The position numbers were made by a program, and so were the translations under genes. A DNA stretch of 64,000 bases. It comes from Amoebophrya sp. A120. Lineage: Eukaryota > Protista > Dinoflagellata. The notes beneath the pieces were generated by a model. It did no database searches and had not been told where the DNA came from. It saw nothing but the letters and a program-made list of their open reading frames with translations. Position 1 is the stretch's first letter, and every line of letters starts with the position of its first letter. Shown in pieces: positions 1 to 64,000 of the stretch. Where the stretch lies: NCBI GenBank assembly GCA_905178155.1, contig CAJINV010000001.1, positions 12,763,686 to 12,827,685 on the forward strand. Reading direction: 5' to 3'.

Positions 1-152
1 CTTTATGTTCCAGCGTTGAAAACAACTACTAAACTACAAGCACAAAATTCACTGCACAACCTGCGTGGTTGTAGCAGACACTTCTGCGGTGCCTTTTCGA
101 TGTAAATCGGTACACGTACACTGCCTCGAAAAACCTTAAAGAACAAATGTAC

Positions 153-2535
153 CTGGACTCGGCCGTGGTTCGTTGGAGCCGCCGAATTTTTCGCTTTTTC
201 GAAGTGGCTTCTGGAAGGCGGCGGACGTCCTGCCTCCTCTCTTGAAGGAGGATGGCAGGTCGTACGCACCAGGACCCGGCTTTTGGTCGCTGTGGAGAAG
301 TTAGTAGGTAGCGATTTTTGCGAGTCAGAGCCACTTTTTTACCTGGAAGCTACACTATGAACAATCATCGATCATCTTCTGCTCCTCCTCGACGTCTTGT
401 ATCTCATCTGCAAAGAATGGAAGTGATCTCCACCGCCCTATCTGGTAGAACTGGTGTTCCATTAGCGAAATTTCTGGTTTATTCTTGTTTGATGCAGAAG
501 CAGAAGCTCATAACTATGTATACCGCGAGTCCCCCGCGGGCTCCTCCGGCGGGAGTTCTCCGCGCGCCATCTGCTCCGCGCTGGGTTTTGGTTTTCCCTC
601 CCCATAGCGAAATCTCCTAGAGGTGGCGCCGAACGCGAAGCTGCCCTGGTTGCTGAGGAGACTAAAGCTGCGACTCACGGTGGACATAGCATCGGGATTT
701 TGCCACCCAAAAAACCCGTCCGTATTGGCTGCGTTGTAGGTGCCGGGGCCCGGTTTTCGCTCGAAACGCGACGTGTGCGACTTCCACCGCTCGCCGTCGC
801 GGGCGAAGCAGGACGCAGATCCTGTTGATAGAGCATGTTGATAAATTGATATATTCTATTGCGTGGTCCTATTTTCTCTGACAAGTACTATAGCCAAAGC
901 ACGGCACTGTAAGTTTTCGACCAGCTGCGGAGCAATGACAAATTGCAATTGAACATGAACCTCAGGTAATTCCAAGTAAAGTACTTGTCGCTTCCTCGGA
1001 AATTGAGCCCGGAAAGCTGGAGTACGCGCCTGGGCCCGGTTTGGTTTCTTTTGCCGCTGGCTTGAAGCGGCGGGAAGTGCTGCCAAAAAACTGGTAGTCG
1101 CCTCGTTGGAAGGAGCTGGAACTGGAGGAGGACGAAGAGGCGACCGAATACGCCCCAGGACCGGGCTCTTCCTCGTCCCCGGAGCGGAAACCTGGATGGA
1201 AAGGATTTTTTTTCTGGTTTTTCCGAAGCTGATGAACGAACCAGGCAGGAAACAAATGCTAATGCTACTGTTAGGACATATTCCAGGGATTACTACTTCG
1301 ACAACTTTATTTGCTTAAACAATACCTCTTTGCGTCCCGGACTTGAAGGCCGCGCCCGGGGTCGTGTGGCGCTGCTTCAAATTGGTTGTCGCTTGATAGT
1401 GGCCGGGCCCTGGTACGTCTTGCAAATTTGACAAAGCCTTTCGGACGCCGCCCCCGAACTTTCCTCCCCGGATGCTGTTGAAAATATTGGGCAACTAGAA
1501 GTACTCACACAGGAACTACAAAGATCCAATGAAAAGACAGACATTGATGGGATAAACATAAACTTTCAGAACCAACAGAGACCAAATACTTTTTCGGGCC
1601 GGTTTTCGTGACGCCGTCAGACAGCGTGTAGTGGTTTGAGCCTATTCGGTCAGATCCGATGCCTGAAACTACCTGCTGCGGTGGCTCCTGCTTCACCAGT
1701 ACGCCTCCTGCTGTCTCTCCGTACCCGTACCTGAGCGGCATTTTGATTTTGCTTTTTCGACGACATGTAGCCAGATACGACGAGACAACACGAATTTTGT
1801 CTTTCTTTGACCCTTTCTTTGTGCGAAGATGACTCACAAGCATAGGGAAGATGACTCACAAGCATAGGGATAGGGGGACAAGCAACATACGATAAAGTAC
1901 TCTGCCAAAAAAAAAATACGCTTGTGATGGCTTCGGTATAGAGGGCTTCGAGTAGCGCGCTTTTCGTATGAAGTCGGATCGCGGATCCTCCGGAGCCCGG
2001 CCCATTGTCCGATGGCCGTACTCCACATCTGGCTCAACGGGTGCCGCCACGTTGTATCCCGCGGGCCCGGGTCCCGGCGGTCGTGGTCTCGTCCCGAGTC
2101 GTGCGCCCTAAGAATTAGTAGTTTTGATGAAACGGTCTAGGTATACGAAATCTTGATCTTCTTACTTCTGTATCTCTTCGTTATAGAGAAATGGCGCCGT
2201 CGTACTGACAAAAACGGAGCGAAGTCGCAGGGAATTTTTCGCTTTTATGCGTATAATGCCAACAACAACAAAAACAGCAGTACGCTGACGCCAAAGGGGA
2301 CTCCGAGGCCAGGAAATTGTTTTTGTTTCGGCGGCAGTTGCGGTGTATAGGTACCGGCGTCGGGACCCGCTGATATGCTGCGGTCGGGTATGCGGGCACT
2401 GGTGCTGGTAAACGGGGCGCAAGACGGATTGTGCTCGTAGACCTTGTGGCCCATGTAGCTACCGGGCCCGACACCCTCATCGCACCCGGTGACTGCGCTG
2501 TAAGACTTACGTTCCGCAAGGCTCGTGATCGCCAT
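153..2535 (-). CDS. STPG2-like SHIPPO (sperm-tail PG-rich) repeat protein; multi-exon, 3' end runs off the left edge
   Basis: Seven exons joined in frame by GT-AG introns give MAITSLAERK..VGPGSY..APFTSTSAR, PSIPKPSQA|YGYGE, DVPGPGHY, EPGPGAY, FGSTSRRF, KPGPGTY, FGATSRRF and KPGPGAY. Repeated PGPGxY and FxSxxxRF motifs define SHIPPO repeats. The last visible donor is at 152. Confidence 0.85.
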
Positions 2536-4043
2536 CCTGCTGATTGGCGTGCCGTTGAGACCGCGAAAGAAGCTTGGCTTATCTTCTGTCTATCTCAGAT
2601 GAAACTGCTGTATTTGGTTCTTCGGCCTTCTCAAGCTCGTCACTTCTGTTGGACCCGAACTACAGCTTATCTTTTACGAATCAGCGGGGTGCGATGTGCT
2701 GCACAACAAAAGCTGACAAGTGACCGCGAAGTTGATTCTAGTATATGTCGCGTCTGGGTCTGTGTTGTTTTCCTGGACGACGTCGCCGATTCACCGATTT
2801 TGAAAGCGACAAGGAGGTGCTATCCGCTTTCGTGCACGACGTGGGACAAGCTTTTGCTTGTCTCTATCTCGCAGGTGTCTCCCCTGGTGATCCGTTTTCT
2901 GCACCGGTGCGCTTTCGCCGAGGCTCCCACTTATTGCGGCGAAGGATGCCGAGGCTCCCACCTAGTACTGCTATCGGGCACGGACGCTCATCGGAGCAAT
3001 CATCTACTTCGTTCAATTTTTCGACGTATAAACGGGCACGCGTCGAAGATGCGAGGTGTCGCTTTTTCCTCCTTGTTCCTCTGAACGTGCCTTGGAACGG
3101 GAAGCTACAACAACTTCGCGGCAAGGTTTTGGAAGTCGTCGCTATTTTTTTGCCAGTCGGACCTATACCCAATTCTCCCAGGAAAGGGACACTGCGGAGT
3201 TGCTTGTCTAAGAGAACTGAACTTGTCGTCTTACAGAAAATGACTTTTCGATTTGGAGTTCAGCAGAAAGTCACAATAATTTATCAAGACGATCATACGC
3301 AAACGAACGACGGTAGTAGAGTACTACACGACCGGAAAAGATGATCTCCTTGCGGTCCCTCTCATCGTCGAATGAAACGATTTCTAAACCAACGATCTCG
3401 CGTGATGAGAATCGAAAACGAATATGATTTCTGATGCATTCTGCGACCTGTGCTTGTGCGGCTGTGGCTGTGCTGTTGTTCACTGCGCAGACGCAGATTG
3501 CCGGCGCCAGATACGCCTAGAGGCGACGACGGTGGCATATATATTTATTTTTATCATTGCTCTCAGGCTGATGTCAAGTGCAGAAGTGACGACGACGCTC
3601 CTCGACATTGCATCTTCTGAAGCGACCCATGAGCACGAGCACAAACTCTCACGACTCAACCAAATGCACGAGGAAAAATGACCACCTGAATGTGGCCACA
3701 TGCGCGTGAAGATATTTCTTTCGTAGGAAATCTCGCACTAGATTCAGCCGCATTTCCTTTTTGTTCTTCTGTCGCTACATCGTGGTTTCGAAGTTGTAGG
3801 TTACTTTGAATGAGAACATGTGAGCCGTGCTATCTGTCTTCACAATTTTTGTCATGTTCGTGTTCTTCGGGAAAACGAAAAGTGTTGACTCAAATACACT
3901 ACAAGATTCTGATTCTCTATCAGTGTGAATGTCTCCACAAATAATAAGAACTGGTTTGTTTTTCACATAGTGCGTTCTATTTCTATGTATTACTTCTTCA
4001 TCTTCTTCTTGACCTACCAGATTAATCGCTGCACAAACCGCCT

Positions 4044-6653
4044 CTACAAGTCGGTTGAAAACTTCATGCGTGCAATGATGCTATCCTCATCGTCGGCTTC
4101 GCTTTCGTTGTTCTTCGTCAGCTGGTTGGTGCTTGTGGTAGGGGCCCCACTTATTGCGTCCTCGAAGGCCGCACTGAGTTTGATACCCTGCGCTTGGCGA
4201 ACCCTGCGCCGACTCAAATCGCACCCACTGGTCCACTCAAAGCCAAGTGCCTCTGCCACTGCCAGGACTGTGCCGGAGCCGCAAAACGGGTCCACAACCC
4301 CATCGAAAGTGAAATTGTCTTTCACCCAAGAGAGCACTTGTTTCGTACACTCCACACCCATGCACCGCGTGCGGTGCTTCAGCTGCGCGTCGGCCTTGCC
4401 TCCCTTGTGCAAAAACGCCGGCAGTACGTCGTGCGACCACGCCATTTGCTGTTCGTACACCTCGTTTGCGTTCTGGGCTTCTTTGGTTTTCTTGTTGCCT
4501 TTTTTATTGTTTTTCGTCTCCTCTTCACCACAACGAGCAGGTTTTGTCGTTGCATCCGCACTGCAAAGCGCACCAGTTCCAGAAGTAGATGTTGTGGAAA
4601 CGTTTTTTCCGCTTCGATCAAAGAACTCAGCGATCAACAGGTCACTAGATGCGGCACGTTTTAAGTCAAAGCAACTGCCCGATCCTCTTGTCCCAGTTCC
4701 AGAAGTGAAGGTGTCGTCGGGGCTATCTTCACTTTGAACAGCCGGAACTCGCCGGAACAGCATCTTTTTCACGTAGCCAGCTGGGTTCGACTTGTTCCCT
4801 AGTTTCGGAGAAGCGGTTGAAAATGCACAACTACTCGCCCCAATCGAAGAGTTCCCGGACCTCGGCTCCAGGACAACAGAGCCTGCAGCATTGCCCTCAA
4901 CATCTTCGGACGAGGGAGAAGCGTAGCTTCTTGGGACAGCAGGAGCAGCTTCATCAAGAGTGTGTGCAGCTCCGTCTGCCGAACAGGATGATGAATCGTC
5001 GTGCCGCTCCGGTGTACTGTTTGGCGACGCAGTTGCAGCCACGGGAGAGGGCTGCAGGATGCTGTCACACGTTGAGTCCAAATCCTCCGCCGAGGTGAGT
5101 ACCTCCTTCGGTGCAAGAATCTTTTTCGTAGGTGTGGTGCACGCGACAGCGATGGACTCTGCAGCATCGGTGGAGGATGAGGCGCCTTCAACATGATCTG
5201 AAGCCTCTTTTTTTTCATCCGTCATGCCTTTGTCTTCTAGTACTTCTTTTTTAACGTGATTGTTCATCTCTGTCTCCTTTTTATCGTTGTGATTTCCGGA
5301 AGCTGTCGTCGATGCCACACATGACGAGCTGTTTTGTTCCTCCTCTATTTTTGTCACTGGAGTGGGGCAGGATGCAGCTGCTTCCTTGCTGCATATTTCA
5401 GCCGTCTTCATCCCCTTTACAAAAACTTCATCCTCTCGACTATCGAGGCAGAAATCGCTTGCGGAGCAGCTGCTACTCGCCGAGCTTTTCGCATCGGAGT
5501 TGCGATCCGGATGGTGAAACAGTGTGACTTCGAGCAAGCAGTCGGCCGCGGCTGGAGAGGGCCTTTTTACGCTGTCCCGACTGCTTGGCTCCGCCAGCAC
5601 GCGGCAGACCGCCGTTGGAGCCACGGGTTTCCCGTCAAATTGCCCGTGCGAGGCGAGCACCGACGAGCGAATGTGGATTTCCTGCTTCCGAGAGACGGTC
5701 GTGACCACCTTCAACACGTCCTTCCGGCGGATCTTGGCCCGGACGGAGTGCTGCAGCTTGCCGAGACCACAACCCAGTTTCTCCCAGGTGCCGCACAGCT
5801 CGTTCTTGAGCGACGGGCGCGGATTGCCCTTGCGCACGCACAGCAGGTGCGTGAACCCGGGCTTCTTCCCGTTACTATTGGGGACGTCGAACGCGTCCGC
5901 CGCAATCTTGTGCCACGCGAGCTTCAGGTGCAGCAGGTTCGCCTCCAGCCGCGTGTTGCCGACGGCCCGGTTCGCCTGGATTCGCTGCTCGTCGATGGCG
6001 ACAAAGTCTTCCTCCAGCTCCCGCACTGCGTCCGTGACCAAACTCGCCTTGCTGACCTGCGTCTGAAAATCCGGCTTCACGTCCGTTTGGTAGAACACTG
6101 CCAGGGAGTCGGTGGGCAGAGCGCACAGGACCGCCTTCACCGCGTTTTTGAAGAAGAGCTTGTACACGAAAATCTTCAGCTCCTCGTCCTCCAACTGCAG
6201 GTCTTGGTCTTCCCCCACCATCTCGCAGATGTCCGGCAGGCTGGTAAAAACGCACCAGCTGCCGCTCGGAAACGTTTGGGATACCCAGCTGTCCCGCGGC
6301 GTTAGTCCGGTCTGGCGCGAGGACCAGTCTGCGCTGGCAATGTGGTTGAGTTCCCGCCGGAACCCTTCCTTTACCATACTAGCCAGCCGCAGCTGCACTC
6401 GAACGCGTCTGACGGGGACACTACGGCTGGACGAAGCAGCTGCAGCGCATGGCTGGTCGTTCTTCGTCTTGTTCCCACTGCTGCTGGTGGTGGTTGTCGT
6501 GGGCACATGCCATAAACTTTTTGCCTTTTCGGCAATCTTGGCCCACCGCCCGGCGAAAGACCCGATACCAAGCAATTCCAATGCGTCACCATGCTGCACA
6601 GTCCGGTACGGCCGCAGAGGGTCCTCCCCGGTGACGGAGGGCGATGAGGACAT
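4044..6653 (-). CDS. Beta-class N4/N6 DNA-methyltransferase-like SAM-dependent protein with a long low-complexity insertion
   Basis: 869-aa intronless ORF with motifs in beta-class order: VQHGDALE, VFTSLPD (motif IV position), VFYQTDVK, LAWHKI, then C-terminal VVDPFCGSGTVLAVA (SAM-binding motif I) and GCDLS. Confidence 0.75.
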   Translation of the reverse strand: MSSSPSVTGEDPLRPYRTVQHGDALELLGIGSFAGRWAKIAEKAKSLWHVPTTTTTSSSGNKTKNDQPCAAAASSSRSVPVRRVRVQLRLASMVKEGFRRELNHIASADWSSRQTGLTPRDSWVSQTFPSGSWCVFTSLPDICEMVGEDQDLQLEDEELKIFVYKLFFKNAVKAVLCALPTDSLAVFYQTDVKPDFQTQVSKASLVTDAVRELEEDFVAIDEQRIQANRAVGNTRLEANLLHLKLAWHKIAADAFDVPNSNGKKPGFTHLLCVRKGNPRPSLKNELCGTWEKLGCGLGKLQHSVRAKIRRKDVLKVVTTVSRKQEIHIRSSVLASHGQFDGKPVAPTAVCRVLAEPSSRDSVKRPSPAAADCLLEVTLFHHPDRNSDAKSSASSSCSASDFCLDSREDEVFVKGMKTAEICSKEAAASCPTPVTKIEEEQNSSSCVASTTASGNHNDKKETEMNNHVKKEVLEDKGMTDEKKEASDHVEGASSSTDAAESIAVACTTPTKKILAPKEVLTSAEDLDSTCDSILQPSPVAATASPNSTPERHDDSSSCSADGAAHTLDEAAPAVPRSYASPSSEDVEGNAAGSVVLEPRSGNSSIGASSCAFSTASPKLGNKSNPAGYVKKMLFRRVPAVQSEDSPDDTFTSGTGTRGSGSCFDLKRAASSDLLIAEFFDRSGKNVSTTSTSGTGALCSADATTKPARCGEEETKNNKKGNKKTKEAQNANEVYEQQMAWSHDVLPAFLHKGGKADAQLKHRTRCMGVECTKQVLSWVKDNFTFDGVVDPFCGSGTVLAVAEALGFEWTSGCDLSRRRVRQAQGIKLSAAFEDAISGAPTTSTNQLTKNNESEADDEDSIIARMKFSTDL

Positions 6654-7469
6654 TTGTCGTTCGAAAAAAATAGCGAAGTTGTAGCTGTAACTGTAAGGAT
6701 TTTAGGTTCTAGCTGGCAGTACGTGTCGCAGTTCTTCCTCTCCTTGTGACCTCAAGAGGCAGAAGAAGCGGAGGGCAGAAAAAAAGTTCAAACTCTTATG
6801 ACTGATTTCAGACTCGGTCTTTCAATGTCGGTACTTGTACTCGAGTAGAAACACAGCTCACAAAAAAAAAAACTTCGTCGATTTGGTGGAGCGCATCATA
6901 CTCACTGTAAATTTCTAAGTCTTGATGACAGGTTGACTGTGGTCATTGTATTCGTACGAAAAGAACATCGTCACTTCTTTACAAATGAAATCAGTCACTT
7001 CCTTCTCGCTGTGTGTCAATCATCTTGAGAAACATGCACTAAGAAAAGGCTGCTTAGAATGTCAACATGACGTGGCGCCGGAAGTTGAACATAATCATAA
7101 GGAAGCGGATGATCATGATCTTCATCTTTTTGAACTCGCTGCATCTATCTTGGATCGTTCGATCTTTCGACTAGTACCTTCATCTTTTTTCACTCATTGC
7201 CATGCGTACCTGCTGTTGATGTTGGCTTCTCCGTTTCAAAAAATGACGCGCGACTTCGAGCGCAAGTGTTGTTTCCAGAATCTGATTCTATATATGTGAA
7301 GTGATTCTTCTATCACTATCACTATCAAAAAAAGAAGAGACGAAACGAAGGGGGGGATCTTTCGGTTGAGCGGTTGAGAAGCTTCCTTCTTCTATTCCCA
7401 TCACACATTTTATCTCAACATGTCTATCTGGCAGCGCGCTCTTCTCAACATGACGTTCTGCATTTTCGT

Positions 7470-10400
7470 CTACACGAAAACTTCACGACCATCTCTTTCA
7501 TTTAGCGTTTGTTTTTGTTTCTGACGACCTCTTGGAGTCACACTCGCGCCAGCCCTGTTGACCTCGGAAGTCACAGCTTGAGTTTTGATTCCTTCAAGTT
7601 CTCTTTTTTCCGTTATGATACCCATACCATCATGAGATGACAGAGACTCCTGCGAACGTCCAACGTCCGTAACAACAGCCTCGTCTGGAAGACCTACAGG
7701 CACAATGGCCTGTTCATACACGTAAACTGTTTCTCGCCACGATGGTCTTCGTCTTCTTTCTTGAAGAGTTTTACTTTTATTCCCAGCACTTGCACTGCTT
7801 TCCTTCTCCGCTCCTCCTAAGACTTGGCTCTCCCGTCTGATATGAATTGTGGGTGATTCTCCTCGTAGCTTGCTCGGCTTTGAAGGCACTTCGCCAGCGT
7901 TCATGATCTGCGCAACTGGAGCCCCCAACTTTTGACCCGCCGCGCCAGAATGTACTGCATGAACCTCGACTTTCACCGTTATGCTGCGCTCGTGGTCTGG
8001 ATCGTGATTCTGCAGCGTCAGCGTCCTATGTTGCGGCTGGATTTTGGTACCAGCATGCCGGTGATCTTCACGACGCCCGTTCTTATGGGCGTGGTCGTCT
8101 TCGTCAATGCGCAGCCACGTGACTTCGATGACTTCCTTTGGCGCGAGAACAGCGGTAAAACGAAGTCGCGGGCCGTCGTGGTGGATACTGGAAAATCGCT
8201 GGCGTGATCGTGGCACGTATTTCTTCCACTCACCCAGGAGAAGGAGACCAGGCGTGGTTTGTGTTGGTTTCCAGAAGCGATACATCCAAAAGAAATCGTA
8301 CGGCACATACGCAGGAGAGTCATTTCGAGGAGCAGATGCTGTAACTGTCTTTATTTGATGGTCGTTATCTTGGGGTTGCTGTAGTTCTTCATCTTCTTGC
8401 AACACCGGTTGTTGCATAATTTCCTGAGCTGTCACTCCTGAGTTTGCCGCGGTCGCTCCTTCTTCTTTGCTCTCCCCTGGCGCGCGGCAAGAAAAAAGCT
8501 TTATTTCTGCAGTGTGAGGAGCATGCGCTGGTGCTAAGTCCTCTCCAGCAGCTTCGGCGTCAAGGCTCGTTTGCGGAGCAGGTGTTTGTTGTAGACTCGC
8601 ACTTATGTAGTTGCCGCGACCTTGTTCATCTTCTTCATCCGTATCGGAAGCGGCCGACCAAACGATCCGGAGATCGGAGGAATCGGAAGAAGATGGACTT
8701 CCTTCTGAGTTACGCGATTTTCCAGGGGGTAAACTGGTGTCCCATGGAATGTCTTTCCCCATCCCTTCGCTTGCGCGGTGAATTGCAAGCATCCACTTTT
8801 TCTTTTGGAGCGTATCAGTCTTCGCATCGGTAGTTTCGTCTTGGACGTCGACATCTCCGCTGTCGTCTGCAAGAAAGCTTCCATCTGTGCAAGCGCGCTC
8901 TACTTCTGCCGATATGACATGTTCATCGGTACTCTGGGTTTGAAGTAGCGCGCGGCTCCTCGTCTCGATCTCTTCCAAGTTTTTGGTCGTGAAGTTCGCC
9001 CGCAAGACTGCGACCGTATCGTTGTCGATATGGGAGCTCGCCACGCGCCCCGTCCGGTGGTAACCCCTGAGAAACGACTCGTCCTGTACCACCAGGGGCG
9101 TCCGCGGCCGGAGCAAAAGGCCGTCGCGGCGCGCACAGCGCTGGAGCAGAGAAGCGTCCAGCACCATGTCGCTGACCCCCACCGGCCCCAGGGAGTAGGT
9201 CGCCGTCAGACTATGCACCAGCAGGTTCTCAGCCGGGTCGCCGTAACCATCGAAGTTCGTGTCGCTGGGGTAGTCTGCGGAGCTCCAGAAGTTGTCTTTG
9301 CTCGGCCGGAGACTGCCCAGGGCGTCGAAGAGCAAACTACTGGCGAAGATGTCCCACGTGTGAAGTGCCGCGTAGTCGTCGCTCGCGCGGCCATTCGTGG
9401 CGCGGTCCATGCCCAGGGCCACAAACACGTCGCTTGGGAGCATCATGCAGTACTGGACCCAGACGTCGGCTCGTCCCGCGGCCTCATCGAGACCGGCAAG
9501 CCAGGCCTCGTAGCTGCCCAGAACCTGTCGGTAGTGGGCCGAACGCAGAAACAGCTCGTTCATGAAGTCAATCTCGAAATTGCGAAACACAGGAGTGGCC
9601 GGCGATGTAGAAAACCGCTTCGTCGGCTGTTTTTCTCCTGCCCGGTCCAGGTCGTGCTCAATCGTGGCAACATCGGAATCCACGCGAAACGCCTGCCGTG
9701 CGCGTCGGAACAGCTCCGCATAGACTTCCACCGCAGATCCGTCAAGTCCGTTCGGCGTCAATACGGGCATGGTCCCGCTCTCTGTCCAGGTCCAATGAGC
9801 GTCGTCGTGGCCAAGGCTGCTGGTGGTTGTATTTTGTTCTTCGCCTGGAACAACGGCGTCCTCGCCGTGGTGCAACCGCATCAGCGTGTTGTTTGGACAA
9901 AAGAAAGGGCCGTAGAGCATCAGGGAGGCGTTTGGGATGCTAGTAGCGAAGTCAGAGAAATTTCGGCTTGCGGGAACGTCCGGAGCAAACCTCCAATCTT
10001 CAACGCATTTGACGCCCCAGTCTTGCGGACTCGGATAAACGCCGCGGTACCACCAATCGTCGAGTTGGAGGTAGCGAAGCTTGGGAACTTCTATAGGAGC
10101 TGGCTCCTGTGTTGGCGGCAGTTGCGGCACTACACGGCCATGGCTACGGTCGGAATGATCGGCAGGATCAGCTGCTGCACTCTGACCTTGTCGGCCGCTT
10201 CTGTGTTCCATCGTTTCATTTCCTCCACCAGACTTCCGAAGCACGGGGTAGATTTTGTCGCTCGTGCAGCAAGTGACATTGATGTCGCGTCCGGTGCCAC
10301 GCGGAACATTCCTGTTGTACGAGTCTCCGTAGAACTGTGCGCCGTTGTCGGTGAAAAATCCGAGATACGCGAGAACAGGATCCTCTGCGTCCGGCAACAC

Positions 10401-11828
10401 CTTTTTTCTGTTTTCTCCACGTCGAACAAAGCTGTGCACAAACTTCCCCCAGGCGTAAAGCGTGTCGCGAATCAAAGACTTTTTGGTTTTGTTCGTCTGG
10501 AAAAATGGCACAGATTTTCGGTCTACCGCAGAAGATTTCATCTCTGGAACCACGGTTGCTCCTGTTGGGGACGTGGTCGAATATAAAACCGCTGAGTAGA
10601 CTGTTCCGCTTGGGATGCTCGTGATCTCCCCCGACAGGCCCAGAGCAAGTGCATCAGCTGACCGCATCACAGGAATGTCATCCGTGCTCGCAGTCGTGGC
10701 GTGCATTACTGCGTTTTTGAAATGCGATAGGTGGGAAAGAACAGTCACCCTCTGACCCTCAGCGTCGAACCAGGTCAGCGGCGCCGATTTGTAGCCCAGG
10801 TGGTTCTGCCGTGGCAGCACTCGACCGTATTCCGCATGCATTTCGGCTATCTGACAGCCCGCGAAAAGAAAATAGTTCCAGTGTTTGTCGAAGTAGTCCA
10901 TGCCGGCGAGATCAGCTGAAATTCGGATTTTTTGCAGTCTTTGATCCTGGTCGTCTTCGCCGGCACTTTCTTCACCCGGGCGAGGAGGCCCAGGCCTCGT
11001 TTCCGAAAGGAACACAGGAAACGCCGTCTGCGGTTCCGGGTGGCTGTCTTCCAAAAACGCTGAAGCGTTGCGATATGCCGTTCCAGGAAAAGAATCGCCT
11101 TCTGCCACTGATGAAACCGCGTAGTTGCTCTGAATGCTCTCGGAGTAGACGAGCGTAGTTCCTTCCGTCGCGCTTCCGCCTTCTTTACCGCTAGAATTTC
11201 CAGTACTTCCAGTTCCAGCCGAGAACAGTTGCTGAAACAACAAAATATCCGCTCCTCTATGGTCTTTGGTTCTGATGATGCGCAGTCGCAGCACGTGGTT
11301 CGTCTGCGGGTCCAACGTGAAGCGTAGCGTTCTCGCTTGTCCGGGGGGGAAGGAATCGGTATTATAGGAAATGCGGGTGGTGGTTCCGTCATGGTCCTCG
11401 GTTGCATATCTTCCATTTTGCGCTTCTTTTTCTTTTTCATCTCCTACTTCCTCAAAACCCCCGTCGGCAAAGACTTCGCGCCACTGCCCGCGGAAAAAAG
11501 TTCGCACGGGGGACCAGAGCCCTATGAGACCAAGGTCGCGAAGCGCAGCGTTTGAAAACCCGATGATGGTCTTCCTGAGGCTCTTGCCATTTTTAGACGT
11601 GTGTTTGTCCTGTTGGTCCTGTTCTAAATGTTGTACTGGGCTTGCGGTTTCATCCCGCCCGATTGTGGTTTTCGCTGCTAGGGACGAGGCGATGTTGACT
11701 GTACCCACTTTCACCTCGTCACCGTGGGCGGTCGGAAAGAAGGCGACTGTGACGAGAAACAACGACCAGATCACAACGAGCACACCGGAAGACCTGCACG
11801 AGCAACGTGCAGGCAGTAGGCGACGCAT
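7470..11828 (-). CDS. Secreted glycoside-hydrolase-like protein (GH-D clan, GH36/raffinose-synthase-like barrel motifs)
   Basis: 1452-aa ORF with an N-terminal hydrophobic signal (VLVVIWSLFLVTVAFFPTAHG) and motifs GFFTDNGAQF, YLQLDDWWY, FEIDF, RASDDY, GPVGVSD and DGLLLRP, resembling GH36-type LDDxW, RASDD, GPxxxSD and DGxILR. Confidence 0.6.
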   Translation of the reverse strand: MRRLLPARCSCRSSGVLVVIWSLFLVTVAFFPTAHGDEVKVGTVNIASSLAAKTTIGRDETASPVQHLEQDQQDKHTSKNGKSLRKTIIGFSNAALRDLGLIGLWSPVRTFFRGQWREVFADGGFEEVGDEKEKEAQNGRYATEDHDGTTTRISYNTDSFPPGQARTLRFTLDPQTNHVLRLRIIRTKDHRGADILLFQQLFSAGTGSTGNSSGKEGGSATEGTTLVYSESIQSNYAVSSVAEGDSFPGTAYRNASAFLEDSHPEPQTAFPVFLSETRPGPPRPGEESAGEDDQDQRLQKIRISADLAGMDYFDKHWNYFLFAGCQIAEMHAEYGRVLPRQNHLGYKSAPLTWFDAEGQRVTVLSHLSHFKNAVMHATTASTDDIPVMRSADALALGLSGEITSIPSGTVYSAVLYSTTSPTGATVVPEMKSSAVDRKSVPFFQTNKTKKSLIRDTLYAWGKFVHSFVRRGENRKKVLPDAEDPVLAYLGFFTDNGAQFYGDSYNRNVPRGTGRDINVTCCTSDKIYPVLRKSGGGNETMEHRSGRQGQSAAADPADHSDRSHGRVVPQLPPTQEPAPIEVPKLRYLQLDDWWYRGVYPSPQDWGVKCVEDWRFAPDVPASRNFSDFATSIPNASLMLYGPFFCPNNTLMRLHHGEDAVVPGEEQNTTTSSLGHDDAHWTWTESGTMPVLTPNGLDGSAVEVYAELFRRARQAFRVDSDVATIEHDLDRAGEKQPTKRFSTSPATPVFRNFEIDFMNELFLRSAHYRQVLGSYEAWLAGLDEAAGRADVWVQYCMMLPSDVFVALGMDRATNGRASDDYAALHTWDIFASSLLFDALGSLRPSKDNFWSSADYPSDTNFDGYGDPAENLLVHSLTATYSLGPVGVSDMVLDASLLQRCARRDGLLLRPRTPLVVQDESFLRGYHRTGRVASSHIDNDTVAVLRANFTTKNLEEIETRSRALLQTQSTDEHVISAEVERACTDGSFLADDSGDVDVQDETTDAKTDTLQKKKWMLAIHRASEGMGKDIPWDTSLPPGKSRNSEGSPSSSDSSDLRIVWSAASDTDEEDEQGRGNYISASLQQTPAPQTSLDAEAAGEDLAPAHAPHTAEIKLFSCRAPGESKEEGATAANSGVTAQEIMQQPVLQEDEELQQPQDNDHQIKTVTASAPRNDSPAYVPYDFFWMYRFWKPTQTTPGLLLLGEWKKYVPRSRQRFSSIHHDGPRLRFTAVLAPKEVIEVTWLRIDEDDHAHKNGRREDHRHAGTKIQPQHRTLTLQNHDPDHERSITVKVEVHAVHSGAAGQKLGAPVAQIMNAGEVPSKPSKLRGESPTIHIRRESQVLGGAEKESSASAGNKSKTLQERRRRPSWRETVYVYEQAIVPVGLPDEAVVTDVGRSQESLSSHDGMGIITEKRELEGIKTQAVTSEVNRAGASVTPRGRQKQKQTLNERDGREVFV

Positions 11829-12575
11829 GCTCGCCTATCTGGAACGAATTTTTTTGCGGCAGATTCTTGAAGAGCGTCACTGTCTCTTTGCAATAGGCAT
11901 GGGAGCTTCGAGAAGGAGGACAAAAATAAACGACCAAGATATAATTCTTATGACTGCGTACGACTACGAATACGATTCTTTCAGCCCACCTAATCATAAG
12001 GCGATCGATTGTGTGTGCTACCAAGAACGAGCTTCATCGCCACGAAACAGATGGGCAAGAGAAAACTTCCGTGCTTACGCGATGTACAAGCCGCTCTGAA
12101 CTTTTGTTTTCCTCCGTGCTAGCGCGCCTTTTTGTATATACGCACACGCAGCATTGCGATTGCGTGATTTTTTATTTGGTCAGGAATTGATATGAGCGAC
12201 AAAGTCGATTCTGAAAAAAATGAAAGGATATGTACCACTTCTCTGTCGTGTTTGTGTTTGTCCTTCTGATACTAGCCATAAACAGAAGGTAGCGTTTCAA
12301 GTGTGGCGAAAATTGGAAGCATTCTTCTCGCTTTCCTTGTGCTATTTGATTGAAATTGTAGATCGATGGAAAAATAAGTCAAAAAGAGTGAGCCTCGATT
12401 TCGCGGTCAAAAGTCAAAACTTAGAACATACGATAGATACATTAAAAGAAGAAGATGAGCAATTGAAAAATCATACCAAAAAAAATGTCTTTATTCTCTA
12501 GATTGAATACTTTCGTACTCGAGAGCCGACCGAATCATGAAAAAAGTGAAAGCACCCGATGAAACTTCTTCAGCA

Positions 12576-15032
12576 TCAGTGCACCTCCACCTCCAGGTCT
12601 ACTGGACCGTTGCAAATAACACCGCTTCCGGAATTGTAATCTTCCGCAATTCTAGTCGATATTCGTTTCATGCCGGCAATCGAGGCGAAGACGAAAAGCA
12701 TGCCGCCAAAGAGGAAGACCACGCTGTGGAAGACAGAACGAGAGCACGAACGAAAGCAGGCCGAACAGGTAGTCTCCCTTCTGCGTTTTGTTCCTGCCCG
12801 CAGGTGCTTCCCTCTCCCTTCATGCGTTTTCGATTCCACTTTTTCGTGCAGCGGGGCATGCTCTGTCCTTGCTGCATAATCGTCCGCGTGGAGTAGGGGC
12901 CGACAGTCCTCTGCTAAAGGAGCGTTCGCAAACGATGATCCACTGTGGTTGGTGGTCTTCAGGCCGTCATCATTTCTACCTAGTCCTGTAGTGACCTTGA
13001 AATCCGGCAGAATAAGCCGCACTGTCGTATCTTCTCTTCTTTTTGCGTCGCTAGTATCGGCCACGAGATTTTTCGAACGGTCTCCACCAGAACGAGGCGA
13101 AGAGTCGGGATCATCATCATCGTCCTTTGCGCTTGGCCGCCGATCAAGTGTTTCCGCTTCATCATTCGCAGTGCCCGTTTTCTCAGTTGATTGCTCCCCA
13201 CTGTCAGGAGCCTCACGGTCGTGTGCACCAGCACTGCGTAATTTGTAGTAGGCGTAGAGCGGGATGATGAGCTCCGTGAGCGCAAGCGAGAGGCTAGTGA
13301 CCAAGCCGGCTATTTCTACGATGTAAGGGACCACGAGGGAACAGAGCACGCGGCCGCAAATAGTGCTGATGCGAAAGCCGGCGTTCGCCCAGCGACTCGT
13401 CCGCAGGCAGTGGCACTGCTCCTCCGAGGACGTGAAGAAGTTGGTGACGTACAGCAAATCGCAGGTGCTCATGCAGAACAGCACGAGCAGGTTCAAGCCG
13501 CGGGACACCCAGGTGGGATCCCCCATGCTCCAGGGCGCGTAGTACTCCGGGCCCCCGCCCGGCGCGGCCTTGTTCTGCGGCCACGCGCCCCGGAAGAGCT
13601 GTAGGGGGGTCAGTTCCGTCCGCACCCCGAAGCACTGCGCCGGGTCGGTCGCAGCGGCCCGCTGTGCGGCGTCGGTGGAAAAACCGAACACCATCAACCA
13701 CCACTTGTCCGGGCGGTCGCGGCGAAAGGCGTTAGACACCACGTCCGGAATGCTGTTGCCGCAGACGCGGTAGGAATAAAGCAAAATGCAGGAGAACACC
13801 GTTGCGACGATCAGCATGGCGGAGTAGTACGCGGTGCTGATTTGCGCCCGCACGGCCGGGCGACAGCGGCCGCGCAGCGTGGGGATCAGGGAGGCCGCCA
13901 TGAACGCGTAGCTCTGCACCGCGCCCACCCGCAGGAATGTCAGCACGCCGTCCACGTTGCCAAAGGGGTGAAACCTCCACGTGTGCCACGCGGCGGCGAA
14001 GGCAGCGGTCGGGGAAGGGGGCGAAATCCCCGACTGAATTTCTATCTCTGTCGGTGTAATTTCCGGGCTCGCTTCATGTTCTTGTCGGGTAGATGAAGTT
14101 TTGGGCGAAGACAGGAACAGCCGTTCTTTTGCTTTTGGTGGATTTTTACTGATGTCAGACTCGTTCCTTTGCTCATCAGCAGCATTGAGAGCAGCAGTTG
14201 ATGATGGATTAGTTGTTGTACTCGTCGAGTAGAAGTCCAAAATGCGGCTGTGTTCGTTGACCTCTTGCGTGTGCAGCTCGACGAGGATAATCAGGGTAAT
14301 CATACCGAAGGCGTAGGGCACGAGCCCGGCCAGTTGCTTCGTCGTGAATTCGCGCACGTCGGCGCTGCAGAAGGCCTGGAAGAAGTGCAACGGCAGCAGA
14401 AAGGCGACCGACCAAAACGCACGGGCAGCGAACTCCGACAGCCGCAACTCGCTCTGCAGCTGCGGCACCAGTTGCAGAAGCGCGTTGCCGAGCACAATGT
14501 CGCCACAGATTTGCATGGTGAAATACCCGAAGAACGTCGCTCCGGTGGCAATGCCCCGGACCACGGGTTGGTCTCGGAAGCAGAAATTTACGAACGCCGC
14601 ATAGTTCGAAACGAAAGCTGGTTGATGGTGAAGTTGACTCTTGCGTTCTCCCACTTCATTCCGTTCTTGCGCTACGGAGGTGGCGCTGTCTTCGCGGAGG
14701 TGGCCGTCCACACCTGCGCTCGCTGTTAAGGGTTCGGCACCACCGATCTGCGCGTCATCGTGGTCCTTCGTCCCGTGAATACTACTGGTCTCCATTTTCT
14801 CCAGCAAGCCGCAGGCTCCTGCAACGAGCCGGGCGGATTCGGAGTTCAATACTGCAGTAAAAAACAGCAGGAATACCGCAGGCCACGGGCCAACTTCGCG
14901 GGCGGTCGAAGGCAAGGTGAGCACCGGAGTACCCAGGGCCGTCACCATGATCGCAAAGACCAATCCCCAGAAGGAAAGCCGGTTTTCCGAGGACCGGTCT
15001 TTTTGTTCATCACTTTCCGACGAGAGAACCAT
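12576..15032 (-). CDS. Amino-acid transporter, AAAP/Aa_trans family
   Basis: Multi-TM ORF. LSFWGLVFAIMVTALGTPVLTLP..EVGPWPAVFLL is a typical AAAP TM1-2; later segments include YAF..LIPTL and LIIPLYAYYKL. ATG at 15032 (MVLSSES) chosen as start. Confidence 0.8.
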   Translation of the reverse strand: MVLSSESDEQKDRSSENRLSFWGLVFAIMVTALGTPVLTLPSTAREVGPWPAVFLLFFTAVLNSESARLVAGACGLLEKMETSSIHGTKDHDDAQIGGAEPLTASAGVDGHLREDSATSVAQERNEVGERKSQLHHQPAFVSNYAAFVNFCFRDQPVVRGIATGATFFGYFTMQICGDIVLGNALLQLVPQLQSELRLSEFAARAFWSVAFLLPLHFFQAFCSADVREFTTKQLAGLVPYAFGMITLIILVELHTQEVNEHSRILDFYSTSTTTNPSSTAALNAADEQRNESDISKNPPKAKERLFLSSPKTSSTRQEHEASPEITPTEIEIQSGISPPSPTAAFAAAWHTWRFHPFGNVDGVLTFLRVGAVQSYAFMAASLIPTLRGRCRPAVRAQISTAYYSAMLIVATVFSCILLYSYRVCGNSIPDVVSNAFRRDRPDKWWLMVFGFSTDAAQRAAATDPAQCFGVRTELTPLQLFRGAWPQNKAAPGGGPEYYAPWSMGDPTWVSRGLNLLVLFCMSTCDLLYVTNFFTSSEEQCHCLRTSRWANAGFRISTICGRVLCSLVVPYIVEIAGLVTSLSLALTELIIPLYAYYKLRSAGAHDREAPDSGEQSTEKTGTANDEAETLDRRPSAKDDDDDPDSSPRSGGDRSKNLVADTSDAKRREDTTVRLILPDFKVTTGLGRNDDGLKTTNHSGSSFANAPLAEDCRPLLHADDYAARTEHAPLHEKVESKTHEGRGKHLRAGTKRRRETTCSACFRSCSRSVFHSVVFLFGGMLFVFASIAGMKRISTRIAEDYNSGSGVICNGPVDLEVEVH

Positions 15033-15793
15033 GGTGGAAATTGAGGCCTTTGCCTGAAAGTGATAAAAGTAAAGGCACGGAGAGGATGGACACAAAAAAA
15101 AACAGATAAAACCGAGCGCAACAAAAAAATTGGCTCCGCCACAAAACAAAGCTTTCACGGTACAAATAAGTACCCCGCTCTTATTGCAGTTGTGGCATTT
15201 GCAAATTGATGGTCAGGAAACAATCTTCACGATTGAGACCTACAACGGTAAAAACCGTAACCGAGTGCAAAAAACCGACTACAGCGAGTGGCGTTGATAC
15301 AAAAAAGAACGACAATACCACAAAGAACCGAAACCGAAAGTAATGCGAAACTTCAGGAAGATCAGTTCCTTTGTGAGATCGAGATGTACTAGAAGAGGGA
15401 AAACCAATGTGAACAACGAGATGAGCTTACTCCTCATTTTTCCTACAGGCGTGTTTTTGTTTTCCAAGGGGTGCTGGTGCTTCTTCACGTAGATGTTTGT
15501 TTGTTTTCGTACGAAGATTTCTTGTCCATTTTCTTTGGAGCTGAAAAGTTCATAAGTCCAGATCTGCTACTTGCACGTAGTGAATGATACTGACATTTAC
15601 AAATACACAACAAGTATATGCCTTTTCAAAAGCGATAGTTAAATATCTATACTTCACTTCACGATGATTGCGCTATGGATAAACACATTTCTAAGAAACT
15701 ATGTTTGCGAATCAATAATATCAAACAACTTTTGCATCCTCTAGATCTACGATATCGTGCTGGTCTACGCCTCACAATTTCAGTTCTTGGTGG

Positions 15794-17420
15794 TATAGAG
15801 ATGAAATAGGTGATCTTCAGCGCTGTTCTTATCCCTAAAGAAATTCGCAGCATACCGTCGGGATTTGCCCTTTTTTTTTGCGCCAACGCAGGCGCTGCAG
15901 TTTTTATGGTCGCGCCTGCGTAGGAGTGCTGTTGCCTCCCCTGGTGGGTTTTTGCACGCGGCCCAGGCGTCGCTCTAGAGGAACCAACAGGCACGCCAAC
16001 ACCCCGACGAGCCTAGACATAGACTAAAGTGGCCCCCCCACTGCGCAGATCGACGCGACCCACGGACACTCACAACACGCCCAACAGGCGCAGGCGGGCA
16101 TCTTTTTCGCGGCCCCGGGCCCTGCGTACTCGCGACCCAAAAAGGGCCGCAAGCCGGCTCGTGCGGGCTTGGTACGCAGGCCCCTCGAGACCCCTTGGAA
16201 CTCTTCAAACGAGCCTCATTCTCTCACCCACCGCCCCAATCACTGACCGCTGGCACCGCTTCCGCGGTGATGGTGGACGCACTGGCAGAAGACCCTGAAA
16301 GCTTCCCGCCGGGTGCTCGAATAAACATTTCGGGAAGATAGATAAGAACACCTACTGCAACGACCTGGAGTTGATGTTTTGGCATGCAGCAGAGTTGGAT
16401 TTTCTGCGCCGAATGTCCCCGCTCGCGAAAACTGCTGTTCTTATCCTCCACGCCGTGCATAGATAAGAACATGTTTGTAACGACCTGAAACTGGTGTTTG
16501 GCACGAAGCAGCATTGGAGCTTCTGCGCCAAATGTTCCCGTTCTGGAAAAATGCTGTTCTTATCCTCCACACCGTGCACAGATAAGAACACGTTTGTAAC
16601 GACCTGAAAATGGTGTTCTTATCTATGCACGGAAAGGAGGGATAAGAACAGCACTTTTCGAGAACGGGAACATCTGGAGGAGAAGCTCCAACTCTGATTC
16701 GTCCAATCATCCTGCTTCGCCTTCAGTTCAGGTCGTTACAAACATGCTCTTATCTATGCACGGCGTGGAGGATAAGAACAGCAGAAAACGAGAACGGGAA
16801 CACTCGCAGTGAAGCGCCGCCTTTGCTTCATCCCAAAACGCCGCAGCAGGTCTCTGCAGTAGTGTTGTTATCTATGCACGAGCGGGAGCGTGCGGAAGCG
16901 GAGCTGAGGCGCCATCTTTGCTTCGTGGTCCCATATGCATATTATTTTATAGAGCCAGCGTCCCACCGGTCCTAATTTAGGACCGACGGCACGGCGCAGG
17001 CACCAAAGACAACACCGGAGGGGTCACCATCTGCTGCCTGACACAAAGAGAGACGGATGGGCGCGCACACTGCCACGGCCCGGCGCGACCGCCGGCGTTG
17101 CCCCAGCTTGGGGGGGCTGTTTGGGTGGCGCATCAGCGCGCGCCTAGGCGCGCGAACTTGGATGTAGTGGCCGGCGGTTATTCTGTCAGTGTGCAGCGCT
17201 TTCCGGGCGCATGAGCTGGGGCTGCGCTAAGCACGAAAGCGCGACCCTCTGGAGGATGCGCGGCGAAGGCTTTGGGTAGCCCTGGGCGGCGGCGCTTTTG
17301 TTGGCCTCAGGCACGCCAGGCCTCGCCTAGAATGAAAAAAAGCACACGAATCGCGACGGTATGGCGCGATTTTTCTTAGGGATAAGAACACACGGGAAGA
17401 TCACCTTTTTCATCTCTATA
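15794..17420. mobile_element. Non-autonomous TIR DNA transposon (TAT...ATA ends, ~85-bp TIR, 5-bp TSD GGTGG) with an internal palindromic repeat array
   Basis: Left end TATAGAGATGAAATAGGTGATCTTCAGCGCTGTTCTTATCCCTAAAG matches the reverse complement of the right end TATAGAGATGAAAAAGGTGATCTTCCCGTGTGTTCTTATCCCTAAG. GGTGG lies at 15789-15793 and 17421-17425. No convincing internal ORF. Confidence 0.9.
16339..16880. repeat. ~120-bp tandem units arranged as a mirrored (inverted) array centred near 16600
   Basis: GATAAGAACA at 16341, 16462, 16581, 16641 and 16771. Its complement TGTTCTTATC at 16436, 16555 and 16614, with variants at ~16745 and ~16863. Units after ~16610 are reverse complements of those before. 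Confidence 0.85.
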
Positions 17421-18596
17421 GGTGGCCCTTTTTTTTTCAACAATGACTGCGATCTCCGCCCGAGATCGTGTACCTTTTTCTTCGCCGTCCCTTTCCGACT
17501 CATACGGAAGAGGCAACGAAACTAGACTTGACTAGCCGGGAAGGGGGTCGGTGTGTTAGAGGGGAGATCGCAATTCCTGACGTACTAAGAGCCTATGCTG
17601 TCTTGATGAGTCGAAGTTCGGCATCAGGAGTTGCAACGCCACATAGTGCAGCCCGCTACTATTTTTTCTCCGACTATGTCTATCTCTATGAATTCCTTTT
17701 GCTTGTATTAGATACATACTTAGATTCTTGGCCACCATCGGTTCAGCGGAGTGAGGTAACCTTCACACCATGTTTCTGCAAGTACAGAACGCATAGATTT
17801 TTCAACGACTTGCATACATAAAAATTTCCTTTATATCAAAGCGGAGCTCCTTCTCGGGGGCTTACTTCAAATCCTGTTCTTACATCCTGATATTCAGTTG
17901 CTTTGGCGAATCCTATCGAAACTGAAGGTGTACAGGAAGAGAACAACGGAGTGTAGTGTTTGTAGTATGAGACACCAAAATCCGAAACTCACCAGAGCGA
18001 TCATTGGTGGGTTTCGGAATAATTTGGAATTTATTGAGCAGCAAAACAGACGAAATACATAAAGTATTAGCACGTATCAAAACCTGGTTTAGAAATTCGT
18101 CCTCCCAAGTTTGATGATAATAAGGATATCAAAAATGTTCAAATTTCATGTCCTGTAGATACGATACAACTTGGACGTTGACGCCCTATGCATCAAGCTT
18201 GGCTGACTTCTGTGCGCTACTCTTTATATTCTAGTAGAATATGGATAGAAAACGGGTGGCTGGAGGTCCAAAATACTCATCAGCACTACTGTATAATGGA
18301 CATCCAAGTAGCAAGCTGGCGGGCTGAAAGTGAAAGCAATTCGTTGCGCACAACGCTAGCATTGGGGATGTTGAGACAATGCCAAGAAGTACGTGAGCCA
18401 TCATCGATGGTTTTTCGCGGAGCGAAACGAGGTTTCCCGTCGCGCCACATTAGCTAAATTCCGGTGGCAGTGATCGGGACTGCGCCATGTGTGCGCGTCT
18501 GGTTGCAGCTCAATACGGCGCAGCTTCGAGGAATGTTGCGGAAGAGTGTATCGCATGGGTTCCAGTGGAGTTCTCTGGTGCGGCCGCCGCACTGTC

Positions 18597-21500
18597 CTAC
18601 AAAAGCTGACCTTGATGATGGTGCGAAGAGTTGTTTGCTGGATGCTCCATGTTCATTGGCCAATGGCTTTGTGTTTGCTGAATGCCGCCCTCGGCAATAA
18701 GCTGCATCAGTGCACCAGTAGAGGGCGTTAAAGTGTTGATACCCTGGTGTGGCAACACAGTCGCTGCCTGCTGGTTGTAGCCACTAGTACCGGGCACGAT
18801 GTTCCCAGAAACACCCCCAAATAACGCTGCTTCCATCGGGTTCGGGAGGAGCTCGGAATACGCGCTCGCCGTAGCAGCGAAATGATGATCGTAAGAAGCA
18901 GTAGAAGTTCCGCCCTTCCCGTCTCGGGGATGAAGAGGAGGCGGTGGAGCAGCGCCTGCCGCAGGCCGCATCATCTCAAGCCCCCAAACGTTGAGTTGGG
19001 AATAGAGCGGATCGTCAGGAACTTTATTTGCGGAGACAGGGGGCTGCGCCGGGATGTTCAAGTGCTGGTAGCTGCTGGCGTCGGTTTTTGTCCTCTGCGT
19101 TGGTACAACACCGTGGCTGTGCCAGGCACCATCGTCCTGCGCTCCTTCCAACGCCGATGGCACGGCCCGAATGCTGCCCGGCGGTGCAGGTACGGCTGGT
19201 GCACTTGCGGTACGCAATCCATAGTAGCTGTCGAGAGCCAACGAATGCGGGCGATGCATGCTTTGCGCCACCTCGAACATGGAAAAAGCAGGATGGTCAG
19301 CCGGCTTTATTTCACTCGGGGCGTAACCACTACGTTCGTTCATCTGTTGAAGGTACGAAGCTGTGGCTGCCACGCCACCATCCGTCGCTCCTTTTCTTGC
19401 TGCTGCGGGGGCAGACGTGCTGCTACGAGGTTCTATGGCTGGCGCTAACGCGTACGGCGCCGGAGCGCCCGTGTTGTACTCCTGCGAGCTAGAGACCTGG
19501 CTTCTACTGTAGTACGCGGCATCGAACCCGTTCAAGTCTTGAACATGCTGCTGGTAGCCCCACAACTGGCCTTGAGGGTTGCTGTTGTGAAACTTGGCAC
19601 CCTTAGAATGTTTCCGGGCCGCAATATCCATCAGGTTGTAGGCACCTTTGTGCATTTTCCCATTTTGCGTACCACCTCCTCCTGCGAGATACTTGCCCTT
19701 GGCCTTGGATGCAAAAGCTTTGCCCCGTTGCAACGAGGAGCACTGGTGCTCGCCGCCGCGCAGATGATGTTGATTGATGTGCGATTCTTGCTGGTGCCAC
19801 GATGCGGTGTAGAAATCGTTGTGCGCGGCGTTATGGGCATTGTTCTTCGCGAAAGTATTACCTTTGTTCATCTTGCCATTCTGAAGATTTTTCTGATGCG
19901 GAGCGTAGGCGCTACTGTTTTTGCCGTGGCCTTTCCCCGATTTCCAGTGCTCTAGCGGCCCTTGCTGCGCCTGCATCGACGTCGTGGCATGATTTCTTTC
20001 CCGGCCTGACACTGCCGTAGCTAGTGCTTCGCTACTATCCTGCCCTTCGACGACGGCAGGAGGTGGAGGCGTTGGGACGCGGGGGTTGGTCGGATCTGTC
20101 GCACCATCAAGCCGTGCAGCAGCAGCAGCAGTTTTCACGGCAGGACCGTCCCCTCGCTCGTCCTCTCGTTGCGCCCCCTCCGTTGTTGACCCCACGACAT
20201 GAAGCGCGGCGTCCGCACTCCCTCCTGTGTGGCTGCAGAGGGAGCTTATCGTGCTACTGTCGTCTATGTCTTCTTGCTCCAACGCCGGGGCTGCAGGCAA
20301 GGCTGGACCACCGGAACCATCTCTGCGGCAGCCGGCAGCTGCGGAGGAGCTGGCGTCGACAAAGGAATTATCGGAGTCAACATTTTTCATCGCGGACAGC
20401 GAGTTCCTTCCAATAGTCGTGCTGCCACGAGAAAAGCTCGGTGGGAAAAGGTTCTGGTACAAGTGCGGGACAACGGGTAACTGGAAGGTATCAGACGGAC
20501 GCGGCCCAATTCGCGAAGTCTTCGTCGCAGATGATGAAGATCGAGCCCCGCCGGCAGGGGAGCTGGAAGGCGTTCGTGGGTCGGAGTCGACAGCGTAGTT
20601 CCTGCCTCCCGTGTTCTTACCGTCTGCAACAGGAGTTGTGCTGGCCACTTCATCCTGAGTCCGATCTGCTGCTGGAGATGTTGGAGATCCTTCGGCTAGA
20701 TGAACGCCAGCGCTGAATTCATGATCCTGCACCACAACGCCGCCCTCGGCACGAGCAGCACTGGCCGCCACAAGTGGTCCAGAGCAGGCCGGCCCGCCGA
20801 ACAGGGGCCACAACTTATCGCGCATCTGCAGAGCCGCGGTGCACTCCTCAGGGAGAGGCTCGACCTCCGCGACCACCACTTTCCGCGCGAGAGACTCAAG
20901 GACTTTGTGACCTGCACAGTGCGTAGCGATGAAGTGCGTGGCTCATAAATTGTTTTTCGTTTGTATTTGTTTTCACTTCAGTTGCCCTTGCCCGAAACGG
21001 GAGCTTGGGTTGTTCAAGGCGGTTTCTTTTTTCATATTTGTTCCAGTTCCAAAGCAAAAAACGAGGGGAAATGTTCATCGTAAAGCTGCAACACAAAAGA
21101 TTCTTTCTTCTACCCATAGCCCACTTGCGGTCGAGGAAATCCTGCAGGGCGCTGTTGTAGGTGTTCAAGGAGTCGTGTATGTTCAGGAAATCGACCGGCA
21201 CGAGGTCGTGGTAGGCGACGTATCCCTTGTGCACATTTGAGCGGTAGCTGAGGGACCCGAACTGTTTGGTGCGTTGCTTCAGCAGCTTGCGAAAACCCGC
21301 CACGTTGATCTCGAGGTAGTCCGTGAGCAGGTTCACCGCAGTGGTCAAACTACCCGCCTCCGCGACGGTCTGGCCCAGTAGCATATCGTGCTCCCGCTTT
21401 TCGTCCGCGCCGCATTTGTCGCTCTCTGCAGCTACACAGTCGATCTGGTATGTTCGTTTAGTTGTTCTTTTATAGCAACAGAAGTCAACAGAAGTGCTCG

Positions 21501-22598
21501 GTCGTTTTGAAGCAATTTTTGCAAGAAGCGGCACGACCCGCTTGTTTTGAGATTCAGTGCGATTTCTCCCTCGTGTCGTTGACGAGCTGGCGCTTTCAAT
21601 GCTTTTACTAAAATTGGAAACACCGATACTGATCACATCTAAATTTGCACCATTTTGTCAATGTCGTCCCTTTTGCAGTTGAACTTCTCCGCCAAATCCA
21701 CCATCTTTTCTTCCGTCGGTGTATGCAAGGAAACAAGACAAAAGAAACGCTTTTTGCTGCCGTGCTGTCACTTGCGTCGATAACGCGTGTGTATTTTGTC
21801 TACGTCTAGGTTTTTTCACACCGACACCAGTCTTTTCGATTAAGGTCGTCCAGGTCGATGCGCAATTCTTTTTACAGATTATATATACAACATCTACCTT
21901 TACATCTCCGAGGGAAGCGCGAGGACCGAGGTGCTCACACGTCGCATACAAAAGCGCTGGTCTTTTCATCATTTTCTTACAGTACGAACCCGATTTGCGT
22001 GCCGCTGTGCTGGAGGTGGGCCATCCGTGTGGCGAAGAGGTGCAGCCGTTGGTGCACGTACTCACACAACTTAACAACATCGGACTCGACCATCTGAAAG
22101 AAGAAATCATCCTGGCTCTGCACCAAGTCCCGGCGGCCACGCTTGACCTGCTGCACCATGCGCTCTATCGACGTCTTCAGAAATTTGTGGTTCACATACG
22201 GCTGCGTATCGTGGCAAAATATTAAAGGAGTAGTGCCAGAAGACTGTTGCAAAGCGGAAACTTTTTGTTTCGGACTCGGAGGTCGAGGCGAAGGTAGAGT
22301 TCTGTTTTTTGCAATTCTCGAAGCAGGCATGCAACAAAATGATCGAATACTATTCTCAGACTTGACTCCAAAAACGTTCTCATTTCATCTTCGGCCACTG
22401 TTATTTGGCGACGAGCCACATCGGCTGGCACTGCCGTCTATGCCTAGTCTCGACGATGAAAATATGAGCAGATTGGCAACCAGAAATTTTATTTGTCCTG
22501 ATTGTGGCTTGACACTGAGACTGACCCGACGTTATTTTGCGGTGATACGCTTCCGGATTCCGATTCCGGTGTAGGGCCAACTTCTTCCCATATCGCAT
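18597..22598 (-). CDS. SPX-domain protein with a long disordered C-terminal region; multi-exon
   Basis: MRYGKKL (SPX MKFGKxL), PYVNHKFLK (YxxYKxLK) and LEINVAGFRKLLKQ (LNxxGFRKIxKK). Exons are joined by one TAT...ATA intron (22207-22547 + 5 nt), one ambiguous intron (~21720-21980) and GT-AG introns (~21446-21650; 20912-21113) to the 760-aa ORF. Confidence 0.8.
22207..22547. mobile_element. TAT...ATA introner in the SPX gene
   Basis: Ends TATCGTGGCAAAATA / rc TATCACCGCAAAATA. Flanks are diverged (ctgcg/cgctt), but removing element + 5 nt gives in-frame NPEA|PYVNHKF. The adjacent GT...AG pair would shift the frame. Confidence 0.7.
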
Positions 22599-23940
22599 TT
22601 TTGTGTAAGTATCTTCTTCTTCTTCTAATATACGTTGTCCAGGGCCCAGAAAGCAATACTACTGGATCGCATGATTCTTGTTTGCTTTCACTTTGCTTAA
22701 AGCTTATGCTTGTTTTCGCTTGAGCTTCTAATCATATGATCCGAGGGCGTTTTTCATAAACTCATAAAAAATGATGGGACGACCTCTTTCTGCTGGTAAC
22801 GGCCGTACGTAGGTAAGTCTAAGGAAGTGGCTTCAAGCCACTTCTACTACCATCAGCAAAAACAGAAAGTTTTCCTAGTTGTACGTAGCGTTACTACTTG
22901 TTTGTAAATCTTTAATAAGCACCTCATCCGTATCTCGCAAAATGAATGTGACACTCTATCCAAAAAAAATTTTGTTTCTTTTTTCATATTCCGTAGTTAT
23001 ACGTAGACGACCGAAGTGTCGTGATCATCGAGGACGGAGCCAGCACTACTTCTTAATTAAAGGTTCTGGACAAAATGCTGCAGATAAAAGTGCGGCTCAT
23101 CGCTCTGTGTCTGTAGTTATACTCAAAATGTTTCATCTGTAGGTAGGATTGAGAAAGAAAATGACAATCACGACGAAAATTTTAGGCTGGCGTAATTATG
23201 TATTTGCAAGGCTGCGTTTGTTGCGTGCATAGCAGAAAAGCCCCACGACAACATTATGCCACGGAGATGCTTTGACAAAAGCAAAAGGCGCAGGGCCGAG
23301 AGTACTTGGTGTTCGAGAGTGTCTACATCTCTTTTTACATAAAAGCAAGCTAGCATGGCGACCAAGAAGGATCACGCAAAATCTGGGACCGGGAATACAG
23401 ATAAAAGCGTTCTTCCACTTCTCAACGTCGAATACTTACTAACTTACCTGGTTGCGTGGACTCACATGAGATCAGACATGTTCGGTTTTCTCGGATCATC
23501 TCGAAAATCAATGCTATTGTTCGTCTTACGGGAAGGGGAACACCAACACAGTCACGCGTCACGGATTTTTTTCAGGAAACATCGCAAGTATCATCAGCAC
23601 GCACTGCTGCGACCTCGGGGGACTGCTCTCTTTTTGTCTTTTTTGCCATACAAACTTAAATCGCCGCAAGCAGACAACTGCGCTTTTTTCACGCACGGAG
23701 TATTCTCCAGACAGACACGATCGTGACCACACCTTTGACTTTGTGTTTAGTTTGCGATTCTTGCAACACAGCAGTCTATTTCTTTGCTAGTCAGAATCGC
23801 TCTCGAGTACTACTAACTTAATACAGCAAAATTGCAAATCAAGACAAGCAAGAACAAGCGGCAAAAAAAGTTCAGGATCTACTTCGATTCTTTCTCGGTT
23901 GCGACGAAGAAGATGACTGCAGCGAGCAAGAATCTGTCAA

Positions 23941-26900
23941 TTACCCACAGGCGTTCGGACGTTCGGTGTCGTGCATCTCGGTGAGCCAACCCTTAACTTT
24001 CAGCAACAGGCGCTCCTTATGCTTGTCCACTTTCGATTCTTCGACACCCTGGCACCAAAGGGGCAGCAATCGACGAAGCAGGGCCCTCCTGTACCTGGGT
24101 TCGAGTTTGTTTCTACTTTTTTTCGAATGACATTACGTGTGGCAAGGACATCGTTGTGTTTCAAAGCAAGGCTCTGTGAAAATATGTCTCTTTCTCTATC
24201 ATGCTGAAGATGTAGATGCCCGAAAATGAGGACAGATCGCAGTAGTACTGCTCCTGTGCCCTGCCGCAGCGAACGTGAAAGCTGTGCCGCGCAAAAAGCC
24301 GGAGGCGCTGCAGAAACACGCGGAGAAGCTGCGCGTGGTACAATTTTTCTCCTTCCGCTTTGCTCTGCCGATAGAACTCAGCAAAGCCCTGCAGGCCGAG
24401 TTTGCACCTCTTCTTCCTCTGAAACCGCATCGCCTTCTGATGCAGCGCGTGTTCGGCGGCCAGTCGGGAGGTTCGCTGCGTCTTGCTGGTCTGGTGCCAC
24501 AGCTCCAACACAGCAGCCAGCATGGTCTCCGTGTGGTAGCGGGCCGCAATCTCCAGTGTTTCCACAGCTTGCTGGCGAGAGCGGTGCAGTGCGTCCAGAA
24601 CTTTTCGCTTGAGACGGTAGTCGCGGTACTGTCTCGCCTCGACCGCCTGTTGCCGCCGTTTTTCTTGCATCTCCTGCACCTGCTGCTTCTGCGCCTCCTC
24701 TTTTTTTTTCCTTTCCTTGGCGTCGCGAACGCGCTGCCGTTTCTCCTCCACCTCGCGCTCCGCCGCCAACCGCTCGCGCTCTTGCGAAAGCTCCCGTTTG
24801 CGGGCCTCCGCCTCCCGCCGCCGCTCGTCCAACTCCGCGTGCCGGGCCTTCCGCTCCGCGGCGCGCTGCTCCATTTGCAGGACGAGCTTTGACTTCTTCG
24901 GTGGCGCGAGTTGGGATTTCGTAGTTCCCGGACCGCTTTGGCTATGGCTTTGCTCAGCCTCATCTTGCTCGGCAGGTTCGTCGTTCTCATCTGTGGATCT
25001 CGGGCGGCGGGTATCATGGCGATTTTCGGCTCGCGTTCGGTTCGTTCCAGGAGTCGTGCCCATTTCCTGCATGACTACTGTAGATGAAACTCCCGCATCT
25101 CTGTTTCCGGTACTCGAAGAGGCAAATTCTGACGGAGATGTAGTTGTGCGGGGCGGAAAACCCCTGACTCTGCTGGTCGAAGAGGAAGACGTTGCACCGG
25201 CACGACTACGTGACGGATAGCGCACTGCATAGGGATTATTTATGTTTTTACCAGATCCAGTCCCTCCTGCATCACCACAGGAAATAAGCGAGTCAAGGTC
25301 TTCCTCGTCTGCGTCTCTGTCTATCGTAACACGACTTGTGCCGTCGTGGTTTGCAGAAGCGGATACTGCTCCACCACTTCCTGCTCGGAGCTCCAAGAAG
25401 CGCTTGGTTTTCTGCTTGAGCGTTTCTAACGCCCTCAGGTGTCCGGCCTCGCGCGTGAAAAGCGTCCACGCCTGAAACGCCCGGCGCCACTTCTTAGTGG
25501 CCGCGAACTCGCGCGCGCGGGCTTCGTTTGCTTTCTCGCGGGCAAGGGCGCGAAACCACTGCTCTTCGGCGCGCTCCGCGAGCACGAGCTTGACGTACTG
25601 GTTCCAGCTTGCCCAAAGCGCTCGCTGCAATTGGAGTCCGACTTTGCGCTGCAGACGCCGCAGTTTATGCGTCACCTCTGTGTGGCGCTGCCGCCACGTC
25701 TGCCATGCGCCCTCACGGTTGCGTTTCGAAATCAGCTGAAGAGCAAACTGGACCTGGTTTCGGGTTTTAGTTGTCAAGCGAGAAATCTTGATCACGACTT
25801 CTGTACAGACCTTGCATCTTTTGTAGTGGGCACAACACACAGTTCTGCAGATTTCAGTCTTATTTCATTTTACTCAACAGATCTAGAACGAGCAAGTGAA
25901 CAGTTCGAGTAGCATGCTCAACATAGTACCGAGGAAACGATTCGCTTGCATCCCAGGTCTTTTCGTTTTTGTTTTTCCTGTTGCTCTTTTGCGGCCTGCT
26001 TATTTTCCTCGAGTCGTTTCCTTTCGCGGACCCGAGCGGTTTCCTCCTCTACTTCCGCTTTCTGGACGGCAAGCCGCGTCTCTTTTTCCCGAGCACAAAG
26101 AAGAGACTTGTACCTGTTTTGAGGTATGCAACAACGTCAGTCGAGGGGCGATCGGCAGTACAGGCCAAATTACAGGGCAGCAGAAGCAAAGGCAAACACA
26201 ACTAAACTGATAGAAACCTACACAATTTCTTACTTGCATGGATCTTGATACGTACTACAAACTTGGTTCGGTTAGTCGCGCCCACGTGGACGTGCCGACG
26301 AAAAAATGCAATACGCGTTGGTTTCTTTCTTCAGCTCCGCTCTGGCGTTGCGCAGTTCGGTCTCCTGGTGAGCCACGCTGTCTTGCAGACTGGCCACGCT
26401 GCTGCCCTCCGGCTGAAAGATGCTTGATAGCCGACTGTCGTCGATAGTGCTGCAGCAGCTCGTGCCAGGCTCCACATAATCTGCCACACTACCGGTTGTG
26501 GGCGACGCGCAAAGCTTGTCGCCCGGCTTGTTCCCCACCGAGGACCTTGGACTGGCGTCGGCTGCACATGACGTGCTTGTCATCGTGGGAGAGGAGGCTG
26601 CGCCGATTTTCGCAAACGCATTTGGTCCCGCAGGAAAAGAAGCTCTAGTACTCGGTCCACCTGCTTTCGTACTGCCAGTGCAGCTGCTGGTGCTTGGTGT
26701 TGGCGGACGCCGCGTCGTGCGCCACAGAGGCAAAGAGCTTGAGGACGACGAGGTTCTTGACCCCCGACTACCCTGGCCGACCACCGGGTGTCCCTCAACA
26801 TCACGATGCTCATCTTGACCGAACGAACTTCCTGTTGCCGCGAGGGACGCGCGCGAAGCTGCAACAGCTTCCTGCCGTCGCTGTTCCCGTTTTTCCGCGA

Positions 26901-28132
26901 TGAGACGATGCCTTTCCTCCATCACAGCGCGGGGGTCCAGCTGCCGCTCCTCGTCTTCCATTTTATCTACGGCGGTCGGGAGCGCCTGCGAGCAAGCCTT
27001 GCTGCCGGGTCTCGATGTTGTTGAACCGTGATGGTCATTACCCCGTCCATGTTTCTTCCCTGTAGTTGTAGGACAAGAAGGTTGCTCGCGTTGCGCCCGG
27101 CGCTCCTCCTGGACTCGCGAAATGGCTCCCATAGCGACCGCCAGATCTTCCTCAAACGAGGGGTCCAAACTCTTGCTCTCGTTCCGCAATACGGTATGAA
27201 GCACTTTATCTGTAGTTCGATTGTAAAAAGCATACTAGCGAGGCGGTCTTTCCGATGTCGAGTACTGCTCTAGTCTCTGCCGTGAGGACTCCTTCATCTT
27301 TTGCACCTCCACTGCAAAACAAATTCCGAGCCTCTGGCCCGGATAGCGATACGATAGGACACGGACAGATTTTCATTAACATCAAGGCAAATTGTGCTTC
27401 GGATTTGCAGGCACGCACATGAGCAAAACTTATAATACCGGTCAAAAGAGGCGGCGGCCGCGCACCTCCTGTTCGCGTAGGAGCGAATCCGCTTGTAGTT
27501 TGGCTCGGCATGCGGACAGGACCACGAGGCGGCCTTTGGGCAGCATCAGAGGTGCTAGTTGAAGAGGATGTTGCGCACTGTTCTCGGCCAACAAGATCGG
27601 GGATTCGGCGGGGCGGAAAGCTGCTGGATGTCGAAGTACAATCTAAATTTGGAACCTGCCGCGAAGTAGGGGCGTAGACCACGTCTTCGGAGTTCATTAG
27701 ATCGATGGTGTCGACAACAACGTCTTCTGTGCCCCCGCCCGTAAGGTCGTGAACAGGGCCACGACCACCTCCCGAAGATGCTGTAGCGCTGCCACTGGCT
27801 AGCCACGATCGTTTGTTTTTGTTGGTCGTATGCGTTTTTGATGTTTCCCGAGACGGAAGCCGCACCGCCCCCGTTGGCCACTCAGTCTTCGCACCGACCT
27901 TGCGAGAGATGCTGGCCGCCTCCTCTTCGCACTGTAGCCAGTGCGACAAAAGTCGACGGGCTTCTTCGCGACAGGACGGCTCCTCCGCCGGTTTTTGGGC
28001 GCTGGTAGATTCACCTGCTCCAGTTTCTTGTGCCGTCGCCATTTCGACGTCGCCTGTGAAGGTGCTGTCGGGAAGCTCGGGCGGGTTTCGACCTCCGGCA
28101 CCTGTCTCAAACATTCTGAAGGGCGTGTCCAT
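23941..28132 (-). CDS. CCDC191: CCDC191-like coiled-coil protein; multi-exon
   Basis: Motifs recalled as CCDC191-like: EARRLLSHWL, LDPRAVMEERHRLIAEKREQRR, MEQRAAERKARHAELDERRRE and A..Y....L....L..W repeats. GT-AG introns (one acceptor near 25810-25850 unresolved) join ORFs 27206-28132, 26272-27204, a ~25930-26113 exon, 24161-25840 and a terminal exon (YRRALLRRLLPLW...KVKGWL) ending TAA at 23941-23943. Confidence 0.7.
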
Positions 28133-29039
28133 GTCAACGCGCTAGCAAGAAGATAGATATGAACCAATCCAGAAAACTTCCCAATAACAGAATCACTGTA
28201 GGGATTTCTCTCTGTATCTGTTAGATTCGATTACCCTCGAGAGAAATGAAACAAGCACAAAAATGAAACTGTTCAGCAGGTCTGTACAGGTGTCAAGACA
28301 CAAAGCTGCTTTACAGTAGCAACATCTCCTTCTCGTTGAGGGGAAAAATACTGGAGCAGGCTAATTTGTTGCAGATTTTGATTTGCACACAGAGTCTCTC
28401 AGCATTCACACACCCCTTGTTCCATCTCTCCGAAGCCGCAACAGAAGTCCGGCGCAACAAAGCGGAAAACACGTATTGCTCTCGCGATCACAACACTCTA
28501 TTTGCATTTTGTTCGTGCGTTCGTATCAAATAAAGCTAAGCAGAGGTGCCCAGCACCACGCACGACAACAGCCCTGCGTGCTTGAAGTAGAAGTCAGTCC
28601 TCCAAACGCGGTTCGACGTTAACAAAGAAATGTTGGACGCTGCTGGCATAGACACTGTTCTTGTCGAAATACGTCCAGCGATCATGGCTCGTGCGCGAAA
28701 GCCGCCAGACGCGGGACAGAGATTCAAATTCAGGTCTGCTTTCAAAGTACATTCATTACTTTCTTGTTGTGCTTCGTAGGTATTTTGACATTGAGTTGAG
28801 TTGCTGAAACGAAACAAAAGTTGTGAAAAGTAAGTTCATTGAAACAAAAAACGTATTGGTTCTTTCGGTGCTCGTTCTTTGGCGATAGGTGTGAGTGTGT
28901 CCTTATCTACGTGTCCGCAGAATGTCGGAAAAAACCTAGACCGCATATGGGTCTAATTACAGTTGGAAGACAGCTTCGGTAGGCATTTATTCTCACTCGA
29001 GACCGTCACGGTCTGGAAGTGGTGCAGGTGCATTTTCTT

Positions 29040-31443
29040 TCATTGTTTCTTCGTCTGTTCCCGATCGGTGGCCTGGTTTGCTTGCAGCATGACGGCTGCG
29101 ACTGAGGTCATGATGAGAAACAGGGATGAGGCGCTTATCAACCCCCAGGTTGCGGCGACCTGTGCAAATGCGTACTTTCGCACTAAACTTGTGGCGCAGG
29201 GTCCCAATTTCGACGACGCGAGCAAGGTGCTGCCGTACGTCAACCACAAGAAGGACCCGATACTGGCGGCTGTTTCCACCGCAAAAGCGTGACGAAAGTT
29301 GGCGGCACGCTGGCGGTTGAAGACAAAGTCCTCTGTGGTCACAGTCCTTCTCTTCGAAGCCTCGTATGGCAGTACCCCCGGCTGAGAAGTTGAAAGTTCC
29401 GCAAATTTTTCCCCTGCGTTTTGCTGCTCGTCAAGCAGCACCCACTGAGAAAAAGACGCTGCATTTCTGCTCGAAGTATTTGCTGTGGTCTGCTTCTTGG
29501 TACGACAACCTTCGAGACGCCACGAAATCGGAATGGCAGTTTGGTCGTGACCTCGGTGGTCAACGTCGTCACTATGTCCCGCGTTCGCGGACGCTGGCGA
29601 TCCGCTGCGGCGCCCGACGCACAGAAAATAGCGGTCAAACGGCAAGGGCCGGTCAAACGCGATTTCGTGCGTGCGACCCCGATCGCGCACGGCGGATGCG
29701 ATTACGCGGTCACTATGCGTCCACCCGTGGGAATCGCGGAGAAAAAACTCGAAGTGGACCTGCAGAAGTTGTTCATATTAGCGCAATAAACGACAGGGGG
29801 ATCATTACTCCATGTAACGAACCGAGAACGGTTCGTTTCTTTATTGATCACGCACAGGCACCACGCATCACTCAGGAGCCTACGTCATTCTCTGTTCAGA
29901 ATCATCTCTTTTTCATCTTTTGCATTTTCTCTCTTGAATTTAAGTAACAGCAACACAAGGAAGATGAATAGCAGAGCAGCAGCCTACGCATAGTGTATAC
30001 TTTCTTGGAAGTATCGCCGCCCGCAACTCCGGTGATGCGAAGACGGAACCGCGTATAGCTCCACCCAGAGCGGCGGCTTCCTCCCGCGGGCGGGAGAAAA
30101 TAATCCATTGGCGAGCCGGTCGCCACTTTTGCGACGATGTAGGAGACCGGGAAGCCACACAAAACGCTGCCGGCCAGCCAGGTTCGCAGCGCAGCGTCAC
30201 AGGGGCGGGGAGCCGTCGTGCCAAGCAGTGCCAAACTCGCCGCATCGACCACACCAAGACCAAACAACACAGTAGGCAGCCAGTCGCGCATTGTCGTTCG
30301 AGGTCTGTTCGATGGCGCGCCGTCGTTGTCGTCCTCGACTTCCTCATCATCTTCCACTTCATTCTGGCTGCCTGTCGTCGCCCGAAGAAACGGAGGGGCT
30401 CGGTAGGCGTTGGTCAGTGCTAGGACCGACACGGAATTAGAGGTCCCTGTTGTTCCGGAGGTCGGAGAAAGACCACCGACGCCGGATAGCTTGATTCGCA
30501 GCTCTGCGTGTGGTTCTTCTCTACTGATGGTGTAATCTCTTTTGCAGCTGTTGAAATAATCACCGTGAGTGACATAGTGGCTGCTCTTGTCGTGTGCATT
30601 TCTGCTCGTGAAAAGGAAGCTGCTTGCAGCCCTGTTCTTGCCGGGCGCGGCTGGAACCTGCTCCGGGTTCACGCCGTAGAGAAAATCCAGCCACTCGGAA
30701 TGGCGGTGGGCAAAAACCATTTTTCCTTTTTCTAATTCTATACCTTTTTCATTACTTTGATCACATTCACATTCAGAGCTCCATAATTCAAACCGTACTG
30801 TTTTTTCCGGCACACGACAGTTACAGTCATGATGTTATCCTTCTCACGATAACTTCAACTCTCTCTCACTCTGACGCTGAAGTTCGATTTCCCCTTGCGT
30901 GTAAACAAGCAAACACGGCGAAATTATTCGGGCTTGCGTAAAGGAGCGACGTACTAGGAAAACCTCTCAGCATACGACGAGTCGCGCCGGCGCCTTCTCT
31001 CCGGAAAAAACATAAGGGAAAAGTAAACTTTCATGGCCACGGAAACCAATACAGGGATGCGACAATCAGAGCTGCAATGCCCCTGATGTCAGTGAAATTT
31101 GCGTATCTATTTCCACTTACGTTAGCGTCGGTCTTCATGATATGATTATCCAGCTGGTATAAGAGGTTTGTCGCGATCTCGGTCATTTTACAAAGGTTTT
31201 TACATCATACACAATCGGGATAAAAATTATACTGACGGAAACATACTCGGACTCAAGATGCGTAAAGTACTTGTACAATATGGAGAGACGAAGGAAAGGT
31301 GCTTCAAAGTTTGCGATGGTGGCGGCACAGAAACCCTGGAGACTTGTGATGAAACCAGACAGCGCTGCTGGAAAATTCGGAATATTTGAGAAACAACCTC
31401 TTCTTCTTCTGCCCACATCATAAAGCCGTTTTTCTTTTTTCAT
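29040..31443 (-). CDS. Hypothetical membrane protein with an internal F5/8(discoidin)-like motif; 5' exons uncertain
   Basis: ORF 29902-30813 joins via AAA|GT...CTGCAG|GTC to the 29040-29690 frame. TM segments (PCDAALRTWL; SFLWLTYGS..C..WGLIS) flank a PISWRLEG...WVLLDEQQN motif. The start at 31443 is tentative. Confidence 0.5.
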
Positions 31444-31810
31444 AAACTTCTGTACAGTAGCATTAGGATTTGGGGACGCAAGGTTTTATTTGGTATACAA
31501 TTTTCCTGCTCGTTGTCGTTCATTCGAGCCACCTTTTTGTGAAAGGTCTATAGTGTCATATAAAGAGAGAGAGACTGCTTTTTTTGGAAACGTGAAATTT
31601 TTGCCAACATGATCATCAAGGATAAGGTTAAATGTTAACTTCAGGCTGCAAATTAAAATTTCCTTAGGTTCAGCATCATCACACACGACGACGAGTCCTT
31701 CCTTATAACTAGGGCACGGACGAGAACTTGTCATCCGCGCTCTCTTTGTGGTGCCTTCGCCGCGTATCTCTTCCCGTTCGCGTTCGAACTTCTGCCAACT
31801 ACACGTCGAC

Positions 31811-34800
31811 TTACTTTCTCGGAACGGGTCCGAGGAAGTCCTTTGTCAGAACAGCGTGGCAGGCGTCGACTTCCTGCTGCTTACGGCTCGAGTTCCACCC
31901 GAGCTCTTCACCCATGATGTCAACCACACGGCCCACCGCTAAATGCGCGGCGTTGGAATTCACAAAGGCCAGCCTGTTTTAGTTTTTTCCTCGTGACGAG
32001 TCAATCTATCACAATAGTGGATAAATCGTAAGTATCATGATTGATGAAAACCAAAACTCTGTTGTCATACTGACAAATTCAAAATCTGACGGAGACGGTG
32101 GGCGTGCGGTGAATGATTTTCTCTCCGATACAAAATTAAGATACTCTTCGACGATAGAAAAGGAGAAGCAACAAGCGAACCCACGACAGAAGGACGTACG
32201 TTCGAAATGTTCGCTCACTTCTTCTTTGTCGAGTAGGGTGGGATTCGAGGAGCGAGGGACTTCACTTCGACAAATGCAAAATGAAATGTCCTGGTACGTA
32301 GCTGCGAGGCAAGCTGTCGACAAATGCAATAAATGAATACCTGGTTCTTCGTGCGAGAATGTCGGCAGCGGTGCATGCGTGTTCGGTTTGGACGGCGTAG
32401 CGCACCTCGCACTCGAGGAAGGGACAGTTCGGGCTGCTCGTCAGGAGGGGATAGGAAGCGTAGTTTCCGTCTTCCGTCTTCCCGATCTTTGCTTTCTCGA
32501 GCGCCAGCACGTCCGCGGCCCGCGTTCCGTACGTGTTAACCTGAGAGACCGTAGAGCTATGATACATTCATCCGTCAATGCGGCGGAGCTGTCCCAAAAA
32601 AAAAAATCAACGCGCTAGTAAAGCTAACTCCGTCTGCTCTGATCATTTATTTTTGATGCACGATAGAAAACACCGACCAACAATGAGGCGTAACAAGTTC
32701 GTGCGTACTAAGACCAGATCTTCTCTCTTAGTACAACGACAAAAATCGCCAAAAGCACTACCACTAGTACAACAGCTGAAGAAGTAAAAGAGCTGTTGTG
32801 TTGTAACCAGAAAAACCAATTCGAACCAGATGGGCAGCTTGGTCCGGTGGCAGGCGGAATTGGCGAGCGAGCGCCGCGTATCCACTACAAATATGTCTGG
32901 GTCTGGAACCATGCAGGCGGTTGTCACGTTAAACAGAAGTTGTGTCAACCAGACACAGACTTAGCGTCACCGACTTGCAGTTTCCCAGACCCAGACACAT
33001 AATTTGCAATGCATATCGCGGAGAGCGTGGGCGTCCACCCCTGCGGAGCGAAATCCCCGTTTCGTCCGGCACCGAGCAGGGGCGTGTCCAGGGTGACGCA
33101 AGGGCCGGCCTTGGCCTGGAGCGCCTCGTCGGAGCGGAGCAACACCTTGTCCAAGGCGTCCTCCGCCATCTCGCGCCAGGTCGTCCACTTCCCGCCACTC
33201 ACGAAGGTCACGTCGTTCTGCGCGTTATAGCTAACAGTGTGGTCCCGGGACGCGTTGGTGGTGCTGGTGTCGTATGCATGGCAAAAGCATTGCGTCGCAC
33301 GTAGTCGTGATTGCATCACAAACCACATTTATCTATCACAAGAAGAATGAAATTGAAATTGGTCATGCATTTTTAGGTGATAGATAAGGCGGCTCTGTCA
33401 TGCAGTATTGCAATCACTGCGAGTGCAACACTTTTGCAATTCATAAGTCGTTCGGGTCCTTGGCGAGCGGCCGGGTCCCGTACCACGCGGACAAGACGTC
33501 CTCGCGCCGGGGATGCATGCTCGGCGCCAGGTACTTGCAGCTCTCTTTCAGCTATGCACTGCAAATATTATTCTGGGTCTCAGAGGACGGAGCGTGTCAT
33601 GCGAAGTGGTCCCGATCGATGTGTTGCATGCATTCTCATGCGGCGTAGGCAGCACGAGTTTGAAGGCCTCGCAAAGTCTGTGATGCGTCTGGGTGCATTT
33701 TTCCAGACAGCCATGTGTGATCATGTGGTCGGCGACTCGCACGACAAGGCTTGCATTCTTCCAGACCCAAACATATTTTCCCTGGATATCAACAAGTATT
33801 CCACGTCGTCCTCGGGGACTGCTGGGTGCAGCTCCGGGTTCGACGTCTTCACGTCGGTTGTACCGACGAGCGTGTGGCCCTGCCACGGGAGGTAGAACAT
33901 GAAGCTGCCCCGGGAGGTCTGCATGTCGCACATGCCGAGGTCCCGCGGACAGAAGTTCTCGGGGAGCACGATGTGTGTGCCGCCCGCGCCGGTCACGCAG
34001 GGCTGGAACTTCTTCGCCTCCTCGGGCGTCAGGCCCTCGGACAACTTGCGCACGTCGTCCGTAAACGGCCCGGCACAGTAAATAATCTTTTTAGCGCGGA
34101 TCTGCACTTTCTTACCGCTCAACGCGTCCCGGCAGACGGCACCGCGCGCGTGGCCGTTCTTGTCGAAGACGATCTTCTCTACGACTGTGTAGTTCGTGAC
34201 CGCGGCGCCCTTCAGCATGGCGGTGCACGCAATCGCGAGGTTCGTGCGGGCGTCGTTGTGTGCCCCCTCGTAAAAGACGCTGGTTTTTATGAGGGATGAA
34301 TAACTTCACATTTCTTGACAAACAGAAAACACGCGCGACACAAGTGAGCGTACAATGCGTCTCTATCGTGTTGTAAAAAATGTTGTCAATAACAATAGTC
34401 AGAAACAGTTCAGCTGTGTGGCTATTTTGTTCCAAAGACATTGCTCCAACTACTTACGTCGGTGAGGTGTTCTTCTAACTATCGCTCCACAGGGAGATAC
34501 TAAATCACGAACCGAAAAGCAAAAGTCTATTGAAGTAAAGGATCTCATCGTTACTTTGCGTATTTGAGTCTCGGTGCGTCCATTTGCGGGAAAGCCTCCT
34601 GCAGCTTTCGCGGGAAGATCGTGTAGCTGCTGGGAGCGGCGAAATACCCGAGCGCGTCGTAGCCCTTGAAGAAGAAGCTGTAGAGCCCGCAGGCCGGCCC
34701 GATCGCCGCGGGCGGGTAGCCGAAGGGGGGCGGCCAGATGACCCAGTGCTTGATCGGTACGGCAACCGGGACCCAATAGGTCAGGTGGCTGTTCAGCTGC

Positions 34801-35964
34801 AGCATGTAGGAGCGCTCGCGGAAGTATGAAATGCAAATGTGTCTGGGTCTGGAAGATTCTAAACTTGTAATGCTGTCTCTGGATCCTAAAAAAATTTTTG
34901 TTGCATGACCAGCAAGAGAACTCCAGTTCGTGCTACGCGGAGCGGGCGTTTCTCATGCGGTAGAGGCATCACAAAGTCCTCTGAAAATCTGTGATGCTAG
35001 GGCATGCATCACAGATATCATGGGTCATTCAAAATATGCATGACAAGCCTGGCAATCTTTCAGACCCAGACATTTTTGCATTTGATAGGAAGCAGCCCAG
35101 CACCATGTTGAAGGTCGACGTGAATTCCGACACTGCGTCCGCCGGCGCCAAAAGACTCCCGGGCTGGAAGAGGGACACCAGCGCCTTGACCAGGTACCGG
35201 GATCCGGCCCAGAGGAGCTTCGTGCTCTTGGAACTCGTTCCGCTGGCGAAATCCTCTTGTTCGACACAGGCGGTCGTCAAGCCACGGGTGGTGGCGTCGA
35301 GCGCCAGTCCCGCACCGGTGGCACCCCCGCCGACTACCAAAACATCAAACTCCTCCGCGTCCAGCCGCGCCAGCATCTGCATAGAGGAAAACGGCAATAA
35401 ATACGTCCTTGTTGTAGGCCAGCATCATCATAAGTAGGAAATGCATACGAAAACAGCAATTCAAGAATGAAAGCTACGTACCGCAAGTAAAGCTACACCC
35501 AAACGAGTAATCCTTGTCAATACCTCGTCCCGGGACGGAATTCGCTCCTCGATTACGGTTTTTCGCAGCTCCGCTGATTTCGCCAGCGCCTCTTCATTCT
35601 TGTACTTGCAATACAGCACGCCCGCTCCGACGCCGGCACCGATTCCAAAAACTCCTTTCATGAACCGCGATCCGCGTGGGCGTTGCGTCGCTTGCACCGC
35701 AGCGGCTTCCGAGCTAAAAGCACGGAAGGAGCCTGCATTATTTGCGCCGGCTGGGAAGAAACGTGGATTTGTTATTGCGTTTGGTTCATACGCACCACAG
35801 AAATCAAGGACTGCACCGCTGCGCCCATGCCTACACTGGTCCCACTGACGTAACAATGGCTGATTTCGCACTCTTATGCTTGACAATCTTGTAGCACCAC
35901 GTACAGCGACGGACCCACCTTGTCTTCCGGAAATGCTGTGTCGAAAAAAGACCACTCGCGCCAT
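31811..35964 (-). CDS. GPD2: Mitochondrial FAD-dependent glycerol-3-phosphate dehydrogenase; 9 exons (4 GT-AG introns, 4 TAT...ATA introners)
   Basis: Transit-peptide-like N-terminus, then FDVLVVGGGATGAGLALDATTRGL, EDFASGTSSKSTKL, DVLSAWYGTRPLA, SRDH, GGKWTTWREMAED, EVRYAVQTE and DILARRTRLAF. GT-AG introns at 35377-35523, 34280-34554, 32541-32826 and 31974-32340. Stop TAA at 31811-31813. Confidence 0.95.
32879..33015. mobile_element. TAT...ATA introner (TIR family 1) in GPD2
   Basis: TATCCACTACAAATATGTCTGGGTCTGGAA / rc TATGCATTGCAAATTATGTGTCTGGGTCTGGGAA; flanks ccgcg/tcgcg; removal + 5 nt gives TLSA(T/A)LARQF. Confidence 0.9.
33273..33445. mobile_element. TAT...ATA introner in GPD2
   Basis: TATGCATGGCAAAAGCATTGC / rc TATGAATTGCAAAAGTGTTGC; flanks tgtcg/agtcg; removal + 5 nt gives KDPND(S/T)STTNASRDH. 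Confidence 0.9.
33553..33788. mobile_element. TAT...ATA introner (TIR family 1) in GPD2
   Basis: TATGCACTGCAAATATTATTCTGGGTCT / rc TATCCAGGGAAAATATGTTTGGGTCT; flanks tcagc/tcaac; removal + 5 nt gives VEYLLKESCKYL. Confidence 0.9.
34825..35087. mobile_element. TAT...ATA introner (TIR family 1) in GPD2
   Basis: ~34-bp TIR TATGAAATGCAAATGTGTCTGGGTCTGGAAGATT / rc TATCAAATGCAAAAATGTCTGGGTCTGAAAGATT; perfect GGAAG flanks; removal + 5 nt gives LGCFRERSYML. Confidence 0.95.
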
Positions 35965-36779
35965 TTTGATGAACGTCCACAAGGCTGTCTGAGCCTGATG
36001 ATTTGAATCTGTTCAACTTAAAAAGCCTTAGATTGTCCCCGTGCGATTCACTCGTTTTGTTTTAATAGAGAAAGAGACTCACTCAAGGCTGTCTGAGACT
36101 AAGTGCCGAAAGCCAATATGCTTCGTTTCGCACAGTGGAGAAGAACTGGCGCGGCCATCAACTTTATTGTCTTTTCCCACTCGCACTCGGCGTCGCGTCA
36201 ACATATAAGGGATACTTAGCGGAGAACTAAGTAAATAGGTGCTGATCATTTTGAAAAGCTTCTCGATTCATCGGAATGATCATGCGGTGCCTGCTCTTAC
36301 ATCTGAGTTCATTGTTTCTCAGTTTTGTGCAGTTTTCTTTTTCCCGCGAATCTTTTCTTATTCTTCACAGCGTGAACAACAAGGACGCTGCCCTCTTCTA
36401 GAGTGCGTTTTGAAACTTCGAGCACTGCTTCGCCTACTACCTACTCTCGTATCTATAATTGGCTGCGCCTGTGAAAAAAATTGCAAGTGCAGAGCAACAC
36501 ATTGGCATGTCCGGCCTCAAGCGAATTCTCCTCGGTTATAAGTGTCCTGGCTGATGCTCTGTGTTTGTGCTATTTGTTTTAGCGCTTTGCGGGCATAAAG
36601 CGGCGGACTTTTTTTGCAATAAAACTAAAACTAGGTACGGACCACGCCTTCGCTTGTTGCGAAAAGACCTTGGGCGCCCTTCTTCTTGCCATGTAAGGGG
36701 ACACATTCTTGGATTGCCTGCCCTTACTGGTTTCAGAAGACACGCGCTGGCCGTCCACTCTGTCACTTCTAACAAAATT

Positions 36780-37080
36780 GGCAAATGGCGAAAATTGAAT
36801 AAAAATAAACCGAAAAACCGGAAAAGGAATAACCAAAAAGTGCAGTCGGAAGGACATAGAAAAGCGATAGAAGAAAGAAAAAATATAAAAAAGCTGAAAA
36901 AAAGGAGCAATGAAAAGAAAAAAAAAAAGCGAATGAGAAAAAAAAGGCCATCCAATAGAAAAAAGAAAAGCTGCGCATACTTGAAAAAAGAAAACAAGGG
37001 AAAAAAAGAATCAAGAAAAAAGGGCGGGAGAAAAAAATAAAAAAGGCGAAAAAACAATAATAAAAAAAAAAAAGAAATCG
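36780..37080. repeat. A-rich low-complexity tract
   Basis: Runs of A broken by single G/T/C bases; produces spurious Lys-rich and Phe-rich ORFs. Confidence 0.8.
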
Positions 37081-37355
37081 CGAGTAGATGCCCCCTCCGT
37101 GGCAAGCAAGCTATCGCATCCCGCGAGGCGAGGCTCCACCCGTTGTAGCGGAGAAGGCTACACAATTGGACTCGGTCAAAGCAGCCACCTCATCAGGAAT
37201 GGCGTCCAGATCTGGCTAGAAATGGCCCCCAAGTCAGCCCAGAAAAAGATATCGCGAATGTGGCGAAAAACAAAACAAAAAACTGCAAAAAGCTACTTTG
37301 CGTCGACGTCGGGGTCGCCAGCGCTCTCTTCTACCTAGTCATTTTTTTTCTCATT

Positions 37356-38396
37356 TTACTTTTCGCGAAGACTTGTGCCGGTGACCGTCATTTTGCGAAG
37401 CTCTTCTGTGCGCTCTCGCACTCTCTCGCGCATTTTTGCGACGCGGGGGCCGGGGTTGTTCTCGCTCTCTTCCTTGTCACGTGCTGCAGCCTCACGCCAC
37501 GCGGAATCTACGTCAACACGTGTTTCGCCAGGGCGTTCTGGCGGGGCCAGGAGCTGGCTCGGGATGATGCGCCGTTGTTTTTCCTTGCTCGGGGACTGGC
37601 TCAGAAGTAAATTTTCCCAACCGAACATGATTTTGTAATACACGTATCCGGAGAATTCTCGCGCCCCTTCATTTGCTTGCCAGCCTGAAGGCCTGAACTC
37701 CTGTGCCTGATTTTCCCCACCAAAAAAATTTTTAGGGGAGGCGAAACACATGAGCGCGAAACACGGATAGCGGCGGAGCATCTTTGCGCCACCCGCGGCG
37801 TCCTTGGTGGAGTCCGACAAAGAACAGGAGTTGTCGGGCTTCGCTGCTGGGACGCAGGCAAATTCCTGCAGGCATTTCCGAAGGCCGTCGTGTAGATGTA
37901 AAAGTGGCGCATTTCTTTCCTGTGCGAGCGCACAGGCGAATTTTCGGTTTTTTTGCAACAAGATTCTTACGACTTTCTCGGAATTGTCGCTGGGCTCCAG
38001 AAGTGCACCGCGAAGCTCTTCGATGTCGTTTTTCTCGATTATCGCCCTGTCCGTTGCGTCAAACCATATTCGTCTTTCTGTTTGGCGAAGCCGCTCGCGG
38101 TCCTTTTCGTGAACATTAACTAGATGTTGATCATGCCCGGGATCACTACAAACAGGATTATTCGCGGGGAACAAGACGCACTGGTTCTCAAGGTCTTGCT
38201 CGATCGCTTTAAGCTGCCCGTGCGCACCGTCCAGCGATGATGTGCTCTGCCGAGTATACGTTGCAAATGATTTAGGACCTGTGTCCCGACCAAAAAAAGA
38301 ATGACGCGCGCGCTTCTCAAGGTGAGCGGTAAAGCCTCTCACATACTGTATTGTAATTCTCAGTGGTAAATTATTCTGTAGTAGTGGTAAAACCAC
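37356..38396 (-). CDS. Cys-motif repeat protein, C-terminal segment (probable last exon of the giant gene)
   Basis: FACALAQERNAPLLHLHDGLRKCLQEFAC...CFASPKNFF...FSGYVYYKI is one copy of the repeated domain and is near-identical in motif to the first copy in ORF 39241-40911. Confidence 0.7.
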   Translation of the reverse strand: MVLPLLQNNLPLRITIQYVRGFTAHLEKRARHSFFGRDTGPKSFATYTRQSTSSLDGAHGQLKAIEQDLENQCVLFPANNPVCSDPGHDQHLVNVHEKDRERLRQTERRIWFDATDRAIIEKNDIEELRGALLEPSDNSEKVVRILLQKNRKFACALAQERNAPLLHLHDGLRKCLQEFACVPAAKPDNSCSLSDSTKDAAGGAKMLRRYPCFALMCFASPKNFFGGENQAQEFRPSGWQANEGAREFSGYVYYKIMFGWENLLLSQSPSKEKQRRIIPSQLLAPPERPGETRVDVDSAWREAAARDKEESENNPGPRVAKMRERVRERTEELRKMTVTGTSLREK

Positions 38397-39240
38397 TCCT
38401 ACACCCCCAGTGACGTTTCGCCGCCCGCTTTAGCAGCGCCCGGCCACCAGGGGGGAGTTTGCCGTTGGCGTCGCCTCTTGCCGCTGGCATTCAAGATCAA
38501 GCGCCATTACCTCCTCATCCATGGCACTAGACCTAATCTCCGACCAAAAAAAGAAATGCTGTACAGCCTATCAAGAGTTCACCACCAAAAATAAAGTATC
38601 GCGAACATGCTTGGGCCCCAACATATCCCGCATCTCGATACCCCACGGCCACTTGCTTTGACGTTGTTCCACGGCGTAGCAGAGCGCATTCAGCAGGTGC
38701 AGATATCACATATGTATGACAACATATAAACTTCCACCAGGCCGTTATTTCGCCACAGCCAATTGCCATTGCGCTAAAAGGATGCAGCGTGGTTTTTTGG
38801 CAAAAAAGGCGGGCCCTAGAGGTGGAGGCCGGTTTGGCAAACGACTTTGATCACTGGGCGCTGGCGCAGGCGGGCTGGGGCCGTCTAGGCTTCTGCCGCA
38901 GCGATTTTGACCTCCGCCACCCCATCCGCTACCACGACGAGCAACTGACCCTTTCTGGCCGGAGCCGGGTGCCGTGCCAGACATGACCACCAAGGGCCAG
39001 CTCACTTGAAGTGAGCAGGGCCGTTGCGCATTATTTTGGGTGATGTACTCCATCGCCCAAAATGGCAAACCCCAACAACCAACCCGGCCCTCTCTGGGAA
39101 GTGCAAAGCGCGCGGCACTTCTGACGCGGAAGTGACGCGCGTGCGACGTAGGTAGGAGGCGTCACGGGGCACACTTCTTGCATGCCTGGCGGGTGCATGG
39201 TGTTTCTATTAATTTGGCACTTATCACCAGAGCCGGCAGT

Positions 39241-40911
39241 CTATAGCGTGGAACGGCATAAAGCAATGGCATGACACGCCTCCAAGAGAAGGCCATCGAA
39301 CACAGGTCCAATCCCTGGCGCTCGCGTTTGATACGCTGCACTGATAGACGCCCGTGCATCTATGATCTGCGGCCCATGGGTAATTTTGTAGAAAAAGGAC
39401 CCAAGGTCTGCACGAGGGCCAGACTTTGCGCCCCCCACATCGTCTTCACTCTTCGGGAAATCGAAGTTCGCAGCGGAAGATAGGCAGGACTGGGAATGGC
39501 GGCCGCGTCCTTCTCGCAGTTCTGTGCCGCCATTCAGTGCAGACGTCGACTCTGCGGCTCCTGCGGCTACTTGGCCGCCATCTGTTGCCTGGGGGCAGCC
39601 TTCGGCGGCAAGGCATTTGCGAAGCCGGGGCTGGTCTTTCACAAGCCAATCATGATCAAGCAAAAATCCGCAGCTCTCCGGGTCCTGAAAAAGCGACACC
39701 AGTTTCTCCGAAGAGTCTAGGATTGCTTTCAGATCCGAATTCACTCTAACAAGAGATAGCAGCTGTGCGTTGGAAGCCTCCCGAAGAGCTTCGCGTCGCG
39801 TCTTGAACGCTTGTCGGGGCGCATCGATGTCCGCAAAAGCAGAAAACACGGCACCTGAGTAGAGCTCGAGGTTCAACTCCGTGCCTTGCGCGCTGAGGTA
39901 CTTCAACGGTTGTTCGAACTTGCGAGTAAAGAACTTATCGGGCGTGAGGCACTGCCTGACTCCTTCATCTCCATTACCAGTCTGGTCGGCTTTTGATGCT
40001 TCCAAGCAGCGGGTCACATCAGGGTGTTCTCGTAGGAGACTTGCTAGTACAGTGTCGGCGTTATCCAAGGATTCCAACCAGAGATGTCTGAAAAGTGGGA
40101 GCCCGGAGCGTTTTGCCTTTGTGCGCGCAAGCGCTTCAATTTGTTTCCATACCGGATCAACGCTTGTCCTCATATGCTCAATCCTTGCGATACGGTTTTC
40201 TGCCTCCGCCTCGCGCTGCCACTCTGCGTCGCTGGTGGGCTGTGTCCCCATGACGAGGAGGCTCATAGTCGCTTTGAGCCGCGTGGCCCTCTCGCTTTTG
40301 GCATCTTCTCGCTGAATTTCCAAGCCATCCGCGATTTTCAAGTACAGGTACCCGGAGTAGTTGCGCTCTTGTTCTGCTGATGACCGCGAGCCTTCCCCTT
40401 TGTTGGTGCCGACATTAACATTTAGGGCGCCGTGGAGATCCGCATCAAAATACAGCTGTGGAAGGGAAAAGCACTCGTCCATCACGTTGGACGAGACTGA
40501 GTGGAAGTGCTTGCCCTGTTGATCCACATCTTTAGGAGTCCGCTGCAGCTCACCGCAGGCGACACGCTTGAGGCACTTTCTCAGGGCAGCGTGTGCTTTC
40601 AAAAGTGGGGAGTTCCGATTCTGTGCAAGGGCACAGGCGAACTCCGGGCTTGATTCTTCCAAAAATTTGACAACGCGCAACCTCGAGACCTCGCTTATAT
40701 CTGGCGCGCTGTCCAATAACAGATTTCGAAACTCGGCAATTTTCGATATCTCCTCCCTTGCTGCAGCAAGGGCCCGCGCGCCCGCTTCTCCCGATGGCGC
40801 CGGGTCCCACGCACAAAAATGAACGAGCTCGCGTGCGATTGCAAATTCAGATTGTTTGTCCTCCTCGCTCCGCTTTTGTTTGCTGACCGGATCCGGCTGC
40901 CGAATATACAC
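39241..40911 (-). CDS. Cys-motif repeat protein segment (3 domain copies)
   Basis: HAALRKCLKRVAC..CFSLPQLYF..YSGYLYLKI; HPDVTRCL..CLTPDKFF; QPRLRKCLAAEGC..CLSSAANF..GSFFYKI. Confidence 0.75.
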   Translation of the reverse strand: MYIRQPDPVSKQKRSEEDKQSEFAIARELVHFCAWDPAPSGEAGARALAAAREEISKIAEFRNLLLDSAPDISEVSRLRVVKFLEESSPEFACALAQNRNSPLLKAHAALRKCLKRVACGELQRTPKDVDQQGKHFHSVSSNVMDECFSLPQLYFDADLHGALNVNVGTNKGEGSRSSAEQERNYSGYLYLKIADGLEIQREDAKSERATRLKATMSLLVMGTQPTSDAEWQREAEAENRIARIEHMRTSVDPVWKQIEALARTKAKRSGLPLFRHLWLESLDNADTVLASLLREHPDVTRCLEASKADQTGNGDEGVRQCLTPDKFFTRKFEQPLKYLSAQGTELNLELYSGAVFSAFADIDAPRQAFKTRREALREASNAQLLSLVRVNSDLKAILDSSEKLVSLFQDPESCGFLLDHDWLVKDQPRLRKCLAAEGCPQATDGGQVAAGAAESTSALNGGTELREGRGRHSQSCLSSAANFDFPKSEDDVGGAKSGPRADLGSFFYKITHGPQIIDARASISAAYQTRAPGIGPVFDGLLLEACHAIALCRSTL

Positions 40912-41328
40912 TGAAACACGACCAAAATCTGGGCAGGCTCTTTAGGTCTGACCTTGCTGCAGTGCCGAGAATGGCAGAAAACATACGAGGCATTTGCCAA
41001 TAACGATAGAGGGCTCTCGCAGAGCTGTTTGGGCTACGTCCTCGCCGCCAAGATGAGCCGGAAAGGGCAGGCACACATCCGCAAATCTTGCGGGCTACTA
41101 GACGAAACAAGCACATACAACAAGACCAAGAGATGAAAGTAAGTAAGCTGGCGCAACGCCACTCCCTCCTTCGCTTGTTTCAACACGTCCAGCCGTGGTG
41201 TCTGTGCCAATGCCAGTCGGCACACGAATGGAGGAGGCAAGGACGAAACCGAAACGCCGGCCCGTCGAATATCACAGATGCCTCAAGAACTAAGTACCCC
41301 TATCTCGTGGCAGAAGCAATGCAATTTC

Positions 41329-42917
41329 TTAAGGATAAGGAAGAGGCGCTCTCGCATTACAGAGCAATATATGCTCCAGCAACAGATAGGCAATATCATA
41401 AACCTGAGCCGCGACCCAGACCCCGAGCCGACGCACTTGCGTGTGATAATGTGCTCGCCTGCGCACCGCTTGATCTTCAAGCTCCAGCAGTGCTGACCCA
41501 CCAGTGATTTTGTAATAAATTACACCAAAAAGTGACTCAGTCAGATGGTAGTATGGAACTCCCGCAAGGTTCAAGGATTTCTGGTCAGTTTGTCTTGCAC
41601 TTATTGATGCGTCGGCACTCGCCGGGCTTCCCATAGGGACAACGAAGTTCGCTGCGGAAGAAAGGCAGGGCGTGGAGTAGCCACTTAGTGCAGGCGGATG
41701 AACTGTGGCCACGGTGACTGCTTCGCCGTCTGCTGCCTGGGGGCAGACTTCGGCGCGAAGGCATTCGCGAAGCAGTGGCTGCACTTTCAAAAGTGGGTGA
41801 TCAAGTAAAGCCTGGCAGCTCTCCGAGTCCAAAAAAAGCTGCGCAAGCTTTTTCGAAGAGTCCAATATTAATAGGGCGTCCGTCTCCGTCTGGGTCTGCG
41901 CCTGATTCAACCCCGAAGTGGTTCCGACAAAAGCATAAGCAGCTAACTGTGCCCAGGTTACCTCCTTAACTGCCTCTCTCCGTGTCTGTTGAGGTGGGGG
42001 AGGAATGGCCGCATACTGGGGCCTCTGCGCAAGGTTATAAAAAAGCTGACCTGCAGGGTTATCACAAAACTGATCTGTAACCCCAACTCGTGCAGGCTCA
42101 AGTAAATATCGGGTGCCTGAGACACCCGGCGGCTTTGTTGCAGCCCCGTCCAGCTTGATGTTTTGGCGTCTTGCTATCTGAAATTTCTTCGTAAAGAAGC
42201 GCTCGCGGCCGAAACATTCCGGGGTGCCGAGACTGTGCTTCACCAAGCAGGATGTGACTTCCGGATGTTCGTCTACGAGCGGGAATAGGCTCCAGGCCGT
42301 CGCGGTTAGCCTCGCGTGGCCGAGCCAAAGTCTTCCGGCTTCATCTGCATTTCCGACTGCGATTCTGGCCTTGCGAAGCTCGTCGAAGTCTGCCGCTGCC
42401 AGGTGTTTGCGAAAGTCGTCGAGCTCTAACAAGAGCGCTTCTTCAGTGTTGCTCGGTGCATAGGAAAAGACATGGCCTCGGTTTTGATGAGCCACTTCGA
42501 GAATCCGCCTCCGCTCGCCGACAGCATAACTTTTTGCCTTTTCCCAATACTCGGCGAACATGTCGCTACTGAGCGTAACGCTCATGAGCGACCGGGTCTG
42601 GGGGCCACGAGGTGTTTTTTGCGCGGCTTCTTCTTCGCTTTTCGCCGGGGCATGCCAGTCGGGGAGGCCGTCAAGCAATCTCTCCGGAAGGGGGGCCGCA
42701 GTCTTCAAAAACAGAAAAAGTGCGCGCGTGTCCGCTTCCGTGTCCGCTTCCGTATCCGCTTCCGTATCCGCTTCCGTGTCCGCTTCCGTGTCCGCTTCCG
42801 TGATTGGCGTATTCCGCCGTCCCTCTTCCACTCCTGTCCCGCGCTCCCGCTCTGCGGTGTCATCGAAAGAAGAACCGAAAAACATCGACGGCGCAAAGCA
42901 CTCCGCTCGGGGGAGAT
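41329..42917 (-). CDS. Cys-motif repeat protein segment (2.5 domain copies, TEAD tandem repeat)
   Basis: The frame extends upstream of the ORF start to LPRAECFAPSMFF, then HPEVTSCL..CFGRERFF and QPLLRECLRAEVC..CLSSAANF..GVIYYKI. Confidence 0.75.
42729..42802. repeat. 12-bp coding minisatellite x6 (encodes TEAD repeats on the minus strand)
   Basis: TCCGCTTCCGT(G/A) repeated six times. Confidence 0.9.
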
Positions 42918-42922
42918 AACCA

Positions 42923-44016
42923 TATGCACTGCAACCACATCAATGCCAGGGACAGCTTGAATTCAAGGCCTTTCTGTTTTTTTCAACGGGGGAGGCGGCA
43001 GACTACCATCTCCCTATGGCTCGGGATCGGCAACAACATGGCTGCATGAGCGAAAAAACGGGCCGTTGACTGCATGAGCGAAAAAACGAAACTGGCTGCA
43101 GTTTGTCTCAGCTCTGTCCCGGTATGCTCACGAAATACCCAATCAAGGGCGTGACGCTCACCACCCTAACGCGTGCGTCCCAGCGCGCGCTGGAAATGCA
43201 AATGGAGCTGCACACGAGAATAGGCCTGAAGCGAAGAGGCTTGAAGAGAAATTGGGAAACTCTAAATGGAACATACGAGAACGTCTCAATTTCCGCCGTG
43301 CTGCTACACCACGGCGCAAATGCATACACTCTTCAAGCCTAATAGTGCAGCAGAGAACTTTCTTTTGCCGCTTGCTCAACATGCGCGGGAAATTCGCCAA
43401 AAACTTTAATCACACGCACTTGGCCGCAATCGCCCGCCCTGCCTGGCTTTCACTGAGAAGTGCCCGGCGGGCCCGGTAATCCGAACTGGGGGCGCGGGCG
43501 GCTGGGTGCGTGCGAGAACCCCTGCGGCGCACCACGTCTTTCCATGTACTTACTTATGTAAACGAGGTGTTGGGCCGGGGTCGCCGCACGCCGGAAATAA
43601 GCTCGAAACCCGGCATCACGAATCCGCACAGAGGCTATCTTCCACCCTGCGCTGGCGATAGGGCGATGCCACTACAAAAAATAGAAAGGAGCTCCCCACA
43701 GAGCGGCCCATAGCCATAGTCTCGGGACACCTTTGTCGCCTATTGATAATAAATCTGCTGAGCAGATGGACAGCTTCAGGGCTGTCTGGTGCGCCGCCAA
43801 TACGTGGGGTTCAGGGCGCCCCCACACACCCAGGTCCGGACACCGACACGCCATGCACAAGAAGAAAATAAGTAGCAAAAAAAGCTTTCGGCGCGCTGCC
43901 TTTTGCCTTCACAGTGAGCAGTTTAGTATGTACAGCACGTCCCGCTATCAAAAGAAGAAGCGACACGAGGGTCCACGCCTCTTCCCCGACCCTGACATCA
44001 TTCGTGGCAGTTGATA
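42923..44016. mobile_element. 1.09-kb TAT...ATA introner in the Cys-motif gene
   Basis: TATGCACTGCAACCACATCAATGCC / rc TATCAACTGCCACGAATGATGTC. Removal + 5 nt fuses two ORFs in frame and completes a domain: HPLLGLCLIRRC...DGPAFHLPRAECFAPSMFF. Flanks are diverged. Confidence 0.7.
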
Positions 44017-45787
44017 GAAACGCTGGACCGTCTTGTGCGCGTCGGTACAAGGGAGCAAATTTGTTGCTGTTTTGTTCCTCTTCCGGCAGCGACTGCAGGA
44101 GTCCACATCTTCTGATGAGACACAGACCCAAAAGTGGGTGCGTCTTGAAGAGCGTGACCAGCCACCTCTTATCTGCGCCGGGGTTGTTGTCTGAGACAAA
44201 AGCGTGGCACTGATTTTCGTCCATCAAGAAACTTCGCAAGTACTCATTCTTCGTTCCGGGAGCTCCCTGCTCCCACAAGTGCTCGCTCAGCAATCGAACG
44301 CTGAAGGTCCTTTGGCCCAGCCATACGTCTAGGTCCTTTCGTCGCGGTAGTCTTTCTTTGTATTGCTTATCAAAAGCGATTGTTTCTACTACGCGACCAT
44401 GTTCTCCATCTGCTTCACGAGCAAGCCGCGATTGTTGAATTGCATTCCAGCGCGCATTTAGTCGACTCGCTAAAGACCAGCTATCTAGAACTCGATCCAC
44501 CGCTCTGTGAAAGTCTCCAAGCTTATAGCGAAGGAAGCCCGGGGCATCAAGAATTGCGCTGTCGATGAAAGATATTTGCGGTAGTAAGACGCCCCGTAGT
44601 TCCTCTGCCACGCCAAGTCCCCTGTCCTCGAACAAGTGGTTCCGCAGGTGGGAGATGATTGGCAGTTTTTGAATCAGAGCTTCGGCGCTTTCGCTTTGTT
44701 CCGTTTTCTCGCCACTTGCGGAATCAGGACCACAGATTTGGCCCAGGAGGTGTGCTTGCTGCGTCTTGTCCTCTGCGTTGATGTCTTGTGTCTTGTGACG
44801 CTCAATTTCGTGCTCCAGGTGTCCCTTCCAGTCGAAGACGTCTCGCAAAAAACGACCAACCACCTTGCGTGCTTCCCCAGGAACCGCAGCCAGCCGATGC
44901 AGTGGGGGCTGCTGTTGACGAACAGCATCAACATCATCTGGCAGCCCTGGGAAACGTTCAAGGCTTTGATAAACTCTTTGGCTCCACAGGGTGTGTAGTT
45001 TGTGTGGCACAACGTCCTCGTCGGCGTCAAAACCGGGTTTGTCGTCGAGGGAAAAGACGGGTTTACTTTTTAGAAGCCGAAAGTCTGCCGCGTAAGCTGT
45101 GTCTTGAACTTGATGTGCCTGAACTTCACTTACACCTCCGCGCTGCACTTTGATTTCCTTTTCCTCTGAGAGGTCACTGAGCACAGCGTTAATATCTTTG
45201 ATGCGAACTTCCAGCGCGGTCACTTGCTTAGCCCATTTCGCACCGAGTGCGTCACAATGCTCACGGTAGCTTTGCCAATCTTCGAGCAGACCCGTCATCG
45301 TTTTGCAGACTACTTGCTCAGTCCGCCGCAGTACAACATCATACCCATTTGGCTGTCTTGACACCGGCTCCAAACCCGGAGTTGTAAATACTGTTTCGTC
45401 AATGCTGAGGATAGCCATCCGGAGTCGGTGTCGTAAATTCTCTGTTTCGGTATTCCTGTCGTGGATCAGCGAGCTCCTCAAGCTGGTGATTAGGGGCATG
45501 CCTTGCATTACGGTAATGTCGTTCTGAAGCAGCTTCTGTACTAGATCTTGATCAGGTGCATTGCCGGGTTCATTTCTGCTTGCAGTCGAAAGCCGATTGC
45601 GAAGCTGCGATGTCTCTCCTACCAGACTGTCTGTCTCTGGTTCTCCACTGTTGATGAGAGGCTGCAATGCTGTTCCAGGTATCATCACGAGTTCCGACAA
45701 TGGTTTGTTGACCCGGTCGTCGTTACCGTAACTCTGCGTGAGCTTCAGGAACAGATACCCTGCGTTCAATTTCGTCTTGCTCATGGA
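44017..45787 (-). CDS. Cys-motif repeat protein segment
   Basis: Begins with the domain tail NAGYLFLKL and ends with the domain head NQCHAF..FKTHPLLGLCLIRRC. A phase-0 GT-AG intron 45788-46672 could link it to the upstream ORF. Confidence 0.7.
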
Positions 45788-46672
45788 CTGAAAAAGCCAG
45801 GAAACAAAGAGGCGGCTGAGAGAGTCAGGATAGTGTGACTAATATGCTGCTTACGCCTCCTAGCGAATGCAAAAACGATGTCGATGGCTTGTACTTGTCG
45901 CTTCTATCAAAAAATAAATAGTGGCAAAGAAATCCGCCATTGTATTGCAATCCAGAACAATCCGTGAAAAGCAAAAGCCCACATTTGAATCGGCAGCTGA
46001 TGCGGTTGCGGATTGAGTTGTAAGTAGTGTGAACTTGATGTTGTTCCTGTTCGGTTTCGGGAGGACTCACTAAAGGAGCTCTGCCAAATTTTGCATGAGC
46101 TAAAACCTCGCCACACGTTCTGTACATCTAGTACTTACAGACTGAAAAAGAAGCAGGCAGGGAACGCTTCGACGAATTTTCAATGTGCGTCTACGCTAGA
46201 GAAGAGCAGTGACTCCACAACTACGGTGAAGTTTGTATTATTTATTTGGCGCGATGAGCTCAACAGCGCCAAGCAATCTATCGCAATTTAGCAGCCCTCG
46301 GGCTCATCATCAGCGTTTTAGTTGCTCCCACGACGATGATAATGGATTACAGATGACCAATTTTGGCGTGCAGTCCATTTCATCGTAGAGACCGGGCGCT
46401 TTTGGCATGCTAGTAGGGAACGGCCACAGCCTGAGAGTGAGGCCATTGCCTAATATTAAACATTGCTCTTTTCTGCTGCTGCTGGTTGTTTTTTGCATTC
46501 TTTTAGACGCACGCACTGTGGTGCTGAATTCAAATTTATTGCGCTTTTCTGATTTTCATTCTTAGTACTTCTTTGCATATTTTTATGGTAAATACAGACA
46601 TGTCTGGAAGGTGAAGACTATGACGCCTCTCTCAGGCCGACACTTGTAAGACCCAAGCATCCTCATCATAAC

Positions 46673-48161
46673 ATCTCTGGCTCCGAGGTTGCGGGTAAAA
46701 AAGTTTTTTGGTTTCAAACAGGAGTCCACGGTTATCCGATCCTGAATGGTGGTGCTGGCTTCTGGTTCTGATTTTGCCGGAGGCTGGCACTCAAAGGACG
46801 TTGTAAGGCACAACCGAAGGTCCTGATGCTCACTGAAGATCTCACTGCGCAGTAAGGACTCACAGTTGTTTTTCAGATCTTTGATGACCGCGTTCGCGTT
46901 GTATACATCCTCTGCAACCAGCTTATTGAAAGAATCTTGAAGCTGGACAGCTCTATTGCTTGGTGCGGTCGTGGCCACCTGGCTTTCCGGTGATGAAGCA
47001 GGCGCCAGGTGGAGCTGCTGTGTAACCGCCACCGCAGCTTGTTTATTTGGCGACAGGGACAGAAGCTGCAGTTTCAGAGTTTCGCGCGGAATACTGCCTG
47101 GTCCCGTGTGCGCGTTCACGACCTTCGCAATCTCAGAAATTTGGTGATCGATCAAAGGCTTAGCCGCTCTCAGATATTCCTCGTGCTCCAATTGCTTTTT
47201 TTTTTGCTCTTTAGTTAGCTCCTCTATCAAAGTTCCTTGCCGCTTCACTTTTGCCACTACCGTGCGAACGTCTTTCCCTTGAAATCCCTTCCGAACCTCG
47301 TCCATTATGTATTCATAGCGATTCGGTTTCCCGGGGCCGCCGTACTTTTCAGGCATTTTCTCAAGTTCGTCGAGGTTGAAGCACAACCGTTTGTGCTCGG
47401 CATTTGGATCCTCTTCGAGATCAGGAAGCGCCCACTCCTCGCCGCCATACCGTATTCTATCGTTGAGGTCCTGGACCGCATATTTCGACCACTCTTCGTC
47501 TCCGTAGTTTTTCCTGTTGTCAAACCAACGCTTCCAGTTTACTTGTGACCTGTGTCTCAAATATATGGTCGCGGCAAGCTGCCGTTGTTCCTCCTTGTTT
47601 TTTCTCGATGCAAAAGCATCGTCTGCTCCGATGACAAGTTCAACTGCAAGTAGGAAATTCATTGGTTCGAGTACAGGGTCGTCGCCACCGCCAGAGGTCG
47701 TCATCTTGCTTTTGTCGCCAGTTGTGAAAAAATTCTCTGGCTTGAAGCAGCGGAGGTCATCTCGATCCTGGCTTTCTTGGTACTTCGTTGTCCCTTTCTC
47801 GTACTTCGTTGTCCCCTTCAGAACAGTGCTCGTGGCCAGCATCTGGCCCTCCTTGGTCTGGCATACGGTGGCGACAAGGCAGTCGCGGACTCGTTGGTGG
47901 TGGTGTGCAATAGGGTCCGCATCGTCCTTCAGCCGAAGCCACAGCGGTGTGCCGTCACTGCCACCTTCCGCTTCGACGCGGTCAGCTGGAAGCACATCTG
48001 CGCCACCTTCCAACAAAGGACAGTGGGTAGCATCTCGCAAAAAGTTAACAGCCACAGGGCCCTGATTGGTTGGGGTGAGGCCCTCCCAGCGTTGCCCTTG
48101 CACGGGTGTGAAGATGAGTTCTCGAAAAGCATGTAGCTGCGCCAACTGTAATGCTCCTTTT
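46673..48161 (-). CDS. Cys-motif repeat protein segment (2 domain copies)
   Basis: HQRVRDCLVATVC..CFKPENFF; NCESLL..HQDLRLCLTTSFEC..CLKPKNFF. Confidence 0.75.
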
Positions 48162-48166
48162 CGGGC

Positions 48167-49391
48167 TATGCATTGCAAATATGTCTTTATGCAGGTCAGA
48201 GTAAAAAATAAAAAATTGTCATGCCAAGAAACAGACCGCGCTAGCTAGGGCTAGGACTACCGCTTCCAGGCCGGGGGTGCGGGTGGTAAAAAAGGATCCA
48301 TGGCTTGCACCACGGAATGCACAAGCACAACCTCTATCGTAATCCTAAAAAACAGGAGCGCAACACACGACTTTGCGTTTGCGTCCCCCGGATGGACGCT
48401 CATCAGGGCGAAATAGAATCGCATGAAACTGTGATGGTGTCCTTTTGCAAACGGCCGCAGATGGTTTTCCTTTTCGCGACCGGAAAATGAAATAGGCGGA
48501 CGCCGAAGCGCCATTGCTATCGTAATCCGTCAACATCTCCCGGCGACTGAAGTGGCTTTTTCTTGTCAGCCGCCACTTTTGTGTGCCGATCTATTTTTTT
48601 TTTCGAGCTCAGTCTCGTTCTCGGACTAGCATCTGTGTGGGCGGATTCCAGAGTGGAAAAAGGTCATCCAAGGTGCCCCTACGAAACTTACTTCGCTATT
48701 TTCTATCGTACTTCATCTTCGTCTACTAGGTAAAGAAAATGTAAATCATACTGATTGTATTTGTATTTGTACGTGGGCCAAGAAAAAATGCAAAAGCGTC
48801 CACAATCATAACCATTAACCTAAGTATAGTACTCCGAAAGAAGTTTTTCTAATAATATAATTATTTTGCTTTACCTTTATCCGCCCCCCCGGGCTACCAA
48901 TACTTAGCGTAGCGTCCACAATCATAACCATTAACCTAAGTATAGTACTCCGAAAGAAGTTTTTCTAATAATATAATTATTTTGCTTTACCTTTATCCGC
49001 CCCCCCGGGCTACCAATACTTAGCGTTAGCACATACGTTTACGTCTGTACTGAGAAATAGAGATAAAGTCCCCGCCAGTAACATTTGCCATGCGTGTACC
49101 GTAGGACGCAGGACGAGGACCACACGAAATTCCTTACACCCGCATCACCACCAGAGTGAAACAAATCCGCAACAGTTTCTGGGATGCAGCGTACGACGTT
49201 CACGTTCTCATGCCAAAAGTGAATGAGTTTGAGTCTGAAAACGAAACTAAAAGAGGTAAGTAACGTGCTCTGCTCTCATGCCGTACAAGCACTCTAGCTG
49301 CATGCAATCCAATGCAAGAAAAAGAATGAGCGGACACAAATCTTTCGCATTTTTTGTCCCGACCTGCTCCGTGACACATTTGCAGTGGATA
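48167..49391. mobile_element. 1.2-kb TAT...ATA introner (family-1-like ends)
   Basis: TATGCATTGCAAATATGTCTTTATGCAGG / rc TATCCACTGCAAATGTGTCACGGAGCAGG; flanks cgggc/tgtgc. Removal + 5 nt joins ORF 49247-49603 to ORF 46583-48178 in frame (KRALPIAQKGALQL). Confidence 0.8.
48795..49026. repeat. Perfect 116-bp tandem duplication
   Basis: The unit AGCGTCCACAATCATAACC...TACTTAGCGT starts at 48795 and again at 48911. Confidence 0.95.
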
Positions 49392-49581
49392 TGTGCTATA
49401 GGCAGAGCCCGCTTCAGCGCGAATACACGGCTCGTTTCGTCTCGTAAGCCGCCCCCGACTGGAGCAATGTAATAGTCTCCGTATTTAAGTTCTGTGGTCA
49501 TCCTATTTTCGTCGAAATGAACGAAACTACGCAAAATAGTTGCCCACTTCGTCTCAGGTTCGTGTGTCAGGGATGGACGCA
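49392..49581 (-). CDS. Short internal exon of the Cys-motif gene
   Basis: RPSLTHEPETKW...KRALPIA, linked in frame across the 48167-49391 element; 5' boundary tentative. Confidence 0.5.
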
Positions 49582-50714
49582 TTCGATATGAAGAGCGTGC
49601 CACAACTTATCCTGTGCGAATTGAGAATTTGACACTATGCTTATGCTGCTTGTCAATATCATCATGATACTCATCAACAATCTTAGCGACCTCCATGTCC
49701 TCGTTGAAGCCCCGAGACGTTCCTGGATTGTTTTTATCCCATCACGCCCAAGCTCTAGAACTAGAATGAAAAGCGAGGGCGCCAAAGGAGAGGCATGCAT
49801 GACTACGTGACTGATTCCATGCCTTCGTCTTTAAAACGAAGGCACTCCTAACGATCAGGACATCGCCAAGCGCCAGCCCGCGGTGCTGATAACAATCCAC
49901 TTTAATTATACAAATAGAACTCCACTTTATACAAATAGAACGAGGCAACCAGATCAAACTGCGTGCTTGCGTCTCTTCTGACCGCCACGCGGATGATAAT
50001 ACCACCACACGTCGTGTGGCAAATCAAGACAAGATGCCGCCCGCTAACTCGAACGCCCTCCTCCTCCGGTCGAGCAAGGCTCTTTTTTTGTGGCGCCACC
50101 GCCAGGGTTTTTTTTTCTGACTGCCACGCGAGCCTCGCAAGGAAGAAGCGACCGAGCCCCGAGCCTGTCGTTGCCGTTGATGCGATTCAGTTTCAGATAT
50201 GGCCGCCGGTAGAGCGATCTACTCGCTCACACGCGGACATGCAGTTTGATTTTGTTACCTCACTCGCAGAACCTCCAAAGGGCACTTTGACATGTCGCAT
50301 GGCCAAGCAATGGCTTCGAAGTGCATCGCGCATGAGATTCATGTTTTTCGTCTTTGCCCTCCATTGTTCTGTTCGCATTTGCATTTCTAATTTCTTTATT
50401 TGCAAGCTCTCTGCGTTTGCACAAGTGCTTGGATAATTTCTGGCGTCCTTGGGCTGTTTTTGATCTGATTTTTAACATGAAAAATCTATAAAATAGATAC
50501 TAATATAATATTTTGCGTTTGCCACCCTGAACGCCCCGTATTTGCAGGAGTCGCGCGACAGCTTGGCCATATTTTTTCCCGACGTAGTGCCAAAGCTCTT
50601 CACACATGAAGCAGCCTTTACATTTCTGAAGCATAAGCCTGTGTATACATAGATTGACTTTAGCACCAATCTGCCAAATGTGAATATCAACAGGACAACT
50701 CAGGGCACGTCTTC

Positions 50715-51797
50715 TCATTGAGATAGGAAGTCTTTCTCGTCTTGGCGGTGTTGCGGGAACGCCGTTGCCGCACGTCGTGCCACTCCGCTGACTATGTCGA
50801 AAAAGAGCACTCCAGAGATCATTTTGACAGTTTGTAGCCCAGGACCGCTTAGTTCAGGAACGCTTTTTGCCATATGATCGGATATCGCAAAAAAGTTCGC
50901 CGGCCGAAAGCAAGAAGGTGCGACACGCTCTTTCCCAGAAGTAGATGAAGCAGCGGTTGACAGCTGTGAGCTTGATTCGCTTTGCGTCTCTGCTTCTTCT
51001 GTGTTTGTCAGTCTGGGATCGCTGCAGAAGGAATCGAACAGACATTTTTTCACTTCCGGATGCTCACGAAATGCTGAATTTTCTCCACCAATGAATTCAC
51101 ATTGTTCCTTGTTCTCGTTCGCGAGGTAATCGAAGACAGGATTAGCTTCGGCTTCGTTTTCTCCTCCGTTAACAAGAGACGAGAACACCAGCCTCACAAA
51201 GTGCAAAGCATGGCGGCTATAGCTCCACGAACTCTTTATCCACTGCGGAGTCATCTTCATGGACCGCTGCCCTACTCCTCTGGATTCCTGGCCCGGCCAA
51301 ACAAGAGGCAAAATTTCGTCGGGTGAAACCAATGCGCAATAATCCACACTGTCGTGTAGTTCATCATCGCCGTCTGCCTTCCTCGGCTTCGACCCGTCCT
51401 CGTGAAAGATGATCAGTTGCATCACAAAGACATTCTGCACGGTTTTGGAAGACTCCCCCGAATACGGCGTTGTTCTTCCCGGCATAAAGCGTCCGTTCTT
51501 TTCTTCGTAAATTCTATCGAAGTCTTTCCAGAGAACGTACTCCGAGATGATGCCCTCTGTGGGTTGTAGTTGATTATGATAGTCGTCCGGCCGTGCATCT
51601 TTATCTTCTCGACGCGATGCATCCCGGTGCTTCAGTCTCTGCAAGGCTCTCTTCACCGAAATATTTTTTGCTCTTTGAAAATAATCCAAACAAAGTTCTT
51701 GAGTCTTATTTTTGTCCTTCTTGAGTCTTTTTGTCCGCATCGGGTCGTGCCGCTCAAGCAACTGAAGACATAATTTTTGGTAGCCCTCCTCCGTCAT
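50715..51797 (-). CDS. Cys-motif repeat protein segment (1 domain copy)
   Basis: EQCEFI..FREHPEVKKCLFDSFC..SCFRPANFF..ISGVLFFDI. The frame stays open to ~51880. Confidence 0.7.
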   Translation of the reverse strand: MTEEGYQKLCLQLLERHDPMRTKRLKKDKNKTQELCLDYFQRAKNISVKRALQRLKHRDASRREDKDARPDDYHNQLQPTEGIISEYVLWKDFDRIYEEKNGRFMPGRTTPYSGESSKTVQNVFVMQLIIFHEDGSKPRKADGDDELHDSVDYCALVSPDEILPLVWPGQESRGVGQRSMKMTPQWIKSSWSYSRHALHFVRLVFSSLVNGGENEAEANPVFDYLANENKEQCEFIGGENSAFREHPEVKKCLFDSFCSDPRLTNTEEAETQSESSSQLSTAASSTSGKERVAPSCFRPANFFAISDHMAKSVPELSGPGLQTVKMISGVLFFDIVSGVARRAATAFPQHRQDEKDFLSQ

Positions 51798-52206
51798 TCC
51801 TTCAACCAGGCCATATCGGTCGGGGTATGCTTCAAAGTCGTTGAAGAGATTTGTAGAACGGTAAAAAAAGAGTGATCTTCATCATGATCATCTTGCGTCG
51901 AACGATTTAATAAACTGAATTGCGGCACGTCGAGGTAACACCGCCGGTTTCACATCCTCCTCAAGCATATCGCAGATTTTACCTTGCAGCAAGTTGCAAA
52001 ATTAGTAGCAAGCATTATGCTTCAGCTTCTTTTCTTCAGATGACCACGCCGGTTGTCTTTATTGCTATTCACAAACACTGACGTAGATCGATCTGAATTT
52101 GGTTTGATCTACGCACCGGGCTATAGTGTTTGACTGTCTCGGCATGCACAATGGCAAAAACACGAAGCATCTCGATATCCAAAGACAGTGAAAAATGAGA
52201 TATCAC

Positions 52207-53295
52207 TCATTTCCGTTCCATAGGTTGTGATAGGCTCAGCGGACGTGACGCCTCCGAGTCCCATTGCAGCGTCTCTCCAGGTTCGGCAGGCAGAGGCAAT
52301 CCCTGAATAACAGCACTTCTTTCATTAGCATCCTCCGGGTGTTTTCCAGAAGCAGTGTCTTTGGAAGCCTGCTTCTTGTTGGCGTTGAAGGAATCAATAG
52401 CACTAGCACCAAAACGAGCACCTAACGAGGGGATCGCACGGTTGACGAGCACTGTCCAATGCAGATTCTTGACGAAGATGTCATTTTCGCCGGTCGTCGC
52501 TTTCGTGATCGCATTTACGATGTTGTCTTCTAGTGTTAGCTCCTCTGCAAAAATTGTTGCGGCTTCGAATTGTTTTCGTGGGTCTTTGTCTGCGCTCCAT
52601 CCTGCACTCGGGGCTTTGGCCTGCGCAGATACTGCTTTTGTTAGTGCCTCACGACCAGCCGACATCACACTGTTGGCGAGAGATTTCGCTACCAGTGTCC
52701 TTTCCGATAAAATTTGACTTACTTTGTCAAACATTTCAGAAGTCTTCTGCTCGATCTTTGTTCGGAAATGGGAGGACAACGCGACTTGAATAGCGAGTTC
52801 GATAGCGGCATAGCGTTCGAATGGCTTAGACTTCAATTTCTCGGACAGACTATTCAGAAATTTTGCAGCCTCCTTCTCGGAGAGCTTCCGTATCTTGGGA
52901 ATTATATTGGCGTAGAAGAAATCGTGGTCGGTCTCCTGGGTCACGCGTTGACTTTCCTCCAGCACAGAACCTGTGCCATCGTCTAGCTGCTGTTGATAGA
53001 GATGGAAAGACTCTTTCACAGCCAATGTCAGGGATGACGCGAAGGGCAAGGCCAGGTTACTCCGGACAAAACGGATCCAATAGTCCGTGAGCTGCAAGAG
53101 TGAGATGCTTGGCCCTGTGTTTTGTCCGCGGGGCGCTGAGGCGGACACGGCACGCACAGGCTCCAGCAGGGAAGATGGTGTTGAAGAAGGTCTCCATGGT
53201 ACGAGCGCTTTGCTGGGGTCGCTTGCACCCACCTGTCGGCTCTTCTTCATCATGAAAAGCGCTTTCACACGATACTCAGATAGTCCCAAAGACAT
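52207..53295 (-). CDS. Hypothetical protein
   Basis: 362-aa ATG-started ORF with plausible helical composition, co-oriented with all other genes; no motif recognised. Confidence 0.45.
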   Translation of the reverse strand: MSLGLSEYRVKALFMMKKSRQVGASDPSKALVPWRPSSTPSSLLEPVRAVSASAPRGQNTGPSISLLQLTDYWIRFVRSNLALPFASSLTLAVKESFHLYQQQLDDGTGSVLEESQRVTQETDHDFFYANIIPKIRKLSEKEAAKFLNSLSEKLKSKPFERYAAIELAIQVALSSHFRTKIEQKTSEMFDKVSQILSERTLVAKSLANSVMSAGREALTKAVSAQAKAPSAGWSADKDPRKQFEAATIFAEELTLEDNIVNAITKATTGENDIFVKNLHWTVLVNRAIPSLGARFGASAIDSFNANKKQASKDTASGKHPEDANERSAVIQGLPLPAEPGETLQWDSEASRPLSLSQPMERK

Positions 53296-56200
53296 GACGC
53301 ATTGCTGGAACGCAAAACGGCAAACGCAACACGCTTCGTGATGATGTCGATTCAGACTTTATTCGCAGAGTAAAGGACAAAGTTGTGCTCGGGATGAACG
53401 CTCGCTGTTGCTAATTGATGCAGGTCTTTTGTGTTTATTTGATCATGGACATACATCAAGATGATTTGGATTTAGGTAGAGAAACGAGCAAGGCTGTTGT
53501 TGTCAAGATGATGGTGCCTTCGACTCAATGCAGGCAACTTCAAGTTGTAATCCAAGCATCAACATATTAGCCGCAAACGAGCACTAAGTCACGATCTTCG
53601 ACATCACAGCGGGAATTTCGGACGTACATCTGTACTGAGAAGTACTTCTTCAAGCTGACGCTGCTGCTCTCTGTAATACCACATGTCTACCAGCAATGCC
53701 AAGGTTGGACTCGATTTTGATTTTTGGGCTGCTCAACCAGCAACCTAAACCTACGGATCAATCATGCATACATCGCGCGGTGCAATCGACTTCGACGTAT
53801 GGTGTGACAACGTTTTGTATTTGCATACTGCGCAAACGCTGCAACACGTCGTCCGAGTTGCTGCTTGGTATGTCGTCCTGGCTTTGCGCGCTCAGCTTTT
53901 CACCTTGTGTGTCCTTCGTTTCCGCGCTGGCGTCACGCGCCGCAGGCTTTGGATCCACGCCTGCTTCTTCCTTATCCTTATTTTTTTTCCGTCTTGCTTT
54001 CGTGCTCGTCCTCTGCTTCCTTGACTTGCGGTTTTTCGTCTGCTGCTTTTTTACTTTCCGTGCTTGTTTCTTCTTTCGCTTAACCTTTTGCCGATGTTGC
54101 ATGAAGACGACTTGGGAGGGTAAATCGTTCGGTCCACTGCATATGCAAGAGAAAGAATCAAGACAGAGGTCATCTATAATGTCCCTTTCTATGCCCTCAA
54201 TATGGCAGTATTAGTTTCTTGCGGATCTGCACTCCTTATCACTGTTGCTGTTCTGTCGTTTGTTTCATAAAAATAAATTAAAATTTGCGGAACAGGAGTC
54301 AGGGTGTTTATATATTTTCTTAGTGTATCGCTTTGTGTTTGTAAAATCCCGCAGGAGAGCGAGAGCCACAGTTTCGTCTAGCACTACTCAGGCAATTGCG
54401 GAGTGCTAGCAACTAGAACATGCGTTGTAGTTCCGCTGATGATACTACTTACATGCAAAACGAGGACCGTCAAACGCTGGAGAGAGATGAAACGCGAGAG
54501 AGTAGTACACAGCTATTAGCGCATCTACTATGCAAACGTGGTAACTAGATGTGGATGTCACAATTGCCGCGGGTCCGGCGTGGATATTGTTTATGTACTA
54601 GAAGTGCCCAGGAAAAGAGTGTCGAAAGGGAGCCTATAGAAAACTTGAGCTTTTTTCTTTTTGTTTTCCGCTGCATAACAATTCCCCCGTCCTCAAAATC
54701 TTCATCGTAGTCGAAGTCTGAGGGTATGAAAGTGCAAAAGAGGCAGGCTCTAAATTGTGTTCCTCTTTGTTTTTACACGCAAAGTTATGTTTTTCTTGCA
54801 AAACGCCGCGAAAATATGGTCTGCCGTTTTAAGTGTACAAGTTGAATACTTTCTTACATATGATTTGAGCATCTGCGCATACCGCACCCGACGTTTACGA
54901 AAAGTCCAGACAGAAGTACGCTCCAGATCTTGAAGTTGAAATAACGCTTCAAAAATCGCTTGTTATCAAGAATTATACAAGCACAAAGATTCCAAACGAC
55001 GTAGCTTGGAGCGTCCTAATCGTGAGTGCTTACATTGCCCAAGGATAACATACATAAGACTTTTTTGGGGAAAAGAAAGACGAAGAGGTAAGAGCAACGT
55101 TTTTGCGCTTTCGTAACAAAATCTTGCTTCACTCCGTGGTAGGCACTGGCCACGGGTGGCCCGCATTCCCACAGGACCTCCGGCGACAACACCGACCAGT
55201 AGATCATGTGCATGACTTTCCGTCGCATCTTGGGTGCAAGAAGCGCCTCCAGACTCGACATCTTCAGGTCCAGACACGTGACGGTTGGTTCCGGTAGTGA
55301 TGACCCACCTGAGGAGGAGAAACTTTTGATGCCTCGGCTCTGCCACAACCTGTCGAGATAGGTTGGAGTCGAAGTCGTGCGTAACGTGCACTTGTATTTT
55401 CTTTTTTTAAACACCCATACCTACAGCTGCTCCTAACAAACAGATGACTCGTCGTTGTCGGTACACGTAAGTACACGTACATATTAAGTTACTTAATTTT
55501 TTCTAAAAAGGGTCCTCATGCTGGACATCTACTTTTGCAGACACGCAAAAGATGTGCGTTTGTTCTTATTTGGTGCGTTCAAGGATGAATTAATCCAGGA
55601 GAGGCAGCTAGTCGAATGCAGAGGATGTTGTAGAAGTCGACGGTAGGGTGATCGTGATGAAAAGGCTTTTAGATCATATAACTAAAGCTTGTTCTTTGCA
55701 AGAATATAAAGGTTTTCAGGAGATAGTCCAATATACCTGCCTTTCGCAAGAAATCCAGAAAAACCGGCGGCGCAATTAAATTTGAAAAAGGCCCTTCTCT
55801 TTATTTTACTGGTTGATAAAGCTGCCCGTGCTTGCTTCCTTCAAACTTAGTTCACTCTCTTCACCTGTCCTTGGATCTCAACACGGCCGTCGTGACAAGA
55901 ATATCGCTCCGGAACGAGCTTGCGCGGCGCAGCCGAGCTTGATACCCAGAAATGTCGGTCGAGGGCGGGGGAGTGCTCGGTTTTACTGGAAGTCGTTCCG
56001 CACCAGAAATCGGTTTTCAATGAGATTGAAAACGAAGCCTTTTTGTGTTGATTTAGCCAACTCACATGCGGGTCATAAAAGAGAAGGAAAGTAGAGCACC
56101 GTCGCATTTCTTTTTCTATGGTAGGTAGCGGTGAACGATAACCATAACTCACCCAAAAAAAAAACTTGACAAAAGATACCTCCGCGCTCGGGTTCCTCGC

Positions 56201-58592
56201 CTCTTCGAAACACAGCACTCGGGAAAAGTGCCGCCGCGTCCACGGGTGCAAAGGAAACCTTCTTGAAGGGCACCAACGCTTGCGTTTAGCCCCGTTTAAA
56301 TTGATTTCCGTACGCTCTTGTCGACGGGGAAACTTTTCCGGGACGACGCAACCCTGGAGATGCGGTCGAAACTCGGTCCTGGATCAGGGGAAATCCGAAC
56401 ACGAGATGTCCGCTGCTGCTGGGGTGTTTGGCAAACAAAGTGAGGTGAGACTGAGAGCAATTTTTTTTTTTGGTAAGTAAGAAAATTGTGGGTTTAGATT
56501 GGAAAGTCGTCGAGAATCTTGGAAAGAAATTGATGTGGTGGTAAACAAGTGCGCAGCACGATCTGCCCAGGTGGGAGGGCTTCACGTAAGCAATTGCTAC
56601 CGATACAAACTATGCTTAAAGGGGGTGGCCTTGTAGCACCGTTGCATCAACTGCGTTTTTTTCTTGTGAGTGTTCCCTTTAGGTTTCGCAAAGTAGATGC
56701 CAACGAAAAAAGAGCTCGAGCTATGTCTACTTTCTTTAGTACGTCGAAATGCAGTTAGTATTGTCATGAGCTTCGTACTGCACCTGCAGCAAGAAACGAA
56801 AGTAGGGTGCGCAGTTCCTAGTCAACATACTGTATTGCACGAGGGAGGACGACGAGACAGATGCCACAGGCTCAATGGACGAAAGGCAATTTGGACGACC
56901 GAAGACGTGATAGGGTCGTATGTACTACATGTCAATGTGAATGTATCACAGAGAGACACGCCATGAACGAGCGTTTGTGAATGTCTCACACAGAGACACG
57001 CCACAAACTCATACATCAGACTTCCACGTTTCCGATACCATCTGGAGCTCATGAGCGACGATGTAATCTAATTGAACGGCGAGGACCACGACAGAGACAG
57101 ACACACATCTTGTGCACAACAATTCAACCGAAAAGAGCAAGCAATAGCCAGCTAGTAGGCCAAGCAAACAGATTCATATGACACGCACCATTAAACGCTT
57201 TCGACTTACAACTCTCAAACCGAGCTTTTAACACGTTCCAAACGAAATTCAACACATCAAGATGGCGACTTTCACCAAAGACGACGAGGAGGGACCGACA
57301 CAGAAGCGAGAATCTCAATCAGAAGACAACCGAACAAGAATGAACATACGGCCAGACACCGAAACAGTGGCACAGTTCTACGAGCGTAGAAAGAGAAACA
57401 AAACATGGCCACTGTAAGTTGCATTATCTTATGCAGTGGGTAGAACCTAAATGAAAGAATTATGTGATGCTATGGCTTTCTTGTCTAGAATCTGATGCGA
57501 AAGCGTGAAACCAAAACAGTACATCCATCTACCGCCAAATTTTGTTCATCACATGTCGTGTCGTGTGCAAATAACGCTTCACATATAAACGTTCTAACAA
57601 CGAGAAGATGAACTGCCAACTGTCGACTCGCGGTCTTCCTCTCATTATGCAGGTCCCCATGTGAATGTTCAACTTCAAAATCCATATGTGTCAGCCGACT
57701 ATGTTTTCTCGCTTTAGTTTTTTGATACCATCCTCGATTTCTGATTTTTCACAAAATAGGTAATTGTCACAGATGCTGTTGGTGCTTCTTTTCGCAAGAA
57801 CGTATACGTAATGTCTGTAATCTTCGGCAATAAAAATGTTGAACAAACGCAACAAATCGAAAAGACTAATTCAATACTCGTCGAGTAAATCATACATTTA
57901 TTAACTTGTTTCATTGACCCTGAGTCTGAGATCCGTGTTCGGAGGGATGAGAATTTCATAGCATTTTTTAAGAAGTTTCAGGAAGTACTACGACGGTGTG
58001 GCTATTGTCGTAATCTTGTTGATTCAGATTCTACATTTATAAAGCTGAGACGCAATGGCACCACCTCCACACATGGTAGACAAGCAAAGTGCCTTCGCTA
58101 AAAGTAAAAACACCTGTTCCTGTAGCAAATATAGTAAAATAAAAATATGTCATTGGTTTCACAACTTTTCGTAAATAGAGTTCAACACGCTTTGAGAGGC
58201 GACTTTCAGCATCCCCGCATGGTCCGACGATCCATCAGGCATTATGGAAGACAAACCTCAAACTCTGTTCCATTATCACCATGCATATCGCGCAGTGTCG
58301 GGACGCCAGCCGGAGGGCTGCGCACACTTTTCGTCCGTGTTTGCTTTCATGTCATCTTGCTCTCTTGATGAAATTGAATTCTAAACTCCAGTTTTTCTTG
58401 CTGCATTTACACGGTTCTCGATTACGAAGTTCACCAGGTAGATAGTGAAAGCTCCATCCCTGCATCGCGACGCAAATCCGACGCAACTCATAGGTTGCAT
58501 CTATGAGCAATGAAGACTCGGACGAGCACGACCGTGCCTTTGCACCTTATACAGCGAAAAGAAGTTACATACCATTTGCATTTCTCCTTCTA

Positions 58593-61500
58593 CTACATTA
58601 ACATTGCTATCGGACGGAGTTTGTCATATTCGTCCCCAGGGATAACCGCTGTTCCAGCTTGATGGCTACCAGTCGCAACTACCGCTGAAGTAGCAGTCTT
58701 CTCCGACGTCGCGTGAAAATCGGCATTCGCTACTTTTCCTCCCGGCATTGTCATCGAAAAGCGCCACAATCGCGTGTCGTTTTGGGCGGTTTCAGCTCGG
58801 AGGTCTTCGACCGAATAGAAGCTGTCTATCGCGTTCTCAACTGTTACACTCTCAACTGTTGACGCAAGAATGGCAAAAGTGAAAGCGGGGACCTTATTGT
58901 GGCGCGTCTTGCATGGCAGATTTGGCACAGATTATCAGCCTGTTTGGCCCTTCGAGGATTTGTCATGCTTAACAGGCTGCGCGGCTGAAGCCCGGGGGGG
59001 GTGCGGGGTCCGCAGGCTTTGTCATGCAAAACAACTTGATCGCGTCGATTTTTGACGATAATTTCGCATGACAAATCACGTAACCATTGAAGATGTAACG
59101 TTTGAGATGAATCCCATACTGTCCGACTCCAGGAGCTCTTCGAAGAGGAATTCCCCAGCAACCTTCATCGACACAAGTTGGTGCCCGTCGAACAGCATGG
59201 CCTGTCCGCATGTATGAAACTGAAATAACAGTCTTCTACTTCTTTTGAAAAACCAGAGCAGACGCGAATGAACTTGTTTGCTAAATGTCAAGGGAACAAG
59301 CACAAAAAAAGCTTGCTCTGGACGGCATCAACGGGGAGAAAAAGAAATCAATCTGACTGGGTTTTTCATTCGACAGTCGTGTAGTAGTGAAGAACTATTT
59401 TCAAATTGATAGCTTTCGACGTAGCAAAGCTCCGATTTTCGCACGGCAATTTCCGTCCCGCAGACGGCGTGGACTTCCTCCTTCACCGTACTGAAAAGCC
59501 CGCGCGCCTCTTCGTCTGACATCGGTGGCGTCGTTACGAGCTTTTTCACGCGGCTCAGGAAACGCTCTTCGCCCTGATTTTTTAGTTTTTTCTCGGTGTT
59601 TTTCAGTTATTTCCTGGAGGACAAATTAACAACACGAAACTAGCAGCAGACGATGCTGGTGGGTGGAGGCCGTGCCCGATTCGGTTCACTAAAGCGTATT
59701 TTCGGACAAAGGATCAAGAACGGAACCACAGAAGCACACTCAGAAACGGGGATCATCAACAACCGAAAAGTCAAGGTCAAGCTAAAGGTTTTACATTCAT
59801 ATTCCAGGCTGTAACGGACTCGGACACGTCGACGTGCGGATTGTCGTAGGTGCGGTAGTACTCTGAGGAGTGGTTTTATCCCACGAAAAAACTGTTTCAC
59901 TGTGATGATTTTGCAAGATTTGCATTTGCATTACACATGACAAAGACAACTTGGCATGCGTGTGTGGCAAGATAAACACATTTGCGCTCCGTTCTATACA
60001 TCACAAGTTTACAGTGAAACAGTTTTTTCTTGCGATAGGTTTGCCAGCAGCGCCGCGTTGCCCGCTACCAGCTCCTGGAAGTCCCCTCGCTCCAGCGCCC
60101 ACAAGACAGCGGTTTCGCTCGTCAAATAGCAAGTTGCCTGCCGCGGGGTACCATAGATGAGAGAGAGCTCCCCAAAGAAGTCGCCTTCCTGCAACCGTGC
60201 GACGACGTGGCCCTTTCAGTATCAAATTCAAAAATAGTGCTCGCCCCACTCCAAAGGTGGTATGGTTCGTTGTGCCCAATGGTGCCAAGAATCTGTTTGT
60301 GCTTGATGTTTTGCGTGAAAAATATTTGTATTGCATTTTCCTACTAGTCCGAAGCAGTAGAAGGCTTGTTGTTCCGATCAAGATTGAACCCCGATTGACA
60401 ACCACAAGCACGCCTGAGTAAAACCATTGGAGTGGCGGAGCACCTTTTTTGAATGGGATATGCGTTCGACTTTCACCTCCCCGGACTCGATCAGATACAT
60501 GCAGTCGGTGTCTTTCAGAAGCGATTCTGGTATGGGAGCAAAAAATGTTTCTCAAATTCCGTCTTAACAACTTGCCGTGCGGGTGCGTATTTTCCTGATG
60601 CAATGCTTATTTTCCGGTATGCCGAGTGCGGGGGCACAGCACGACAATTTTTCATGCTTTTACTTTCCCGAAACGTAGAATTTGCTTGGGATGCAAGATC
60701 TCAACGTCACGAAAAAAAACGACTACTGAAGTATACTTACCAGTACTTTGACTTCTCAACTTACACATCTGACCATTGTACTGAAAGAAAGACGTGTCTC
60801 TGCATGCTTGTGAAATGCTTCTTTTACATCAAGTACTTACTGCGAAGACGAGACAACACTTTTCGGTTCCGTATCTTGTTCCTTGCCTCGGTCTGCATTC
60901 AATCCACCCGCTGATCCAGGAGCCACGCCATCGTTCACGAGCAGCTCCGCACCTTCACCTTCTTCCAGCAGACGCATGTTCATGCCCGGCTGCGTGGCCT
61001 TCTTGACGCGCTGGAACCGCGTGGCCAGCTCCGCTCGGTCCGCGTCACTCAGATGTCGAAACACCCAGGTACGCTGCAGCATCATTTTCAGCCGCAGTTT
61101 GGACGCGCGTTCGGAGACGGTCTTGCCCACTCCCATGGCCGCAGAACTACTTCCGGTAATGCCGTCGGCATCGTCCTCGTCGGAGATCATTTTCTTGGCA
61201 CCACCTTTTGCACTGAGGTCATCAACAACATCTGGGTCGTTGCTCTGGAGCAGCGTTGGCGCTTCGTGCGCTGCCCGTGGCCCCCCGGCGACTTGTTCCT
61301 CGGTGCTGGCGCCGGCCCCGCGCGCCAAGTCCGTGATGTTGTTATCTACAACGTTATTCATGCTAGTTGTGCCGTTTGCGGTGCTGCTGCTGGATCCCGC
61401 GGCCGCTTTGTGGTAGGGATTGCGGAAAAACTCGGGTTTCGAGTTTACGTCGGGGTTATTGCCGAGGAACTTGTCGAACGCATCGTAAACGTATGAAAGT

Positions 61501-63398
61501 GGAAAATGCTCCGTCACCCCTACTGCAGAACAAATGCAATCATGACAAAGCCAAGAATGCTCCCACGGCCGTTGCCTCTTCGCAAAAAAGTAGTCTAGTT
61601 ATGTATCTGTCTCTTGCATGACAACAAGCTTCAGCACCCGGATCGGCAAGTGGATCCATGCATGAAGTAAACGTAGACGTAGGCACACCTACACTTCCGC
61701 CGATTCTAATAAAATATTTCCTCTGCTACTGCTAGATGAAGTTCTGCCTCCGTTTCTACTGAGGGGGAGTTCGTGTGCATCAAGCTCATAAGTCGATCTT
61801 CCACAGCAAGCCACCACCGATTGTCGACGAAGACCCGCTGCTGTTGCCGGCTGCCGGTGTGGCGAGCTTCACTGTCGCTTGTCTTGTCAACCCGAACACC
61901 ATCCCGAGTTCGCCGAAGATATCCCCTTTCCGCAGGGTATTCACCAATTCCTCGCCTTGCAAACACTCGAAGACGCCCGCCTCAATCAAGTACAGCCCGG
62001 CGTCCTGGCCGAGGCTGTCACCCTCCTCCACGATAGTCGTTGCAGTATGTGTTTCTACTTCAGAGGTGGGAGCAACAACCTCCACCCGCTGCAACGTGCG
62101 CACCAGGGCCTTCAGATCGTCCTCTGCGAGGTACTTGAAGCACCAACTGTGGTCCTTCAGCATCTGCGCCAGGTAGGCGCGCTCCTCCTCGATCTCCAGG
62201 TCGGCGATCTTGCGCTGCTTATCGCGAGAAAAAACTGTTTCACTGTAAACTTGTGATGCAGAAAATGGATCGCAGAAGTGTGTGTCATGCTACACATGCA
62301 AGACAGTGGATTTCTAGCTGTGTTTTCCCTTAGGAACCCCGCATGGCAAATTTCCGCTGTCATGTGAAACAAACTTGTGATGCAAAACTTGTAACATCCT
62401 TACAGTGAAACACTTTTTTCGTACGATACTGCTGGTAGATGCGGTAGTAGATGCTCGAGTGCTTTTGAATCAGGCTGTCGTTGCTGCCAATCAGCTCATC
62501 GAACGCGTCGCGGGACAGCTTCCACACTTTTACGACGGAGCTGCTGGGGTAGCAGGACGCCTGGTTTATGATAGATAATGGTACAATGAGGTGCATAGTC
62601 AGAATCTCAATCCTCCAACTTTCTCAGCATCATGTTCATGCTCGACATCTGCACAAACATGACCTTGTTGAAAACGAAAAACGTTTTTTGGTTCAGAACC
62701 TTCTCATGCACAAACAGGAACAGCGAAAATGAGCAGTCGCGGTCCTGCTGATCATCTACTTCCGTCCTAGTATCTCAGTAATGTACGAGGAGGCTGACGG
62801 ATGAACTGCCTTTGTTCTTTCATCATGTCATTTTGATTCATCGCACTGGCAATTTGCAGCTTGTGAACAGCGCAGTATACAAAGAAGACCGATCTTGCGC
62901 TTTCTAGATCAGAACAGAGGCACAACAACTCCTGTCGGCACTATTTGTAAGTACCTGCCGCGGGAGGTCATAGACGAAGGCGAGCTCGCCGAACATATCA
63001 CCGGCGGACAGAGAGCGCACGACTTTGTCGTCGATTTCCACAGCCACAGTGCCGCTTTCGATGACATACATGTAATCGTTGACCGCACTGCTATCGCCCT
63101 CCTTCAGGATGTACTGCTTGTTACCACTACCACTTCCGCTGCTGGTCGCGCCGCTATTCGATGCGAGCGATGCAGAATTGTTCTTGTTGTCCCCATCCTG
63201 TTGCTTCTGTGCAAGTTGCTCCAGCTGTGCGGGCGTGAAGGATGACGAGGGGGCGGCTGTGGCCTTGATTTCTTCTTTTTCGAACCGGAACAGCAAATCG
63301 CGGAAGGCATCCTTCTCTAGGTGCTGAAACACCCACAACCTCTTCAACAGGTTCCGCAGCTGCCGACGCTCCTCGTCGAAAAGCGACTGGTCCGTCAT
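58593..63398 (-). CDS. Cyclic-nucleotide-binding protein with four CNB domains (last degenerate); 10 exons, 7 introners
   Basis: MYVIESG..GDMFGELAFVYDLPRQAS; LYLIEAG..GDIFGELGMVFGLTRQAT; MYLIESG..GDFFGELSLIYGTPRQAT; CYVESG..GEFLFEE. GT-AG introns at 62561-62954 and 59574-59794, plus seven TAT...ATA introns. Confidence 0.85.
58827..59118. mobile_element. TAT...ATA introner in the CNB gene
   Basis: TATCGCGTTCTCAACTGTTACA / rc TATGGGATTCATCTCAAACGTTACA; perfect CTGTC flanks; gives LESDSFYSV. Confidence 0.85.
59213..59411. mobile_element. TAT...ATA introner in the CNB gene
   Basis: TATGAAACTGAAATAACAGTCTTC / rc TATCAATTTGAAAATAGTTCTTC; flanks gcatg/gcttt; gives CYVESGQAML. Confidence 0.85.
59877..60037. 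mobile_element. TAT...ATA introner (TIR family 2) in the CNB gene
   Basis: TATCCCACGAAAAAACTGTTTCACTGT / rc TATCGCAAGAAAAAACTGTTTCACTGT; perfect GGTTT flanks; gives LANHSSEYYR, paralogous to QKHSSIYYR in domain 1. Confidence 0.95.
60220..60460. mobile_element. TAT...ATA introner in the CNB gene
   Basis: TATCAAATTCAAAAATAGTGCTC / rc TATCCCATTCAAAAAAGGTGCTC; flanks diverged (ttcag/tgcgt); gives EVKVERKGHVVARLQEGDFFGE. Confidence 0.85.
60531..60873. mobile_element. TAT/TAC-ended introner in the CNB gene
   Basis: TATGGGAGCAAAAAATGTTTCTC / rc TACGGAACCGAAAAGTGTTGTCTC; flanks tctgg/tcttg; gives GKEQESLLKDTDCMYLIESG. Confidence 0.8.
61492..61790. mobile_element. Degenerate TAT...ATA introner in the CNB gene
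   Basis: Only TATGA of the TIR remains; flanks aaacg/agtcg; removal + 5 nt gives LWKIDYDAFDKFL (CNB W.LD...F motif). Confidence 0.7.
62220..62428. mobile_element. TAT...ATA introner (TIR family 2) in the CNB gene
   Basis: TATCGCGAGAAAAAACTGTTTCACTGTAA / rc TATCGTACGAAAAAAGTGTTTCACTGTAA; perfect CTGCT flanks; gives YRIYQQRKIADLEIEEE. Confidence 0.95.
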
Positions 63399-63552
63399 TT
63401 TTGAGTATCCGAATGAAACAAAGAGCCCCCTGGCCCCTAGAAAGACAAACGAGGATAAAACTGTAAGCCAGTTTACAGCTTGAGCAACTGTTAATTCCTT
63501 GGGCGCGTAAGTTGTTGGTATGGTGCTTGTATTTGGTGTTAGCAAAACCGAT

Positions 63553-63653
63553 TTCGTTGTGGCTTCCGGCGATTTCTCAAAATCGAATTCGTTGTGGCTT
63601 CCGGCGATTTCTCAAAATCGAATTCGTTGTGGCTTCCGGCGATTTCTCAAAAT
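63553..63653. repeat. 35-bp tandem repeat, ~3 copies
   Basis: TTCGTTGTGGCTTCCGGCGATTTCTCAAAATCGAA at 63553, 63588 and 63623 (last copy partial). Confidence 0.95.
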
Positions 63654-63741
63654 GAACGAGGGCAACGATATCGCACTAAAAAAAGGCCCGAGAACGCGGG
63701 CTCGAGCCGATTTGCTCAGCCGCGCCCCCACCGGTCCGCGG

Positions 63742-63918
63742 CCGCGATCTCGGGCCTGGTTGGTTTCCGTTTCGTTGTTTGGGGGCCTTAACCCGCCGCC
63801 CTGAAACTGCGATTTTGCGGAAAACACGGCCCGCGTTTTCTGCGAAGTCGCAGATTCAGGTCGGCGGGTTAAGGCCCCCAAACAACGAAACGGAAACCAA
63901 ACAGGCCCGAGATCGCGG
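63742..63918. repeat. Long near-perfect palindrome (~85-bp arms)
   Basis: CCGCGATCTCGGGCCTG..GGTTTCCGTTTCGTTGTTTGGGGGCCTTAACCCGCCG pairs with CGGCGGGTTAAGGCCCCCAAACAACGAAACGGAAACC..CAGGCCCGAGATCGCGG; centre near 63830. Confidence 0.9.
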
Positions 63919-64000
63919 TCTCGCGCCGATTTGGTCGCCCTCCCCAACCCAACCCGGCGCATGACCCAACCCCACGACTCCCCGACCCAGCTCGGGGTGC

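Follow-up and report, generated by a model that had tools for sequence, protein, structure and literature searches.

A likely fixed cut register, one nucleotide before and four after the element, in transposon-derived introns of Amoebophrya sp. A120

The exons in the analysed stretch of DNA from the algal parasite Amoebophrya sp. A120 (assembly GCA_905178155.1, contig CAJINV010000001.1; 64,000 nucleotides, hereafter the window) are interrupted by non-autonomous transposons that have inverted repeats and a target-site duplication of 5 bp; these elements are removed as introns, the cuts likely lying always 1 nt before and 4 nt after the element, an exact value taken from annotated junctions. The host spliceosome, relaxed at the first G and the last AG, has about an even chance of making these cuts and is a likelier candidate than a hairpin cutter resembling that of Euglena. 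It should be pointed out that the element class has already been published; the novel part is the position of the cut within the 5 nt, revealed by mismatched duplications. The rule would bear on the removal of approximately 60% of A120 introns.

The element together with one copy of its duplication is absent from transcripts, the insertion target being restored to the base, at four sites seen in RNA and ten seen in proteins (Table 1). The transcript-like contigs X1 and X4—one sample and one contig per run, with the RNA type guessed and rare forms dropped by such contigs—skip all four GPD2 elements, each by the element plus 5 nt (15 of 55 joints listed), as well as four GT-AG introns. The annotation of the deposited A120 proteins P0001 and P0003, both 100% identical to the window exons, removes the element plus 5 nt at ten further introns, two of them absent from the original prediction. 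The DNA-like set X5, the kind of which is not on record (flat depth of ~28), contains none of the four GPD2 joints, and one of its contigs is continuous across 32986–34852. The set X7, raw RNA from 2026 under the same species label, is uninformative on splicing, its 71 matched reads lying nearly all at one repeat end.

Table 1 Elements in the window, with the cut position within the duplication allowed by each junction
Element	Position	Strand	Length (nt)	Flanks alike	Support and remarks
Larger TAT..ATA element outside mapped exons	15794-17420	.	1627	perfect (GGTGG)	
SPX-like gene, second non-canonical intron	21722-21979	-			intron 21718-21980; P0003 mapping, position 4 or 5
SPX-like gene	22207-22547	-	341	1/5	TAT..ATA; P0003 junction, position 4 or 5 only; intron under the 1/4 rule 22203-22548, terminal bases GT..CA
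GPD2 G1	32879-33015	-	137	4/5	RNA joint 32874/33017, position 4 or lower
GPD2 G2	33273-33445	-	173	4/5	RNA joint 33268/33447, position 4 or lower
GPD2 G3	33553-33788	-	236	4/5	RNA joint 33547/33789, position 2 or higher
GPD2 G4	34825-35087	-	263	perfect	RNA joint 34819/35088; high-copy family
Probable additional element	48167-49391	-	1225	3/5	G-family-like ends; frame restored; end duplex z -6.5
Y2, candidate Cys-motif gene	54142-54677	-	536	0/5	frame restoration only
Y1	54725-55115	-	391	0/5	TAC start; frame restoration; end duplex z -5.4
CNB C8 (eighth)	58243-58644	-	402	1/5	intron 58239-58645; P0001
CNB C7	58827-59118	-	292	perfect	P0001 junction = element+5
CNB C6	59213-59411	-	199	3/5	P0001, position 3-5
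CNB C5	59877-60037	-	161	perfect	strong hairpin, fold z -4.68
CNB C4	60220-60460	-	241	2/5	stop codon if position 0-1
CNB C3	60531-60873	-	343	4/5	TAC start; reads AT..AG; P0001, position 2-5
CNB C2	61492-61790	-	299	3/5	P0001, position 3-5
CNB C1	62220-62428	-	209	perfect	P0001 junction = element+5

The original prediction, made from the letters of the sequence, had counted 14 insertions in four genes. Twelve of these are located beyond doubt, whereas the pair assigned to a Cys-motif gene, given without coordinates, is matched uncertainly; Y1 and Y2, which have frame support, lie in one ORF that is probably that gene. The count was also incomplete, lacking C8, the second intron of the SPX-like gene and probably the element at 48167–49391. 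Homologue searches for the Y1/Y2 gene and for the gene holding the last-named element gave no usable protein match, and a Pfam search gave no SPX match in the SPX-like gene. A de novo scan returned 30 candidates, nine rows of which lay at known elements, and none of the remainder is trusted. No transposase-like ORF was seen in the 1627-nt element, six of its 20 ORFs having been scanned against Pfam and none scoring above the cut-off; no transposase was found in the window.

As to the features predicted, the perfect flanks GGAAG, CTGCT, GGTTT and CTGTC are present, exactly 5 nt leave with the element at the four RNA and ten protein sites, all three intron phases occur (C4 in phase 0, C8 in phase 1, C6 in phase 2), and ordinary GT-AG introns are found in the same genes. 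Two elements rather than one (C3 and Y1) begin with TAC. The absence of a usable GT...AG pair at the ends was claimed too broadly, in-frame GT/GC..AG pairs lying within 15 nt of the ends at 12 of the 16 elements; the RNA joints bypass such pairs at the three GPD2 elements that have one nearby. At the inferred register, GT/GC..AG or AT..AC ends occur in none of the 16.

Concerning the origin of the elements, TAY..RTA pairs at most 1 kb apart with at least 16 of 20 terminal matches number nine in the window, five shuffled versions giving 0, 0, 0, 2 and 1. With 14 of 20 matches required, 26 pairs are present, inside the shuffle range of 16–27, so that decayed elements are not significant by the repeat alone and their support comes from RNA, annotation or frame. 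A terminal inverted repeat with TAT, 7 nt and an A-run is present at the elements and has decayed in C8, C2 and C7 (3, 6 and 5 matches out of 17, respectively), all three being nonetheless removed exactly; in C8, where it is nearly gone (whole-fold z -1.04), the register is kept. Among the 16 elements, the flanks form four perfect and four near-perfect 5-nt repeats, and among related elements elsewhere the duplication is perfect at 5 nt in 137 of 165 and at 6 nt in none of the 165. The five nucleotides lost with each element are thus the target-site duplication.

G1, G3 and G4 are mutually related, at least 185 stretches match the family end, and G4 is 72–82% identical to its best 15 related loci. 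TAT stands at 222 of 228 family ends collected without requiring the triplet and TGT at two, a count of ends in which certain elements enter twice. Of 129 testable copies, 41 are confidently stranded, 24 in one orientation in the host and 17 in the other, and only 10 of the 41 have G at +1; TAC polarity was two of three. Conservation of TAT (0.98–1.00) against that of fixed positions in the rest of the repeat (0.93–0.99) is uninformative on selection for splicing in so young a family. A frame test on the related loci did not separate +2, +5 and +8 (9.9, 9.8 and 9.2), these loci having been preselected on +5. The shared trinucleotide and fixed geometry had been taken as a sign of one recognition rule. 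A single geometry does hold across unrelated repeat families, but TAT/ATA and the 5 nt are primarily features of the transposon, as the duplication counts and the IS3EU/GingerRoot-like ends indicate, and alone they are no proof of a splicing rule.

The cut can be located where the duplication is mismatched, since the differing flank bases reveal the copy from which each base came. The register N-TAY...ATA-NNNN, with 1 nt before and 4 nt after the element (position 4), accommodates all 14 non-GT-AG introns of three genes, these being every such intron seen by RNA or protein mapping in the mapped parts of the genes; it fitted 13 of 13 before the second SPX-like intron was added. If cuts were independent and uniform, any common position would arise with P ~0.006. 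The RNA joints alone permit positions 2–4, and the lower bound of 4 is set by the annotated junctions of C8 and of both SPX-like introns, not by reads; RNA evidence covers the GPD2 elements, while the CNB junctions come from annotation and the Y elements from frame. At C8 one junction alone reproduces P0001, that of position 4, no slide being possible. The homologue P0002 carries YVESGQ as well at the C6 junction.

If the relaxed spliceosome is responsible, the following sequence would apply. Insertion leaves the duplication and the TAT/ATA ends, and element plus 5 nt is removed with the target exactly regained, as seen at the RNA-contig and protein sites. The intron, judged from the mismatched duplications, would be N-TAY...ATA-NNNN, 1 + 4 equalling the duplication length; the inverted repeat would supply a TAT start and an ATA end at either end, making complete introns of both orientations, and a complete intron in either orientation at any target would account for mass invasion. 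TAY would serve as positions +2 to +4 of the donor, ATA would replace the A-rich stretch at -7 to -5 of the acceptor, the 3' cut would be set by distance and the hairpin would draw the ends close to each other in place of the missing U1.

This reading is favoured because TAY matches +2 to +4 of the local GT-AG donors. In 12 local GT-AG introns, A stands at +3 in ten and TAY at +2 to +4 in seven, and A at -7, -6 and -5 in nine, eight and seven, respectively, against an interior A frequency of 0.258; in this small sample, -13 and -12 are A-rich too (7/12). One gene even contains intermediate forms, G-TAA...ATA-CACC (21718–21980, with a GT donor and an end other than AG) and GT...ATA-CCAG. Motifs common to both kinds of intron may point to the same machine, rather than to the separate system alongside canonical splicing that had been envisaged. 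According to published descriptions, almost the full set of spliceosome proteins has been reported from A120 together with U2, U4, U5 and U6, and U1 was not found; the Amoebophrya strain ex Karlodinium possesses U1, its introns being mostly GT-AG, and in A25 the repeats begin with TTA and the nine listed main splice classes are all TT-NN. An Rfam search of the window returned no family.

Several observations are hard to square with spliceosome chemistry: in the 16 element ends, a first/last base pair (G-G or A-C) and an A at -2 are lacking, and the branch-point consensus does not go beyond AT, none being seen at the A of ATA. Furthermore, TAY is paired with ATA (p >0.68) in 9 of 15 folded elements, which would bury the supposed donor and counts against the spliceosome. 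TAY..RTA ends being typical of IS3EU transposons, the resemblance to GTAY may be coincidental.

The same elements and the same 1/4 register could instead be handled by a machine independent of the spliceosome, one that takes its measure from the hairpin base, as proposed for euglenid nonconventional introns, with an RTCB-type ligase as candidate; we regard this as possible, though rather unlikely. A code of the same build with strict spacers, N3-CDG...CHG-N5-6, exists in Euglena, where the introns are excised as circles and no lariat is formed; the terminal bases of the window elements are unconstrained, and their end-duplex z ranges from -1.4 to -11.4 (16 elements) against +1.8 to -2.7 in the 12 GT-AG introns. 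Such a cutter would, however, have to remove C8, C2 and C7 exactly despite their scant inverted repeat, the motifs shared with GT-AG introns and the intermediates speak against it, and SOS splicing is imprecise, leaving indels behind.

It is improbable that the place of the cut inside the duplication varies between introns, as drawn by Farhat et al., with the common position 4 due to chance or annotation bias. Position 3 is excluded at only 3 of 14 junctions, all of them annotated, but the gene models were built from transcript alignments, C8 permits no slide, P0002 speaks for ESG at C6 and for QES at C3, and the null probability is 0.006. An aligner such as BLAT may slide ambiguous junctions toward GT/AG-like bases. 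The published A120 splice-class tables, which give T at +2 in nine of nine main classes and A at -2 in eight of nine, were first taken as support for the register and then set aside, a sliding aligner yielding the same pattern with perfect duplications. The published per-family counts, in the 21 of 58 A120 rows covered, are symmetric, GT/AT starts and AG/AC ends both being enriched (in fam12, gt 92, at 47, ag 79 and ac 60 of 331), as expected if ambiguous junctions slide, and Farhat et al. 2021 (PMC7789003) describe splice sites in a figure legend as variable. A last reading holds that the skips are not RNA splicing. Excision of DNA at some life stage, or template switching by reverse transcriptase, for which a hairpin between short direct repeats offers the textbook situation, is very improbable even with the RNA identity of X1 and X4 guessed, considering that X5 lacks the four joints and has one contig unbroken over 32986–34852, that the reading frames require removal of the elements, and that the flanks of C8 and of the SPX-like element match at one of five bases only.

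Returning to the relaxed spliceosome, its fullest form, held tentatively at somewhat under even chances, would be a second exact intron code, N-TAY...ATA-NNNN, with the first and last bases free and a U1-less spliceosome setting the 3' cut by distance from ATA, so that a TAT-ended transposon with a 5-bp duplication (1 + 4) would make a perfect intron in either orientation and at any site, converging on the layout of Euglena (3 + 5). A fixed register, if true, would reduce the "highly variable splice motifs" to a single rule, permit correct gene models and single out bases for branching tests. Were the spliceosome responsible, exons would be joined with neither terminal base of the intron fixed, which exceeds what the cited papers describe; were it not, a dinoflagellate would possess precise hairpin splicing parallel to that of Euglena. 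Either machine would explain how tens of thousands of insertions entered exons without codon change.

Among known systems, the closest are the A120 introner elements of Farhat et al. 2021 (PMC7789003), from the same strain and with the same features—TAT, 7 nt and at least three A, inverted repeats, direct repeats of 3–5 nt (5 bp in the legend of Fig. S19) and non-canonical introns mixed with GT-AG introns per gene—so that the prediction was right to call the class known; there, however, repeat lengths are variable and borders variable or unknown, whereas in the family tested here a duplication of 5 was obtained, and the cut fits one 1/4 register. The IS3EU/GingerRoot transposons (PMC10045372, PMC12730594) share TA..TA ends (in fungi TAYGG..CCRTA), sometimes TG..CA, but their duplication is usually 6 bp instead of 5. 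SOS splicing (AKAP17A/CAAP1/RTCB, PMC12779559) likewise frees mRNA of DNA transposons with inverted repeats, cutting close to the ends of the repeats at sites other than GT-AG; it is known from animals and leaves indels, whereas here the target is restored exactly even after repeat decay, the joints being exact in four of four, in contigs that drop rare forms. In Fritillaria borealis (PMC13326754), most introns also escape GT-AG through a modified spliceosome, but U1 has been retained and the terminal pair is still possible at no fewer than 55% of ends; in A120 the first and last bases look unconstrained, and no U1 was found. The introners of Micromonas and Aureococcus (PMC11282704) are MITE-like elements that together with their duplication become introns upon insertion, yet they carry or co-opt GT/GC and AG sites, which the window elements do not need. 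The nonconventional introns of euglenids (PMC12501133, PMC11282704) share a pair of complementary trinucleotides, each at a set distance from its cut, a longer 3' spacer, a proposed MITE origin and GT-AG introns alongside. They belong to an unrelated lineage and use CAG/CTG with spacers of 3 and 5–6 and a purine after the cut, and hybrids are rare among them, whereas TAY/ATA with spacers of 1 and 4 is used here, with a GT-start form among the 14; the window ends, N-TAY...ATA-N4 and not N3-CDG...CHG-N5-6, are therefore similar in layout without being members of that class.

Two exons in the window are 100% identical to proteins deposited for Amoebophrya sp. A120—P0001 from the CNB gene (1497 aa with five cNMP-binding stretches) and P0003 from the SPX-like gene (994 aa)—and every gene examined in the window lies on the minus strand. 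Twelve of the 14 elements named in the original prediction are placed exactly and the remaining two probably; strong inverted repeats (at least 16/20 matches) occur above chance, 9 against 0–2 in shuffles, weak ones (14/20) being at chance level (26 vs 16–27). Among the 15 joints listed out of 55, contigs from runs X1/X4 (one sample, presumed RNA) omit four GT-AG introns and all four GPD2 elements, the latter by skips of 142, 178, 241 and 268 nt, every one the element plus 5 nt, as predicted for removal without GT-AG. The joined GPD2 exons give a 747-codon open frame, the biggest exon carrying a Pfam DAO match. The proposed offset of 5, not 2 or 8, likewise holds in the CNB gene, where removal of element plus 5 nt alone matches P0001 at 7/7 elements, and at the SPX element with regard to P0003. 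Mapping the two proteins revealed two further introns without GT-AG borders.

Additional introns located by protein mapping
Feature	Position	Strand	Source
Intron of CNB element C8	58239-58645	-	protein mapping, P0001
Second SPX-like-gene intron	21718-21980	-	protein mapping, P0003

The elements are real and belong to a class known in A120 itself. Passages of Farhat et al. 2021 (PMC7789003) describe non-canonical A120 introns with inverted repeats of 8–20 nt, TAT followed by seven variable bases and at least three A, and direct repeats of 3–5 nt; the class has therefore already been published, along with its TAT start, A-run and 5-bp repeats. A scan with the GPD2-family end found at least 185 loci, 184 in one assembly and one in another. 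Among the matches listed, a perfect 5-nt direct repeat flanks 137 of 165 distinct two-ended elements, and one at least 4/5 alike flanks 156, identity at repeat lengths 1–4 and 6–10 being just 0.23–0.30; the 5 nt are a target-site duplication. The TA..TA ends recall IS3EU/GingerRoot as partly described, but the duplication there is usually 6 bp, so the elements do not fit that group in this respect. Two of 228 ends in the matches listed (loci L029 and L090) have TGT for TAT, resembling the TG..CA variant described for GingerRoot.

Several further features should be mentioned. The 1627-nt TAT..ATA element at 15794-17420, outside the mapped exons, is flanked by a perfect duplication (GGTGG) and has inverted ends of ~86 nt and internal 119-nt tandem and inverted repeats; no transposase was seen in the window, nor a transposase-like ORF in the 6 of 20 ORFs of this element scanned. 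A 1225-nt probable intron element with G-family-like ends (48167-49391) holds a perfect 116-nt tandem duplication (48795-49026). Within 63407-64000, a TAT-N7-AAA end 4 nt away from the K685 codon of P0001 is probably the 3' end of another CNB intron extending beyond the window; close to 63669 there is a second such end, and a palindrome of 108 nt is found at 63722-63938. Weak TAY/ATA pairs at 1898-2253, 6949-7176, 7317-7620 and 8281-8814 may, from their sequence, be decayed elements, and the stretches 39576-39724 and 41724-41869 (~2.15 kb apart, 74–84% alike) are likely a duplicated gene pair. On the repeat end 35054-35087, 52–68 reads of X7—a run with the same species label and 0 reads on unique window sequence—show one constant foreign flank per side; they represent a related element end, unspliced, in RNA of another sample.

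Concerning the cut, let j count the bases of the upstream duplication copy that are retained. In the RNA contigs, j is ≤4 at GPD2 elements G1 and G2 and ≥2 at G3; the deposited proteins, annotated from transcript alignments, give 3–5 at CNB elements C2 and C6, 2–5 at C3 and C4, 4–5 at each of the two SPX introns and, at C8, 4 alone. The homologue P0002 concurs at two elements, C3 and C6, and is colinear at five, C1, C2, C4, C5 and C6; the four perfect-flank elements carry no information on j. Only j = 4 suits 14/14 introns, the weak spot being that its lower bound is set by annotation at three junctions rather than by reads; j = 3 and j = 5 each fail at three; independent uniform cuts gave a common j in 0.6% of 200,000 draws. 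The introns then read N-TAY...ATA-NNNN (N-TAA in one case), and we are fairly confident that the register is fixed at 1/4, i.e. 1 nt before TAY and 4 nt after ATA. Published class tables were set aside as support, fitting this rule and aligner sliding equally well. In Farhat et al. 2021 (PMC7789003), the Fig. 3 legend gives the border as "unknown" and describes the splice sites as "variable"; a search through the text of openly accessible papers met with no mention of a fixed register. The register and its fit to the donor context of the host seem to be novel and render the splicing mechanism testable on existing reads.

Because each element forms an inverted repeat, TAT is read inward from both ends, and a copy inserted at any target should carry a working splice signal whichever way round it lies. 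Among the matches listed, a codon model gave the strand, from coding potential and not RNA, for 41 of 129 testable copies, 24 one way and 17 the other; G precedes TAT in 10 of these 41, and AG is not favoured at their 3' cut.

Given a fixed register, the spliceosome is probably the cutter. Twelve GT-AG introns within the window (8 via RNA contigs, 4 via annotation) have A at +3 in 10 cases and TAY at +2 to +4 in 7, and A stands at -7, -6 and -5 in 9, 8 and 7 against 0.258 in the interior. Also in its favour, one intron of the SPX-like gene combines a GTAAG start with an ATA-CACC end, the following one being GT..AG with an ATA-CCAG end, and C8, without a hairpin (z -1.04 vs -4.68 for C5), retains the register. 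U1 was not found in A120 (passages of Farhat et al. 2021, PMC7789003); published passages have it missing from both strains that carry such introns, while the strain from Karlodinium, whose introns are mostly GT-AG, possesses it, again in favour. Counted against the spliceosome, element ends show no terminal base pair, A at -2 or branch consensus, -13 and -12 of the GT-AG introns are A-rich too, and TAY is paired to ATA in 9 of 15 folded elements; the rival, a cutter measuring from the hairpin by analogy with Euglena, is the less likely of the two. Acceptors of the 12 GT-AG introns are A-rich CAG ends without a pyrimidine tract, and their donors mainly GTAY, not GTRAG. DNA-level excision or template switching is an unlikely source of the skips seen in X1/X4, and X5, a run read as DNA, has 0 of these joints among the 15 listed out of 55.

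As to known systems, Euglena introns (N3-CDG...CHG-N5-6) are described, in the passages concerned, as having strict spacers, a machinery reported unknown (PMC12501133, PMC11282704) and release as circles. SOS splicing, as partly described (PMC12779559), also takes out transposons of such kind, yet imprecisely.

Follow-up and report, generated by a model that had tools for sequence, protein, structure and literature searches.

The non-GT-AG introners of the window (the whole stretch analyzed, 64,000 nucleotides of Amoebophrya sp. A120) are cut at one fixed register, N|TAT...ATA-N4. The mRNA is restored exactly, one duplicated base being removed at the 5′ end and four at the 3′ end. The best explanation, to which we assign a probability of about 0.55, is that removal at this register is likely performed by the major spliceosome, which would read TA at +2/+3 while a predicted hairpin of the intron ends replaces GT and AG. 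The elements are the published Amoebophrya A120 introners, with TAT-type inverted repeats and a 5-bp duplication. A TAT repeat followed by about seven variable nucleotides and an A run, a direct repeat, non-GT-AG removal and membership of families were all found, as described in the text of Farhat et al. 2021 (PMC7789003) for the introners of A120 and A25, for which a hairpin was proposed. According to the same text, about 65% of A120 introns are non-canonical, repeats measure 3 to 5 nt, and the position of the splice sites with respect to the hairpin is variable or unknown, with "no clear splicing signature"; boundaries and mechanism were left open there (PMC7789003).

Joint counts rest on transcript-like assembled contigs from two samples of a single study, which represent the majority form only, and all counts are among the joints listed, which are part of the total. 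In this way 31 joints were counted, 20 non-GT-AG and 11 GT-AG. Joints 32907-33751 and 32909-34980 (side 20; also seen in a DNA-like run; repeat-to-repeat artefacts) and the pair 49575-50799 (pieces from different records) were left out before counting. Intron calling by motif alone had been dropped for its many false pairs. Annotated Amoebophrya sp. A120 proteins were 100% identical to three window exons, and these proteins were possibly built on the same RNA data as the joints. A search of Rfam gave no matches, and a long-exon search against representative proteins found none.

Three elements had originally been predicted on the minus strand at 59213-59411, 60220-60460 and 61492-61790. They were confirmed at these places and are spliced introns, all three being skipped in contigs of X3, X5 and X7. 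Their host gene encodes P0121, a protein with five cyclic-nucleotide-binding stretches (Pfam PF00027). In the following, k is the number of bases separating the 5′ cut from the downstream TAT, so that k=0 is the originally predicted cut. The features of this gene are as follows.

58159..63401, minus strand: 3′ part of the host gene, the last 813 of the 1,497 aa of P0121
58239..58645, minus strand: old introner, 407 nt, ends TT..GC, k=1 the sole option; X3, X5, X7
58823..59119, minus strand: introner, 297 nt, perfect GACAG duplication, ends GT..CA; contig joint
59209..59412, minus strand: introner, 204 nt, ends CT..TG (k=1), flanks AAAGC/CATGC, k 0-2 allowed; joint 59207-59412 in X3, X5, X7
59574..59794, minus strand: canonical GT-AG intron of 221 nt with a GTA donor and an A-rich 3′ end; contig joint
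59873..60038, minus strand: young introner, 166 nt, perfect AAACC duplication; contig joint
60216..60461, minus strand: introner, 246 nt, ends AT..GA, flanks ACGCA/CTGAA, k 0-1; joint 60214-60461
60527..60874, minus strand: introner, 348 nt, 5′ arm beginning TAC, ends AT..AG, flanks CAAGA/CCAGA; contig joint
61488..61791, minus strand: introner, 304 nt, ends TT..TT, flanks CGACT/CGTTT, k 0-1; joint 61486-61791
62216..62429, minus strand: young introner, 214 nt, perfect AGCAG duplication, ends GT..CA; contig joint
62561..62954, minus strand: canonical GT-AG intron, 394 nt; contig joint

The intron 59209..59412 thus corresponds to the predicted 59213-59411 extended by 1 nt at its 5′ end and 4 nt at its 3′ end. 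Further introners were placed elsewhere in the window; here "old" denotes a decayed duplication, a decay that could also be driven by selection.

54721..55116, minus strand: old introner, ends TT..CT, k=1 the sole option, 5′ arm TAC, duplication 0/5; contig joint
54138..54678, minus strand: old introner, ends TT..CA, k=1 the sole option, duplication 0/5; contig joint
53241..53828, minus strand: old introner, ends GT..GA, 3′ triplet AAG instead of ATA; contig joint
51848..52223, minus strand: old introner, k 1-2, 3′ triplet ACA; read from contig pieces
49577..50726, minus strand: old introner, 1,150 nt, k 0-1, 3′ triplet AAT; read from contig pieces
48163..49392, minus strand: introner, 1,230 nt, the predicted GCCCG element, k 1-2, k=0 excluded; contig joint
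45778..46671, minus strand: old introner, 894 nt, k=1 the sole option, 3′ triplet ATG; contig joint
42919..44017, minus strand: introner, 1,099 nt, the predicted TGGTT element, k 1-2, k=0 excluded; loose contig end at 44018
34821..35088, minus strand: young introner of high copy number with a perfect CTTCC duplication, inside the gene for glycerol-3-phosphate dehydrogenase (P0001)
33549..33789, minus strand: introner, k 0-3, flanks GTTGA/GCTGA; contig joint
33269..33446, minus strand: introner, flanks CGACT/CGACA, k=0 excluded; P0001 T530
32875..33016, minus strand: introner, flanks CGCGA/CGCGG, k=0 excluded; P0001 A614

Among the joints listed, k=1 fits 20/20 non-GT-AG joints, k=0 fits 11/20 and k=2 fits 13/20, and four are compatible with k=1 alone. 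In all nine joints that exclude k=0, the RNA shows the last letter of the downstream 5-mer; many joints are flagged "between: not known," and of these nine, those at 45778, 48163 and 58239 are unflagged. Of the two fifth letters, the upstream one falls in the intron and the downstream one in the exon. RNA editing as the source of k=1 was ruled out because the RNA letter matched the downstream fifth letter in 9/9. The annotated proteins agree: P0121 shows no differences from the window translation under k=1 and one under k=0 (at the 58239..58645 joint, where k=0 would give V for the annotated A1472), and P0001 shows none under k=1 and two under k=0. GPD2 positions 530 and 614 vary among orthologues, and the choice of k is undecided by those residues.

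The original prediction was correct that the 3′ cut lies at a constant distance from the inverted repeat. The register is k=1, with the downstream fifth letter in the RNA, so the proposed cut (before TAT, 5 nt after ATA) was one base off. The upstream copy had been said to make better coding sense; indeed the whole downstream 5-mer would give a stop at 60216, turn E-S into A-C at 59209 and D into V at 61488, but the upstream copy is not kept whole, its fifth letter being intronic. Listed joints cover 12 of the 14 elements predicted; for TGGTT the reading comes from a loose end, and for CGCAG from an annotated protein alone. k=0 fails in four of the 14 (CGCGG, CGACA, TGGTT and GCCCG). A cut before TAT and 5 nt past ATA, with a Stentor-like branch A at -6, does fit the three showcase introns (59209, 60216 and 61488, which allow both k=0 and k=1) and 11/20 joints. 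Excluded at 9/20 joints and contradicted by three annotated residues, it no longer stands as a general rule and is practically untenable.

Cuts that vary within the repeat, as stated in a figure legend of PMC7789003, with k=1 merely the commonest product, would be partly hidden, as contigs lose rare variants, and published inverted repeats lie 1 to 5 nt from annotated splice sites (PMC7789003). Such variation is nonetheless very improbable, since 0/20 joints require an offset besides k=1 and the published spread is the alignment ambiguity expected inside a 5-bp repeat, 16/20 joints here having 2 to 6 equal placements. In each of the 20 non-GT-AG joints exactly one placement gives T+2 A+3, for which the chance expectation is about 1e-15.

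The letters at +1 and at -4..-1 are free, and both orientations are spliced. All four bases occur at -4..-1, and a 3′ AG was found in 1/20 non-GT-AG introns, bearing out the claim that no acceptor dinucleotide is needed. G+1 was found in 3/20 and T+2 in 20/20; mixed ends were GT..NN in 3/20 and NT..AG in 1/20. Among nine diverged cases, too few to weigh, +1 had drifted to T in five and to G in none. Positions +2..+4 read TAT in 18/20 and TAC in 2/20, A stands at +12..+14 in 16, 16 and 15 of 20, a T tract lies at -15..-19 (T-16 in 19/20), and lengths range from 142 to 1,230 nt. Of the features of U2-type introns, the 5′ GT and 3′ AG are thus lacking and the +2/+3 donor register is present.

On the 3′ side, only the A at -7 is invariant (20/20). 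Given the k=1 register, the last A of ATA sits at -5, not at the predicted -6, which is T in 17/20 and A in 2/20; the Stentor-like TA-N5 geometry therefore does not hold. The last A is itself altered in 3/20. An expected enrichment of C after ATA was not borne out, intronic C being found in 3/10 diverged pairs and C at that position in 8/20. If a branch A exists, the first A of ATA would be a better candidate than the last. The base was changed at A-7 in 0/20 and at -5/-6 in 6/40, a difference that is not significant (p 0.17); a pooled contrast of 0/60 versus 8/60 (p 0.006) was set aside as post hoc and partly circular. The bases around -7 fit the branch consensus poorly, with T-9 in 6/20 non-GT-AG introns.

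It also follows from the k=1 register that TAT occupies +2..+4, the donor register of the neighboring GT-AG introns. In the same genes, 10/11 GT-AG introns begin with GTA, with TA at the same +2/+3 as in the introners. A-7 is present in 8/11 of them (p 0.002, for one position among the four that were tested), as frequently as A-6 (8/11), and position +5 is T in 7/11 versus C or G in 20/20 non-GT-AG introns. The annotated GT-AG intron 21445-21650 has ATA at -7..-5. In Table S4 of PMC7789003, the classes of which are possibly skewed by aligner preference, the top nine non-canonical classes are all NT-NN for A120 and all TT-NN for A25, and T stands at +2 in all 18. As A25 repeats begin TTA (PMC7789003), T at +2 is thus found in two lineages with different repeats.

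The pairing of the intron ends was examined at the variable positions +5..+11, where 83/140 pairs were found at the junction-defined offset versus 22 to 41/140 at nine other offsets. In nine introns with a duplication of 2/5 or less, own arms paired at 35/63 positions versus 22.1 for swapped arms (0/5000 shuffles), and in young introns at 35/56; the GT-AG control gave 25/77 versus 22.2. Since end pairing persists where the duplication has decayed, the hairpin looks selected. The repeat end had been taken as a linear signal; the intron-specific pairing kept in old introns points to a structural ruler instead. A spliceosomal removal with a purely linear ruler from a branch A at -7 (or -5), the hairpin being a mere transposon relic, would suit the A-7 of 20/20 introners and 8/11 GT-AG introns, a T tract readable as sequence and the weak folding of the ends of several old introns. 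It is distinctly unlikely, as pairing is steady despite decay of the duplication (Spearman 0.14, p 0.56) and two neutral arms are expected to lose pairing faster than one neutral flank copy.

In the favored explanation, the predicted hairpin (+2..+16 with -5..-19, leaving a 1-nt 5′ and a 4-nt 3′ overhang) would join the ends and fix the cuts, doing the work otherwise left to U1 and AG recognition, and would be unwound before catalysis, with A at -7 the likeliest branch nucleotide. Because no demand is made on the target site, insertion anywhere in an exon would yield a working intron, whichever its orientation. This explanation is weakened in that, unless it were opened, a +2..+4 stem would prevent pairing at the donor and the branch; in whole-intron folds, the +2..+4 pairs all had a probability below 0.15 in 5/16.

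U2, U4, U5 and U6 RNAs have been found in A120, and a U1 RNA was not found. We tentatively entertain, as somewhat less probable than the favored explanation, a spliceosome that dispenses with U1 RNA, G+1 and 3′ AG, in which the terminal hairpin of a transposon would set both cuts and supply the A-7 branch for most A120 introns, the TA register being shared with A25. In such a system one arm of a single symmetric repeat would provide the donor and the second arm the branch and ruler, whatever the orientation or the target.

Alternatively, the same register could result from a non-spliceosomal endonuclease that cuts the hairpin, leaving 1-nt and 4-nt overhangs, and a ligase, with ATA the recognized end of a stem rather than a branch point, a route proposed for the nonconventional introns of euglenids and diplonemids (PMC11170887, PMC12621601). 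The free dinucleotides at both ends, the intron-specific pairing of old introns and the U1 RNA not found in A120 all suit this route, as do the Euglena nonconventional introns, with paired ends at fixed offsets and reported release as circles (PMC11170887, PMC12621601). We nevertheless consider it unlikely. T+2 A+3 matches the register of GT-AG donors in A120 and, from Table S4 and TTA, in A25, and 15% of canonical A120 introns share the repeat layout (PMC7789003). Furthermore, +2/+3, which also served to choose placements, are constant while their partners -5/-6 changed in 6/40, which pairing alone would not require.

As in MITEs or TIR DNA transposons, the ends are inverted repeats and the duplication has a fixed length but an arbitrary sequence. 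A single repeat matched 83 metagenome stretches, and DNA-run depth across 34821 far exceeds single-copy depth. In one family the 5-bp duplication was perfect in 57/78 metagenome copies, a 6-bp duplication was found in none and there was no target preference; in the window, 8/20 introns keep 4 or 5 of the five bases. An oriented flank-mutation test on the 78 copies was dropped because the coding model oriented just 14/20 controls correctly. Pairs of opposite orientation within a family (59873 and 62216; 32875 and 33549) are all spliced. A search for a cognate transposase gave Pfam matches in 0/10 frames within or beside the long introns.

Relative to the text of PMC7789003, which makes no mention of a lariat or branch point, the fixed N|TAT...ATA-N4 register, the exact 5-bp duplication, the donor-register TA, A-7 and the apparently selected pairing are new; this is judged on the text, and its Fig. 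3 and S19-S25 may show part of them. As described for the TIR/TSD introners of algae and other dinoflagellates (Gozashti et al. 2022, PMC9860276), the elements are non-autonomous, and the insertion plus one duplication length is spliced with mRNA length kept; those introners, however, carry or co-opt target splice sites, whereas A120 introners need no G, AG or target motif. Euglenid and diplonemid nonconventional introns are described as likewise combining absence of GT-AG, paired ends at fixed offsets, direct repeats and a suspected transposon origin, and circular excision products are reported for those of euglenids, but the Euglena consensus (CCAGG at +3..+7, CCTG at -9..-6) is absent here, where TAT stands at +2..+4 and ATA at -7..-5 (PMC11170887, PMC12621601). 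In Fritillaria, too, most introns are reported as non-GT-AG in a genome that retains a U2-type spliceosome; there U1 is conserved, and "hairpin" and "inverted" do not occur in the available text of that paper (PMC13326754). Farhat et al. give the Fritillaria pattern as AG-A(N) (PMC7789003). Stentor introns are described with a conserved A at a fixed distance near the 3′ end, but they are 15 to 16 nt long and GT-AG, with a putative, sequence-assigned branch A at -6 (5-nt tail), whereas A120 introners measure 142 to 1,230 nt and have free ends and T-6 (PMC9505925).

With a single register, "highly variable splice sites" reduce to one rule, by which tens of thousands of junctions can be re-annotated, and exact nucleotides become available for testing: +2, +3, -7 and the stem pairs. 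The freedom of these elements to invade exons is explained as well: in both orientations, the element is taken out together with exactly five duplicated bases of any sequence. Contacts of G+1 with G-1 and of the AG are usually deemed necessary for spliceosomal catalysis. If removal is spliceosomal, catalysis would proceed without them; if it is not, A120 would hold a second structure-guided splicing route beyond Euglenozoa.

The splice boundaries were deduced from 31 joints (11 GT-AG and 20 other) in contigs of sequencing runs X3, X4 and X5 (all from one sample) and X7 (from another sample of the same study) aligned to 44001-64000 and 15701-35700: 15 listed in the former region, 13 of the 15 listed in the latter, two read off contig fragments and one read off a loose end. 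The RNA origin of these contigs is presumed. They were deemed to behave as transcripts because they skip the GT-AG introns, while run X1 reads straight through 17391-32906 and 32986-34852 with zero differences, a DNA-run comparison covering the 15701-35700 region. Introners (transposon-derived introns with TAT-type inverted repeats and a 5-bp duplication) and their flanks were found by sequence check where the original prediction had put them, and the transcript-like joints confirmed that these elements are spliced. Three window exons were 100% identical to proteins labelled Amoebophrya sp. A120 in a protein search. One exon is identical to P0001, a glycerol-3-phosphate dehydrogenase homologue, one to P0123, an unnamed protein of 994 aa, and one to P0121 (1497 aa), which carries five cyclic-nucleotide-binding stretches (Pfam). 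The available text of Farhat et al. (2021, PMC7789003) describes A120 introner inverted repeats as opening with TAT, followed by seven variable bases and then a run of A, with flanking direct repeats of 3-5 nt. The elements match this description and were therefore already known; the window introns are real, spliced and of a known class.

The register is expressed as k, with the 5' cut lying k bases ahead of TAT. A cut just before TAT and 5 nt after ATA (k=0), as originally predicted, fits 11 of the 20 non-GT-AG joints, whereas k=1 fits all 20, k=2 13, k=3 8 and k<0 none; that boundary was off by one base. Each of the four joints with a single placement (45778, 54138, 54721 and 58239) gives k=1, and k=0 is ruled out at 9 of the 20, including 4 of the 14 elements in the prediction. 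Its three showcase introns lie in the P0121 gene:

59213-59411, minus strand: intron permitting k of 0-2
60220-60460, minus strand: intron permitting k of 0-1
61492-61790, minus strand: intron permitting k of 0-1

These could not decide the register because each permits both k=0 and k=1. Translation did bear out the claim that the protein is damaged if the entire downstream copy is retained. With k=1 there are no differences from P0001 and P0121, annotations that may draw on data also behind the contigs and were not counted as independent, while k=0 would alter T530 and A614 of P0001 and A1472 of P0121; the k=0 reading is hardly tenable. The intron is N-TAT...ATA-N4, and the mRNA takes letters 1-4 from the upstream copy and letter 5 from the downstream one. 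For A120 introner splicing, the available text of PMC7789003 gives "no clear splicing signature", sites "variable" relative to the hairpin and "unknown" borders; variable cuts are very unlikely at these joints. Two further introners inferred from P0123 obey the rule (22203-22548 and 21718-21980), the second having A at +4 and retaining the A at -7. This annotated intron, absent from the RNA joints used, has a canonical-looking GTAAG start, no AG and an ATA-N4 end, and judging by its sequence it may stand midway between an introner and an ordinary intron.

In the 20 non-GT-AG introns, +1 is unconstrained (A5 C6 G3 T6), +4 is T in 18 and +5 is C or G in all. T at +2 and A at +3 are invariant (20/20 each); they served to pick among equal placements, but the odds of finding such a placement at every one of the 20 joints are about 1e-15. 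The GTA start of 10 of the 11 GT-AG introns stands in this same register. Among the nine top classes per strain in Table S4 of PMC7789003, which may be shaped by aligner preference, A120 5' ends are GT, CT, AT or TT and those of strain A25, whose repeats begin TTA, are all TT; T thus occupies +2 in 18 of 18, a point without comment in the available text. At the 3' end, -4 to -1 are unconstrained, -5 is A (17/20), -6 T (17/20), -7 A (20/20) and -8 C or G (19/20), with a T tract at -15 to -19. The expected C enrichment after ATA was not found in these 20 introns. All 11 GT-AG introns end in CAG preceded by an A-rich stretch (A-7 and A-6 in 8 each), and a further GT-AG intron, read from P0123, has ATA at -7 to -5. 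Eight of the 11 (24095, 25754, 26114, 27210, 31974, 34280, 59574 and 62561) lack a pyrimidine tract and carry an A-rich CTAA/CGAA-like stretch immediately 5' of CAG, as if branch site and acceptor were fused; 29760, 32541 and 35377 have a pyrimidine-richer 3' stretch.

For Stentor introns, the available text of PMC9505925 reports a putative branch A followed by a tail of 5 nt. The predicted counterpart at -6 was not borne out: this geometry is inapplicable because -6 is mostly T. The last A of ATA falls at -5; three spliced introns lack it (3' triplets ATG, AAT and AAG), and their cut is unmoved. The sole invariant 3' base, A-7, persists where its partner +4 is altered, and is a candidate branch nucleotide on sequence grounds; changes at -7 (0/20) versus -5/-6 (6/40) do not differ significantly (p 0.17). 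The surroundings of A-7 match the branch consensus poorly. A linear branch ruler is unlikely.

Once the RNA has set the register, the family-variable positions +5 to +11 pair best at one offset (83/140 versus 22-41/140 at other offsets). Nine introns with duplications of 2/5 or less retain own-arm pairing of 35/63, versus 22.1 for arms swapped between introns (35/63 reached in 0 of 5000 shuffles), near the 35/56 of young elements; pairing shows no trend with duplication identity (Spearman 0.14). The GT-AG introns show no excess (25/77 versus 22.2, p 0.25). Since arms free of selection would be expected to decay no more slowly than intronic flank letters, we infer that end pairing is probably under selection. 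Against this, the +2 to +4 pairs have a probability below 0.15 in the whole-intron folds of 5 of the 16 introns, and own-arm duplex energy places two old introns no higher than 7th and 8th of 20. Two family pairs in opposite orientations are spliced both ways, as a symmetric repeat predicts.

One introner family (59873/62216) has at least 78 copies in one metagenome assembly, 83 stretches found via its repeat yielding 78 complete copies. Their 5-bp duplication is perfect in 57, 4/5 in 17, 3/5 in 3 and 2/5 in 1, with flat base composition, and a 6-bp duplication occurs in none of the 78. No long flank sequence is common to these loci and the window; a single copy (L067) has an altered terminal triplet. 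Other features were as follows:

34821-35088: element of a very abundant family; DNA-run depth of tens of thousands, with single-copy sequence at about 43 (depths summed over contigs, not copy number)
15790-17421, minus strand: 1632-nt element whose terminal inverted repeats agree at 24/25 positions, with a perfect CCACC duplication and, internally, 119-nt repeats in both tandem and inverted arrangement; at 17421 the transcript-like contigs break off, to resume elsewhere, as if it were spliced; four frames in or beside it gave no Pfam match
63402-64000: 3' end of an intron extending beyond the window (ATA at 63408-63406, contig loose end at 63402), with a 35-nt unit in three tandem copies and a near-palindrome of 217 nt (63722-63938)
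4044-6701, minus strand: 884-aa frame weakly matching the DNA N6/N4 methylase family (PF01555, E 4e-06)
39241-42939, minus strand: two long frames (566 and 536 aa) without Pfam match, the first also without match among 50%-identity representatives; internally duplicated segments at a spacing of about 2.15 kb

The register is fixed, the ends are free, the mRNA is restored exactly and the pairing is retained. An endonuclease-ligase route, by analogy with that proposed for euglenozoans in the accounts available, is a rather unlikely alternative. We favour, at a probability of about 0.55, a hairpin-guided spliceosome. A transposase would insert the elements, leaving 5-bp duplications (frames in or beside long introns gave no Pfam match to one); the hairpin would bring the intron ends together and measure them; and a spliceosome keeping U2, U4, U5 and U6 would read U+2 A+3, with branching near the 3' end. 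In the available parts of PMC7789003, A120 keeps these four RNAs and U1 RNA was not found, while U1 proteins appear in Table S6. Amoebophrya sp. ex Karlodinium, as far as the available source describes it, has U1 and mostly GT-AG introns, a pattern consistent with U1 change being linked to non-GT-AG introns but no proof of it. Neither a fixed register nor a branch point for A120 introners is stated in the papers found and read, in a search of literature outside subscription journals, and figures of PMC7789003 (Fig. 3, S14-S25) may show the register. The corrected rule, its agreement with the donor register across two strains and the indication that the hairpin is selected appear to be new, and together they make the splicing mechanism testable.
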